Assembly: GCA_964016885.1 (NCBI GenBank)
Contig: OZ024747.1
Location: forward strand, 84,506,001-84,570,000
Direction of reading: 5' to 3'
DNA from: Eledone cirrhosa
Lineage: Eukaryota
DNA length: 64,000 nt
Part shown: in pieces, positions 1 to 64,000 of the stretch
Numbering within the stretch: the first letter of the stretch is position 1
Layout: every line of letters begins with the position of its first letter
Made by a program: the position numbers and the translations under genes
Notes under the pieces: model-generated
Told to the model about the DNA's origin: nothing
The model's input: the letters and a program-made list of their open reading frames with translations, nothing else
Database searches by the model: none

Positions 1-420
1 ATCATCACAGACGATTGCCATCTCTTACTGATTCTTCATTGTCATCCCATCTGCATCCATGACTTCATAGATGACTTTGTAGACCAGCTGTAGATCTGCA
101 TGGTTTACCACACAGGTGACAGAAGAGAGTTGTGCTTTCCATAGGACTGGTGGGGTCACCCTGTGGGACACAATCGTTAAACACCACCATGTGTTTTTTT
201 TAGTCCAGAACTGGTTCTACACACTTTGTTGCATATCACGCACATTGTTTAGCCAGGTCTTTCTTGAGTGGTGTTGCAGGTGATTATCTTTTCATGTGAC
301 TTCGGGTGATTAACATAACCAGCTTTTTAGCGGAGTACACGCTGACAGAAATTGTATGTCCAACTACTGATGACTTAATCAAGACTGTGAGCACAACCCT
401 TCAGGAGCTGATGTTTCATA
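1..420 (-). mobile_element. Degraded 3' end of an RTE-type LINE with C-terminal C2H2 zinc fingers
   Basis: The minus strand reads CVICNKVCRTSSGLKK..H and FCHLCGKPCRSTAGLQSHL*SH with stops and frameshifts, and ends in GATGAT at the window edge. Confidence 0.5.
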
Positions 421-1005
421 CATCATCATCATCATCGTTTAACGTCCATCTTCCACGCTTGCATGGGTTTGGACGGGAGGTTTCCCACTTGAGGCAAGAT
501 TTGTTGTCCTGCTCGTATAGGACTGTCTGACAGGTTTTCTATGGCTGGATGCCCTTCCTAACACCAACCACGTTTACAGTGTGGACTGGAACGTTTTTAC
601 CGTGTTACCTACACGGCCACATTACAGCGTGGACTGTGTGTTTTTTTGTCGTGACACCTACACGATCTCATTTGTTTCGGACTGGATGTTGTGGTGCCAA
701 CATAACTTCACATTTAAGGGGGGGGGGGGGGGGGGTATTTTGTTAGAGGTGCCTACTGACTGTAGGTTTCGCTTTGTACTTAGGCAAGGTGGGTCTTCTG
801 TATTACTGTGTAGCGCCAAAGATCTCGGTCCAGTGATATTGTCTTGGAGAGGAGTAAGTGTGTGAGTCGGAATTTATCAAGTCGTCCCAGGTTTTTCTGG
901 GCCTGCCTACTCCGTGGCTACCGTCTATTTTTATCGCCCTGCACTTTTTTATACAGCTGTCGTCTTTCATGTGCATCACCTGACCGTACCAACATAGTCT
1001 TCTCT
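421..1005 (-). mobile_element. RTE LINE 3' fragment (ORF C-terminus, 3' UTR and (GAT)n tail)
   Basis: ERRLCWYGQVMHMKDDSCIKKCR..GRPRKTW (ORF 803-1102). The 3' UTR matches 40392-40960. (CAT)n at 421-435. Confidence 0.85.
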
Positions 1006-1159
1006 CGAGTACATACTTACATATATGCTTATGTGTGTGTGGTTGAATGTATGTATTTGTGTTTATATCCCATAACTTAACAGTTTGACAAAAAGAGATC
1101 AATAAACTAAGTAATATATATATATATATAAAGGGTAAAGTCTATAAATGACCATGTAT

Positions 1160-1365
1160 TTTGCATCTAGAGTGTTCCCTTCCGAGGCACAAGCCACTGA
1201 TGTTATCCAAGGGAAAATCAAAGGCAGATGATACTTGGCATCAGTATCATCTTATATTTTCCAGCTGAGTGAACTGGAGCAATGTGAAATAAAGTGTCTT
1301 GCTGAAAGACAATGCGCTTTCTGGTCTGGGAATTGAACTCACAACCTCACAATTGTGAACCCAAC
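1160..1365 (-). mobile_element. tRNA-derived SINE fragment
   Basis: The B-box-like GAGTTCAATTCC lies on the minus strand. The body CAGCTGAGTGAACTGGAGCAATGTGAAATAAAGTGTCTTGC is shared with 18920-19110. Confidence 0.6.
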
Positions 1366-1366
1366 A

Positions 1367-1413
<47 letters not shown>

Positions 1414-1527
1414 AAAAAAGGAAAAGAATGACTTCACTTGTAGTTCTAAACAATTTAATTTAATTTTATATATAAAATTAAATTAAATTGTTTGGAACTA
1501 CAAGTGAAGTCATTCTTTTCCTTTTTT
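1414..1527. repeat. Near-perfect ~114-bp palindrome between (TA)n tracts
   Basis: AAAAAAGGAAAAGAATGACTTCACTTGTAGTTCTAAACAATTTAATTTAATTTTATA|TATAAAATTAAATTAAATTGTTTGGAACTACAAGTGAAGTCATTCTTTTCCTTTTTT: one mismatch, no spacer. Confidence 0.9.
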
Positions 1528-1574
1528 TAAATATACCTAACTGTACCAAGGATTTCATACATTTTCCAATATAC

Positions 1575-1606
<32 letters not shown>

Positions 1607-1741
1607 AACTTTGGTCAAAATCCCAATTTAAGATGTTTAAGTATTAGAGACATAACTTTATATAATGTATACACACTTCAACAGCATTCTAATAAATATG
1701 TGAATAAATTTTGGGGAGACACCCTGTATATATAAATATAT

Positions 1742-1809
<68 letters not shown>

Positions 1810-1951
1810 CCAAAAGTTAAACAAGGTTAATTGATTAATCAATGAATATAGTTTTACAATAGATTAGAAGCACTCAACAAAAACGTTTTCTGGAGTTATT
1901 AATATTGGAATTGAACCATCAGCACAGTTGAGGTCTGTCATATATCAATTT

Positions 1952-2023
1952 ATATATTTTATCTGATGAGGACGTACTGAAAAAACAGCACAGTACCTCC
2001 GAAATATATATAATAAAATATAT
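1952..2023 (+). ncRNA. Type I hammerhead ribozyme (minimal, Penelope/retrozyme-type)
   Basis: Stem I: 1952-1962 ATATATTTTAT pairs with 2013-2023 ATAAAATATAT. Core CTGATGA at 1963-1969. Stem II: 1970-1979 GGACGTACTG pairs with 1991-2000 CAGTACCTCC. GAAA at 2001-2004, palindromic TATATA stem III, cleavage triplet AUA at 2010-2012. Confidence 0.8.
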
Positions 2024-2063
2024 TTTGATGACGTTGAATGTCTATATTTATTAATATTTTGAA

Positions 2064-2107
<44 letters not shown>

Positions 2108-2364
2108 CACAAATACATGTAAGTTTACCTTTGTGTATGTGTAACAGAGGTCTTCTAGGCACATACGTGGCTTAGTCGTTCTTGGTTTTAAAATGCCACG
2201 AAAGTAATTAAAACGTGTAAAGAAAAGTCAATATCATCCTACAACGTCAATGTTCAGAAATTCCTCCTACTCTACTCTTTACTCTCCCATATAACCAACT
2301 CCTACCCTTGCAATACATCCACCACACACCTCTACACATGTTGACAAGGTAAAGGGTCGATATT

Positions 2365-2665
2365 AGTTTGTTGTTGTTGGTTGAGGTGGTGGTGGTGGTA
2401 GTGGTACTGGTGGTGGTGGTGTTACTGTTGTTGTTGACAGTGGGGGTAATGGTAGTGGCAATTAATGGTCTTAGTGGTTTTGCTGGTGGTGGTGGTGGTG
2501 CTGCTGTTGTTGGTAGTGGTGGTTGTAATAATGCTGGTGGTGATGGTAATTGTGTTGGTATTGTTGCTGTTTTTGGTGGTGGTGATAGTGTTGTTGATGG
2601 TGATTATGTTGTTGTTGCTGGTGGTGGTGGTGGTGGTGGTGGTATTAATTGTTGGTGTTGGTATT
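2365..2665. repeat. Degenerate (GGT/GTT)n trinucleotide low-complexity tract
   Basis: Runs of ggt/gtt/gat. This is the source of the spurious poly-V/G/T ORFs. Confidence 0.9.
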
Positions 2666-3118
2666 AAACCACTGGTTAAGTCCTGAATGAGTTGATCAAG
2701 AATCAAAGACATTTCACTTGTGACCATCCTGTATTTTCTGTAGCTAGAATTACCTTATCCACTGTGTTCTTCCCTTCTTTAAGACTGTAGGGTGTAACTT
2801 GAGGGAAATTTCGCTGCTGTTTCTAGCATGTCAAGCGTTCACCTATACACTCCATTGTTGGCTCATTCTCTTGTTTTTGTTGTTGTTTAACCCTATAATC
2901 AAAGCAGCCCAAGGGTAACCATCATAATTTTATTATGATGTTACATTATGCCCAATAATGAGAAGAGTAGTTCACTAAGTTCTTCCAAATTTAAATTATT
3001 TGAGAATCATGGGTAGTATTTATTTAGTAGAAATATGGTAAAAGCGGGGTTAAGCTTTCACTTTTCAACATTGTGAACAGAAAGTTGGCTGTTTTAGTTT
3101 AGATAAAGGAAATAACAA

Positions 3119-3314
3119 TTAACCCTTTAGCATTTACATTACTCTTTATTTACTATTGCACTTTCACAGTGACCACTTTATCTCATAATTATGTCACATA
3201 ATATCGAATCTACAAGATTTTGCTATTATTTATTTTGAGAATAATACCTTAACATACGTATGAGCAGAAAGAGGTGAGAGAATTCTGTCCGGATATGGCC
3301 GGTTTAAGGGTTAA
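3119..3314. mobile_element. piggyBac-like MITE (TTAA-CCCTTT termini), family A
   Basis: TTAACCCTTTAGCATT...AAGGGTTAA. Related copies at ~10851-11079, 27932-28152 and 32397-32616, and a partial copy at 18447-18508. Confidence 0.7.
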
Positions 3315-4167
3315 GTGTCCTCCTAACTATATATTGTTCAATGAAATGTAGATTATCTTTAATCTTTAAAACTTTAAATTTTGGGAATCATTAACTTTTT
3401 AATTACTATATTTCTAATGAAAGACATTGCCTATGTTTTTAAAACATTTTGAAAATAATCAAGAATTTTGAGGGATTTAGTAAAATTACTTTCTCATTAT
3501 TAAGCTGCTGGTGTATCAAATAAAAGACAGTAAATTACTGGAATCAATATAATCGACTTTCCTCTTCACCCACAAAATTGTTGACCTTGTGCTAAAATTA
3601 GAAACTATTATTTAGCTGATATCTGAAACAGCTTAACAAAGTTTCTTACATAGAATTATAATTGAAGGTTTTTAGATAAATATAAACACTTTAAAATAAA
3701 CAACTTCAAAAGAAATATTTCAAAGTGAGAGGCCTTAGAAATAAATCTTTTGAAAAATGGTTAGTTGCTGCAGTCAAAGAAAATACTGGTTTGGCTCATT
3801 TAAAATTTTGTAAGTGTAAATTGCAAACTACTCTAATTTGATTAAGAATACAAAATAGGTGCTTCTGTCCACCTTTTTCCCATCTCCAGAAGTACTTCAA
3901 CCCAATTTTATCAACTATTGTTTATAGAGATCAACTCTTATTATGGTCATTTGTGTTGAAATGCAAACATTTCAAATTAAAAAAATAACACTTTAGTGCC
4001 AGGATATGATTTTCCGTGGAGGTACTTCTTCATTTTTGTTACCTTTTGTTGTAATAAGATGTTAGAACATCAGCTAGAATGCTTTGCAGTGCTCTTTTCA
4101 GCTCTCCACACTCTCTGAGTTCAAATCTTGCAGAGGTCAACTTTATCTTCCATCCTTTAAAGGTAAA

Positions 4168-4571
4168 TAAAAAATGACCTTACCCAATTACACCTCTCAA
4201 AGGCGATGACCTCTGGCGTCACGCAGTAATACAGAGTACCCGACCTTCCATGGGTACAAGCTGAAGCATATAGACAATATGCCCCACACACCCCACTGCA
4301 AGGTGGTTGTGGAGGTGCCACGGCAAAAAAGCACCCAGCCCACACTGTAAAGTGGACGTGTAGGCGCCACGGAAAAAGCACCCAGCATTCACTGTAAATG
4401 AGGTTGGTGTTAGGAAGGGCATCCAGCTGTAGAAATCAAGCCAAATCAGTTCCTGTATGAGCAAGGCATGGTCAGCCGACCAGACACTGCCCACAACAGG
4501 ACAACCCGTCTAACCCATGCTAGCGTGGAAGAACGGACGTAAAACGGTGATGATGATGATGATGATGATGA
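4168..4571 (+). mobile_element. RTE LINE 3' end, near-identical to 49850-50226
   Basis: Same 3' UTR (CAGTAATACAGAGTACCCGACC...GGAAGGGCATCCAGCTGTAGAAA) ending in (GAT)n. Confidence 0.85.
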
Positions 4572-5498
4572 TTAGTCCAATGCTGGGGACGATTCTTTCT
4601 CTATATCATTCTCATTACCCCTATCTTTCGCTCTCTCTCCCTGGAAGAAATCAGTTGTATACAGACCTAGAGAGGGGGTCCGCCAACAGTAACTGAATCC
4701 ATGATCCCGTTTCTAGTAGGCTGCTACCTAGATTATCTCATTTCCTTCGATTTCTGGACTTCAACAAATTAGAACTAACTGGTGACAGATGTGAATGAAT
4801 TAGTGAATCAGTTCATGCATGTGTGTGTGTTACGAGTATATGTGTGTGTATGTGTATATATGTGTGTTGGGGGTTATGTGTTCATGGAGTATATATATAT
4901 GTGTGTGTGTGTATGTGTACTTAACTGGTTGCAGCCAATAACAAGCAATCTTGATAATTTTCTTTCACAAATCAGAAGCTTTTGGGCTGCCGCTTTAACA
5001 CCGACGTGGTGAGGTGGTGGTGGTGGTGGTGGTGGTGGCGGTGGTGGCGGCGGTGGTGGCAGTTTTATTAGCTTTAATATTTCAATAAGATACAAAATAG
5101 AAGAAAAAATAAAAGTTTTAAAAAAAAGAGATCAGAAAAAAATCTGTGTATTAGTGAAGTCTAGGATTGAGCTGAATAAAGACACATACACAGTTTTTAC
5201 CTTTATAATAATGAATATAAGGGGCATACAATAGATGAGAATTAATGTCTGATGCCCTCAAATCAGAGGTTTTACAAAATTCACACATCAGATAAACACT
5301 GCTTAATGGTCCCAGTAAACAGAATAGCAAATGTACTTAATTAGTTTTGAAAAAGTTTTGAAGAATTTTACTTGTATAATTTAATTAATTCACTTTAATT
5401 GTTTTTATTTCTAATACGTGGTACATAATATAGGTTTTTTTAATCTGTATTTATATATTTTAAAAGTATATTTAAAAAAAAGAGCAATTGAACAAAAA

Positions 5499-8400
5499 AT
5501 GAAGATGGTGATCTACAGTGATTTTTTGTGGCTTAAAATTTTCTGTGTAAGTCAAATTGTACTCATCACCTGTGCAGATGTCTATACATCAGTTTATAAA
5601 ACGAACAAGTTGGTTAATGAGGAAAGAAAGTTGTTGGCATCTCTTCAAAGCTTCATCGAATCAGAACGTTTGGAAAATAGATCAGTTAATACAGATGTAC
5701 TCAGGTAAAATTTTATTGTTCTCATTGTTATTGTTGTTACTAGTATATAACCCATTATTGGTCTTAACTTATCGTGTGGGCTTTGATCACTATCACACTA
5801 TCTTTTCTATAAATATTTTCATGGGAATTGTAGCTTCATTTCTCTCCAGCCTTCACATGTCCTCTGCAATTACTGTTCTTGTTTCACTACTATACATCAC
5901 ACTTCGCACACAGGCATCATACAACCATCCTTTTGTACGAAGGGAGAAACCTTTTGCTGTCAACAGTTGGAGTAGCTCTCTAAATCTCTTCCATCCTATC
6001 CTTATTCTAATTTGTTCACTTAGATAGCAGAAGCTATCAACCACCTCTATGGATCCTTCATGGGATTGGAAAAGATTTATATCAGTGACACTCGTCTCCT
6101 CGATTACCCCTGTGCATCTTTTACATACAAAGTCTTCCCTTCCTATTATCTATAGTCTACTTGTTATCCCATTACATCTCTGGTGTACCCAAAATTTGCA
6201 TTGTGTACATCATATAGAGTTTATGTCCACACCTTTTCTATATATTGAGTAGGGAAACTACCCTGAAGGAATCAGGGTTCTATCTTCTTTCCTACTTACT
6301 AGCACTTTAGTTTTGGCTAAGTTTGCTCTCAGCCCTTTTAATTCCAAATTCTGTTTCCATAGTCGGAACTTATTCTCTAGTTCTTTTATGGATTCAACTA
6401 TAAGGACCAGGTCACCTGCGTAAGGAAGTTCCTATGGTCATCCAGTCTTAAACTCCTCTGTTATGACCTGGGAAACTATGATGAACAGCAGTTGGCTCAG
6501 AACCGAACCCTGATGAACTCCTACCTATACTTTGAATTCCTCACTAAACTCACTTCCTACTCTCACTTTATATAGCTTGCACTGCTCTCACAAGCCATTC
6601 TTCTACACCTAATTTTCTTAAGGACCACAAGATAACAGAACAAGGTACTTTGTAAAAGTATATAACATTACTTGAAAATAACAAATGGCTTAATACCAAT
6701 AAATATAGATTGTCTTTGCTTTATTCCAGTTTCTTCAACAAAACTCAAATGCAGAACACAAAATTGGGGAATACAACAAATTATGCAAATAATCCATTGA
6801 ATGCATACCACATGCTGTACCGGATTCATAAGACGTGGAGTCAAATGATAGAGAAATTAGACTGTGATGACTGTAAACACAATAATAACACCAAAGGTCA
6901 GTTTAAGAACCCTGTATTTTTAACAGTTGATGTTGTTTAGCTCTATGTCAGCCTTGAAAGAACAGACCTATGATCAAAGAAATTCCACCCAGGACTACAC
7001 TGCTATTTTCTCAGTCATTGTGTGTGTGTATCTAGAATTATATTATCCAATATGTCCTATGTATATAAAGGCATGATGATCAAAGCTAGAATACCTTTGA
7101 ACTTAAGCCTGCTCATTTTGAGCTCACCTAGTAATTATTTTATTTGTGCTTTTCCCTATAAGTAAAAATTGCGATGTGTAATGTTTGGTAGTAGTAAAAT
7201 GTAAACATCACTCATACACACACATGTATGTAAAGAATCATTAGTTACTGACCAGACTATTACTAACTGTTGCATGAGACTACTTTTTGCATAACAATTG
7301 TCATGGTCATCATCATCATCATCATCATCAACATCATCAACACATCATCATCATCATCATCATCAACATCGTCATCAAGACCATGATGTTTATCATTATC
7401 AGTACCTTTACCACCACCATCATCCACACTGGTGGAGGTTGCAAGGAAAATTTCTTAACTCCTAACATCAAGAAGAATCAAGTTGTAGACAAAAGCACTC
7501 ATGCTCCTCCAGGCATTAAGGTCAAAGTTAAGGAATTGGATGTGGTAGAGGAGTTTAAGTATCTTGGCTCTGCTGCTACAAGCAATCTAACCCTAGAAGT
7601 ACATATTTTCTTGTATTGTCCTTTCTAATGACACAGTGTGTTTAGTGCTAAGAATGTTTGTTTTTTTGAAAAATGAATGAATACATTATGTATTTGTGCT
7701 AAATATTTCTGTACTTATCTCAATATCAGGTGCAACATTTTTTTTTTTTTTTTTGTCGTACATTATCTTACATTATTGAAAGTAAATGTTAAGTTCAATT
7801 GAATTGGTTTTATAGACCATCTTCAATTGTACAAAGCCTCTTCCTTCATTTTTCTAAAAATAAAAATAAGCTTCATAAGATCATCATCATCTTCATCAGC
7901 ATCATCATTTAACATCGACTTTCCCTGTTAGCATATCTGTTTTGAGTACAAACATGGCAAGTATGAGTTGCCAACCATCAATGCGATTGTATTTAGTAAA
8001 TTTCATGGAATATTTTGTTGTGTAACAGACTTTATCAAGGAATACAGAAAAGTTCAAGAGCAACTGTGGCCAACTGAAAGGGATATTATTGGAGCAGCCT
8101 TAGGTTTGTTTAGGTAAGATACTATATTTTCAGTGAAGAGAAGAACATTATGCTGGGCATTATTTAATATCCCTGTGGATTGGCAGTATCAGTAGAGGGT
8201 CGGACGCCATGCTTTCTAGCATAGTTACGTCCCTTTACGATCTGAGTTCAAATCCCGCCGAGGTTGACTTTGCCTTTCATCCTAACGGAGTCGATAAAAT
8301 GAAGTACCAGTAATGTACTGGGTAATTGCTGGCCTTGTGCCTAAAATAGAAACAATTATTTAATATCCCTGTATTTAGAATAGGTACACTATATCCCTGC

Positions 8401-11400
8401 ATGTTGACTAAAATGATTGCTATGGGTTAGGGCATCTGGCTGTAGAACGTTGTCTCAAAATATTCCATTCAACCTATGCCACTATGGACTGAAAAACTAG
8501 GATGCAACACATGTTGAATGTGGACCCAATATGAATAAATGTTTAAGAAGTTCACTTGGCAATCATAAGGTTCAGGGCTTGATCTCACTGAGTGACATCT
8601 TAGGCAAGTGTTGTTTACCATACCCCAAATTTGCATTATGTACATCATATAGAGTTTCTGCCTATTCCTTTTCTGCATATCAAACAGGGCCACTTCCCTG
8701 GTGGGATCAGGGCCCTGTCTTCTTTCCTACTTACTAACACTTTAGTTTTTGCAAAGTTTACTCTCTGCCATTTTGACTCTAAATTCAGTTTCCACAGTCA
8801 GAATTTCTTCTCTAGTTCTTCTATCAATTCAGCTAGAAGAACCAGATCGTCTGCATAAAGAAATTCTCTTAGAGAGCCAGTCTTAAATTCCTTTGTTATG
8901 GCCTAGAGAACTATAATGAACAGAAGTGGGCTGAGGACTGAACCTAATGCACTCCTACCTGTACCATGAATTTCTCACTAATCTCCTTTCCTCCTCTTAC
9001 TGACAGCTCCTCTGTATATGGCTTACACTGCTCTCACAAGCTTTTCTTCTACACATAGTTTTCTTAAGGACCTCCTGATGATAGACTGAGGTACTTTGTC
9101 AGAGGCCTTTTCTAAATCAACAAAAGCTAAATATAGAGGTTTATTTTTAGCTAGGACCTTCTCTTGTAGTTGCCTCACTAAGAAGAGGGCACATAACCGA
9201 ACTGCATTTCATCTAATTTTACTCTTTCTTTAATTAGCCATGCTAGAACTCTGTCTGTCTCTTTCATAACTTGGTCCATTAGTTTTATTCCTCTGTAGTT
9301 GTTTCTTTATAGAATTCTAAATAAATAAAAATAATTAGAACAGTTTTGACCAGTTGCCATGTTCACGTGACAGACAGACAAAAATGCGGATTATTATAAT
9401 ATAGATTATTTCTTTCAGATTACAAAATATATACTCCCTGAATATAACTGAGCTGCTGCAAGGTCGTATAACCAATATTCAAACAGAACCAATGAAAACT
9501 AAAGATGTTCTAAATCTAATTGAAATAGCCAATGAGCATGATATGGTCTATGACGAGTTGTTATGGCTTTTGGCATTGGATGAAGTCTATAGTAAGTCAA
9601 AAATCGAGAAAGGAACTGTGGAACAAAACAAAATATATCGAGCTATTGCCAGTGCTTACTCAGTGGTAAATATATTAACATCTTCATTAATTCAAGCAAA
9701 CGTTACAATCAATTAAACTATGTGTACTTTTGTAGTGTGAAGGGACATAACAGAACCTGTGTAACATAACATATACAAAGTGTGTGTGTATCATAATCAT
9801 CATCGATTAACGTCCATCTTCCATGCTAGAATCTCCCAATGGGGATGACACAGGATCAAGTCTTCTAGCACTACGACATATGACAAAAGACCCATGTTGA
9901 CAACTAAACCCCGGACTCTGCTCATAATGGTGCCACACAGCTCCACACTGCAAACACGGTTGATGACAGGCCCGCCCAGTAATATGGCTCCCTTTATGAG
10001 TAAGGCTTAGCATGGTCAACTGACTCAACTACCTTCTTAAACTATGGTTCCACTGTGACCAGGGTATGGTGCGGCCATCTGGCCTAACCCTCCTCATAAC
10101 AGGACCATCCAGTGCCACACTGTAAATGTGGCTGTAGCTCCCAAACTATGGTTCTGCTGTGAGAAGGATTTGGTGAAGTCAACTGGCCTGTTCCATTCTG
10201 ATAATGGTGCCATCCAGTTCCACACTGTTCTATAATGGGCCAATTGATTTTATAATTGTTAATGTTATTATCCTTAGAGTCCATTTATATTTGGATAGTC
10301 AGGTGTCTTTCTTTCAGTCTCTGAATTTTCATGGATACTGATAGGTTTAATCTTTCTGTAAGTATAGGAGATAACTCTAGATGCCTTTCTATCTTATAAC
10401 TAATGATAAACCTCAGTGATTTATTTATTAAATATAATAGCAAGATTCTCATCTCCGACTCAGCAATCAGCTTTTCGGCATCTTAACTTCACAAACATTG
10501 TTGGTTTTATAATGACATGCATTTAAATTTGTATTCAATTGTTGTTTAAGTTAGATTATAAATTAAAGAAATTAATATTTTCTATATATTCTTGTCTTTT
10601 TAGTATGGAATGCCATGGGTTGCACTGGATTATATTGGAAAGTGTTTGAAAATAAGTAAGTTGGTGGTTGAATTTTATACTTGACAATACAGTTTTTGTA
10701 TTTGTTTCTATAATGAATCTTTACTTTTCTCTGTATATGTTATTTAAACATTAATCACAAAGTCATAGAGTAGTTCCTATTTGCTGAACAATTGAAACTG
10801 ACACAAAAGGGTCCGCAGCTTGTATATTTGTTGAGCACTTTTTGGAAGATTAACCTTTTGGCATTTAAACCGGTCATATCCAGCCACATTTCTCTCACCT
10901 CTTTCTATTCAAACTGGATGTAACTGGCTGCTCATATTGATGTTAATGTATTTGTCCTCAAAATAAATAATATCAAAATCTCATAGACTCATTATTATGT
11001 GAGCTAATTGCGTGAGCTAAAGACTTTACTATGAAAATATAATAGTAAATATAGATTAATGTAAATGCTAAAGGGTTAAACTATTCCTCTTGCCAATTTT
11101 ATTTGGATGTGCAACTAATGCAGCATCTATGATTAGTCACCATCCTAGACTTATAGTACACTTAATAAAAAGCAGCTCTTTAAGATTCACTCTGTTTTCA
11201 TAAGCAACACTTAGCCTTTATTACATAAAAATTGCATAATGTTATCAACCCATTTATTACTGTATTACTAATGAAATAATATGAGTTCTAATTAATTTTG
11301 AAAATATCAACACTTATGAAATTTGGTTGTTTTCATTCAGAACCAGATGACAAAGGCTGTCAAAGAGAACAGATATTTTTGCAAAAAAAGTTGAAAAGTA

Positions 11401-14400
11401 TTCCAATAGACAAAAGAACTAAAATACTTGAGAGGCACATTAATTCCAGTACAGTTCAATATGAAGAATTATGTCGAGGTGGCGATCTTCTGGTAACTTT
11501 TTTCTTTTCTTATCATTTTTTTGTTTTTTGGGGGTTTTTTTTTTGCACTTTGCTATTGTATGGTAATGGCTGTTGTTATTGTTGTTGCTCAGGTTCTGTT
11601 TAGCATTGTGTCACAAAGATAATTGTTCAAATGATATGGTGGGATTCCCCAATCCATTGTTTCAGATATGCCTTAGCTCCATCTGACAGCAGACCTTTTT
11701 GTATCCTAGGGCATGCAGTGGTTTACTGTATGATGTGCCTTGTAGCTGTCAAAGGAGCAAATTGTTTTGTATGCCAGTACATTCTTGTGGTCACCACAGC
11801 ATTAATGGGGGAAATGGATTCAGTTGGAACACTAAAGCTACAGTTCTTTCCTATTTATCATTGGGTGAGGTATATGCCTCAGTACAGTGTTTAATACCTA
11901 ATTAGATTACAGTTTATTTTTCTGAAAAAACACTAATGAATTTATAAATATGTATGTTTGAAAACCTTGTACAAGCTTATGCTAAATTTGCACTGCCTGC
12001 CTAAATGCTCCTTATTATAACCATATTAAGGATGTATTAAGCAGCAGTTACATAGGTCAGGTCACTCTTGAGTGCTACTGGTAACATGTAAACCAGTACA
12101 ACCTGTCACATGGTCGGGTCGTCGGCGACTAAACTGGCAACCCCACCAAGTTTACTTGGTGAGGAGGGTGATTTTGGACACCCTGCAGGACAAAAAAAAA
12201 CCTGACAAAGGGCGGAAGAACTCATAAGAGTCAACGGCTATCCAAAAATGTGTAAATATGTATATGCACATGTACATGTGTATGTGTATGCATGTGTATA
12301 TGCCTGGGGTGTCAGGGAGGGGCATATACCTCTGTAGGGGGCGCTAGCCATGCCCTTTTCAGGACAGCTCGTCCTGCATTGGGGCCCACCTGACACTCAG
12401 CTCTCACCTGTGGCCCCAAGAAACTGTAGCATGTGACAGCGACGACACCCCAGTAAACTGCCTTGGTTGGCGGGCTGAACCAGGTTGAGGGTAACTGGAC
12501 GGGTCTGAAACCCCCCGGTGAGTTAGATAGGAGATGCCTGCCCCTGCATGCAAAGACTAGACCCAGCAGAGTGAGTGGAGGAGGACAACATCATCCCAAA
12601 GGTCACAAAGGTGGCGACAGCAAGCAGTGTGGAGCGCTAGGGCACTGCAAGGCACTACAGACATCGTCCCATCCACTGCAGCCAAGGAAGTCCCTGGTCG
12701 TGACGGTCCTCCATGCCACTGGATTCTGGCTTCTGCGGCCGAGTGAGTGGGACCGTCACTGTGCACTGGCCTTCCCACTATAAACCTTTCCCGCACAGGT
12801 TTCTTCTTTAGCGTGCACTCCCAAAGCCATGCGGCGATAGGCAAGAGGCGGAGGTAACAGAAGGAGGTAACCTCTGGGAGTTGCCAGTCTGACTCCTGTC
12901 TCTTCCCCTGCCCCCACTGTCCCCGGACCTGCAAGTCAAGGATCGGCCTCCACAGCCACCTTCGTGCCCACGGCAGACGGGAACAACAATAAAGAAGATG
13001 TCATCATCGTTTACGATGGACAACCAAGACATAGGTCAATTAAAAGTGGCTGAAAAGAAAAAGTCTCAAACCTTCTCGAGTGTATTATATATGCGTGTGT
13101 GTGTGTGTGTTATTTATTGTTTGTTTGCCCAATACTATCAAACGATTTTTAAAATATTTTTTAAAAAAAACCTTATAGTCAAATTTTTGGAAAGCACAAC
13201 TAAAATGCAGTTGGCGAACAACTAAGAATCTGTATTACAGAGTGAAAGAGGAGGTTATGAGTTATAAACCCAGAATTGTCATGTTTCATGACATCATAGG
13301 AGAAGAAGAAATCAACCATATTCTAAAAGAATCTCAGCGAAAGGTAAATAGTATGGCTTTATTTCCCTTTCTTTTGTGTTCTTACTTTCTAACACCCTCT
13401 TTCTCATATACATAAAAATAAATGGCTGCATCTCTGTTTCGAGAATTGCCATCCCTTCACCTTTTTATCATACATGTGTTGCATGAACATGGCATTTTAG
13501 TCCTGCCAAGGACTTAGATTCCTATCTGTATATGCTGCAACAAAAGAAAAAAGAAAGGGCCTGGGTTCACATAAAAAAATATCAAATCCAAACTAAAACT
13601 ACAAGTTTTCCCCTTCAAAATAATCCCCTTGAGTCTAACACATTTTCCCATCCTTCTGTCATACCTCCATGCACTCCTTGAAGGATTTTCCCGGAATTCT
13701 ATGCGCCACCCTGTCCATCATTCAGCAGCTTTGGCACCATCTTTGCGCAGACCCTCGCATACGGGTGGATAGGGGTTAAATCGACTTCACCCTTCTCTTG
13801 CAACTCTTTGTTCCTGTACCTGTGTAAGAATTCATTATTATTATTTTTAGTTCTTCAAATCAAATGTTGGAGATGATGATGTAATTCGTGGGATGACCAC
13901 AAGCCTTGTGAGTGAAAGGTAAAACAATGACCTTTTTATCTGTTTAATCTGTTTACTAATCCTGCTGCGGTACACATCCTGAATATCATATTAGCTAATG
14001 TTGATCCACCATAGTTTATTTCCAACATTGATTGTATATAATCCAGTTTCTGATGTTGATCCAGTAGTTTTGGTATTTATTCTATGTAATCCAGTTTAGT
14101 GTTGATCCTGTGTCATCTAATTACTGGTGTCAATCCTGTATCATCCAGTTACTGGCATTGATCTTGTATAATCCACTTTTTGTTAATACTGTATAATTTT
14201 TATGTTGATCCTATGTAATTCATTTTTATGTTGATACAGTATAATTCATATTTTTATGTTGATCCACTATAATCCCTATTTTTGTGTTTATCTTGTTTAA
14301 ACCATATTTTTATGTTGATTTTGTATAATCTATAATTTTATGTTGATCCAGTATAATCCCTATTTTTAAGTTGATCCAGTATAATCCCTATTTTGTGTTG

Positions 14401-17400
14401 ATCTTGTATAATCCATAGTTTTATGTTGATTTTGTATAATGCAGTTTTTTGTTATTGATTCTGTAATCTGTTTCTAATTTTTCAGTGCATGGCTATGGGA
14501 CTCAGATCCTGTTTTACGTAGATTATCCCACAGGATTGAAACCATCACTGGATTGAATACTCAGCTCAAAGTTTTTGCCTCAAATGCTGAACCACTTCAG
14601 GTAAGAATAATTTATGTTAAACTTAGCTTCTTTAGTCTTTACATTTTGACCACACACAGATGTATTGTTGTTGAGCCCCAGATCAGCTCTGGTTGAACCG
14701 ATCCATGAACACAGATGTTCAAGCTGTATGTATGTATGTATATATGTATGTATGTGTGTATATGTTTGTATGTGTGTATGTGTGCATGTATGTATGTGTG
14801 TATGGGTGTGTATTAAAAATGTGTGTATGTATGTACGGAACTTACATTTTTTATGGAGTCATAGAGAGGTGCATAGTGACATATGATGTGTCTTGGCATT
14901 TAAATCTAGAGGAGCCTATCCCCTCTCCAATTTTAAACACAGCTGACAGAGAGAGAAAGTGATAGAGAGGAAGTGAGAAAGAGATATGGAGGACGAATCA
15001 ACACTAGTACTTAACTGGTACTCTTTTATTGACCTCAAAAGGATGAAAGGTGAAGTTGACTTTGGCAGTATTTGAACTCAAAGCACAAAGAGCTTGAACG
15101 AATACCAAAAACATTCTATCCAATGTTTTAATCTCCATTGAAAATCTTTTGCTCTATCACTGGTTTGACCTAGTGGACTGTGTCTATGATGTAACACTGT
15201 ATGTATTTATGTTTGCTATTAAATTTTGTTCATAGGTTGTAAATTATGGTATTGGAGGAAGGCATGAGCAGCATGTTGATTATTTTGTAAGTATTTGTCT
15301 TTTTCTTTTTTTGTTCCACAAATATTTTAACCCTTTCATCAACAAGCACTTAAATCTAAGGGTCTAGAACATACGCTGTTGTTTTTTTTAACCTTTTTGA
15401 TACCAATCCACCCAAAACCACTAATTCTAATGAGTTCCTATTTAAGTTAAAGCCTTCTAGTATATATTTTAATCTTTTGTTATGTTACAAATACCATCTT
15501 TATGAAAAATTAATCATCATCCCCCTCATTTCTTTTTTTATAATTTATCATCCAGGAATCTAAGGAGCAGCTGGAACAATCTGCAAGTCAATTCCTCATT
15601 GGTTCTGGAGATCGTATTGCATCATTAATATTTCAAGTAAGTGACTCTTTACTATTGATTTGGGAGAGAAATTAGTAAAATATGTTGTCAAAATTCTTTT
15701 ACATACTTTAATGTTGCTGTAGGTCATTTTTTTATAGCAAACCACCTGAAACCACCCTAGATTTATAATACAAAACTGCTCATTTTAAAATATTTATCCT
15801 TATATCAAAACCTTACATCATAATTTTATTTTACAAATTTTTTTCCTTATATCATAATTTTTTTCTTTATATAATAATAATTTTATTTTACAAATTTTTT
15901 TCCTTATATCAAAACCTTACATCATAATTTTATTTTACAAATTTTTGTTAAATAAAACAATAATAATTTTGCTTTCCTTTTTTTTACACCACTTCTTTTA
16001 AAACATTGAATTGGAAGAGTCATTAAGAATGTCAGATAGAATGCTTTGCAGTATGCTTTTCAACTCTCTACCCACTGAGGTCAGCTTTGTTTTTCATCCT
16101 TTCAAGGTTGATAAATAAAGTACCAATCTAGTATTGGAATTGATTCTACCTCTATATCTCTTTCTCACTTACTTACTTTCTCCTTTACTTTGTCTTTCTC
16201 TGGAAGAAATTGGTTGTGTTCAGACCTGGAGAGGTTGTGATAGCATCAGAAGTTAAGATCTCATAGATGAAGAGATGGATGGATGCACTGTTTTTTATCA
16301 TTGTTCTTTCTCTCTTTTAGCTATCCGATGTTACACTTGGAGGGACAACTGTTTTCCCAAAGATCAATGTGAATATACCTGTAATAAAGGTAGGTTTTAC
16401 AATTATTTTCTATCGCCAACGTTTGTGGGATGGAAGAAATATTTCAACACAATCTGTCTTATACTGGTTCTAATATATATTCTAATATATCCATAAGGAT
16501 ATTTATCCTACATCTATATCCTATATCCATAAGGATATTTATCCTAACACATTTGATATCAAATCGCATGAAACTACCCCAGATTATATGATACAGATGT
16601 ATTTGTTTTAAAGTGTCTATGACACCTAAACATTTTTTTTTGTATTTCTGATGCAGGGTTCAGCAGTTTTTTGGTACAATTTCAAAAGCAACCAGCGTCG
16701 AGATCCTCGAACATTGCATGCTAGTTGTCCAGTTGTGATTGGATCAAAGTGGGGTAAGTAAGAGTTTAGTTAAAACTACACCATATTGCTAATAGAATGA
16801 AGTGGCTAACAAAAGGCCTATTGTATTGTTTATATAATCTTCAGACGAAGGTTGGTTCATCTTACTAGCTAGCTATACAATAATTCTGGCTTATATGGAA
16901 TACAAGATGGATCTTTCAATGGTTTCGATGACAGGCATTCAGATGTCTGATCAACTGAATGCCTTGCTGTGTAACTGGCTGAATATTTCAGACACATGTA
17001 CTCATAAAATAATTCTCTGGTGGAATCATTATGATGCAATATGACAAGGCTGGACTTTTGAATTACAGGCTAAAGTCCACAGGTTCATCGCCAGGCTTTG
17101 GTGCTCGGGTGAGCTTCAGAACATTTTGGGTGCACACTATAATTCACAATAATTCTAATGCAGAATTTCAGAATAAACACATCCCCATAAAGTTTAAGGG
17201 GAATTACCACAATCACACTGACCCAACCTTTATCACAACAGGCCTGAGAGTTCACTTAGCAGGCTTCCATGGAATTTCCGTCTACCCAATTTAACTCACA
17301 AGGCTTGAGTCAATCCAAAGCTATGGTACAAAAACATTTGTCCAAGATGCCACACAGTATGAATGAACCCAGAACCACATGAATGCAAAGTGAACTTTTT

Positions 17401-18171
17401 AACCATTCAGCCATCCCAGTGTCAACATACAACACATAGGACAAAGTAGTCACCCATATAAAGATAGGTGGTGATATGTAATTAATTGAATTCACTTCAA
17501 TATATGAGAGCTACTTATATCATCAGAACCTTGGAGAATGAATACAAAATGAACTATGCCAGGAGATTTGAACACAGAATGAAGATGAAATAAAGCCATT
17601 TAGTTTGGCATTCTACCATTTAGTCATGCTGAGCTTATAACAACAGTTCTTGAAAATAGAATGAGATCCCTTGAGAATTCCTGGTACAACACATGCTACA
17701 GAGGAAGAGGAGACAGGAACTTCTACCCTCTCTTCATCTGCACCATATATCACACCAGAAATCCCCAACATATTTCATTTCATTTATTGTGGCATGTGAT
17801 TGAGTGTGCGGGGTCTTCACCCCTCCATTTTTTCTTCTTCTAGTATTTCCACACCCTTTTTTTCTTTTTTTAGTACTGTATATATATGTGTGTCTGAAAG
17901 AAATGTATTATATATAACTTTAACTTTGATAGGTTTCGGCCAGTATTGTCTAACTTAATAGCATAAATACAAAAATAGCATAAATATAAAAAATTTATTT
18001 AAAACCTTAGAAACTTGAAAAAATAATAAAACTGTTGTTAAAAAGCCCAGCATATCGTTTAACAGTATTTCTGTTTTGTTTCCAATTTCAGTCTCAAATA
18101 AATGGATTCATGAGATAGGTCAGATGTTCCGACGACTATGTGGATTAAAAGTAAATGCTGAAGATAGTTAA
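5499..18171 (+). CDS. P4HA: Prolyl 4-hydroxylase alpha subunit-like gene 1 (spliced, 14 coding exons, ~544 aa)
   Basis: GT-AG exons with consistent phase: 5499-5704, 6730-6896, 8029-8113, 9419-9665, 10604-10655, 11341-11492, 13179-13343, 13851-13918, 14486-14600, 15236-15286, 15556-15636, 16321-16389, 16657-16753, 18092-18171 (1635 nt, no internal stop). The product has a signal-peptide-like N-terminus, NPLNAYHML, WPTERDIIGAALGLFRLQNIY, YEELCRG, PRIVMFHDII, SAWL, AEPLQVVNYGIGG..HVD, GDRIAS, LSDVTLGGTTVFP, GSAVFWYN, TLHASCPVVIGSKWVSNKWIHE. Confidence 0.93.
5750..6645 (-). mobile_element. Degraded RTE LINE RT fragment in intron 1 of gene 1
   Basis: VDSFCYL..RIGWKRFRELL..KGFSLRTKGWLYDACVRSVMY (ORF 5853-6044), homologous to the 40392-42965 element. 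Confidence 0.85.
8175..8360 (+). mobile_element. tRNA-derived SINE (GGATTGGCAGTATC...GAGTTCAAATCCCGCCGAGGTTGACTTTGCCTTTCATCC family)
   Basis: A-box- and B-box-like motifs. Near-identical copies at 34709-34899, 35647-35825, 26015-26228(-), 32030-32215(-), 50380-50645(-), 58010-58400(-). Confidence 0.8.
8620..9310 (-). mobile_element. Degraded RTE LINE RT fragment in intron 3 of gene 1
   Basis: Minus-strand similarity to the RT core (YADDL, AFVDLEKA, YRGIKL) of the 40392-42965 element. Confidence 0.8.
12055..13030 (+). mobile_element. GC-rich interspersed repeat, probably the 5' UTR/start of a LINE
   Basis: An abrupt GC-rich insert in AT-rich intron 6 of gene 1, with motifs reminiscent of RTE/BovB-like 5' regions. 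No coherent ORF. Confidence 0.35.
14000..14460. repeat. Degenerate ~30-bp minisatellite (TTGATCCAGTATAATCCCTATTTTTATG-like)
   Basis: About 14 recurring GTTGATCC..TATAATCC units in intron 8 of gene 1, ending just before the 14486 acceptor. Confidence 0.8.
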
Positions 18172-18245
18172 AACAACTAATATACACAACCATGGTTCAT
18201 ATTAACACTAGCAACACTGCATATTATATAACATTATATCATGAA

Positions 18246-18260
18246 CAAAATAAATAAAAT
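18246..18260 (+). promoter_or_regulatory. Candidate polyadenylation signals of gene 1
   Basis: Overlapping AATAAA hexamers ~80 nt after the stop codon, with another at ~18386 followed by a GT-rich tract. Confidence 0.4.
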
Positions 18261-19507
18261 ATCATTTAATTAATGTAATTAGCACAGGTAGATGACGAAA
18301 GAGACAACATGAAACTCTGAGTAGCGATCTGTAAGAGATACAAGTTTGCATAAAAATTAATATATGATTTGATGATTATTTTTTAAATAAAATGTTTGTG
18401 GTTTGTTATTATTGTTAGTTGTTGTTGTTGTTGTTGTTTAGTCCTCAGAACAGAAAAAAGTAAGAGAATCCTGGCCAGATATGGCCAATTTAAATGCTAA
18501 AGGGTTAAAGGACCTCAGTTTTATACAAATTTGTAGAATTAACTTAAGTATATAATAATTTCATGCAATCAATAAATTAATCACTAAACATCTGTGCCAC
18601 ATAGCATCAGTATGCAAATATCTAAAGAAGAGGAGGAGGGCTATAATGTGTTATTATCTTTCACATAATTTGTCATAAGTGAGTGTGGACTGTGTAGTAG
18701 AAAATGTAAGCTTAGTGATTTTCTAAGTGTGGTCAGAGCAAGAAATGTTAAAAAAACTAGATTTATCAGCTTGCCAAACAATAAGTTGAAATTATTTTAT
18801 TTGTGTGTGTGACAGCTCACACCTATGCAGGTTTAGCTGGCCTCCTCGAAGGTATATCTCGTTGGAGGTGTCTTGGGTGATTTAATGATAGGGAGCCCAG
18901 TCCTATCATCTCATTTCTACAGCTGAGTAAACTGGAGCAAAGTGAAATAAAGTGTCTTGCTCAAGGAAACAACACATCACCCGGTCCGAGAATTGAACTC
19001 ACAACCTTTTGATTGCAAACCCAATGCTCTAACCACTAAGCCTATGATCCTTTCAAAATTGAACTCACAACCTTTTGATTGCAAACCCAATGCTCTAACC
19101 ACTAAGCCTGTCACTCATTTCATTGCATACCAATCAACAGAAAAGAACTTATCAACCATCTCTGAACAGCTCTAAAGAGATCAGGAGCTTGCTAACTAAA
19201 TATGTCTGATTGACAGTTTTTCTCTGACCTGTCAAAGCACAGATCACACCAAAAACTTGATTTGTTAATCGGGCCTATGAAAACAATAATGTTGACCAAA
19301 AAATCAATACAGATTTGCATCAGCCATCCTTTCCTCATTTAATTTCTTATTTGCTGGATTCTATGCTCATTGGAAAAAATATAAGAGTATGCAGACTTAT
19401 TTGGAATTACTTCTGTAACATTTCATTTGACTGGATCTGCCTTGTATTTGCTTTGAAGAGTTGATATTAACAACACACATATATATTGTACTCATATTTT
19501 TACACAC

Positions 19508-19557
<50 letters not shown>

Positions 19558-19673
19558 CATATATATACACGTAACCACACACACACACACACATATATAA
19601 GGAGAGAGAGAGAGAGATTCACACACACATACACGATTTTTGAAAGAGATAAGAAATCATCCACAAAATCTCC

Positions 19674-20526
19674 ATGTTCAAGCTAACAGTCGCTGCAATC
19701 TTTCTGCTGTGGTCCACACAATCATCCATTAATATTAATGGTGAGATCTTTTCATCTGTTGTTAAACTGAAAGTAGTGTCCAATCTGGAACAGATCTTGT
19801 TGAGTACCCTCAGAAAATTTATTGGAAGTCAAAATGGTGTGGAGTCAAGAGATATTGGTGGCCAAAATATGAAGGATATCATTAGGTAAGATTGAAAGAA
19901 ACTGTTTCGTTCCTTATGCTGATTCACTAATATTTATAAGCACACTACTATACATTCAATGTACAGATTACCCTTACCCCACTTTTCTCTTCATTTTCTC
20001 TCACTCTTTCTACCTACCTACCTATCTGGATGGTGAATTGCAGAGTCGTTAGAATGTTGAAAAGAATGGTTTGTAATATTCGTTCTGAGTCTCTGCACTC
20101 TCTGAGTTCAAATACATCTTTTCAAGGTCAATAAAAAAAAAGGTACCAGTCCAGTACTTGAGTCAATTTTTTCTCTATATATCTTTCTCACTTCTTGTCT
20201 CTCACTTTCTCTCTCTCCTTCTCTGAAAGAAATCAGCTCTGGAGCGGAAATGGGTTTCACCAGGTTTAAAGTGCCCAAGATATGTTACATGCAATGAAAG
20301 CACCCTACGATTATATCAAGAGTTACTGGTCTATACATAGCTACCTATTGTCTACTTATATCTTATAAATTTATCTACTTGCCTGTCTCTCTCTTTCTAT
20401 ATCTATATATCCATTTATCTGAAGAAGATTTATTCATTTTATTCACATTCTTACAATATGGGCACAATGGGTGCTCACACAGTTTAATTAGAGAAGCAAT
20501 GTGGTGTGCTAGATTCTTAGTCTCTT

Positions 20527-20559
<33 letters not shown>

Positions 20560-23500
20560 CATCATCATCATCATCATCAACGTTTAACGTCCATGTTCCA
20601 CGCTTGCATGGGTTTGGACGGGGGTTTTCCCACTTGAGGCAAGAGTGATTGTCTTGCTCACATAGGACTGTCTGGCAGGTTTTCTACAGCTGGATACCCT
20701 TCCTAACACCAACCACATTTACAGTGTGGGTCTGGGAGGTTTTTACCGTGTTGCCTACACGGCCACATTACAGCGTGGACTGTGTTTTTTTTTGTCATGA
20801 CACCTACACGATCTCATTTGTTTCGGCCTGGATGGCGTGGCACCAACATAACTTTACATTGAAGGGGCGGTGTGGATGGGGGGGGGGGTATTTTGTTAGA
20901 GATGCCTACTGGCTGTAGTAGGTTTTACTTTGTATTTAGGTAAGGCGGGTCTTCTCTATTACTGAGATATATATATATATGTATATATATTTGCTAGGAT
21001 ACAAGAGGAAGGGCAAGTAATACTGGAAGTTTAGGGGAAGAAGAGAGACAAGATGAGGTATTGAATAAGGGGTAGGATAGGGATAAGAATACCCCGAGGG
21101 GTGGGGTAGTGGTAAGAGTAGCTAGAATGCTGGACAACCAGTTTAATGGTCAGTAGCCCATATTATGTCACCAACTAACTCTTATAATGGGTAATGAAGG
21201 AACTTAACCCCTAATGAAATACTTTGTATTTTAATTAACTAATTAATAATTTGGGAAGGGTTTACTAAAATTATGATTTCATTAAAATGTTATTTATAAC
21301 ATAACAATATAGTCTTATATAAAATTATGAGAGGTTTTAATTTAAGTAGGAACCCTTTAAGATGGGTGGTTTGATTTCATAGAAACAGAGGCTGTTTTGG
21401 GTGGGTTGGCATGAAAAGAGTTAACCAATAAATAGTACCATGTCGTCTGCAAATTCCAACCAACTGATCCTACACTGCCAGACCAGATACCACTTCCAAC
21501 CTGGCTGCACATGTCAATCCTATTCATAAAGATTATTTAAGAAATTTTTGTAATGTTTGAAATGTCAGCTTACTAATGAAAAGATTAGTTATCTCATCAA
21601 ATTCTTAATTTTTTTTATTAATTGATACACATAGGGAGTATATTTCATTAGAAATAAGGTTAAAAAAAGGGTTAACAGCAGGAAGTTTTTTTCTGTGACA
21701 TATGTATGACCATGTCAACACTGCTACTTGGAGTCGTTTACCATCCCCAAAATTACCATCAGGACACTCAACTTTGTGATAACCTCAGAGCTGCTGCCAG
21801 GAAAACAGCCACTTATGTCTTTATTGCAGGAGACTTCAATCACGCTGAGATTGACTGGGAAACCTTTCGTTGGCCGCCAAGTGCAAATGACTTCCTTGAG
21901 CTAGTGCTGGACTCGAATTGGTCCCAAGTAGTCACCTCCCCAACAAGAGGTGACAACACTTTGGACCTACTCTTCACCACTACTCCTGAAACGGTCATTA
22001 GTGTTACTGCTGAGGAACCTTTAGGTGACTCTGATCATGCTATGATCATTGTCAATCTATCCCTCATGGGCAGTAACAAGAACCACAACCATCTCCAAAC
22101 TGCTCACTTTGACTGGAATAAAGCAGACTGGAACTGTTACTGCACCGAGCTGCAACGTCCAAACTGGCTTGAGTTCTACGAATCTGGAGATGTCAACACT
22201 GTACTCCAGAACATCCTGAGCTCAATATGGACAGCATGTGCAGCATCGGTGCCACGTAAGCGGAAAAAACATCCCAAAAGTGCAATTTGGGAGACTGCAG
22301 CAGTCCGTCTTGCCAGAAAAGAACGTTGTAATGCTGAACGTGAGTACAAACTGCACAAATCAGACATCAATAGGAAGAGGCGAAATAAATCGTCCAACCA
22401 CCTCAAACAGGTGACAAAAAAGGCAGTGCTTCAATTTGAGCAGCGCATAGCAACCAGCCCTGATAGTAAGGTGTTCTGGAAGTATGTTCACTCAAAGCAG
22501 AGGCCTCACTCTCCAGTTGGTTCTCTTCACAATCCCCACACAAGCCAGGTTACTGACAGCCCCAAGGAATGGGCAGAGCTCATTGCTGAATGCTATGCAG
22601 GCATTTTCACTATTGAAGACCAGAGTGTACCGTCTCCACCACCTATGACACCGGACTCTATTACAACCATGTTACACCTGCAATGCTGTAACGTCACCTA
22701 AAAAATAAATGCAACCATGCCTCTCCTGGTCTTGATGGTGTTACGTACCTGCTTCTTAAACGTGGTGGGTACTTCCTTCTGCACCAGCTATCATGCTTCT
22801 TCCAATTCTGTCTAAACAACGGTGCTACTCCAGAACAGTGGAAAACTGCCAGTGTCATTCCTCTGTTCAAAAAGGGTGACCGCACATCACCTGTGAACTA
22901 TCGTCCAGTCAGTCTTACTAGTTGCATTGCCAAACTGATGGAATCCTGTGTCAGAGAAACACTTTGGAACTTCTGGAACTCTCACAGTCTTATCCAGCCC
23001 TCGCAATTTGAATTTATCCCCAACTCCAGCTGCTGTGATCAACTTATCGAGTTTCTTGAGGACATCACCCGGATCACTGATGGTGGCTCATGGGTGAATG
23101 TTGTTTACCTTGACTTTGCGAAAGCTTTCAATTCTGTGCCACACAAAAGGCTTATGGCAAAACTCTCTGCAATGGGTGTGAAGGATGATCTTTTTAACTG
23201 GTTCAAGTCCTTCATTCTCAGTCGAAGAGAGGTAGTCACAGTTCTGGGACAGCATTCCTCACCATATAAGATGTCATCTGGTGTACCACAGGGATCTGTT
23301 CTTGGCCCCCTTTTGTTTGTGGCATATATTAATGATAATATAAATATTAATGATAATATAGATGCCAACTTAAAGAATGCCACAGTACTAAAGTACGCAG
23401 ATGACATCAAGCTGTACCTTGAGATAAAAAGGACAGATCCTGAACACTATAGATCTTGCTTGCAGTCTGACCTGGACACAATGCAACAATGGATCTCAGA

Positions 23501-26500
23501 CTGGCAACTCAAGCTAGCTGTGGACAAGTGCATCACCATGCATTTTGGGAGTAAAAACCCAGTGTCCACATACTCCCTCCACAGCACTAATATCAAGAAG
23601 TCTTCTTGTGAACGTGACCTGGGCATTACGGCCAGCAGCGATTTGCGTTGGACGAAACACGTCTCTAAAATTGTCAAGAGGGCTGAGGGTGTCTTAGCAT
23701 CACTCAGCAAGACCTTTGTCAGCCACACTCCAGCTATCTATTTAAGGCTGTACATGACTATGGTGCGGCCACACTTAGAATTTGCATCACCAGTCTGGAA
23801 CCCCTATCTTGCTCAGAACATTGACCACCTGGAAACTGTTCAGAGACGTGCAACCAAGCGAATACCCTCCATCAGGCATCTACCATACTCTGAACGCCTT
23901 GCTTCCCTGGGCATGGATACATTGAAGCTCCGACGCCTGGCAACTGACTTGGTAAACGCCCACAAAATTGTTAACCATGTTGCCAACAACAACCCTGAGT
24001 AACTTTTTGATTTCCATGTGTCTATCACACGTGGACATGTCCACAAAGTCAGAAAACAGCACAGTTCCCATGACTTTCAGAAACATTTTTTCACGCTCAG
24101 AGTTGCTGAAGCATCCTGCATCAGTTGTTAGCTATCGAGACTCTGCATCCTTTAAAACCTCCATTCCCGAGATTCACCAACACTACACCTAATGTTCCCC
24201 CTCCACACACATGTATATCATGACTCATACACTGTTCACTTCCCTGACATTTGTATATTATTCTATGTACTATACATGCACCTTTGACGAGTTGTAGTGC
24301 ACCTGAGCACTTTACAAAATAATTTCATTATATCAAATACATAATTGATAGATACGTAATTAAATACTGGTTTCTGATTTAAGCACAAGGCCAGCAACTT
24401 GAAGGGGAGGGGAAAGTCGATTAAATCGACTCGAGTGTGTGACTAGTACTTTATTTTATCAACCCCTTGGTGGGATTTGAACTCAGAAACGTAAATAAAT
24501 AATACTCGATATTCTGTTTGGCTCCATTCATCATGTAATATATTTGCAGATTTGTAGAAAAAATTGAAGACAAATTGTCCCAGAATGGCAAACATGTTGG
24601 AAATGCAGTGAATAGCTATCAGCTTATCCACAGGTTCTTATTTGAATGGCACCAAATAAAGGAACTATTAGACATGATATTAAGGACTGAGTATGTTAAA
24701 CAAGAGTCAGAAAGATTTGCAAATGGTAAGTACCATATACTGTCTATGTGTATTAATTAATTTTAAGAATTCAAAGAATTAACTATTTAGTTGGAAAGCT
24801 GTTTTGAACGTTACTGTACATTTCTTCCAGCCTATGTTGTCTATATTTCAAATAATTTTTTTAATAATTTTTAAAGAATTGAATTAATTTAATAAAATAA
24901 TCAACATTTCATTAGTAAGCTGCTATTTGAAACATCATTTACAAAAAATTCTTTATAAAAAAATTATGATGGAAGCTATTAGTATGAACATTTAAAAATG
25001 GGCAGTTTTGTATCATAAAACCAAGGTAAGTTTCAGGCCAGTTGGTATCAAAAGGGTTAATTATATATATATATATATATTCAGTTGACCATTACCATCA
25101 CATTCCATTTACTTGAAAAAGAGGTCATTACTCTGAAATATCATGAATATATAAAGTAAAACTATAAACTGTTGTCATGTTTTGTTTGTCATACTTTACT
25201 CTTGCTTTCATTCCTTTATTTCTAACTCATACTGTATTGGCATTTCCAAAATAATTCTAAACATATTTCATATATATTTGTAGCTATTGATTTTTTCAGC
25301 CACCAAGACTTCCAGATATTCACCTTATTTACATGTTCTATTTCACTGTTGTACAATTTCACTCCATTACTCTTATACTGATTCTAGTGACTGTGTTATG
25401 TCATGGCTGGAACGCTGCCAGCACTTAATATATTCTTCTGTTGTAGAATTTCTAAGCACTGTCAAATTCATGCAAGAATCTGAACTATGGCCAGATGCAG
25501 ATGACCTTCAAGGTGCATCACTAGGGCTTCTTCGGATAGTAGAAATGTATCAAGTACCGCTGTATGAACTGGCAAGAGGAAATCTGCTGGGAAAGCAAAC
25601 TATGGCCTTAGAGACAACACAGTACTTTAGTATAGCTGCTGTGGCTCAGGACATGGACATGAACTGGGAGGCTGTGCAATGGTACAACTATACTACTAGT
25701 GTACTTGGTACAGACACAGCTTCACAACATTTACTCACTAAAGCTCATAAGTCAATGGCAGCTATACTTTATAAGGTAAATCTCTAATTACTTTTTTATC
25801 TTTTTGCTAATCAATTATTTTATACTTAGTGACTCCTATAAGAACTCGTTTATAGAAAGAAATAATAATTCTTCCTAATTTAGACACAAGGGCAGCAATT
25901 TGGGAGATTGGGAAAATCAGTTATATCAACACAGTACTTAATTGATAAAATTTCTTTTATCGATCCCAGAAGGGTGAAAGGCAAAGTTACTGGAGTGTGC
26001 AATAATAATAATAATAATGATTTCTACTATAGGCACAAGGCCAGCAATTTGTGGAAAGGGAAAAGTAGATTAAATCGACCCCCAGTGCGTGACTGGTACA
26101 TTATTTTATCGAACCTGTAAGGCAAAGCTAGCCTTGGCAGGATTTGAACTCAGAACATAAAGGGCCGTAACTCTATGCTGCAAAGCATGGTGTCCGACGC
26201 TCTACCAATTCTGCCAATCCACCGCCCTTATCATAATGATGATAATTATAATAATTAGGATGTTTTAGTTCATAAACAAATGTATCTAAATAAAAAAAAA
26301 TAGGGTTTTGTGATATAACCACGTGAAAGCACATTAGCAAGACATTCTTGAAAAGTACAAAACAGTATTAAGATTGCATCAAATTAAAAGATAAAGTTTT
26401 TAGTTTAATTTACAGCAAATTTCACAGCGAACTGTTGACTAGAAAAATACCATAAACATTTGAACTAATAAAACTCGTTTTTAGATATTTTCTGCTAAAT

Positions 26501-29500
26501 CATTACACAATGGTAAGAGTTAAATGGAAGACATATAAAGTAATACAGATGTCTTCTTCTTTCTTCTTCTTCACTTACTTATTCCTGAGAGGGTCATGAG
26601 GGCAGAATCTTCAGACATACCTTCTAGAAGGTCCTATCAGAAGCTACCATCTCCAAATGATCTGGCTTAATCCCTAAGTAATATAGATGTGCTTATTTAA
26701 ATATTATATGAAGGTCGGAAGATTCAACAACAATATTTGGGTTATTTTTACTTTATATTACAGCTTGGGAGACCAGATTTATCAGCTGACTCGATCCAAC
26801 AGTTGATTGGTGAGTATGTTATTTGGATTTGTGAAAACTGTCAGATTAACAAAATCTTGTCTGTGATAATTTAGTTAGTGTCTGGAATATAGCTTAACAA
26901 AGGTTCTTATATAAAATCATAATGTAAGGTATTTAGATAACTATAAATAATTCTGTATCATAGAACTAGGGGCAGTTTCGGGTGGCTTAATATCAAAAAG
27001 GTTAAAGAGATTATATTTCATTCACAGACAAGAAGAATGGGAGCAGTATCCATGACAACCAGCTGCATACAGAACTACGTAATTATCTTCAGAAATCTGG
27101 TAATAAAGCACTTTTTCCTCAGTTGATTCGCCCACCATCAAAATGGATGGGTTACCATGATTTTGAGAAGCTTTGTCGTGCTCAGTTGAAGGTAAAAACA
27201 ACAAATAAACAAACAAAATAACCTCATTATTTTGACCGTCATCATGATTATCTTCATAATCATTATCACCAGTGAGGGATAGGCAGAATCTTTAGAGCAG
27301 GGGCGCGCAACAGGCGGCCCACGGACCACAATCTGGCCCACCAGTCAGAGTGGCCTACGATGGCTGTTTTTAATTTTTACTTTGTAGGCTTATTTAGAAT
27401 TTCTTTCGTAACAGTAATAACATTTTCTGTTAGTTGACCTATACTAAAGGGCTACACTGATAGGGTTGTGTGTGTTATAATTTCCCAGTTCCCTGTTATG
27501 GAAAGAAGTTGTGGTGAATCTTTGGAATTGTGCTTAATAAATATTAATGGCCCTAATAGTTGTTCCAATGTTCAAAAGTGGCCCGCCAATTGAATATGTT
27601 TCACACCCCTGCTTTAGAGTATCAGACAAAATACTTTGCAGTATTTATTCTAACTCTTTATGTTCTGAGTTATTAGTTTGGCTGAAGTCAACTTTACCTT
27701 TCATCTTTCTGAAGTTGATCAAATAAAATTCCAGTCAAGCACTTACCTTGATTTAATCAACTTTACCCTTCAGCTATAATTGCTGGCCTTGTGCCTAAAT
27801 TAGAAACCATTATAATCTTTATCATCATCATCATCATCATCATCATTATTAAAGATGATATATTGGTAGAATTGTTCAAGTAGTGGACAAAATTCTTTGA
27901 GGTATTTGTCCCAGTTCTTAACATTCTGAGTTTAACCCTTTAGCATTGACATTACTCTATATATACTATTGTATTTTTGTGGTAAAGGCTTTATCTTACA
28001 TAATTATCTCACATAATATCAAATCTAAGAGATTTTGATGTTACTTATTTTGAGAACAATACCTTAATGAACGGCCAGTTACAGCTGGTTTGAACAGAAA
28101 GAAATGAAAGAATTCTGGCCAGTTACGGCCAGTTTAAATGCTAAAGGGTTAAATCTGTTCACTCTCTGGATCACATTGCCTTGATTGCATGGAGACAACA
28201 TAGGGTAGTGAATACCCCATAAAAACCATGTCATAAATATATAGACACACATGAATTCTTGATTTTATTTGTTTTCGTTTTTTTTTAAATCTTTACTAAA
28301 AAAAGCCACCAGTCTCCAATGACATTCACTGTTCCTTCCAAGAGAGACTTCTACCTTATTTGACGTTCAAACAAGAAACATTACACCATGATCCTCTTGT
28401 GATACTTTATCATGATGTCATTGCGGAATCTGAAATTTATCGTATAAAGAATGTAACAGTCCGGAAGGTAAATACTGCTACGTACTTTGCTTCACTTACA
28501 TATTAAACCATATTTTCAGTATTTCAGTAGAAAATAGAAGAAAGAAGATTCAAGAGTCTATCACAGTGATACATTTATCTTCTATCTTTAAATATTACCC
28601 TTTCAATATGAAACTTCTTGAAAGCTAGTCCTCTGGTTTGATGTTGTTTATTTTAAAGTACATAGCATGGGTTAGACAAGCTGTCCTATTGTGAGACAAG
28701 TCAAGGCAGATGACCGTGTCATGCTCATACAGAACTGATTTTGACTTGGTTTCTATAGCTAGATGCCCTTCCTAATGCCAACCAAATTTACTACTATCAC
28801 CACCACCACCACAACAACAACAACAACTATAACAATCACTAGTATCACCACCACCACTATAATGACCACCCCAATTACAAAAAAATGTTCATTTTTGAAA
28901 AGTAGTTTGTATTATATTCCAGTTGACACGGTCAAATATTGGAAACAAGGACCCCAAAGGGACAACAATAAACAGTGCTAGGATCAGCCAGAGGTAAGAT
29001 AATTTGTAGTATACAAACTATAAATACACCTAGATTACCATGAGTATATTGATTTTAGTAGGCTAGAAAGATTGAAATGAGTAGACTCCAACTGATATGT
29101 AAGGTTGGTGTGCAGGAACGACATAACATAAACAAGCTGAGAGAAAAACTTGGCATAAGTAGAATTAGATGTAGTGTGCATGAGAGAAATATACATTGGT
29201 ATGGACATGTGATGCATATGGAAGATGACAGTTGTATAAAGAAATACAAAGAAATCTCAGTGAACCATGGAAACCATGGAAGAGGCAAATCCAGGAATAC
29301 TTGAGATGATAGGTAGGTAGACCCAGAAAAACCTGGGATGATCTGATAAATTCCGACCTTACACACTTGCACCTCTCTAAGACAATGTCACTGGACCGAG
29401 ATCTTTGGCGCTACACAGTAATACAGAAGACCCGCCTTGCCTATGTACAAAGCGAAACCTACAGTCAGTAGGCACCTCTTAACCAAATATACACCCCAAT

Positions 29501-30601
29501 CCACTACCCCTACCCTATCCTCCCACTCCCACTAAAACCACCCTCTCTCTGTAAAGTTGGTACCACAACATCCAGTTCAAATAAATGAGATAAATGAGAT
29601 CGAGATCGTGTAGGTGTTACAACAAAAAAACACACAGTCCACGCTGTAATGTGGCCGTGTAGGTAACACAGTAAAAAGTTCCCAGTTCCACACTGTAAAT
29701 ATGGTTGGTGTTAGGAAGGGCATCCAGCCGTAGAAAACCTGCCAGATAGTCCTATATGAGCGAGACACGGTCACCCGACCAACCTTGCCTCAAGTGGGTC
29801 AACTCCCGTCTAACCCATGCTAGCGTGGAAGATGGACGTTAAACGATGATGATGATGATGATGATGTAAGGAAGACCAACCTTAAGAAGCTGAACCTCAC
29901 AATGAAGATGACAAAGAACTGTGAGACTTGACATGCAATACTGGAGAAGACCTGCCTACCAGCATAAAATGTGACTTGACCTATCCCCATACCTTCCTCC
30001 ACTAACACTCCTTAGTAGCTACCCTCACCAATAACATTTCCTAGTAGCTATCCTTACCATCACTGTACACCCCCACATCATCCATGCCCCTCCACTATCA
30101 CCTCTTAACTATTCTCACCATCACTACAACTCCTTTCAGAAAACTGCCTTGACAATTGCTGAAACCTTTTTTTAACACAAATGACAGAAACTGAGAAGAC
30201 CAAGACATGGTCATCTGATTTGTCTTGTCTTTCAATGTGACAACCTATCTAACCCAGGCGTAAAAGCAATGATGATGATTACACTGTGATCTACTTGATT
30301 TCTGATCATCATCAAATTCCTGGATGTATACACAGTACAAAACTTTTATTTCTAAACTAAGGGTTACAATATTTTTATCCACAAGGCCATTGACACAACT
30401 CCTGATCAACTCCTCAAATACTTTGATTTTGTTCACTTTTTTCCCCCTTTTTCTCTTCCTGTGATACCTAGCACATGGCTTCCAGCTGAAGATGAGATAA
30501 GTAAGGTTTTGAGTCAACGGCTCAAACTGATTACAGGTTTACAAACGGATTTCCAGCCCAAAGACACCAACAGTGAATTATTTCAGGTAAGAATATGTAT
30601 A

Positions 30602-30643
<42 letters not shown>

Positions 30644-33600
30644 GCCACAACCATCTGATGTCACTTTCACCTGCATGTGATATGGAAGGTATCCAAGCTG
30701 GACTAATGGGTATCCCACAATCTGACTGAGTATAATCATGAATGTTGAGTGGCAGCTTCAACTTCTCTGCTTTCCTACCATCGCACAACCAACCAGTTAT
30801 GTTCTATTGTCACTGCTGATGAAAAATGGTGTCTCTCTACATTAACATCAAGTGCAAGTAATTGTGGGTTGATAAAGAGAGTGTGCTGCAACAGCAAGCA
30901 AAGGCTGCCCTCCAGCCTTACAAGACCCTACTAAGCATTTGGTGGGACTGGAAAGGTGTCATCCACTGTGAGTGAAAAATGTCCAGATAATTGTAGTTGG
31001 AATTCCTTTGATTATACTTGCCTGCCTAGTGTCAACTTGGAGTTAAATAATAAAAACTGAGTTAAACAATACTGGCTATAGCAAGACAAACCAAGGCCAA
31101 CACATATGACAATGTTTGATGTACTACAGGTCACAGCTACTACATTACATACACACAGGAAATAGTTGAGAAGGATAAGATAAACATAAAAGGCTGTTTG
31201 ATGTACTAGATCTCACTTCCACTCCATTACATACACACAGGATATAGTTGACCCAACAATAAACCAAAAATAAAATTAACAAAAACAAACAAAATAAATT
31301 TTTGTCTTTACATTTGTGGCAAAGTATTTCAATGTAGTTTGTACTTATTATTATGACACAGCAATATATAAGAGACATTGGCATTGCAATGTAGCTATAT
31401 GTGTGATTTATGAGGGAGAGAGAGAGAGTCATTACATAGTTGCGTAATCTGCTAAAAATAGCAGCCAGATATCTCTCAAATCACATCCTTCTCTCTTTAA
31501 AATATAACAGCATTTTATATTTTTAAATATTTTCAAAATTAAAAATAAAATAAATTCTTTTATTCAGAATAAAATAATTCTTTTATTTTGAATCATACTT
31601 TAAAATATATATATTTGAACTCCCTTAGCCAGATTAGTGTCTGGATGACTAGAGTGACACTCAAGAAATCAAATATACTAGAGTAAAAGAAGAGCAGCTA
31701 ATATATAAACTCTTTTGTTACAGTATTTCTGATGAAATATACTTCCTTTGTGTATCAATTAATTTTGAAAATTCGAAGAATTTAAAGAGATAACTAACTT
31801 TTCCATGAGTAGCCTGATGTTTGAAACATTACTTTACAAACATTTCGTAGATATAAATATGACGGAAGGTTTTAATATTAGTATGGACATTTTAAAATGA
31901 GCAGTTGTGTAAAATAAAAGAAGGGCAGTTTCAGGCAAGTTGGTATTGAAAAGGTTAATAGTTAAATGAGTTAGATGGAATGGTGACAATAAATGTACTC
32001 ATGGGGTTAACCAAGATAACACTATAATAATTGTTTGTACTTTTGGCACAAGGCCAGCAATTATCTCAGTGTATTACTGGTACTTTATTTTATCGACCCC
32101 GTAAGGATGAAAGGCAAAGTTAACCTCAGCAGGATTTGAACTCAGACCGTAAAGGGCTGTAACTCTATGCTGCAAAGCATAGTGTCCGACCCTCTACCGA
32201 TACTACCAATCCACAATGATGATGACGCTGGGGAGGATAAACAGGTGAATAAAAAGGAGGATGGGTGAGGAGAAGAGAGAGGAATGTGACAAAGAAAGTA
32301 CTAGTAAAACCAGTTTTATATTATTCATATGAATTGGGACATGTAGCATTTGATGCTTGCTCGGTAACACACACACACACTAGCTACAGTCAGATTTAAC
32401 CTTTTAAACCGGCCATATCCGGCCAGAATTCTCTCACCTCTTTCTGTTCAAACTGACTGTAACTGGCCACTCATAGTGATGTTAAGGTATTGTTCTCAAA
32501 ATAAATAATATTAAAATCTCATATTCTCAATATTATGTGAGATATTATGTGAGATAAAGCCTTCACCATGAAAATATGATAAAAAATATAGAGTAATGTG
32601 AATGCTAAAGGGTTAACCTTATATGGCATTCCTTCATCACCTTAACTCTTTCCTTACCATATTTCCAATGAAAGACACTGCCTATGATTTTCAAATCATT
32701 TTGAAATATTCGGGAATTTGGAGGAATATAGTGCTATAACTAACTTTCTTCTTATTTATCTGTTGTTTGTAACATAACAAAAGTTATTACATAAAATTAT
32801 GATGGAAGGGTTTTAGATAAATATAACCACTTTAAAATAAACAACATTAGAACCAGGGCTGGTTTCAGGTGGTTTAATGTTTAAAAGGGTTAATCTCAGA
32901 ACCACAGTGGTGGGAAAATAAGTTACTATTATTACTAATAATAATTGTTTCTAATTTTGGCATAAGGTCAACTATTGTGTCTGAATGGAAAATCAATTAT
33001 ATTGATCCCAGGACTGGAGAGGTTCTTTATTTTATCGACCCTGGAAAGGTAATACACAAAGTCGACCATGACAGGATGTGAACTCAGAATGTAAATGCTA
33101 AGCATTTGTTTGATGTTTTAGCAACTCTGCCAGTAATAAAATCTTCTTGCCCCATCTCTTCTTTCTCCTCCTTTTCTTCTTTTTCTTCTTCTTCTTCATC
33201 GTCTTCTTCTTTTCTTTTTCATCTTCTTCTTGTTCTTCTTCTTCCACTTCCTTTTCTTCCTTCTCCACCTCCTCTCCTTCTTCTCTCAGCTCTTCTTCTT
33301 CCTCTCCTCTTCTTTTTCCCTTTTCTCCTTCCCTCACCTCTTCTTCTTCCTCCACCTCTTCCTCCTCCACCTCCTTCCACTCCCTCTCCTTCTTCCCTCC
33401 TCTTCTTCCTCTTCCACCTTCTTCCTCCACTTCTTCTTCCCCCACCTCTTCCTCTATCTCTCCTTCTTCCTCCCCCTCTTCTCCCTCTCCCTCTCCCTCC
33501 TCCACCTCTTCTTCTTCACTATATGTCATCTTATTGTTCTTCATCTCCAGGTGATAAACTATGGTATTGGTGGACTGTATCTGCCCCACCATGATTATGT

Positions 33601-36600
33601 GGTAAGTAGAATCCTATAGTTCAAACAACTCTTGTTATGGTCCTAATATAACATATGCATTCTAATAGCTGGTCTTCTTATCCATGGGTTATATAGGAGC
33701 AGTGGTGTCAGTTTATTCTGGAAATTATCCTTGAACACCCACTAAACTTTCTGCATCTTGGAAAAAATATAAGATTCCTGTCTAATTGAAGAATTTATTA
33801 AAAAAAAAGGTACTTCACAATTATTTGCTATCCTCTGAGGTAATGGTATACACCTGAGGTTTTGTACATCGGAGGAGAAGAGTAGATAAACAGATGGGAG
33901 GGGAGTGATAACTTTTCATTGACAGGTTCATGCTGTTACTGTTGGCCCCTATATACACACATATACAAGACCCTACTGTGCTAAATGTTCTATGCAAAGT
34001 CTATATGCAAACATCAGTTCAATATTTACATTCTGTGTAGCTACAACAATTATTTGAATAAAAGTCTTTTTGTTTTCAAATTTTGTAACTAATCAAACAG
34101 TGAGTTGGCAAAGTTGTTAGAACATCAGATTAAATGCTTTGCAATATTTGTTCTAGCTCTCTACACTTGGAGTTCAAATCCTGTCAAGATTAATTTTACT
34201 TTTCATCCTTTTGTGGCAGGGGTTGATAAATAAAGTACCAGTTCAAGGGTGGCAGATCGGTGAAATTGTTAAAGCATTAGATGGTCATGCTTTATTGTAT
34301 CTGTTCCAGCTCAGTGAGTTCTGAGTTCAAATCCTGTCAATAACATTTGTCATGAGTTGCTACTAACAGATAGTCTCAACAATAGAAAGACTATTTGAAA
34401 CATAGTCTCCTTGGTTCACTTAAATGATTGGTCTTTTCCTTTCCCTGTAACTAATTATAAACATTATAGTGTTATTGGAAAGGACACTTAGCTTTTTATT
34501 TGCTTAAGGCTTTCATGCATATTCAAGAAATTACTTCAATTCATTTGTTTTTAAAAATAGTTTTTCTTGATTTATTTATCTGCAGAGTTACTACAGAAAA
34601 CAAAAATTTGAAGATATTCCACTCTTTCAAAACTCTGGTGACAGAATTGCTACAGTGATATTATATGTTAGTATTTAATTTGTTATTATCATTATTTTGT
34701 TTGTTAAAGGGCGGTGGATTGGCAGTATCGGTAGAGGGTCGGACGCCATGCTTTCCAGCATAGTTACGTCCCTTTACCATCTGAGTTCAAATCCCGCCGA
34801 GGTTGACTTTGCCTTTCATCCTTACGGGGTCGATAAAATAAAGTACCAGTAATGCACTGGTAATTGCTGGCCTTGTGCCTAAAAAGTAGAAACAATTATT
34901 TTGTTTGTTATACATAGTTGCCATATATTTGGACATAGACATAACTGTGTGGTTAAGAAGTGTTTCCTTGCTATGATGAGGTTCCTGGCTCAATCCCACT
35001 GTATGGTATCTTGGGCAAGTGTCTTTACCATGGCTTTAGGTCAACCCAAACCTTGTGAGTGAAATTATAGACAGAAACTGTTTGAAAGCCCTTTGGATGG
35101 ACTGTATCTGTAATTCTAAGGTGCAGCTTACAGACAACAGCTGGAACATTCATTGTCAAAACCAATGGAGGCTCATTCCATATTGGTTATATGTATGATG
35201 ATTGTAACCATTCTAGAAGAAAAAAAATGTTAACCATCTTCCATGATGTCATTGTTTCAATTTCAATATAATGTCTCAAATTATGTTCCTTGACAAATAA
35301 CATAACTCCAAAATATAATACAATATTACATAATATAATATAATTTTATCATAAAATAATAATAATTATATGATGATGCTGAAAAGTGGTAATACAATAT
35401 AAATATAATACATAAATACATATATTTAATTATTTTCTAGTTAAGTGATGTTCCACTGGGAGGTGAAACAGTCTTCCCCAAACTTAACCTCCATATACCA
35501 ATTGTAAAGGTTTGTCTTAACCCTTTCATTATCATCTGTCTGTGTCTAACAAAATACTTTGTGTGTTTCAATTAACTTACAAAATAATCAAAAAAATTCA
35601 AGAATTTCGTAAAGTAACTAACATTTTTATTATTAATCTGATGTCTAAGGCAGTGGATTAGCAGTATCAGTAGAGAGTCGGACGCAATGCTTTGTAGCCC
35701 TTTATTATCTGAGTTCAAATCCCGCTGAGGTTTACTTTGCCTTTCATCCTTACGGGGTCAATAAAATAAAGTACCAGTAATGCACTGGGTAATTGCTGGC
35801 CTTGTGCCAAAAGTAGAAACAATTATTAATCTGATGTCTAAAGCAGTGGATTAGCAGAATACCCCAGCTTTATCATTCAATAATCAGAAGAAGAGAGATT
35901 GGTTTAAAAGCATTGGTCGCCTATCACTGGCAGGGTATGCTTATTCTCTCTCTCTGATCTGTCTGTATGTTCCTCTGTTCTGTTTGTCTTGTCGCACACA
36001 CTTCATACAAGCAGAAATATTTATTTTCTGTTGCTGGAACTGGCATGAAAGAGTGCAGTCCTCTCAGTTAATTTATGTGAAAGCACAGGCCAGATTGAGA
36101 GCTGACAAGGTCATTAATTATTTAAATATAGTGTATTTCATTAGAAATATGGTAACAAAAGAGTTAAATATTATTTTGTTGTATTACTGCAGGGAGCAGC
36201 AGCTGTATGGTACAATTTACACCGTAATGGAACACCAGATTCACGTCTGCTCCATGGAGGTTGTCCAGTTATATTTGGTGACAAATGGAGTAAGGGTTAA
36301 AGTTAATTTTGTGTTTCTTTGAAGTATCTAAGAATTGATAATTGTGTGTGTGTGTGTGTGTTCGTGTGTGTGTGTGCGCGTGCATGTGTGTGCATGTGTG
36401 TGTGTGTTTGTGTGTGTGTGTGTATGTTTGTATGTATGTTTGTGTGTGTGTGTGAGTGTGTGTTGTTATGGATGCAATCATTAGATCCTAGGTTCAATAC
36501 CACTGCATACTACTAACAACAAAATATCTAAAAAATCTTTGCTTTTTTAAATTTTTTATTTAGTAAGTACTAAATGGATTCGAGAAGCAGGACAAGAATT

Positions 36601-36634
36601 CAGAAGACCGTGTTTATTAGATCCTCATTTGTAA
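19674..36634 (+). CDS. P4HA: Prolyl 4-hydroxylase alpha subunit-like gene 2 (spliced, 13 coding exons, ~547 aa)
   Basis: Exons 19674-19885, 24550-24725, 25447-25775, 26764-26809, 27028-27191, 28306-28467, 28923-28993, 30472-30586, 33551-33601, 34586-34666, 35441-35509, 36193-36289, 36564-36634 (1644 nt, in frame). Motifs: signal peptide MFKLTVAAIFLLWS, WPDADDLQGASLGLLR, FEKLCR, ILYHDVI, RISQSTWL, VINYGIGGLYLPHHD, GDRIATVILYLSDVPLGGETVFP, WYN, LLHGGCPVIFGDKW, KWIREAGQEFRRPC. Confidence 0.93.
20558..20962 (-). mobile_element. RTE LINE 3' UTR copy
   Basis: Highly similar to 421-805, with a (CAT)n tail. Confidence 0.85.
21690..24330 (+). mobile_element. 5'-truncated CR1/L2-like LINE ORF2 (AP endonuclease + reverse transcriptase) with frameshifts, in intron 1 of gene 2
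   Basis: ORF 21706-22701 contains AGDFNH, PTRGDNTLDLLFT and SDH (APE). ORF 22893-24002 contains NYRPVSLTS, YLDFAKAFNSVPH, SGVPQGSVLGPLLF, YADD, ERDLGI, VRPHLEFASPVWNP, LETVQRRATK. Confidence 0.92.
29040..29866 (+). mobile_element. RTE LINE 3' fragment with (GAT)n tail
   Basis: LREKLGISRIRCSVHERNIHWYGHVMHMEDDSC, followed by the shared 3' UTR. Confidence 0.85.
30660..30975 (+). mobile_element. Mariner transposase relic
   Basis: IVTADEKW (mariner IVTGDEKW first catalytic Asp motif) and downstream WWDWKGVIH, with frameshifts. Confidence 0.65.
33140..33520. repeat. ~380-bp (CTT/CCT)n polypyrimidine tract
   Basis: Almost pure C/T. It ends ~30 nt before the acceptor of the HxD exon (33551) of gene 2. 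Confidence 0.9.
34709..34899 (+). mobile_element. Full-length tRNA-derived SINE copy
   Basis: GGCGGTGGATTGGCAGTATCGGTAGAG (A box) ... GAGTTCAAATCCC (B box) ... GCCTTTCATCC ... AAACAATTATT tail. Confidence 0.8.
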
Positions 36635-38208
36635 TCTTTGAATTGAATCTGACATTGAAATGTCAATGAAGACTTTTAAGATGCAGAAGACATTTTCAGA
36701 AGGATATGTCTATTAGAACAAACTTCATTTGTAATATTTAGCAATGGTACTAACACAGTGGGGTTTAGAATAATGACATATATGGACCCATGTACAATAT
36801 GTTTATATATGATAAACATACATATAGTCCCACTGTGAATATTTTAAGTGATTTCATATCACAGCTACTTCAGTACTGTATACATGTATATCATTGCACG
36901 ACTATATGTTCAATACCAGATTTAGGCATATGCCAAAAAAGTTACAGCCTAGAGCTTAGGACTCCACAATCTACTAAGGCTTCTTACATACACTTATTCC
37001 TGAGAGGGTCGTGGGGGCAAAGTCCTCAGACATGCCTTCTAGAGAGTCCTACAGGAAACAAAATGATCTTGTTGGATCCCCGGGCAAGACCAACCAAAGT
37101 TATAGATGTCATCCAGCCTTCTTGTATGTGGTTTATCACCTGGTCTCCCGCCAGTTTGCTTTACCCATAAATCCAACCAGCAATTCTTACATTAGATCCT
37201 AACAAAAACAACAAAAAATTCACTTGGGCCTCAAAACATAATTAAAAGTTATATATGTTTCTGATTTTTGTGTGACCATCTGATATGAACTTTTAAACAG
37301 GGGGCTTCTAAGCTTTAAGGCATCACAAAGTCTGATTTTGGCACTGTGTATTATACATAAACATATTGTATATGGGTCCTTATACACCTTTATTAATTTA
37401 TGATATGTAAAGCAGTCTAGGGTATCAAATTAGTAGAGGGTTGTATAAAATTTAATTGTGCTATTTGTTCTGGCTTTACATTCTGAGTTCAAACTTTGCC
37501 TTTGATCTTTCCAGGATAGATAAAATAAATTACCAATTAAGTATTGGTGTTGTTATAATAAACTTTGACCTTCCCCAAAATTTGCTGGTATTGTGCCTAA
37601 ATAAGAAATCAGTATGTAAAGTAGCATTGACAATAAAATGTTTGAGGAAGAAATGATAAAAAAATTAATGAAAATCTTTTAAAGGAAAATTATGTTTGAA
37701 CAAATGAGAAAATATTGATGACATTTATGAAACAAAATGGAATAAAATCTCACTGAGAAATATTGTGTTGAGTAAAATGAAATAATATTGTAGATCTTTT
37801 TCAAATCTATTTATAGATATTCTATTATGTGCTTGTTATAGATGTGTGTGTTTGTATGTGCATATGTTCACAATTGTGTGTGCATACATTTATGTGTGTA
37901 TGAGTGTGTGAGTGTATGTATGAATATTGCAAAGTATTCTATCCAACATACTAATTCACTGCCTATGTACCTGTTTGTATATATGTATATATGATACAAG
38001 CATGCATGTATATATATGTATGATGCACAGATTTCTGTATGTATGATGGGTGCCTGTATGTCTAGTGCACATATGTATGAGGCGTGTATATATGTATTAA
38101 CCATATAAGAAACAATATGAATGGATGATTAAACAGAAAGAAGACAAAGAAATAATCAATACAGATTATTAAAATTTTATACTATTATAATTATTTTCAT
38201 TAACATTA

Positions 38209-41200
38209 TTAGCTTTGTTTTTTTGTTTTCTGCTTCCTTTTTGGTCTCCATCGCAAGTCCCATACTCTTTTCTCTGTCATACGGCAGTAGTTAGCTTGTC
38301 GTTCATAATAACCAACAGATGCAACTGCAATTTCAAAAAAATAAATAGATTTTCTTGTTTCTCAATGATGTTTTAAAACATTTATAGCTTCCTATATGAT
38401 TTTTTAATGGTTTAGTTAGAAGAGGAAGTAACAAGTATTTTAACCCTTTTATTATTATACTTTTGATGAAAGACACTGCCTATAATTTTTCAAATAATTT
38501 TGAAAATAATCAAATATTTGGAGAGATTTTAAGCTGGCGTTATGATTGGTGGTATTTAGATAAATATAAGCACTTAAAAATATACTGCTTTGTATTATAG
38601 AGCTGGGGGTAGTTTGATATCAAAAGGGTTAAATATAAGGTAGAAAAATAAGAGAAAAATAAGAGAAAATAGAAGGTAGAGAGGATTTTCAGTATTACTC
38701 TAGTGCTGGTGACATGATAAAATGCACACAGTGCACTCTGTAAAGTGTTAGTATTGGTGTCACAATAAAATGCACCTAGTACACTCTGCAAAGTGTTGGT
38801 GTGATGTCATGATAAAATGCACCCAGTACACATTATAGAATGGTTGGCATTAGGAAGGGCATCCAACCATAGAAGCCAAGTCAAATATAGAATGTAATGA
38901 GCAAGACATGGTTCTCCAACTAATATAGTCTTGGAGCGTGATAACCCATCCAACCCATGCCAGAATTGAAAATAGATATAAATGATGATGATGTAAAAAA
39001 ATAAAGAGAAAGGACACAGCACATCTGTTGGCCAGAGTTTAGAGTGTGTTAGCTGTTAGTTTGGTGGCTCTTTCTCTGCAGTAGATATTACTATTAGAGT
39101 GAGGAGTAGATGAAAAATATAGTCAGTGTTAACTTACCCCATAATGAGCCATGAGCTATGGGACAGACTGCTGGGTATAAATGCATCGCATACCAAAAGA
39201 GAACAGACCCCTGTTAAAAGAAAAAAATATATTTATTTCTTGTTCATTTTTTTCATTTTTGTTCTTAATATTAAATATTATGAGTTCGTTAGATAAAACA
39301 AGAAACCAGAGATTATATTACCGTGGTAATATTAGTCCCAACATGATTCTGTCCATAACACTGTCCATATTCAAAGGATCTATCAAGAACCTTCCAGAAT
39401 ACCAGAGAGGAACTTGTTTAGGCCTCTGTAGCTATAGATAGCTGCTACTTGGCCACTGAACATCTTTTCAACATTGTGTAAGAGAGAGGGGGAGGAAGAT
39501 ATCAAATTACCATTTGTCAAAGTTAAAGTTACCACAAAGTTGTTGTAACATGACACATGTTTTCTTATAAAGATTTATATATAAAGAATGAAGAACAGAA
39601 AGAGAGAGAAGGAGACTAAACAAAAAAAATGACAAAAGATATATGAAAAATAGAGAAAAAAGTGAAGGGGCAGAGAGAAGGAAGAGAAAGAAAACGTGAG
39701 AAAAAGAACAAAAGTGAAGAGAGAGAAAAATGAAAAGAAAAGGTGCAAGAGGGAGATAAAGAGAGACCAGTTGCTTACCTTTTTTACAGTGGCTGTTACG
39801 TTTGTAAATGGGAAGACAATCTGACCCCCTTCTGTGATGTCATTCAACTTGAAAACATAGAAATAATAATTTATTGTACAAGAGCTTCCAACAAAATTGT
39901 CTTGTTTGTTATTACAACAACTTTAGCAAGGCAGATATATTAACACTTTAACCTTTTCATGACCATATTTCTATTGAAAATTAGTTTATGATTTTCCACT
40001 AATTTTGAAAATAACTCTGAATTTGGAGGAATTTAAACATTTTAAAACAAACAGTTTTGTATCACAGAATTGGTATTGATTACGTATCAAAAGGATTAAA
40101 ACAATATTGGACGAGATAAAATATTCTATAAAAGAAATTCTTATGAATCTCAAATAACAAAATGTTACTATTCACAGATACTTACAGCTACTAAAAATGA
40201 ACCAATCTGTCCACCTATTGATGGTACTGGCTGAAAAACAAAAATAAGTTTTTAAAAAGTTACAAAACGTCCAAAATAAAACAATTTAGAAACATCAACA
40301 ACCCTTTCGTTATCATATTTTTTATGTAATTAAATCTAAACTATAATAAAGTAAGGAGTGCAGGACTGCGTCCAGAATATATTTTTTTATTCATCATCAT
40401 CATCATCATCATCGTCTTCGTTTAACGTCCATTTTCCACGCTAGCATGGGTTAGACGGGAGTTGTCCCACTTGAGGCAAGGCTGGTCGGGTGACCGTGTC
40501 TCGCTCATATAAGACTATCTGAAAGGTTTTCTACGGCTGGATGCCCTTCCTAACACCAACCACATTTACAGTGTGGAACTGGGAACTTTTTACTGTGTTA
40601 CCTACACGGCCACATTACAACGTGGACTGTGTGTTTTTTCTTTTGTCGTGACACCTACACGAACTTGATTTCATTATCTCATGCTGTTGGTGGGAGTGGG
40701 AGGATAGGGGAGGAGTAGTAGATTGGGGTGTATATTTGGTTAAGAGGTGCCTACTAACTGTAGGTTTTGCTTTGTACATAGGCAAGGCGGGTCTTCTGTA
40801 TTACTGCGTAAGCACCAAAGATCTCGGTCCAGTGACATTGTCTTGGAGAGATGTAAGTGTGTGAGGTCGGAATTTATCAGATCATCCCAGGTTTTTCTGG
40901 GTCTACCTACTCCATAACTACCATCAATTTTGATCACCCTGCACTTTTTTATGCAGCTGTCGTCTTTCATGCACATCACGTAACCATACCAATGTAGTCT
41001 CCTCTCAAGTAAACAGCATCTGATCCCTCTTATTCCTAATTTCTCACTTAGTTCATTTATGCTTTGCCGTTCACGTATATTACTATTACACATCCAACGG
41101 AGCATGCATGCTTCGTTCCTTTCCAGTCTACGCAGGTCCTCTGCACGTAATGCCCATGTCTCACTGGCATGTAGCATTGCTGTTCGTATACAGGCATCAT

Positions 41201-44200
41201 AAATCTGCCTTTCATTTTTAGAGACAAACCTTTTGTGGCCAACAGCGGTATAAGCTCTCTGAACTTTTTCCATCCCGTTCTGACTCTGGCTACTGCACTT
41301 TCAGAACACCCTCCACCACTGCTGATTTCGTCACCCAGGTAACGAAAAGTGTCTACTATTTCTATGGAACCATCTGGGCAATAGAAGGAGCTAGTATCCT
41401 TTGCACACTTGCTACTTATTGCACCTGAGCATTGGCCACATATAAAGTCTACATTCTTAGATAGTTTACCTGTGATCCCACTACATCTTTTATGTACCCA
41501 TACTATGCATTTGGGACATAAAATGGAATTTCTGCCTACTCCTTTCCTACACACTGAGCATGGCCATTTCCCTGAGGGCACCTGTGCCCTATTTTCCTTT
41601 CTACAAACTAGAACTTTAGTCTTAGACAAGTTAACTTTAAGGCCTTTTGATTCTAGGCCATGCTTCCATGTTTCGAATTTCTTCTCTAGTTCAGCCATTG
41701 ATTCAGCTATGAGCGTTAGATCATCTGCGTATAGGAGTTCCCATGGGCAGCCGGTCTTGAACTTCTCTGTTATAGTCTGAAGGGCAATAATAAATAAGAG
41801 GGGGCTAAGTACATAGCCTTGATGAACGCCAACTTTTACACTAAATCCTTTACAATATTCATTGTTAATTCTAACCTTACTGACTGTTTCATTATACATG
41901 GCTTGTATAGCTCTCCAAGCCATTCATCTACACCTAGTAGTTTTCTAAGAGCCCACTAGATAATGGAGCGGGGGACTCTGTCAAAAGCTTTCTCCAGGTC
42001 TACAAAAGCTAAGTAGAGGGGTTTACTTTTAGCTAGGTACTTCTGTAGTTGTCGTACGAGGAAAAGAGCGTCTGTGGTACTTTTACCTGACACAAACCCA
42101 AACTGCATTTCATCTAGATCAATTCGCTCTCTGATTAGTTGCGCTATAACTCTTTCTGTGACCTTCATGACCTGGTCAACTAACTTAATGCCTCTATAGT
42201 TTCCCCTATCTAGAGCATCCCCTTTACCCTTGTAGAAGTTAATGATGATGCTGCTACGCCAGTCTTTCGGTATGATCCCATTCTGTATTACTTGGTTAAC
42301 TATACGGGTGACCATAGTGTGTCCCACCATACCAGATGCCTTCAACATCTCAGCAACTATCTCCGAAGGCCCAGCTGCCTTGCCTGTCTTCATATCTTTG
42401 ATTGCCTTACTTATTATACTACCTTTAACTTGCACTGCTGGTCCTTCTATTGGATCGATTTGGGGCAGACTATCTTTTTCCCATTTATTCTCCTCATTTA
42501 ATAGTCTCTCGTAGTGACACTTCCAGGCTATCTTCTTATCAGTATCAGTGAGCACAAGTACACCATTATTACGGACACACTTCTCCCCGACAACATCACG
42601 GTTTTCCTTAACACATTGTCTAGCAATCCTGAACACCTCACGTTTTTGGTCCTCACGTTGCAGAACATGCTTGAACTTTGCTACCCTTTTTGCAAGGTAC
42701 ACTTGTCTCCTAGCTTCTCTCCTGGCCACTTGATAGTGCTCTCTACTTCCCCCATCCTGCCATACTTTCCAAGCCTGCTTTTTGGCCTTGATTGTCTCTT
42801 CCACCTTACTGTTCCACCACCAAGTTTCTCTCCTCCTGCCAATAGGTCTGCTCCAGCCACAGATTTCATCCGTTGCTTTCAGCAGGTTCACTTTCAAGAA
42901 TTGCCACTGTTCCTCTATATTGCACGTCTCTAATTGCTCTTCCTTATTGTCAAAGGCATCAAGTTGGATTACTTTGAATAAATAATGAATGAATATTACA
43001 TAATTTATCTACTAAATTTTTTTATTCTTGATTAAATATAAATAATTTTGCAGCTTATTTTAAGATTCACCTCTTTAAAATTTTCAAATGTCAACACTTC
43101 CGGTTAGCGATCGCTTAAATAAACATTCATACATTTCCGTCATTAATTTTCCCCTAATGCAATTTATATATAATATAGTCTTTTTTTAATGTATCATGGA
43201 TTACGTTACTGATTACATAAGACAGTGTAACGCAGTCTTCCTTCAATTTCTGTGTATATTGTCAATTATGATTTTATTTGATGTATCATATCTGCATGAA
43301 TATATACTTGCGTATAATATCAATATGCACACTACACATGCTAGCAGAAAACCACCCGAAGGGTGATTTTTCTGCTAGTAAATATAATGAAGGATTGGAG
43401 AGATTTACTAAAATTATTGATTCTGTCACTATTAAAGTGGTATATTTAACATAACTTGACAAAATATATAAAATTTAACAAAAGTTTTAATTTAACAAAA
43501 AATCTCACATAAATTAATGATGGAATGTTTTTAGATAAATATAAACTCTCTAAAATAAACAGTTTTTTTTTATTTTTATTATAGAACCAAGACAATTTCA
43601 GGTATTGAAAGGGTTAAACTTTTAACGACTGTAATTTTAATGATTGTATTTTTAATGAACTACCCTCTATTTTAATTACGTAATGGGGAATTTTAAGGGA
43701 TTTACTAAACTTATGAATTATTTCATCATTAAGATCAGGGCTGAATTTAACCACATGTCAAAAAACACAAACAACAATGAACTAATGAACAATACACACA
43801 CATCACACCAACAATCACCATAATAGTACACATAAAAATATGTTGTTTTTGTTATATTTTTATACAAAAACAACCCACACTGTATTGTCCTTTGCCATCC
43901 TTAATGTTTTCTTGTAAACCATTTGTGGTTAATAAAGAAATCATTACTATTATTATTATTGTTGTTATTATTATACTTACTGCATGTAGAGGTACAAAAA
44001 AACCTTGGACTCCAAAGTTACGAATCTGAAAAATATTTTTATTAAATATTAACAATTATGATCATTATATTGATGATGTCTTAATATTATGTAATAATAT
44101 TAATAGAGGCATATATAGAAGCATATAAAATATGCTTATGTATAACAAACATACATACATTTCACTTTGATAATGTCAAAGTGGCCTCAGTAACTATGTG

Positions 44201-45123
44201 AGAACACCAAATATTACAGGTATGTTCAGTTCTTTGTGGACACATCTTTTAATAGCTCTAACTTTTTTCTAACTTGTTCTGATTATCATTTCTTTTCAGA
44301 CAAACAATGACAGACATGAAGCTAACTCAGAAAATTAAAAGAGACACAGTAATCACTTCCTTAAAGGTAGACCATAGTGATTTAGAGATTTCTTGTTTCT
44401 TAAACGTTGTATGGTTGTTTGTTGTCAAAGCTCACAAAGAGTTAGAAGCTGCTGACAGGAATTCTACAGTAGTAGGTAGATTCTACAGTAGTAAAATTAC
44501 TGCTAATGATCCTAATACCATCAGAATACCCAAATTTGTGTGAAAGATGCAGTAAATTATCAATAAGAACTCTAGAAAGTCAATTAGTGCTATTGATGGT
44601 TTCAATGCATACTATCAGAAAAATTGTGCTTGAGGACCTTTGATACAAGTCTTATATGTTGCGGAAAGGCAAATTCATCTCTGCAATGACAAAAGATAAC
44701 CATCTTATCTGTGCAAAGGGCTTGTCGAGCAAGTTGAAACATCAAAAGCTTGGAATGCTTTTGTTTTTCTCTGATGAGAAAAACTTTGAACAGGACCAGG
44801 AAAAATTTTGATGACTCCAAGTAAGTGACATCAAATATTTTTTAATATAAGTGAGCTTACATCAGTCTTGATCTGGACAATTGGTCAAGGTAACAAGACA
44901 GGAGAGTCACCCTCAAGCCTTATTGCATCAACCACTAAAATGAAATGACAGCTGTTATATGTAACACAAACCTCAATAACACTAGGATCAAGTGGAGGAA
45001 ATACCAAGTTTTTTAAATCTGTAAAATGTCTTTTAAGCTCAGTTTGTTTCTGTGATTTAATTTTACTGTTAACTGAAACCCTGAAAAAGAAGAAAAAAGA
45101 ATATTTGAGAAGAGAGACAGTGT

Positions 45124-45165
<42 letters not shown>

Positions 45166-48100
45166 CGTGCGTGTGGTGTATGTGTGTGTGTGTGCGCGCG
45201 CGCGCGCGTGTGCGTGTGGTGTGTGTGTGTGTGTGTGTGTAACAAATGGATGCCAGGTTAACCAACAAAGCAGAATAAATCTGAAGAAATGAAAGAGGAA
45301 GGAATGCAGGAAGTGTTAGAAAAAGCCAAGATACAGGAAATAATGAGAGAAAATGTATTTTATTAGTGCCATGATAAAAAGCACCCAGTCCACCATGTAA
45401 TGCAGGTGCCATGATAAAAAAAAACCCAGCCCACCAAATAAGGTGGTAGTGCTGGTGCTACAGTGAAAAAAAATACTCAAACCACCAAATAAGGCCATAA
45501 ATGGGTAATCAAAGTTGATGGAAGCTATGGAGTGGAAAGATTTAGAAAGACTTGGGATGAGGTGATAAAAGCTGACCTTGCACAACTGCACCTCTCAAAG
45601 AAATGACATAGGACTGTGATCTCTGGCTCTATGCAGTAATACAGAAGACCCTCCTTCCCATATGCAGGGACTGAGGCATACATCTAGTACGCACCAACTT
45701 CCCTCCCATACACCTCCCACGTTGTAATCACCCTACCCATAGATCTACCTCCCCAATACCCCATGCATCTCCCCTACCCAAATCTCCAATCAACACTATT
45801 GAGTGACCATCTTGATACCACAACAATGAGCACCCAATCCACACTGTAAAATGGTCATGTAGGTCTCACGACAAAAAGCACCCAGCCCACCCTCTAAAGT
45901 GGTCATGTAGGAGATCACAACAAAAAGCACCCAGTCCACCTTGTAAAGTAGTTGTGTAGGTATCACAACAAAAACTACCCAGTACACACTATAGATGTGG
46001 TTGGCATTAGGAAGGGTATCCAGCCATAGAAACTGAGCCAAAATCAGTTTTGTGTGAGCAAAACATGTTCCTCTGACCTGGCTTGTCTCACAATGGGACA
46101 GCTCATCTAACCTATGCTAGCATGGAAAATGGACGTTAAACGATGATGATGATGATGATGATATATATGGGGCAGGTGTCTTCCACTTTGGCTTTGGGCT
46201 GACCAATGCCTTGTAAGTGAAATAATAGTTAGAGGGAAAATTCAATGAGGTCTGTTATGCATGTGTGTATATATGTAAGTGTATGTGTATATGTCTGTAT
46301 GTGCCTTTGCTTTACAACATTACCAACAACAACAACAACAAAACTCATGTTAAAACTAGACTTACATTGTCGTTTCATTTTTTTTTATATATATACTTCT
46401 GTTAACATATAAATGAACAAAAGTCAATTTTGCCACATCATAACATTTATCGAATAATCACTGTTGTTGCCAGCTGTTTGATAGTATTATATAGCAGTCA
46501 CAATGTAACATACGTAGTCTCAGTGTACATTACAATATGTACAGTCAATAATTGATCCAGTTTGAGCAGTGATTTGTTGGGAGGTTGAGGTGGAGTGGTA
46601 ACACACATGAGAGGGGAGAAAGAAGAAGATATCTATTTGTATTTTAACATTTTTCACATGTTGTATGTTCTGTTCAGTTCAGTTTTACTCAATAGAATAC
46701 ATTTCAGGCATATATTGATTGAAATAATTTTTATTTATTTATTTATTTTACTAATGCAAGTGTTTTTTTTTTCTTTTTCGTTGATTTATAAATTTTATTT
46801 ATTATTGTTATGTTAAGTACATTACTTTAGTGGTACATATACCGAGTGAGTTCAGTTTAGAATAGGTACTGTACACTGTATATTTAACTGTGTTGTGACA
46901 AAAGGGGTTGACACCAGGAAGTGCATCCTGTCATAAAACATTGGGTCAAACCCCATACAAAAGCACTGGAGCTGTTATGGGATCTGCAAGGCTAACCCCT
47001 GTCTTAGCAGGAGAAATCCCCTTAAAGTGCTTGTTGTTTTACTTTAGTTACATAGTGGCATTGCTTGCTTTAATTTGTTTTGTTTTGTTTTTTGCCGTCA
47101 ATTAAAAAATATAAATAAAGTATTTGATAGAAATAAAATTTAATATATCTGAAGTGAATGTATTACATTTTTGCTGAAATATATTTTTTATTGAGGTGTA
47201 TGGCTTGCCTCAAAAAGTTTTAGAGCAAAACATCCATATCTGATTTGTTTCTTTTGTAAATCATATTTATTATATAAATTGTATTCATTATTGAGGTGTA
47301 TGGCTTGCCTCAAAAAGTTTTAGAGCAAAACACCCATATCTGATTTGTTTCTTTTGTAAATCATATTTATTATATAAATTGTATTCATATGAACAAGGTG
47401 TTTTTTTTAATAAATCACACCTGATTACATTTTATATATATTTCATGAACTTAACTAAATATTTTAATATATCTGAAGTGAATATATTTTATACATAATA
47501 CAAGCTTAGACTAAATATTTTAATATACCTGAAGTGAATATATTTGATATATAATACAAGCTTTGACTAAATATTTTAATATATCTGAAAAAGCCTTCCC
47601 TGGTGAGGAATGTACATCCCAACATAGCTTAGTTGTCAGCGACCTCACGGTCAGAACTAGACGAACCTGGAAACAGAGGTCAACCTGAAGAAAGATCTGG
47701 AAGCTGAAAGACCCCTCAACCAGTAACAGATTTAAAGATATTTTACTCAACGCCTACGACAGTAAAGAAGAACAGATAGAGACATTCAATATAGAAGAGA
47801 ACTGGAAGTTCCTAAAAAATAATTTACTAGAGGCGACGGATGAGGTCTGTGGCTGGAGTAAGACCTCAAGCAGGAGGAGAGTGACTTGGTGGTGGAACAA
47901 TAAGGTAGATGAGGCAGTTAAGGCCAAGAGACAGGCATGGAAAGAATGGAAGAATGGGGGGAGCAGGGTACATTACATAGAGACCAAGAGGGAAGCTGGC
48001 GACAAGTATACTTAGCTAGGAAGGAAGCAGAGGATAGAAAATTCAAGCATGTTTTGCAACGTGAGGACCAGAAACAGGAGGTGTTCAAGATTGCGAGGCA

Positions 48101-51100
48101 GTGTGTCAGAGATAGTTGTGATGTCATTGGAGAGAAGTGTATCCGGAATGATAAAGGTGAGCTTGCCCTCACAAGTGCTGAGAAGAAAGATGCATGGAAG
48201 AGTCATTATGATAGATTACTAAATGAGGAGAATGCATGGGAAGAAGAGACCCTACCCCAAGTAGACTCTATAGAGGGGCCAGCAGTACAAGTCAGCAGCA
48301 ACGTAGTAAGTAAGGCAATCAAAGATATGAAGATGGGGAAGGCAACCGGTCCATTGGGTATAGCTGCCGAGATGCTGAAGGCATCGGGGTCTGTAGGTCA
48401 CACTATAACCACACGTATTGTTAACCAGGTATACTAGAAGGTGTCATACCAAAAGATTGGTGCAGTAGCATCATTGTCAACTGCTACAAAGGTAAAGGTG
48501 ATGCACTAGATAGAGGAAACTATAGAGGTATAAAGTTGATGGACCAGGTCATGAAAGTAACAGAAAGAGTTATAGCACAGTTGATTAGGGACCGGGTGAA
48601 AATAGACGAGATTCAATTTGGGTTTGTACCAGGAAGAGGCACCACTGATGCCCTCTTCCTTGTCAGGCAGTTACAGGAAAAGTACCTATCTAAAAGTAAG
48701 CCACTCTACTTGGCATTTGTCGACCTTGAGAAAGCCTTTGACAGAGTTCCACGTGCTGTAATCTGGTGGGCTCTTAGAAAACTAGGAGTAGATGAATGGC
48801 TTGTGAAAGCGGTACAAGCCATGTATAGGGGAGCAGTCAGCAAAGTTAGGATTAGCAATGAGTATAGCGAGGAATTTAGCATACAGGTTGGGGTCCACCA
48901 GGGCTCTGTTCTTAGCCCCCTCCTGTTCATCATAGTCCTGTAGGCAATAACGGAGGAGTTTAAGACCGGATGCCCATGGGAACTCCTGTATGCTGATGAC
49001 CTCACACTTATAGCTGAATCTATGGTAGAACTAGAGAATAAATTCCAAACTTGGAAGCAGGGACTAGAAAGAAAGTGTCTCAAAGTCAACATGACAAAGA
49101 CTAAGGTCCTTGTAAGTAGATGAGAAAACAGAACCCAGATCCCCTCAGGGAAATGGCCTTGCTCAGTATGTATGAAAGGTGTAGGTAGGAACTCCATTCT
49201 CTGCCCCAAATGCAAACAATGGGTACACAAGAGATGTAGCGGGATCTCAGGAGGCTTAATTAAGAATGTAGGCTTCACATGCAGCAGCTGTGCTGGGACA
49301 GCAAGCAGCAAACAGCCACAGGAAACAAGTACCACCAATCTCTGGGAGGTCTCTGTAGAAACAGTAGACAGCTTCTGCTACCTAGGTGACCGAATTAGCA
49401 GCGGAGGTGGGTGTTCAGAAAGTACAATAACTAGGGTAAGAACGGATGGAAGAAGTTTAGGGAACTACTACCGCTGCTAGCTGCAAAAGGCTTCTCCCTC
49501 AAAATGAAAGGCAGACTGTATGATGCATGTATCCGAACAGCGATGTTGCATGGTAGTGAGACCTGGGCGCTGAAGGTGGAAGACTTACGTAGATTAGAGA
49601 GAAACAAAGCCTGCATGCTCCGATGGATGTGTAACAGTAATATACGTGAACGACAAAGCATAAATGAATTGAGAGAGAGACTGAGCATAAGAGGAATCAA
49701 ATGCTGTGTGCAGGAGAGGCGGTTGCGCAGGTATGGACATGTGATGCGTATGAAGGATGACAGCTGCATAAAAAGGTGCAGAGCACTAGAAGTTGATGGA
49801 AACCGCGGAGTGGGGAGACCCAAGATGACCTGGGATGAGGTGATAAAAGCCGACCTTACCCAATTACACACGACCGTGACCTCTGGCGTCATGCAGTAAT
49901 ACAGAGTACCCGACCTCCCATGGGTACAAGCTGAAGCATATAGACAATATGCCCCACACCCCCCACCGCAAGGTGGTCGTGGAGGTGCCACGGCAAAAAA
50001 GCACCCAGCCCACACTGTAAAGTGGACGTGTAGGCGCCACGAAAAAGCACCCAGCACTCACTGTAAATGAGGTTGGTGTTAGGAAGGGCATCCAGCTGTA
50101 GAAATCAAGCCAGATCAGTTCCTGTATGAGCAAGGCATGGTCAGCCGACCAGACACTGCCCACAACAGGGCAACCTGTCTAACCCATGCAGACGTAAAAC
50201 GGTGATGATGATGATGATGATGATGATCTGAAGTTACTATGTTTTGTATATAATACAAGCTAGATAAAATATTTAAATATATGATATTTATTTATTGTAC
50301 ATGTATGATACTATTTTGTTGATAAGCTACAGTTTAATATTCCAAAGAAAAAAGAATGAAAACACAGAAAATAAACAGTGTAATAATTGTTTCTACTTTT
50401 GGCACAAGGCCAGCAATTACCCAGTACATTACTGGTACTTTATTTTATCGACCCCGTAAGGATGAAAGGCAAAGTTAACCTCGGCGGGATTTGAACTCAG
50501 AATGGCAATAAACAGTGTAATAATTGTTTCTACTTTAGGCACAAGGCCAGCAATTACCCAGTACATTACTGGTACTTTATTTTATCGACCCCGTAAGGAT
50601 GAAAGGCAAAGTTAACCTCGGCGGGATTTGAACTCAGACCGTAAAGGTGTAATAATAATTTCTAATTTAAACACAAGGCTAACAATTTAAAGGGGAAAAT
50701 GATACTGTACTAACCCCTGCATTTCATATTTATATATGTTATGTTCCAGCATTGACTGCATCTAATCACAAGAAAAAAGAAAATTATGTAATAAAGACTT
50801 GAATAAAATGAATGTATTATGGATTTAAAAAATAACATTTAGAGAAGTTTACCACTGTTTGAAATGTCTTTAACTATAGGTCTGAGTAATATTTATCATT
50901 GAAACTGGGCTGAAAAGTAGAAATATCATCAACAGTGTTACCACATATATTTAAACTATGTCTCTGAAAGAGATCAAACAACTCAAGCACTCATTGGTGG
51001 AGTGTATAACGGGTTCTTATTTTATCAAATGATCAAAAAGTGAGACAAAGAAAGAGAAAAGAAAAAAAAACATAGAAGTAAATAGCACACACATATTAGA

Positions 51101-54100
51101 CCACATGCAACAAAAGGCAGGCGAAAGGGGTGGACAACCGAGAATATAATTGAAAATGACCCTTTGAATTGACCCTTTTAATACCAAACATCCTGAAACT
51201 GCCTCTCACTTAACAATACTAAATTGTTTATTGCAAAGTGATTATATTTGTATAAACATCTTCCATCATAATTTAATGTACAAATCTTTGTTAATTTATG
51301 CTCCAAACATTAGCTTAAAATTGAGAAAGTTATATCACCTAACACCTCAAATTTGGATTATTTTCAAGATGGTTTGAAAATCTTAGAGTCTCTTTCATTA
51401 GAATTACAGTAATAAAAAGATTATGTTTTGTTCTAAACATGAGTTTAATAATGAGAAAGTTAGTTATAATTACTAAATTACTCCAAATTCTTGATCATTT
51501 TCAAAATGATTTGAAAGTAATGTCTGTCATTAGAAATATGATAATAAAAGGGTTAAATCAGAACTAGTATCAATAATAGAATTCCTTGCTTTTTTACCAT
51601 TCATAACTCAAGATGTAAAGAAATATATTTCTCACCTGATCAATACCAAGTTTTCTTATTGAATTTGTGATATTGTTATTAACTAAATCATGGAACAAGA
51701 CAATACGTGGCTTCAGACTGAGAATCTCTGCTTTACCAAATGATAGCTGCTTATGTGTAGGATGTAAGTAACAATAGAGTTGTGATGTTTTCTTAACTGG
51801 CTGTAAAAAAGATAAAATACAGAACATAGAAATATCAAAGATAAGTTCCTAGTAATATAAAAACTATTACAGCCTTCATTTGCAAGCAGGTATGACTTGG
51901 GAGTAATACTCAGACACCCACTCAACCAACCCTCTATTAATCCAGTGGAACATGCAGGAATGTGGCAGCTGAAAGGACAAAGGGATTAACCAGCACCGGG
52001 CTAGTACTTTCTTTATCAACCCTGAAAGGATGAAAGACAAAGTGGACTTGATGAGATTTGCACTCAGAATGCTGAGACCTCGGAGAAAGATCCAACTCTC
52101 TAATGACACTCCCAATTTGACCACTTTACCTAGCAGTATAAATAATACATGAAGCAGTTCAATGAAAAAAAATTCAACAACAACAAATATTTTAAGGCCA
52201 TTTTCCTTGTTAAAATAAAGGTGAGCCTTGCTGCCTCTATATAGTCTTTTTTGAGCCAATGTTTAACTGTGTCTATCTGGTTTAGAATAGGTACACTATA
52301 TCCCTGTATGTTGTAAGAAGTGACTAAAAGAGTGGCTGTCGAAAAGGGCATCTGGCAGTAAAAATTTGCCTCAAAAAAGTCCTGTTCAACCCATGCCAGC
52401 ATGGAAAAGTCGATGTAAAAAAGATGATGATGATGTTTTACTACTGGATATCATTCCTGGCAACAACCCTTTTAGGTACCTCTTACAACATGCCTAGATA
52501 CTGTGTACCTATTCAAAACTAGATATACTGTAAATTGCAAGGAAAGAATAACTGGTTATTTAGATTAATAAATATATTAGAAAACTTATTTTGATTACAC
52601 TTTGTTTTGAGTAAATACATGAATAAATGTTTGTGAGGGGAAAGAGATGTAATATTTAGGCGTCATCAGATTTGCAGTATCTGTTCCAGTTCTCTGTGTT
52701 CTGGTTTCAAAACCAGCCATGGTTAACTTTTCTTTTCATTCTTTCAGCATTAATAATTAAAGTTCCAATCCAAGACAGGGTTTACAAACTTATTAGAGTG
52801 CCGGACATGATGCCCAGTGGTAGCTGTTCTGGCCTTGTACACCCTGGGTTAAAATCCAACTTCCTTGTCACTGGAAAAATGGTGATATGAGAAAACTGGG
52901 GCTTGTATCATTAAAACAGCCAAGAAACTTTCTGTAATATGCCACTTGAAAGTAGGCTGGCCAAACTTGCACAGTTGTGAACCATAACAACAACATATAC
53001 AGTCATCTTTGGCTATATCTTTCTTAGTTTTACACTTCTACTTCTTTCTACATTCATTTCCATCACTCCTTTTACTCAATTATTTTCATTTTTCTTCAAC
53101 ACATGACCCAGCCAACTCATTCCATTTCTCTTCACAACAATATAGCTGTGTCATTAATAAAGAAAGACAAGTTAATTTACCTGAACAATTTCTTTAAGAC
53201 ATAATTTCTCATATTTTGCTTCTTGAATGTCTTCTGGAATTTTTGCCTCTATTTTGCCAGGAGAATTTCTTTGGGACTTTAGTTTCTTCTCAAAAAAGTT
53301 CCTATTTTCTTTTGCACGTTTATTATGGGGGTCTAAAATGGATATAACATAACTTAGACATGGTATAACATAATAATACTTAATAATGAAAAAGTTAATT
53401 ACTTTATTAAGTTCCTCCAAATATATATATATATGTACATAATATTTGAAGGTGTTTAATAAAACAACTAACATTTTCAATATATATATATATGTAACTG
53501 CTTCTTTTAAAGTATTCATACTTATATTAAAATTAAAGCCTTTTATCATAAATCTATGTAAGAACATTCTTTAAGTAATTCTCTGAACTTCTCCTTAATC
53601 ATTTCATTGCCATATTTCTAATGAAATACATTGCCAATGTCTTTCAGTTAATTTTGAAAATAATCAAATATTTGGAAGAATTTAACAAAAAAAAAAAGAG
53701 AGCTGATCATGAAATGATGAACCCCACAGAGATGATGATGAAGGAATACAACAAATAGAAGGATGCTGTGTTGGAAAAGACCCATCTAGCCCATGGAAGC
53801 ATTTGAAAAGAAGTTGATGATAATGATATAGAGAATTCTTGCTGTCAAAAGTTGCAAAAGATAAAAATTTAAATATTTATAAACTTACCTGCATCAAGAA
53901 GTTCATTCAGTACTTTGATTGCTTCTTCATATTGTCCCATCTGAGGATACAAAAAGTGAATAAATTTCTTAATTAGCCTTGAACATTTGGTTATCATGGA
54001 CACTGGAGGTCTTGATGGCAACCAGCTTGAATAGAAAGTAGCTGGTCAAGTCCTGCTCTTTGAATATTTGATTATTTGATATATTTAGGACTAGATTTGT

Positions 54101-57100
54101 AGGAGTTGAAGGTTTAGAAGTGTTCATTTTTTTGTTAATGATACCAGTGTAACCATTGGAGAGAGGTTGCTACAGAAAATAGGAGACCAGGATAGTGGAT
54201 AGTAATAGATGTATATTTGTATCGACCTGTAATTCTTGATGGAGTTATATAGGTGCCACCACACCATAAACATGGCAGAGCCCATCCCTCTCCAGATTTG
54301 AACACAACTGATTTCTTCCACAGAAGAAGAGAGATGCAGTGAGAAAAACCTATAGAGGAAGAATTGACCCCAGTACTGGACTAATAATTTTTTTATCAAC
54401 TTCAAAAGGGTAAAAGGAAAAGTTGACCTCAACAGGATGTGAACTCAAAAAGTAGAATTTGAACTGAGAGAGCACAAAAACCAGAACAAATAGCACAAAA
54501 CATTATATTCAACATTCTAATATAACTGCCAATTCACTGCACTCAGTGATAGATAGTTTGTAAAAGGTTATAAAAAGGTATTCAAGGTGCAGGCACAGCT
54601 GTGTGGTTAAGGAGTTTGCTTCACAACTTTAGGGATTACTCCCACTATTGAGACCTTCAGCAAGTGTCTTTTACTATGACCATTGGTTGACCATTGTCTT
54701 GTGAATGAAATTTGGTTGGTAGAAACTGTTTAGAAGCCTATTATATATCATCATCATCATCACTGTTTAACATCTATTTTCAAAGCTTGCATGGGTTAGT
54801 CAGACTGTCATGTTATGAGGCTTGACAGGTCAGATGACCATGTCTTGTTTATATGAACTGTTTTGGGATTGGGTTCTATAGTTGGATCCCCTTACTAATG
54901 CCGACTACCTTACAGCATATATTGGGGGCAGTTTTGTGGCACAAAACCTTACAGGATGGACTGGCTGCTTTTTGTCATGATATCAGCATGACTACCTTAC
55001 AAGGTTGACTGGGTGCTTTTTGTTGTGGCACGAGTATGACCCCCTTACAGGGTAGACTGGGTGCTTTTTTGTTGTGACACCTACACTACCACCTTACAGG
55101 GTGAACCAGGTGCTTTTTGTGCGTTTACTTTTGTTTTTGTGTCTGGGATTATGTCCTGTAACTTAGCTGTTTGACAAAAAGAGATTGATAAAATAAGTAC
55201 TAGATTTGATATGATTAACTAAAATTCCTCCCCTACCTTTTTCCTTTTTTTTTAATTAAGAATCTTCTCACCTCAAACAAAGAAGATGCTAACAGGCTTA
55301 AGATGCTGGTGATATTTAACATACGGTTATCCAGCATCTCATCAGAACATTTCTCTTTCTTGCCTTCTCTCTTGCACACTTTGAGGGCTTCCCGTAGCCA
55401 CTGTGTGGCTGTGTAGAAGTTATCTTCATCAAAAACCATACGGGAAATTTGGAAAAGGTCGGTGACTGTAGGTTTCTGAAGGGAGTGTTTGTCATCGATT
55501 GTGCCATTCACAAGTAGTGCAAGATCTATATTGTTTAGATACTGCATCCGAGCTAAACCCCAGGAAATTGTGATGAAGTCTCCTTCGTCGGGGAAACTCT
55601 CTCTTAAATCATCCAACTTCTGACGCAAACCTAAGGAGAAAAAAGAATATAAACACAAAGATAAGAATTAAAAACCAAAAAATAATCATGGTATGTGTGA
55701 GACATATAGACCAATACACATAATTATACATAACCAGCCATGCAAACACAGACCTGTAAATATACAAATTGTTTGTGCATGTGCACACATGCACACATGC
55801 ACACACACACACACACAAATACAAGTGTTGATCGCGGTATTCCAGATAAATCGACTTATGTTGCCTTCCTGCAAATATGATATCAACATATATAGTTTAA
55901 CCTTTGCTAGAAAAAATGGACATTAAATAATAATAATAATGGCATATGTAACAAATCACTTTCAAATATAATGGATTTGGAAATATATATATATAGAATG
56001 GTAAAAAGAAGATAAATTCCAGGCACTAACCTTTGTGTTGAATTTTCTTTTCCAGAACGTTTTCAATAAGCCTCAACCATTTATGATGGAGTCGTTTGAT
56101 TAAGTGAAAAGCATTAAATGGGTGGTTAAGATATGTTTCTAGATCAGTGCCAACAACTTTATGGATAGCTTTCGATTGATTAATTTGACTGAAATGAAAC
56201 AACAAAAAATTCCTATAATTGATAGTTTGCAATCTAATGAAACAATCCTATTTTACATAGAGCTGCTTCCTTTATACAAATACAGTAAGGTTTTGAATAT
56301 GTATCATAATGTGTCGAAAAACTTGAATTAACTGAGATTATCTATGCTGCCATGCAGTATTTTCCATAGGCCATGTTGGTGAAATTTTGAAGTAGTTGTT
56401 TTACTTACCATCTAATGAACTGTAGCAATGAATAAATAGGTGGTCAAAGTTGATGGAAACTATGGAGTAAGAAGACACATAAAGACCTGGGATGAGGTGA
56501 TAACAGCTGACCTTGTGCAATTGCACCTCTCAAAGATAATGACACAGGATCAAGATCTTTGGTGTTATGCACTAATACAGAAGACACACCTTTCCATGCA
56601 CACAGACTCAAACATACATCCATTAAGCACCTCTTAAACACTTAACCCCTATACCCAATTCCATACATTCCCCCGCATGCTCCAACACCCACCCATCCAC
56701 TTCTGTCCACACCACCCTTATACTATAAAGTTATGTAGGTATCACAACAAAAAAGCACCCAGCCCACACCATAAGGTGGTTATGTAGGTGTCATGACAAA
56801 AAAGCACCCAGCCCACACCATAAGGTGGTTATGTAGGTATCACAACAAAAAAGCACCCAGCCCACACCATAAGGTGGTTATGTAGGTGTCATGACAAAAA
56901 GCACCCAGCACACAGTGTAAATGTGGTTGGCATTAGCAAGGGTAAACCTAGCCAGAAACAGTTCCGTATGAGCAAGACACGATCACCTGATCCAACATAC
57001 TGCTAATGCGACAACCCATCTAACCCATGCTAGCATGGAAAATAGACATCAAGTGATGATGATGATGATGATACATGAATCACTCTTTTTCTGGAAAGGA

Positions 57101-57969
57101 TACTAGCCTAACACTAGTAACATTCCCAAATATGATAGTTTGCTTCCTACAGTTAGGTAAACTAAGCTACATGTAAACAAACTGAAGTATGAGGTGATGC
57201 TCATGAAGATGCTTGGATACTCCTGTGTCTTAGCCTTTCTATCACTCACAGTAATGGCTTGAGTGTCTTGGATTGCTTTGAAAATCTTTAGAGGGCACCA
57301 CCAGCATTTCCTCTTGTGTGTAATTGAATGTGCATGCATGTGTTTTCCATTTTCTTTTCTTCTTTCTAACTCTTTTTATTAATTTTTTTCTTTTGTAAAT
57401 TATTTATTAGTGTTTCATCATTCATTCCTCCCCCAAATTACTGGCCTTGTGCCTATACTAAAAATCATTATATAAATATTTTAAACTTTCAAATCTAGAG
57501 AGACATAGTAAAATCAACTTAGAACCTATAAAATGCAAGTCCAATAGTTTCTCAAACTGAATATTTCATCTCTACAAATGTATGTAATTATATTATTAAA
57601 TATATATTTTATAGATTAAAAAATGTATTAATAAACATATATTTTATAAATTTAAAAAATTGTATTTACTAATATATATTTCACAGATTAAGAAAAAATG
57701 AATGTAATAAAATAAAATAGAAATACTTACGTTTCTATGTTAATTATGTCTAACTCTGTAGGACTGTTCGCAAATATCTCTTCATTTCGCAACATCTGCA
57801 TTAAAGTGATGATCTCTGATTCTAAACTATATTGCTGTTCTAAATTGATGTATGATGAAAGAGCTGTGTTGGTTATCCGTTTTGAGTAAATAGCAGAAAC
57901 ATTGAGGCAAATCCATATCGAAAGGGCAGCAGTGGTTATAATGACATTAAAATGTGCCATAATAACCAT
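38209..57969 (-). CDS. Divergent prolyl 4-hydroxylase alpha-like gene 3 lacking the catalytic residues (probable pseudoenzyme; 13-14 exons, ~542-553 aa)
   Basis: Minus-strand exons 57969-57731, 56188-56031, 55630-55272, 53940-53889, 53332-53181, 51800-51636, 50761-50715, (46398-46366 optional), 45080-44972, 44025-43981, 40230-40186, 39847-39779, 39210-39138, 38324-38209. All are GT-AG and in phase, and several lengths match gene 1 (52, 152, 165, 69 nt). Motifs: YLNHPFNAFHLIKRL, FPDEGD, DPHNKRAKENRNFF, YEKLC, PRIVLFHD, LNDITEGGQIVFP, GSVLFWY, CP. Exons 50761-50715 and 46398-46366 are the least certain. Confidence 0.82.
38440..38632. mobile_element. piggyBac-like MITE family B
   Basis: TTAACCCTTTT...ATCAAAAGGGTTAA. 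Related copies near 21205-21424, 32641-32893, 39948-40099 and 51170-51556. Confidence 0.6.
40392..42965 (-). mobile_element. ~2.6-kb 5'-truncated RTE-clade LINE (RT with PHD-like finger)
   Basis: ORFs 41956-42897, 41057-41923 and 40740-41273: NYRGIKL, QFGF, AFVDLEKAFDRVPR, VGVHQG, LLYADDL, CSVC..CPKC..WVHKRC..CGQC, FRYLG, GRPRKTW. (GAT)n tail at 40392-40415. Confidence 0.93.
43008..43378 (+). mobile_element. Possible non-autonomous Helitron
   Basis: A|TC start at 43008. The 3' hairpin CTAGCAGAAAACCACCCGAAGGGTGATTTTTCTGCTAG ends in CTAG|T. Confidence 0.45.
44130..44820 (+). mobile_element. Tc1/mariner-superfamily transposase relic
   Basis: LFFSDEKNFEQDQ motif at ~44761-44800, preceded by an HTH-like degraded region. 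Confidence 0.55.
45510..46162 (+). mobile_element. RTE LINE 3' fragment
   Basis: KVDGSYGVER..KTWDEVIKADL, followed by 3' UTR repeats and (GAT)n. Confidence 0.75.
47188..47590. repeat. Local tandem duplications (~101 bp x2 and ~61 bp x2-3)
   Basis: TTATTGAGGTGTATGGCTTGCC...GTATTCAT occurs twice (47188-47388). ACTAAATATTTTAATATATCTGAAGTG units follow. Confidence 0.85.
47590..50226 (+). mobile_element. ~2.6-kb 5'-truncated RTE-clade LINE (second subfamily)
   Basis: PGEECTSQHSLVVSD (end of APE). ORFs 47937-48437, 48536-48943, 49172-49480 and 49504-49899 carry RT motifs and the PHD-like finger. (GAT)n tail; ATCTGAA on both flanks. Confidence 0.93.
56440..57072 (+). mobile_element. RTE 3' fragment whose UTR carries a 49-bp tandem array
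   Basis: KVDGNYGVRRHIKTWDEVITADL. Alternating 49-bp units at 56731-56910. (GAT)n tail. Confidence 0.8.
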
Positions 57970-60035
57970 GTTGGACACTAGAGAAAGAATAATAACAACA
58001 GCAATAATAATGATTGTTTCTACTTTTAGAACAAAGCCAGCAATTATCCCAGTGCATTACTGGTACTTTATTTTATTGACCCTGTAAGGATGAAAGGCAA
58101 GGTTAACCTTGGCGGGATTTGAACTCAGACCATAAAGGGGTGTAACTATGCTGCAAAGCATGGTGTCCGACCCTCTACCGACACTGCCAATCCATACTTT
58201 AGGCATAAGACCAGCAATTTGAAGTGGGAGGGGAAAGTCAATTAAATTGGCCCTAGTGCATTACTGGTGCTTTAATTTATCGACCCCGTAAGGATGAAAG
58301 GCAAAGCTAACCTCAGCAGAATTTGAACTCAGAATGTAAAGAGCTGTAACTCTATGCTGCAAAACATGTTGTCCAGCATTCTACTGATTCTGCTAATCTG
58401 CCATGATAATAATAAAAATATTTTTGTTTCTACTTTAGGTACAAGGCCAGCACCCAATAATTATAGTTTTCTCCCCAAACTACCAAAACACACATCTATT
58501 TCTATATGCGCTACAATTTATGTAAATTGTGTTTATAACATATCAAAGTTTCTTATATCTTGGTTGATATTTAATAACAGCTAAATTAATTACTACAACT
58601 AACCCATGCTAGCATGGAAGATGGACGTTAAACAATGATGATGATGAAATTGACCAAATTCCACCCCCTTTCCTTCCACCGCCCCTGTAGATCCTCTATT
58701 TATTCCACCAATATACTTTAAATTGTTAATTAATTTGAATGTTGAAATTTCTGATTAATAAAAATTACTTCTTATTTAGTAAATTATACAACAGAGATGT
58801 TTAAACATGTGTTAGGATACCTTTGATATCAGAAACAGGTAATAATCCGGTATTATCTTTAGTGCTCTCTCATCAATCTATGTACACTGAAATGTTTGGG
58901 TTTTGTGGCTCCTTTCTGGTTTCAAAATACAGAAATTTTCTTCGAATCAAAAAATCAGAAGTTATTTTATGCTTAAAATTACAGTTCGTCTTGATTGTTT
59001 TACATTCAATGGTGTTCCTTTCTTTCGTCAAATTTCAGATTATTTGGAGAAGATAGTAAAAAATTGTTATAAAATAAGAAAATATTTCATTGAAATCATA
59101 ATCTATGGATTTTTTTTTTTTTTACTGTTCCTCAGGGCTTCTTTCTTTCTTTTATTTTCTGCTTTATTTCCTTTTGTTAGGTTTCAGCTTATATGAAACA
59201 GAAGGTGAAAAATTGTTGGAATATAATAAAATATTTCATTGAAGTGATAATTTTGTACAATAATATATGGATTTATAAATTTTCCTGTGGTTTCTTTGAG
59301 GTTTTTGTTTTCTGTATTTCTCTTCCGACTTTGTTATAACGTAATCTGTGCTAGAGCCATTTTAAGAAAGAACAGACGATCCAACAAAGCAGCTTGAATG
59401 CCGATTGACTACGTTGACAATAAAGCAATTGGTGATTTCATGACATTGATTAGAAAAGAGGCAGATAATAAACGTGGATCACATTATATGTAGACAAGAA
59501 AGACAAGGCAAACAAGAAAAAGAACAGATTTGTCGCTATAAAGCAACAGCTGGGATACACATTGTGCAAACTTTGTTTAAACTTGACTACACCATTACAC
59601 ACACACATACACATATACAAACATGCACACAAACACACACACACACACATACACACATGTATGTACACGTATGTATATATGTGTGTGTGTGTGTGCAAGT
59701 GTATACAAGTATACATCTGCTTATGTGTGCTCACACACTCCAGTTATGTGTGTGTGATATACTGTGTGTATAGGTGTATATTCCTATTTCTTTGAAATTG
59801 TGTATATAATTGTTCATATGTCTGTTTGATTGAAAAGTCTTTATATTGAAGAAAATTCTGTATATGTGGTGGGGTGTGTGTGTCTGAAGGGAGGATGTGT
59901 GTTTGAAATGATATTTTGAATACTTAACAAACTCACCTTCTGTCCATAATGAAAATATAGGAAAAACAAATAAAGAAAACAGATGACCTGTCAGATATGG
60001 TCAGACAATGTGAGAGATAGAAAGATAGATAGATA

Positions 60036-60977
60036 TGTTTCTTTATTAGCCACAGGGGCACAAAAGAAGGGGACAAATACAAAGGGGGAAGTTTACATAC
60101 AATAAAAAAGTGTAAAATATTATCACAAATGCAATTTAAATATTAGTCGATTTTCCCCAATAGGGGGAGACAGTTCATATGGGTAACACATACCCCCGAA
60201 AAAATGTGCAACCCTCGTCTCCAGGTGTACGAAGAGTTTGTACTCCTTTCCTCTCCTCCTCCTTTTCCTCAACCTACAGGCTGATATAGAGAGAAGACCC
60301 ATTCACTCGGGCCATTCTCGCCACTTTCACCCACCTTTCATAAAACTTGCTGGGGTACAGCACCTCTCTTTCCATCCTGATTCTTCTTCCAAAGTGGTAT
60401 TTGAAAAAAAGAATCAGTTGTTGGCCAGAGAGAAAGGTGTCTGATCTCAGCCCTTTCAACCTTGTCCACCATACAACCTCTTTCGCCATAGCTATCACAC
60501 AAAAGAAAACCGCCTCTCCTTCGTTTTTGAAGGAGGGTGGCGGTTTGATCATGACAATGGACTCGCTGGTCAACCGGATTGGTCCCACCCGCGACAATAG
60601 TCATTCTACATAGCCCCACAGGTCGGTGACGCCCGGGCAGTGTATGAATGTGTGCGCGACGGTTTCTTCGTCTCGCACGCACCTCGGACAGATCTTTTTT
60701 GCAGGGTCCCTGCCCGGGCGCCTATGTCCGTAGAGTTTGTCTCAAACTGGTAGAGCTCCTCGGTAGCACTGCCAGGCTAGGGACTTTTGGAAGTTGTCCA
60801 TCGGTCCTGGGCGGAAGGTCCTACCGAACAGACTGGCCAGTTCATCTTCCTCTACGCCTAGAGTTTCACCGAGCGCATCGTCGCACTTGCTGCGGACCAA
60901 CCCTCTATAGAATGACGAAGTGGAGTCTCCACTGATCGCTGGGTCCGCCTGCCAGAGGGCTGTGAGCGCCTGAGCAC
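60036..60977 (-). mobile_element. Tx1/L1-clade non-LTR retrotransposon 3' end, copy A
   Basis: LAWQCYRGALPV, the CCHC knuckle ICPRCVRDEETVAHTFIHC, and AMAKEVVWWTR (zf-RVT-like). The 3' end is AATAAAGAAACA-(TATC)n. Confidence 0.85.
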
Positions 60978-60997
60978 GATAGATAGATAGATAGATA

Positions 60998-61551
60998 TGT
61001 TTCTTTATTAGCCACAGGGGCACAAAAGAAGGGGACAAATACAAAGGGGGAAGTTTACATACAATAAAAACGTGTAAAATCTTATCACAAATGCAATTTA
61101 AAAAATTAGTCGATTTTCCCCAATAGGGGGAGACAGTTCATATGGGTAACACATACCCCCGAAAAAATGTGCAACCCTCATCTCCAGGAGTACGAAGAGT
61201 TTGTACTCCTTTCCTCTCCTCCTCCTTTTCCTCAACCTAGAGAAGGCTCATTCACTCAGGCCATTCTCACCACTTTCACCCACCTTTCATAAAAATTGCT
61301 GGGGTACAGCACCTCTCTCTCCATCCTGATTCTTCTTCCAAAGTGGTATTTGAAAAAAGGAATCAGTTGTTGGCCAGAGAGAAAGGTGTCTGACCTCAGC
61401 CCTTTCAACCTTGTCCACCATACAACCTCTTTCGCCATAGCTATCACACAAAGGAAAACCGCCTCTCCTTCGTTTTTGAAGGAGGGTGGCAGTTTGATCA
61501 TGACAATGGACTCGCTGGTCAACCGGATTGGTCCCACCCGCGACAATAGTC

Positions 61552-61552
<1 letters not shown>
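60998..61552 (-). mobile_element. Tx1/L1-clade 3' end, copy B (near-identical to A, more truncated)
   Basis: Aligns to 60036-60603 with a small internal deletion. Bounded by (GATA)5 and (GATA)8. Confidence 0.85.
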
Positions 61553-61584
<32 letters not shown>

Positions 61585-62463
61585 TATTTCTTTATTAGCC
61601 ACAAGGGCGCACAAGAAAAGGGGACAATACAAAGACATGCCGGGGATTTTACATACAGTCGTGTAAAAAATATAAAAACAAACAATTACAACAATCGAAA
61701 TCCCCAATAGGGGGGAGGCGCCACAAATGGGTTGTTTAATACCCTGTCGATAGAACAACCCTCAACTCCAGGAGCATGTTGTGCAGGTGCTCCTTTCTTC
61801 CTTTTGCTCTCTTCCTCAACCTACAGGCTTATAAACAGAGAAGGCCCAATCACTCGGGCCATTTTCACTTCATTCACCCACCTTTCAGTAAATTTACTGG
61901 GGTGCAGTGCCTCTCTCTCCACCCTGATTCTCCTTCTAAAGTGATACTTAAAGAAGGGAATCAATTGTTGTCCGGAGAGAAAGGCATCTGTCCTCAGTCC
62001 TCTCAATCTCGTCCACCATATAACTTCTTTCACCATAGCCACCGTACAGAGGAAAACCGCCTCTCTTTCATTTTTGAAAGAGGCTGGCGGTTTGATCCTT
62101 ACTATGGACTCGGCAGTCAACTGGATTTGTCCCATACGCGGCAGCAGTTGTTCTGCATAGTTCCACAGGTCGATTACGCCCAGGCAGTGTACAATTGTGT
62201 GCAGGACTGTTTCAATGTCCTGCACGCATCTTGGATACGTCCTCTTGGAAAGATCCCTGCCGGGGCGTCCGTGCCTGTAGATCTTGTCACGAACCGGTAG
62301 AGCTCCTCGGTAGCACTGCCAGGCCAGGGACCTCTGGAAGTTGTCCATAGGTCTTGGGCGGAAAGTCCTACCAAACAGACTGGTGAGCTCATCGTCTTCG
62401 ACGCCCAGAGTCTCTCCGAGCATGTCGTCGCGCTTGTAACATACAATCCCTCTATAGAATGTC

Positions 62464-62466
<3 letters not shown>
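61585..62466 (-). mobile_element. Tx1/L1-clade 3' end, copy C (diverged subfamily)
   Basis: ORF 61821-62465 (214 aa): MDNFQRSLAWQCYRGALPVRDK..YPRC..ETVLHTIVHC..LW. Bounded by (GATA)8 and (GATA)15. Confidence 0.85.
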
Positions 62467-62527
<61 letters not shown>

Positions 62528-62668
62528 GAAGAGGAGGACGAGGAGGAGGAGGAGAAGGAGAAGAAGAAGAAGAAGAAGAAGAAGAAGAAGAAGAAGAAGA
62601 AGAAGAAGAAGAAGAAGAAGAAGAAGAAGAAGAAGACGAAGAAGAAGAAGAAGAAGATGATGATGATG
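62467..62668. repeat. Compound microsatellite (GATA)15-(GAG)n-(GAA)n-(GAT)n
   Basis: Read directly from the sequence. Confidence 0.95.
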
Positions 62669-64000
62669 CTTTAAAGGAATATTAAATTCACCCCAGTACC
62701 TGACTGGTATTTCATTTTATAGACACCTGGTTGTGCGAAAGGCAAAGTTAACTTCTGCTACATTTGAATGATTTGTCTACTAAATAAGTTCAAGGGACCC
62801 ATTAACAATAGGTTAGAAACGACTGCTCTAACTTTTTTTTTAGGAGGAAGTAGTAGTTTGCTTAAAGAGCAAAGATCAAGTCCAGTCCATAAGTTGCTCT
62901 TTAAACTCTGCTGTTGGTGATCGAACTTTGTGGAGAAGAATATCTCATGTTGATGCACAGTCTGCAACTGGCGAAGTTTAGTGTCACAAGAAGAAGAAGA
63001 AATAGTTTACTTGAAGCATTGTGTATGGTATAAAAAAATATGAAGTTTGAAGGCCACAACAATGTGAAATGAATGAACAAGAAAATAAGATGAAACAAGA
63101 TGTTATGTGTTACTTTATTTATTTATCTGTCCTGATATTTCGAGATAAAATCTCTTCTGGTTACATGTCACCAAGGGAAAGTGGGGAGGAAGTGAATGGC
63201 AGTGGATGACACTGGATCGTTTATCCCTTGCATTTCAATGGCACACTCTCAGATTTAGAAAAATTCAGTGATATGCTTATTTTGAACTCGCTTTAGATTT
63301 ATTATAAATTAAAGTGTTCACTCAGAATATTCTGGAGCTATCCTGACCACCAACATCAGGTGAAATACAGCATTTCTAAGGCATTTTAAAACCTGGCTGA
63401 GCCCATCTCCTCTCCAGGTCTGAACACAGCATATTTCTTCCAGAGAAGGATAGAAAGTGAAAGAGAGGAAGTGAGAAAGAAACATAGAAAAAGTATCGAC
63501 CCCAGTACTAGACTGGTACTTTTTTTATCGACTTCAAAAGGATGAAGTTAAGGTTGACCTTGGCAGAGAGCTGGAATAAATACCACAAAGCATTCTATCT
63601 GACGTTCTAACAATTCTGCCAATTCGCCGCCTTACAGTAATATTTTTATATATATTATTAGAGAACCTGACTTGGCTACTGATGCCAATGATGGTTTGAA
63701 CTGTTGAAAATATGGTCAGCTCCGACTCAGTCAAGTCCACAAACCTAGAAAAACATATTCATTTAACAAACATTGCCATTACCCTTGAGAAAGGCATGAA
63801 CATCCTATACTCTATATTTCTAAGCAATTAATCACTATATGCCAACGTGATGGAGATAATTAAGACAATAGATCATCTGACTTATAAAAGCTGGATGAAA
63901 TGTCAGAACAGTACAGCACTTATTCCATTTTCAAAACTTGACATTTTAAACCACAACCACTTGTTTCCTGAATGTAACAGACGGCCACAACAATTAACTC

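What the first reader, a model, noticed from the sequence alone, without database searches (positions are those of the whole stretch)
5499..57969. Possible division of labour in the three-gene P4HA cluster: catalytic copies lost the TPR peptide-binding motif, the dead copy kept it
Seen: at the end of the peptide-substrate-binding (TPR) domain, gene 3 reads DPHNKRAKENRNFF. This matches vertebrate P4HA1 DPEHQRANGNLKYF and keeps the Arg and Asn, and NFYTATQWLREAL also matches upstream. Gene 1 has KPDDKGCQREQIFL and gene 2 has DKKNGSSIHDNQLH, both degenerate here, yet both have intact active sites. Established knowledge: P4Hs are alpha2beta2 tetramers, and mixed-alpha tetramers exist (C. elegans PHY-1/PHY-2). 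Inference: the linked genes could encode a heteromeric P4H in which one subunit binds substrate and the other catalyses.
Basis: partly seen in the sequence, partly recalled or inferred. Interest (0 to 1): 0.7.

Follow-up and report, generated by a model that had tools for sequence, protein, structure and literature searches.

The report
Conserved dead prolyl hydroxylase in octopus
Three collagen prolyl-hydroxylase-like genes sit side by side in this octopus-like DNA, and the third has lost every iron-binding residue yet is kept intact in other octopods, so it likely works as a non-enzymatic helper, though probably not as the dedicated substrate-holding partner of its two neighbours.

Summary
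The three P4HA genes are real, with open reading frames (544, 547, 542 aa), and the quoted motifs are present.

Gene 3 lacks all three iron ligands and the 2-oxoglutarate lysine. So do all 4 orthologues found (O. bimaculoides, Argonauta, two unnamed records). They are conserved in every domain and keep the predicted fold, so this is a pseudoenzyme, not a pseudogene.

The reciprocal pattern holds in part. Gene 3 keeps Arg223/Asn227 and 6 of 10 groove positions, against 1 and 2 of 10 for genes 1 and 2. But the core Asp192/Tyr193/Tyr196 is lost in all three genes.

The groove loss in genes 1 and 2 is inherited. They lie in a 34-row clade where 0 of 34 keep Arg+Asn, and 90 of 106 catalytically intact relatives sampled lack that pair. 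Trees reject gene 3 as sister of either neighbour. Gene 1's active site is labile (His to Arg in O. sinensis).

Verdict: a conserved, apparently undescribed P4HA pseudoenzyme with a remodelled groove. The division-of-labour heteromer remains possible (about 0.2) but is not the best reading.

The parts
5499..18171 (+). Gene 1, P4HA paralogue, 14 exons, 544 aa; keeps Fe triad and Lys, PSB groove remodelled (1 of 10 positions conservative)
   Evidence: Exon model with all GT-AG introns and no internal stop; 74% identical to O. sinensis P0008
19674..36634 (+). Gene 2, P4HA paralogue, 13 exons, 547 aa; all 8 catalytic-site positions canonical, PSB groove remodelled (2 of 10)
   Evidence: 77-78% identical to O. 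vulgaris/O. sinensis P0005-P0007
38209..57969 (-). Gene 3, catalytically dead P4HA paralogue (pseudoenzyme), 13 exons, 542 aa, open frame; convergent with gene 2, 1.6 kb between stop codons
   Evidence: exon 7 (50715-50761) and last exon (38209-38324) match P0001/P0002; 74% and 69% identical to O. bimaculoides P0001 and Argonauta P0002
55272..55630 (-). Gene 3 exon 3: PSB helices H7-H9; Tyr158>Phe (55431-55433), Asp192>Ser, Tyr193>Leu, Tyr196>Ser, Tyr199>Phe (55275-55298)
53181..53332 (-). Gene 3 exon 5: PSB helix H11 with Arg223 (53316-53318), Asn227 (53304-53306), Phe230, Phe231 kept
43981..44025 (-). Gene 3 exon 9: His-x-Asp site replaced by Leu-x-Ala
39138..39210 (-). Gene 3 exon 12: distal His>Pro (39172-39174), 2OG-binding Lys>Leu (39142-39144); exon 24 nt shorter than in genes 1 and 2
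9419..9665 (+). Gene 1 exon 4: PSB H7-H9 with Asn158, Arg192, Ala193, Ser196, Ser199
11341..11492 (+). Gene 1 exon 6: PSB H11 with Gly223, Glu227, Phe230
15236..15286 (+). Gene 1 exon 10: His-x-Asp kept (15272-15280), Tyr427>His
25447..25775 (+). Gene 2 exon 3: PSB H7-H9 with Gln158, Lys192, Ser193, Ala196, Tyr199
27028..27191 (+). Gene 2 exon 5: insertion plus PSB H11 without Arg223/Asn227
33551..33601 (+). Gene 2 exon 9: Tyr427 and His-x-Asp kept
36193..36289 (+). Gene 2 exon 12: distal His and Lys kept

Best explanation
Gene 3 is a conserved P4HA pseudoenzyme that has lost all iron and 2-oxoglutarate ligands and likely acts in the ER as a PDI-bound, non-catalytic chaperone that would hold proline-rich clients in a remodelled TPR groove, while genes 1 and 2 belong to a separate lineage of P4H alpha subunits that likely hydroxylate their substrates without a canonical PSB groove and without needing gene 3. 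Shown: open frames, the residue losses and retentions, conservation across 5 sequences, separate tree positions. Predicted: the full N-PSB-CAT fold. Inferred: ER location, PDI binding, dimerisation, peptide binding, activity of genes 1 and 2, and independence from gene 3.
For: Gene 3 is open and conserved. Identity to orthologues is about even across domains (N/PSB/CAT 74/78/79% to P0001, 50/51/55% to P0003) and like that of the active neighbours (gene 1 to P0008 74/79/75%, to P0009 45/46/55%). The dead CAT domain has 89 of 211 invariant columns against 37 of 100 in PSB. All 8 catalytic-site positions are non-canonical in gene 3, P0001, P0003 and P0004; P0002 keeps only the Asp. AF2 model of P0001 has pLDDT 84.4, pTM 0.82 and matches the P4HA2 CAT domain (7ZSC, Z 20.6, rmsd 3.2, 204 aligned) and the P4HA1 PSB domain (2V5F, Z 15.1, rmsd 1.9, 97 aligned). 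Cys at the positions of Cys294, Cys311 and Cys504 are kept in 5 of 5, with a C-terminal Cys three residues off Cys529; Cys311 and Cys529 are the PDI-contact cysteines (PMC9676403 section 7). Groove 7 of 10 invariant (p=0.028). Genes 1 and 2 lie in a 34-row clade (FastTree 99; the corresponding subset has SH-aLRT 89) with 26 of 34 catalytically intact and 0 of 34 keeping Arg223+Asn227; 90 of 106 intact non-gene-3 rows lack the pair. A human CAT-PDI dimer without PSB still turns over (PPG)10 (25,700 against 320,500 DPM/nmol; PMC9676403 Table 1).
Against: No expression, localisation or binding data could be examined. The same Table 1 shows that the construct lacking PSB and the dimerisation domain has about 1% of procollagen activity, so if genes 1 and 2 act on collagen they could profit from a binding partner. 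Tight linkage of three old paralogues (20-33% identical) fits co-regulation. Gene 3 inside the PSB-divergent clade is rejected only marginally (AU p=0.047) and gene 3 has a long branch. The family sample is biased to divergent members (query P0008, 50% cluster representatives, 116 of 158 proteins used), has no taxon labels, and would rank dead paralogues low, so I did not test whether other members of that clade have a dead partner. The AF2 fold leans on an alignment of mostly active relatives.
Confidence: 0.45

Rival explanations
1. One reading: gene 3 pairs with gene 1 or gene 2 in a mixed alpha-alpha'-beta2 tetramer, gene 3 holding the substrate and its partner catalysing.
For: Reciprocal Pfam pattern; gene 3 keeps 6 of 10 groove positions including Arg223 and Asn227, which make three of the four direct hydrogen bonds in the PxGP binding mode (PMC12433258); linkage in the window; mixed tetramers in C. 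elegans (PMC3548485); CRTAP precedent (PMC11381544); PSB-less human construct is very weak on procollagen (PMC9676403).
Against: Asp192, Tyr193 and Tyr196 are lost in gene 3 too, while 14 of 16 catalytically intact rows that keep Arg+Asn also keep aromatics at 193 and 196. PSB divergence is shared by the 34-row clade of genes 1 and 2. AU tests reject gene 3+gene 1 (p=0.00015), gene 3+gene 2 (0.005) and all three as one clade (0.0002). O. sinensis gene-1 orthologue lacks His430. Human alpha(I) and alpha(II) do not form mixed tetramers (title in the reference list of PMC12340787 only).
Confidence: 0.2
2. Gene 3 is a regulatory dimer partner of some P4HA (a neighbour or a canonical gene elsewhere): it changes activity or stability through the N-terminal coiled coil, or by competing for PDI, without handing over substrate.
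For: In the tetramer model the catalytic bI-bII loop touches helix alpha2 of the other alpha subunit, and removing the dimerisation domain cuts activity to 44,300 from 320,500 DPM/nmol (PMC9676403). Gene 3 keeps a P4Ha_N domain (61-79 bits in orthologues) and the PDI-contact cysteine.
Against: Does not explain the conserved groove residues. The N-domain is no more conserved than the other domains (58 of 155 invariant). A canonical octopus P4HA was not retrieved by my capped searches, so that partner is recalled, not shown.
Confidence: 0.2
3. Gene 3 has taken up a ligand-binding role unrelated to proline-rich clients, using its closed, metal-free jelly-roll or its new C-terminal tail.
For: The CAT domain is the most invariant domain (89 of 211); its substrate loops are shortened and its C-terminal segment is new and conserved in 5 of 5.
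Against: The N-PSB-CAT architecture and cysteine pattern are all kept; no ligand is indicated by any search.
Confidence: 0.12
4. Gene 3 is a decaying pseudogene or a gene-model artefact.
For: Long stem branch (about 2 changes per column); no O. sinensis or O. vulgaris orthologue was returned.
Against: 13 GT-AG exons, no stop, 12 intron phases shared with genes 1 and 2; 4 full-length orthologues down to 49% identity with the same losses; two lie on 3-4 kb contigs, which implies spliced transcripts (inference).
Confidence: 0.03

Closest known systems
Collagen prolyl 4-hydroxylase alpha subunits P4HA1/P4HA2 (PDB 4BT9, 2V5F, 7ZSC)
   Same: N-PSB-linker-CAT architecture, predicted fold, structural and PDI-contact cysteines; genes 1 and 2 keep His-x-Asp...His, Lys, Tyr421, Thr467; gene 3 keeps Arg223, Asn227, Phe231.
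   Different: No gene here has both modules. Gene 3 has no Fe/2OG ligand and shortened substrate loops; all three lack Asp192, Tyr193, Tyr196.
C. elegans [DPY-18/PHY-1][PHY-2][PDI-2]2 mixed tetramer
   Same: Precedent for two different alpha subunits in one enzyme (PMC3548485, passages).
   Different: Both nematode subunits also form their own complexes with PDI and are not described as dead; Brugia PHY-1/PHY-2 are 52% identical and co-expression added no complex or activity. Gene 3 is about 20% identical to its neighbours.
P3H1/CRTAP/PPIB complex
   Same: A non-enzymatic TPR component recruits collagen for a prolyl hydroxylase (PMC11381544, section 10): the best working analogy for the novel case.
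   Different: Different family (leprecan); CRTAP has no dioxygenase domain (recalled), whereas gene 3 keeps a whole dead CAT domain.
Drosophila P4H-alpha-related expansion (26 genes; CG34041 lacks the CAT domain)
   Same: Invertebrate expansions of divergent P4H alpha genes, one main collagen enzyme, non-catalytic members of unknown function (PMC12340787, passages and Discussion part 1).
   Different: CG34041 is truncated; gene 3 is full-length with point-inactivated catalysis conserved over at least three lineages.

Membership tests
C-P4H alpha family (gene 3, by descent) | N-terminal P4Ha_N domain | tested here: met
   PF08336 61-79 bits in 4 of 4 orthologues; partial hit in window exon 3
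C-P4H alpha family (gene 3, by descent) | Five-helix TPR PSB domain | tested here: met
   PF23558 above cut-off in 4 of 4 orthologues; model aligns to 2V5F, Z 15.1, rmsd 1.9, 97 aligned
C-P4H alpha family (gene 3, by descent) | DSBH CAT fold with structural and PDI-contact cysteines | tested here: met
   7ZSC Z 20.6, rmsd 3.2, 204 aligned; cysteines; the last Cys is shifted by three residues
Active C-P4H enzyme (gene 3) | His-x-Asp...His and 2OG-binding Tyr/Thr/Lys | tested here: not met
   Leu, Ala, Pro; Phe, Ile, Leu; both His and the Lys lost in 4 of 4 orthologues
Canonical collagen-binding PSB (gene 3) | P8 pocket: Tyr158, Asp192, Tyr193, Tyr196, Arg223 | tested here: not met
   Phe, Ser, Leu, Ser, Arg; pocket definition PMC12433258
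Canonical collagen-binding PSB (gene 3) | P5 pocket: Tyr196, Tyr199, Asn227, Tyr230, Phe231 | tested here: inconclusive
   Ser, Phe, Asn, Phe, Phe: four of five kept or conservative, Tyr196 lost
Active C-P4H enzyme (gene 2) | His-x-Asp...His, Tyr421, Tyr427, Thr467, Lys511 | tested here: met
   8 of 8 positions canonical
Active C-P4H enzyme (gene 1) | His-x-Asp...His, Tyr421, Tyr427, Thr467, Lys511 | tested here: inconclusive
   7 of 8, Tyr427>His; O. sinensis orthologue lacks His430, P0009 has 8 of 8
Canonical collagen-binding PSB (genes 1, 2) | Ten groove residues of the P1, P5, P8 pockets | tested here: not met
   0 and 1 of 10 identical; 1 and 2 of 10 with conservative changes
Mixed alpha-alpha'-beta2 P4H (PHY-1/PHY-2 type) | Two different alpha subunits assemble with PDI in the same cells | not testable with these tools
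   Needs co-expression data and co-IP
CRTAP-type substrate-recruiting partner | Non-catalytic subunit binds substrate and raises the partner's activity | not testable with these tools
   Needs binding and kinetic assays

The most novel reading that the evidence does not exclude
Octopods (possibly cephalopods more widely) have built a CRTAP-like split prolyl 4-hydroxylase: a full-length dead P4HA subunit with a re-tooled TPR groove selects a non-canonical proline-rich substrate and delivers it to the linked, groove-less catalytic subunit of gene 2 or gene 1 within one PDI tetramer.
Probability: 0.2. Interest if true: 0.75.

Novelty: new variant of a known kind. Interest (0 to 1): 0.42.

Why it matters
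A full-length, long-conserved, catalytically dead collagen P4H alpha subunit did not appear in my literature searches (listings and abstract starts only), and NCBI names its orthologues simply P4HA1 or P4HA1-like. It is a natural test of what a P4H alpha subunit does besides catalysis (chaperoning, PDI engagement, dimer-mediated activation). The neighbours are natural tests of what the PSB domain is for: they represent a large invertebrate-type lineage with intact active sites and a re-patterned groove. If the heteromer exists, it would show PSB-to-active-site hand-over in trans, an open point in the C-P4H mechanism (32 A gap in the tetramer model, PMC9676403).

Tried and rejected
Complex prediction of the N+PSB regions of the gene-2 orthologue P0007 (24-278) with the gene-3 orthologue P0001 (46-304): no answer, score 0.00 in two runs, alignments not used, cross-species stand-ins.

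First AF2 model on a 4-sequence alignment was poor (pLDDT 45.6) and was dropped for the 106-sequence model.

My first gene 3 model lacked exon 7 and had a wrong last exon, which looked like a frameshifted pseudogene. Splice scoring and the orthologues corrected this. An exon-like stretch at 50853-50909 has stops in all frames and did not score against exon profiles; no fourth P4HA gene or duplicated exon was found.

ESM Atlas returned only generic P4HA and 2OG clusters. The careful IQ-TREE search did not finish; quick trees are used (AU tests on 31 rows, LG+G4).

Cluster membership of P0001/P0002 could not be looked up, so species range and an O. sinensis/O. vulgaris gene 3 stay unchecked. PMC12869072 (passages) held nothing on P4H pseudoenzymes. 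No supplementary files were read; those of the structure and Drosophila papers (sequence alignments) may list other dead P4H alpha proteins.
Full report
Gene models. The window is animal DNA of about 35% GC, rich in interspersed repeats. Reading the sequence and snapping exons to GT-AG sites gives three P4HA paralogues. Gene 1 is +5499-18171 (14 exons, 544 aa), gene 2 is +19674-36634 (13 exons, 547 aa), and gene 3 runs 57969 to 38209 on the minus strand (13 exons, 542 aa). None has an internal stop. They share 12 intron phases; gene 1 has one extra intron. Pairwise identity is 33% (1-2), 22% (1-3) and 20% (2-3). Named relatives are octopod: gene 3 is 74% identical to O. bimaculoides P0001 and 69% to Argonauta hians P0002; gene 1 is 74% to O. 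sinensis P0008; gene 2 is 77-78% to O. vulgaris/O. sinensis P0005-P0007. The source is therefore likely another octopod. The gene 1 and gene 2 orthologues of O. sinensis report the same longest-contig length, which suggests linkage there. Exon profiles found no further P4HA exon in the window.

Catalytic sites. Numbering follows human P4HA2 in PMC9676403 (sections 4, 7 part 1, 8, 9, abstract and passages read); the label R450 is my own count from the 7ZSC alignment and its role is recalled. Gene 2 has 8 of 8 positions (Y421, Y427, H430, D432, R450, T467, H501, K511). Gene 1 has 7 of 8, with Y427>H, a change also seen in gene 2's orthologue P0005. Gene 1's O. sinensis orthologue has H430>R. Gene 3 has 0 of 8 (F, F, L, A, Q, I, P, L). 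P0001, P0003 and P0004 also have 0 of 8; P0002 keeps only the Asp. The hairpin exon, the bII-bIII exon and exon 12 are shorter than in the neighbours.

Gene 3 is a pseudoenzyme. Identity to orthologues is even across domains and parallels the active genes. The dead CAT domain has 89 of 211 columns invariant in five sequences, the N domain 58 of 155, PSB 37 of 100. P0003 and P0004 are unnamed records on 3-4 kb contigs, which implies spliced transcripts; their taxon is not given. An AF2 model of P0001 on 106 sequences (pLDDT 84.4) matches the P4HA2 CAT domain and the P4HA1/2 PSB domains. Cysteines at the 294, 311 and 504 positions are kept and a C-terminal one is shifted by three residues, so PDI binding is a reasonable inference.

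PSB groove. PMC12433258 (passages) defines the pockets: P8 from Y158, D192, Y193, Y196, R223; P5 from Y196, Y199, N227, Y230, F231; P1 near Y230, Y233. It states that Y193A, Y196A and Y230A raise Km for (PPG)10. I mapped these through the P0001-2YQ8 alignment. The model's five helices (203-215, 219-235, 254-267, 271-284, 289-303) put each residue on the helix the paper names for it. Gene 3 reads F S L S F R N F F K: 3 of 10 identical, 6 of 10 with conservative changes. Gene 1 reads N R A S S G E F L K (0 and 1). Gene 2 reads Q K S A Y Q E N Y Q (1 and 2). A second alignment against a profile of 22 canonical-type rows gave the same result for genes 1 and 3 and a different H11 register for gene 2, still without Arg or Asn. 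In gene 3 the replacements S, L, S are themselves invariant in 5 of 5; 7 of 10 groove columns are invariant against 30 of 90 others (p=0.028). That is the pattern of a re-tooled, selected surface rather than a preserved collagen site.

Does the loss in genes 1 and 2 call for a partner? A whole-library search with P0008 gave 150 representatives. Of 158 proteins held, 21 were set aside for vertebrate-type motifs and 21 for length, leaving 116 plus the three window genes. Among 114 rows outside the gene 3 clade, 106 keep H, D, H and K. Of these, 90 lack the R223+N227 pair and 62 score 3 or less of 10 in the groove; 14 of the 16 that keep the pair also have aromatics at 193 and 196, unlike gene 3. 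Genes 1 and 2 fall in a 34-row clade (FastTree 99) with 0 of 34 keeping R+N; 14 of 34 have K/R at 192 together with D/E at 227, against 0 of 80 outside. Gene 3 lies outside on a long branch. AU tests on 31 rows reject all three as one clade (p=0.0002), 3+2 (0.005), 3+1 (0.00015) and 1+2 (0.002), and reject gene 3 joined to the larger clade only marginally (0.047). The sample is biased to divergent proteins, has no taxon labels, aligns poorly in PSB for distant rows, and would miss dead paralogues. It still shows that an intact active site with a divergent groove is an inherited state of an older lineage, not a private complement of gene 3.

Mechanistic background. A human CAT-PDI dimer without N and PSB domains keeps about 8% of activity on (PPG)10 and about 1% on procollagen; with PSB but no N domain about 14% and 5-9% (PMC9676403 Table 1). 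This cuts both ways: groove-less enzymes can work on peptides, but would be poor on collagen. The same paper's model has the catalytic loop touching the other subunit's helix alpha2, which allows a dead subunit to regulate without binding substrate. Mixed tetramers exist in C. elegans and C. briggsae, while co-expressed Brugia subunits gave no added complex (PMC3548485, passages). CRTAP is a non-enzymatic collagen recruiter for P3H1 (PMC11381544, abstract and section 10). Drosophila has 26 P4H-alpha-related genes, one lacking CAT, with one main collagen IV enzyme (PMC12340787, passages and Discussion part 1).

Verdict. Shown: three intact genes; a dead, conserved third gene; partial reciprocity; loss of the groove core in all three; separate ancestry. 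Inferred: gene 3 as a PDI-bound non-catalytic chaperone with a re-tooled groove (0.45), as substrate-holding partner of its neighbours (0.2), as dimer regulator (0.2), with an unrelated ligand role (0.12), or as a pseudogene (0.03). Five searches listed no paper on a cephalopod P4HA pseudoenzyme; the library lacks most subscription journals. The pseudoenzyme is the solid novelty; the division of labour is a testable minority hypothesis. Interest 0.42.

Noticed in passing
window 9639-9641 and 11367-11369 (gene 1); 25749-25751 and 27072-27074 (gene 2): The clade holding genes 1 and 2 often has Lys/Arg at the Asp192 position together with Asp/Glu at the Asn227 position (14 of 34 rows against 0 of 80 outside): a re-patterned, possibly charge-swapped groove rather than plain decay. 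Relatedness inflates the count.
   Followed up: partly
window 10604-11492 and 6730-6896 (gene 1): Gene 1, P0008 and P0009 share an extra Cys pair flanking the H10-H11 loop of the PSB domain and a CxxC in the N domain; possible added disulfides.
   Followed up: no
P0008 residue 430 region; P0006, P0007 C-termini: The O. sinensis gene-1 orthologue has His>Arg in the His-x-Asp motif, and two O. sinensis gene-2 models end before the distal His: further inactivation or assembly error.
   Followed up: partly
window about 55310-55318 (gene 3 exon 3): An N-glycosylation sequon at the start of PSB helix H9 (gene 3 Asn238) is invariant in 5 of 5 gene-3 sequences, six residues before the Asp192 position; a glycan could affect the groove.
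   Followed up: no
window 38209-38324 (gene 3 last exon): Gene 3 has a lineage-specific conserved C-terminal segment followed by a basic tail, low confidence in the model.
   Followed up: no
(P0001-P0008): No named species returned both gene 3 and gene 1/2 orthologues: O. bimaculoides and Argonauta gave gene 3 only, O. sinensis and O. vulgaris gave genes 1/2 only. Weak, capped searches.
   Followed up: partly
window 21676-24002 (+), 41057-43008 (-), 47922-49900 (+): LINE remnants in gene 2 intron 1 (endonuclease and RT ORFs) and in gene 3 introns 9 and 7. The two in gene 3 are about 75% alike in opposite orientation, and the minus-strand copy has a PHD-finger hit after its RT (E 3.7e-6).
   Followed up: partly
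window 60100-62700: Three related retroelement fragments (weak zf-RVT hit, E 0.031) upstream of gene 3.
   Followed up: no
window 8114-9418: Gene 1 has an extra phase-2 intron splitting what is one exon in genes 2 and 3.
   Followed up: no
P0010, P0011, P0028, P0078, P0092: Several database proteins of 940-1120 aa hold two P4HA units in tandem, likely fused models of neighbouring genes, so tandem P4HA arrays occur elsewhere too.
   Followed up: partly

Follow-up and report, generated by a model that had tools for sequence, protein, structure and literature searches.

A predicted collagen prolyl 4-hydroxylase alpha-family pseudoenzyme in Eledone cirrhosa and its relatives across molluscs

Collagen prolyl 4-hydroxylase (C-P4H) alpha subunits are generally taken to be enzymes. 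The 64,000-nucleotide stretch of the Eledone cirrhosa genome analyzed here (the window) carries an alpha-subunit gene, gene 3, in which the catalytic residues are absent, and this raises the question of whether such a gene is decaying or is maintained for some other job. A sequence-only reading had held that it encodes a selected non-enzymatic protein of the P4HA fold rather than a decaying pseudogene. A spliced contig, intact orthologs, and the conservation of the dead domain above that of the N and peptide-substrate-binding (PSB) domains support that view, and gene 3 is very probably a real, selected pseudoenzyme. The hallmarks of one were observed: an enzyme fold that is predicted to be retained, missing catalytic residues, and an intact and conserved gene.

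The exon chain of gene 3, rebuilt from the window, comprises 13 exons encoding 542 amino acids with 0 internal stops, and all of its internal splice sites are GT-AG (Table 1). The earlier estimate of 13 to 14 in-frame exons was right as to frame and splice sites; the count is 13, not 14. The intron phases (2,1,0,1,0,0,2,0,0,0,0,1) are identical to those of gene 2, and gene 1 repeats the series with a single additional intron, which bears out the phase sharing first noticed with these active paralogs. Exons 7 and 8 were fixed via orthologs; splice scores alone left both among many candidates. An AG acceptor lies immediately upstream of exon 1, and contig arithmetic gives a leader of ~545 nt. 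An N-terminal hydrophobic stretch and a P4Ha_N domain were found, in keeping with the proposed retention of the signal peptide and N-terminal region. A search of the window and 20 kb upstream did not turn up the N-terminal extension that O. bimaculoides isoform X1 has, and the 10 kb before and the 20 kb after the window yielded no additional P4HA-like exons. A tblastn search of positions 36700-64000 with three active catalytic halves found no alternative exon restoring HxD, H, or K, an outcome that the sequence-only reading had raised against itself. Active alpha genes in the same genome comprise the two neighbors, genes 1 and 2, along with a canonical one on C21. Any count for the genome is a minimum, because the own-genome PF13640 search did not pick up the window genes.

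Table 1. Positions in the window of gene 3, its exons, and the neighboring P4HA genes
Feature	Coordinates (strand)	Content
Gene 1	5499..18171 (+)	Divergent P4HA paralog; 14 exons, 544 aa; HxD..H..K intact
Gene 2	19674..36634 (+)	Divergent P4HA paralog; 13 exons, 547 aa; HxD..H..K intact; convergent with gene 3
Gene 3	57969-38209 (-)	
Exon 1 (coding)	57731..57969 (-)	ATG; predicted signal peptide; N-terminal dimerisation domain begins
Exon 2	56031..56188 (-)	P4Ha_N domain (Pfam PF08336, E 6.4e-10)
Exon 3	55272..55630 (-)	N domain finishes; PSB/TPR first half; Y158 kept; D192, Y193, Y196 replaced
Exon 4	53889..53940 (-)	TPR helix of PSB
Exon 5	53181..53332 (-)	PSB end (R223, N227 kept; Y230->F; Y233->K); linker; C314 (= C294, intrachain disulfide)
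Exon 6	51636..51800 (-)	C330 (= C311, PDI a' contact); LSFG; catalytic fold begins
Exon 7	50715..50761 (-)	Hairpin region, shortened; 88% identity to orthologs over 17 aa
Exon 8	44972..45080 (-)	Ortholog-confirmed; within run X3 contig 17
Exon 9	43981..44025 (-)	HxD exon; H430->L, D432->A
Exon 10	40186..40230 (-)	betaII-betaIII loop shortened; GDR Arg->Gln
Exon 11	39779..39847 (-)	Strands of jelly-roll; T467->I
Exon 12	39138..39210 (-)	8-residue loop deletion; H501->P; C496 (= C504); K511->L
Exon 13	38209..38324 (-)	KWI motif gone; C518 (= C529, PDI a contact); TAA stop; within X3 contig 17

Gene 3 is likely transcribed and spliced. In run X3, whose library type is not on record and whose RNA origin we infer, contig 17 (2413 nt, depth 36) spans exon 8 and exon 13; by the record coordinates, from which the junctions were deduced, the 232-nt gap between these two exons equals exons 9-12 exactly. 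This contig skips introns as predicted and thus indicates a spliced gene 3 transcript. It has no listed differences within exons, and depth in the same run was 0-2.8 in the five intron-only bins checked. X3 and the other three runs come from one and the same study.

With residue columns numbered after human P4HA2 (PMC9676403), the Fe(II) ligands of gene 3 are changed from H430 to L440, D432 to A442, and H501 to P493, and the 2-oxoglutarate anchors from K511 to L503, Y421 to F431, and T467 to I467. Further changes at the site include Y427 to F437, the GDR Arg to Q450, and KWI to VASVG. The claim that every cofactor ligand is replaced therefore proved accurate for HxD, the distal His, the 2-oxoglutarate Lys, Tyr, and Thr, and the GDR Arg, all of which human P4HA1/2/3 (PDB 7ZSC and 4BTA) possess, as they do KWI. 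That reading overlooked an 8-residue deletion directly before the distal-His position; the catalytic fold also has shortened versions of both its substrate-binding loops. On this evidence, the protein is predicted to be catalytically dead. Pfam gave no catalytic-domain match in ortholog P0001, in P0002, or in single window exons, and P0008 gave a weak 2OG-FeII_Oxy_3 match (E 6e-4) that fell under the cut-off. P0001 did match PF08336 (E 8.6e-17) and the TPR peptide-substrate-binding family PF23558 (E 2.9e-11).

The four cysteines regarded earlier as equivalent to structural disulfide residues are all there (C314, C330, C496, and C518), but they are not all of that kind. In human P4HA2, C294-C504 is the sole intrachain disulfide, and C311 and C529 bond to PDI (PMC9676403); the LYC and YCR cysteines of gene 3 correspond to the latter two. 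The LSFG motif of exon 6 is likely the equivalent of the LLIA that enters the PDI b' pocket (PMC9676403).

Orthologs of gene 3 were 75 to 76% identical in O. bimaculoides, O. vulgaris, and O. sinensis, 71% in Argonauta, and 50% for P0008. A profile search of 1.84 billion proteins added distant relatives at 195 to 275 bits (Sinanodonta, Solemya, Lottia, Nucella, Magallana, Ruditapes, and Haliotis) and Mizuhopecten at 162 bits. Similarly disabled relatives thus occur in cephalopods, gastropods, and bivalves, the oyster and scallop included, and the intact orthologs that the sequence-only reading had proposed to look for exist with the same losses. One protein, P0031, was left out of the clade; it is a canonical nematode protein in fused, doubled form, which alone accounts for its score of 195 bits. 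The Fe(II) triad was complete in 0/20 clade rows, whereas comparators kept each single ligand in 81 to 86 of 87 (H430, 1/20 in the clade versus 81/87; D432, 5/20 versus 86/87; H501, 3/18 versus 84/87). The 2-oxoglutarate anchors were retained in none of the clade rows (K511, 0/18 versus 84/87; Y421, 0/20 versus 84/87; T467, 0/19 versus 83/87). The clade members share a 7- to 9-residue loop deletion before the distal-His position that separates them from human P4HA1/2/3, and the W..C loop measured 10 to 12 residues in 18/18 full-length members versus 19 to 20 in 89/89 others. The four cysteines were found in 20/20, 19/20, 18/18, and 18/18 rows (C311 in 19/20 and C529 in 18/18 for the PDI contacts).

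Trees of 48, 44, and 29 rows were built. Clade monophyly had an SH-aLRT support of 99, and support was 100/99 on N and PSB columns only, with catalytic columns left out; it dropped to 82/91, unstarred, in a mixture-model tree that also took in other degenerate proteins. In the N and PSB tree, gene 3 was nearest to active P4HA paralogs. Non-cephalopod members have long terminal branches. Judged by these alignments and trees, gene 3 belongs to an ancient, mollusc-wide clade of predicted P4HA pseudoenzymes annotated as enzymes. Cephalopods, gastropods, and bivalves split in the Cambrian. The retention of this apparently dead clade in three mollusc classes implies a non-catalytic job worth preserving a whole inactive dioxygenase domain for. 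The ESM Atlas gave generic 2OG/P4HA clusters only, and a literature search that covered few subscription journals found, among its listed results, no account of an inactive P4HA from molluscs.

These data also bear on decay. Lost catalytic residues and long terminal branches outside cephalopods are what one might see if gene 3 were an annotation artefact or a pseudogene in decay. That explanation, which we give next to no weight, is effectively refuted by a frame open across 13 exons, a contig with the introns spliced out, orthologs of full length in four octopods identified by name, at least eight further named molluscs with relatives, and conservation that follows the domain structure. A missing transcript or frameshifted orthologs had been named as grounds for abandoning the pseudoenzyme reading; a spliced contig and intact orthologs were found instead.

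Retained catalysis of a non-canonical kind, by migrated metal ligands or different chemistry, is very unlikely. Gene 3 has histidines close to the site (H441, H490, and H500), and gastropod-like members P0024, P0032, and P0033 retain the distal His along with nearby His/Asp. However, these histidines are not conserved even among cephalopods (in orthologs, H441 is Y/D/K, H490 is Q, and H500 is Y), and the migrated-ligand version was rejected because of this. Moreover, the three 2-oxoglutarate anchors are gone in all rows, and the site has no polar residue that the whole clade conserves.

Among cephalopods, no other folded part is as well conserved as the predicted dead catalytic domain. Gene 3 was identical to P0008/P0020 at 59/59% in the jelly-roll and 62/62% in the CAT N-extension, above the N domain (48/45%), PSB (50/49%), and linker (26/26%). 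The basic/aromatic tail in exon 13 is conserved among cephalopods (59 to 76% identity). Conservation specific to the clade was seen at N42, K86, H89, and G452, and an N-domain family cysteine was present in 13/17.

In the proline pockets of the PSB groove, gene 3 keeps Y158, R223, N227, and F231, and positions 199 and 230 carry F, but D192, Y193, Y196, and Y233, present in human P4HA1/2/3, are replaced. Across the clade, Y193 and Y196 were each found in 0/20 rows, N227 in 18/20, and an aromatic at 230 in 20/20; these counts cover clade rows only, and no family-wide control count is given because comparator columns were poorly aligned in the groove region. In human C-P4H-I, peptide binding is weaker in the alanine mutants of Y193 and Y196 (PMC12433258). 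With the groove for collagen peptides eroded by half, a chaperone role is less certain; of the proposed "collagen chaperone, scaffold or regulator," the non-enzymatic P4HA-fold protein is supported, and the chaperone part is weakened by the four lost residues.

The gene 3 protein is predicted to adopt the three-domain P4HA fold of human P4HA2, and it shares the N-PSB-linker-CAT architecture of human P4HA1/2/3. The AlphaFold model of the O. bimaculoides ortholog (pLDDT 88.3, pTM 0.86) had 7ZSC as its top structural match (Foldseek E 5.4e-10; VIA Z 20.4, rmsd 3.0 A, 204 residues aligned), and its TPR peptide-substrate-binding domain matched 9HTD (Z 15.2, rmsd 1.7 A). The modeling with PDI suggested earlier was carried out with O. 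bimaculoides stand-ins: the complex with octopus PDI scored 0.73 versus 0.00 for the top control, a pass that memory of, or likeness to, 7ZSC may explain. The docking mark was reached by 51/78 solved and 2/108 mismatched pairs in a microbial calibration and by 39/65 novel eukaryotic solved pairs. At least 88% of contacts agreed between runs, and partner pLDDT was at least 69. In the model, C331 lies at the second WCGHC; the interface takes in residues 517-521 and also the first WCGHC. The intrachain and PDI-contact cysteines are shared with human P4HA1/2/3, as would be the predicted PDI interface. Taking model and cysteines together, the protein is probably PDI-bound. It would be a natural protein that separates assembly and (predicted) PDI-binding functions from catalysis.

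A plausible course for the protein begins with the signal peptide, which would send it to the ER, where PDI would hold it soluble and resident, as it has no KDEL-type end of its own. Canonical alpha subunits are likewise not known to have a retention signal of their own. A secreted structural or matrix protein would also fit the signal peptide, the six N-glycosylation sequons, and the missing KDEL-type end, but the kept PDI-contact cysteines and the PDI interface in the model make this very unlikely. For the ER-resident subunit, the dead domain is predicted to dock on PDI a, b', and a' via C330/C518 and LSFG, as in human C-P4H-II. The N domain may form homodimers or dimers with an active alpha, giving an alpha2beta2-type complex. 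In it, the gene 3 protein would not hydroxylate proline-rich or collagenous clients but hold or present them, or it would tune the active partner. We lean slightly toward this whole reading of a transcribed, dead, ER-resident, non-catalytic, PDI-bound subunit, and a part in maturing collagen-like secreted proteins is marginally favored. More tentatively, and with the balance against it, molluscs may possess a mixed enzyme/pseudoenzyme tetramer in which a dedicated, Cambrian-age dead alpha joins active P4HA and PDI. It would act as a CRTAP-like collagen-presenting or quality-control subunit, evolved independently within the 4-hydroxylase family, that shapes mollusc collagens (cephalopod connective tissue, byssus, ligament, and shell-matrix precursors).

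Two other roles for a PDI-bound pseudoenzyme were weighed. Its clients could be other than collagen, the protein being a PDI adaptor or foldase subunit for a different class of proteins that molluscs secrete, with the remodelled TPR groove and closed jelly-roll as new surfaces. The loss of Y193/Y196 in 20/20 rows beside kept N227 and PDI-contact cysteines fits this, and the clade-specific residues, N-domain cysteine, and cephalopod tail suggest new contacts; half of the P5 pocket (N227, F/Y230, and F231) is kept, however, and gene 3 adjoins and groups nearest to active P4HA paralogs, so that we consider it rather unlikely. A mainly negative regulator, a decoy that titrates PDI or makes half-active mixed tetramers and so limits proline hydroxylation, would account for assembly surfaces (including the predicted PDI interface) outlasting the catalytic and part of the substrate-binding surfaces, and subunit competition yielding less active complexes has been discussed for nematode C-P4H (PMC3548485). 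It is improbable, since a decoy has no obvious need for a jelly-roll core that is better conserved than the N and PSB domains and free PDI is abundant (PMC3548485).

Among known systems, CRTAP has no recognized dioxygenase domain, and SC65/P3H4 is similar to it. CRTAP, in P3H1/CRTAP/PPIB (PDB 8K17), is like the gene 3 protein a non-catalytic collagen prolyl hydroxylase relative with a TPR groove, and its conserved Asn N184 equals PSB N227 (PMC12433258). Unlike the gene 3 protein, it belongs to the 3-hydroxylase family and keeps its pocket aromatics; gene 3 has instead a whole, conserved but apparently dead 4-hydroxylase domain and predicted PDI contacts. Membership in the CRTAP/SC65 (leprecan/P3H) family was rejected: the family profile matched P4HA1 far better (1.8e-37) than CRTAP/P3H1 (8.9e-6 and 5.1e-7, TPR helices only), and a dioxygenase-fold domain is present. 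Drosophila CG34041 (P4H-alpha-related) is also P4HA derived and unable to be a hydroxylase, but it consists of N domains alone with no CAT domain (PMC12340787) and would therefore lack the PDI-binding surface. Two different alpha subunits co-assemble with PDI in mixed-alpha tetramers of Caenorhabditis elegans; both are enzymes, and the portion of the source available describes no dead partner (PMC3548485).

Databases label several clade proteins as enzymes (e.g., XP_052827168.1, XP_011430792.4, and XP_046543029.1), and mollusc expression studies that count "P4H-like" genes as hydroxylases may include the pseudoenzyme.

Three P4HA-like genes lie in the window (G000:C7:84506001-84570000, part of a 3.0-Gb genome), with gene 3 convergent with gene 2 (see table). 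Rebuilt from the window, gene 3 has 13 exons, GT-AG junctions throughout, and 542 codons without internal stops; exons 7 and 8 were settled by ortholog comparison. The sequence-only reading of 13 or 14 exons sharing phases with both neighbors held for the open GT-AG frame and for gene 2, whose intron phases are identical, with the count now 13; gene 1 has one additional intron. It had also claimed that the cofactor ligands are lost, and all six columns are substituted. Using the catalytic residues of human P4HA2 from the consulted part of PMC9676403, the Fe(II) ligands H430, D432, and H501 are L, A, and P in gene 3, and the 2-oxoglutarate residues K511, Y421, and T467 are L, F, and I, respectively, whereas genes 1 and 2 carry all six. 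No alternative ligand-bearing exon that could restore HxD..H..K was found at window positions 36700 to 64000 by tblastn with three active catalytic halves. Since the canonical P4HA gene on another contig, C21, also has HxD, the distal His, and Lys, gene 3 shares the genome with three or more alpha genes that look active.

Coordinates of the genes and other features (window positions unless a contig is named)
Feature	Position	Context
Gene 1 (+)	5499-18171	
Gene 2 (+)	19674-36634	
Gene 3 (-)	57969-38209	
AG acceptor	57970-57979	8 nt upstream of gene 3 ATG
LINE-like fragments with reverse transcriptase (ORF pieces)	~40400-42960, ~47600-49950	gene 3 introns
LINE-like fragment with reverse transcriptase (ORF pieces)	~21650-24180	gene 2 intron 1
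GC-rich repeat, 3 related copies progressively truncated, (GATA)n runs between	~60020-62460	upstream of gene 3
PSB TPR exon copies	L005 1504-1671, L007 1516-1662	G000:C21
betaII-betaIII-loop exons	L012 3977-4063, L013 634-732, L014 894-974	G000:C21

Four sequencing runs from a single study (X1 to X4) were compared with window positions 38150 to 45110, which contain exons 8 to 13 (7 of 20 kb); none of the listed runs was recorded as RNA. One X3 contig (2,413 nt, depth 36) matched positions 44972 to 45081 and 38150 to 38324, and the 232 nt separating both matches are the exact total of exons 9 to 12, as splicing from exon 8 to exon 13 predicts. The depth of X3 was 0 to 2.8 in five bins that were free, or nearly free, of exon sequence, and it was close to the expected value or higher in five bins that contain exons (these 10 come from a total of 30, repeat-containing bins being excluded); one more intron-only bin had a depth of 0.65. 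Coverage by X1, X2, and X4 was even across introns. We infer that X3 is RNA and, from the contig match coordinates, that the ligand-less exon chain is the spliced form over exons 8 to 13. The transcript contig implies a leader of ~545 nt, and the 14-amino-acid N-terminal extension of O. bimaculoides isoform X1 was not found in the window or in the 20 kb upstream of it; an upstream exon is therefore still unplaced. The genomic-looking runs X1, X2, and X4 show intronic differences at positions 39470, 38896, 38994, and 39860, including a 17-nt deletion, that probably represent the other haplotype; none is listed in exons 8 to 13.

The feature is real and wider than first claimed. Word-seeded searches recovered relatives from O. 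bimaculoides, O. vulgaris, O. sinensis, and Argonauta, as well as a 554-amino-acid Logan protein family of 12 members, and all repeat the ligand losses. The gene 3 protein is 75 to 76% identical to the Octopus orthologs and 71% to that of Argonauta, which fits an octopod origin of the window. A profile from seven word-seeded relatives gave 1,189 matches among 1.84 billion representatives (E ≤ 0.001). Ranked below P0020, a cluster representative, were ten proteins with 201 to 275 bits and P0032 to P0034 with 162 to 180; 8 of these 13 were named (Sinanodonta, Solemya, Lottia, Nucella, Magallana, Ruditapes, Haliotis, and Mizuhopecten), the naming having covered 10 proteins (1 of them nameless and 1 a Trichinella fusion, which was excluded), with P0029, P0030, P0032, P0033, and P0020 outside it. 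Ligands were counted in an alignment of 106 rows to which the three window genes were added, with 87 comparators that were the next-best profile matches of single-gene length, mostly nameless (fused or short ones among 150 were dropped); two clade rows are C-terminally truncated. The full Fe triad occurs in 0/20 clade rows. Retention in clade rows versus comparators was 1/20 versus 81/87 for H430, 5/20 versus 86/87 for D432, 3/18 versus 84/87 for H501, 0/18 versus 84/87 for K511, 0/20 versus 84/87 for Y421, and 0/19 versus 83/87 for T467. The W..C segment spans 10 to 12 residues in all 18 full-length clade rows versus 19 to 20 in 89/89 others. Non-canonical catalysis, with scattered Fe ligands kept and K511 in no row, is quite improbable.

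A tree built from 48 selected rows united the 17 clade members in it as a single group (SH-aLRT, 99), within which cephalopods, bivalves, and most gastropods branched apart. With N and PSB columns only, and four other degenerate proteins omitted, clade support was 100/99, and the clade adjoined the divergent active group holding genes 1 and 2. Adding those four and applying a mixture model to 29 rows gave an unstarred support of 82/91; in this tree, P0043 and P0084 lay beside the clade. Because support varies and the trees are midpoint-rooted only, a single origin is likely but not proven; it may predate the three classes. Ligand loss also arises outside the clade, in four isolated P4HA-like proteins (P0043, P0084, P0106, and P0123). 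P0043 and P0084 lack both Fe histidines and keep the Lys and a full-length loop. Like the clade, they have a particular cysteine in the N domain and a C-terminal tail that contains tryptophan; they are possibly an earlier inactivation stage in a sister lineage.

Regional identity of gene 3 to the distant cephalopod-like proteins P0008/P0020, a proxy for dN/dS, was 59/59% in the jelly roll, 62/62% in the CAT N-extension, 48/45% in the N domain, 50/49% in PSB, 26/26% in the linker, and 26/22% in the signal. By this measure, the dead domain appears to be constrained more, not less. That gene 3 is a pseudogene, ligand-less yet open in frame, has a negligible probability.

The O. bimaculoides ortholog P0005 stood in for the gene 3 protein in AlphaFold2 (pLDDT, 88.3; pTM, 0.86). 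Its top structural match was human C-P4H-II CAT (7ZSC; Z, 20.4; rmsd, 3.0 Å; 204 residues), and PSB structures were also among the best. According to the consulted part of PMC9676403, C294-C504 is an intrachain bond in C-P4H-II, C311 and C529 make disulfide contacts with PDI a' and a, respectively, and a hydrophobic segment of the alpha subunit inserts into PDI b'. Retention of the four cysteines, noted earlier, extends to the clade (C294, 20/20; C504, 18/18; C311, 19/20; C529, 18/18), but the structural-disulfide role assigned to them fits C294-C504 and not C311 and C529, which are PDI contacts. P0005 (residues 300 to 532) was modeled with octopus PDI P0176 (46 to 497), identified through the genome's own PDI exon. 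The complex scored 0.73, whereas the highest score among 3 controls was 0.00 (contact agreement, at least 88%; partner pLDDT, at least 69), and the score mark was reached in calibration by 51/78 solved and 2/108 mismatched pairs. In the modeled interface, C331 faces the second WCGHC of PDI; P0005 517-521 and 337-342, the first WCGHC, and PDI 264-325 also take part. Because a similar complex has already been solved, the model shows likeness to it, not binding. A secreted matrix protein, with a signal region but also these PDI-contact cysteines, is highly improbable.

PSB pockets are defined in the consulted part of PMC12433258, where Km rises on mutating Y193, Y196, or Y230. With the mapping checked against 4BTA, Tyr is present at 193 in 0/20 clade rows and at 196 in 0/20, N227 is retained in 18/20, and position 230 is aromatic in 20/20. 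The catalytic fold has shortened substrate loops as well; direct (Pro-Pro-Gly)n binding by clade proteins is therefore probably weaker or altered. These losses argue against a simple collagen chaperone, one of the roles proposed earlier. A PDI adaptor serving other clients is a tentative possibility beside the same losses, and a decoy is unlikely. We lean toward a non-catalytic alpha subunit that would sit PDI-bound in the ER lumen, its N domain pairing with itself or with an active paralog, and that would hold or present collagen-like clients or tune an active partner. Mixed-alpha tetramers form in nematodes, and CG34041 of Drosophila is derived from P4HA but has no catalytic domain (consulted parts of PMC3548485 and PMC12340787, respectively). 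The gene 3 protein resembles CRTAP in concept but lies outside the CRTAP family, and it descends from P4HA but lacks the residues that define the enzyme. No mention of an inactive P4HA occurs in the consulted parts of PMC7971044 or of PMC12869072, whose supplement gave paralog tables only, and no description of the clade was found in a literature search, mainly of titles and abstracts, of mostly non-subscription journals. Judged by its sequences, the clade appears to be an ancient, so far undescribed group of pseudoenzymes within collagen P4H alpha.

Genes 1 and 2 belong to a divergent active clade, apart from the canonical C21 gene type. Their Fe/2-oxoglutarate ligands are complete and their PSB grooves degenerate (N227 is E, and Y193 and Y196 are lost in both). 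This inverts the pattern of gene 3, in which N227 is retained; genes 1 and 2 may use non-collagen substrates or need a partner. The C21 gene has its PSB TPR exon in two copies and its betaII-betaIII-loop exon in three similar copies, which suggests mutually exclusive splicing. Read depth is very high across window positions 40250 to 43500, at a LINE-like fragment of a gene 3 intron. The gene 3 tail beyond the last cysteine (exon 13, 38212 to 38290) is 59 to 76% identical among cephalopod-like orthologs, partly common to Haliotis, and low-confidence in the model; it may be a binding motif.
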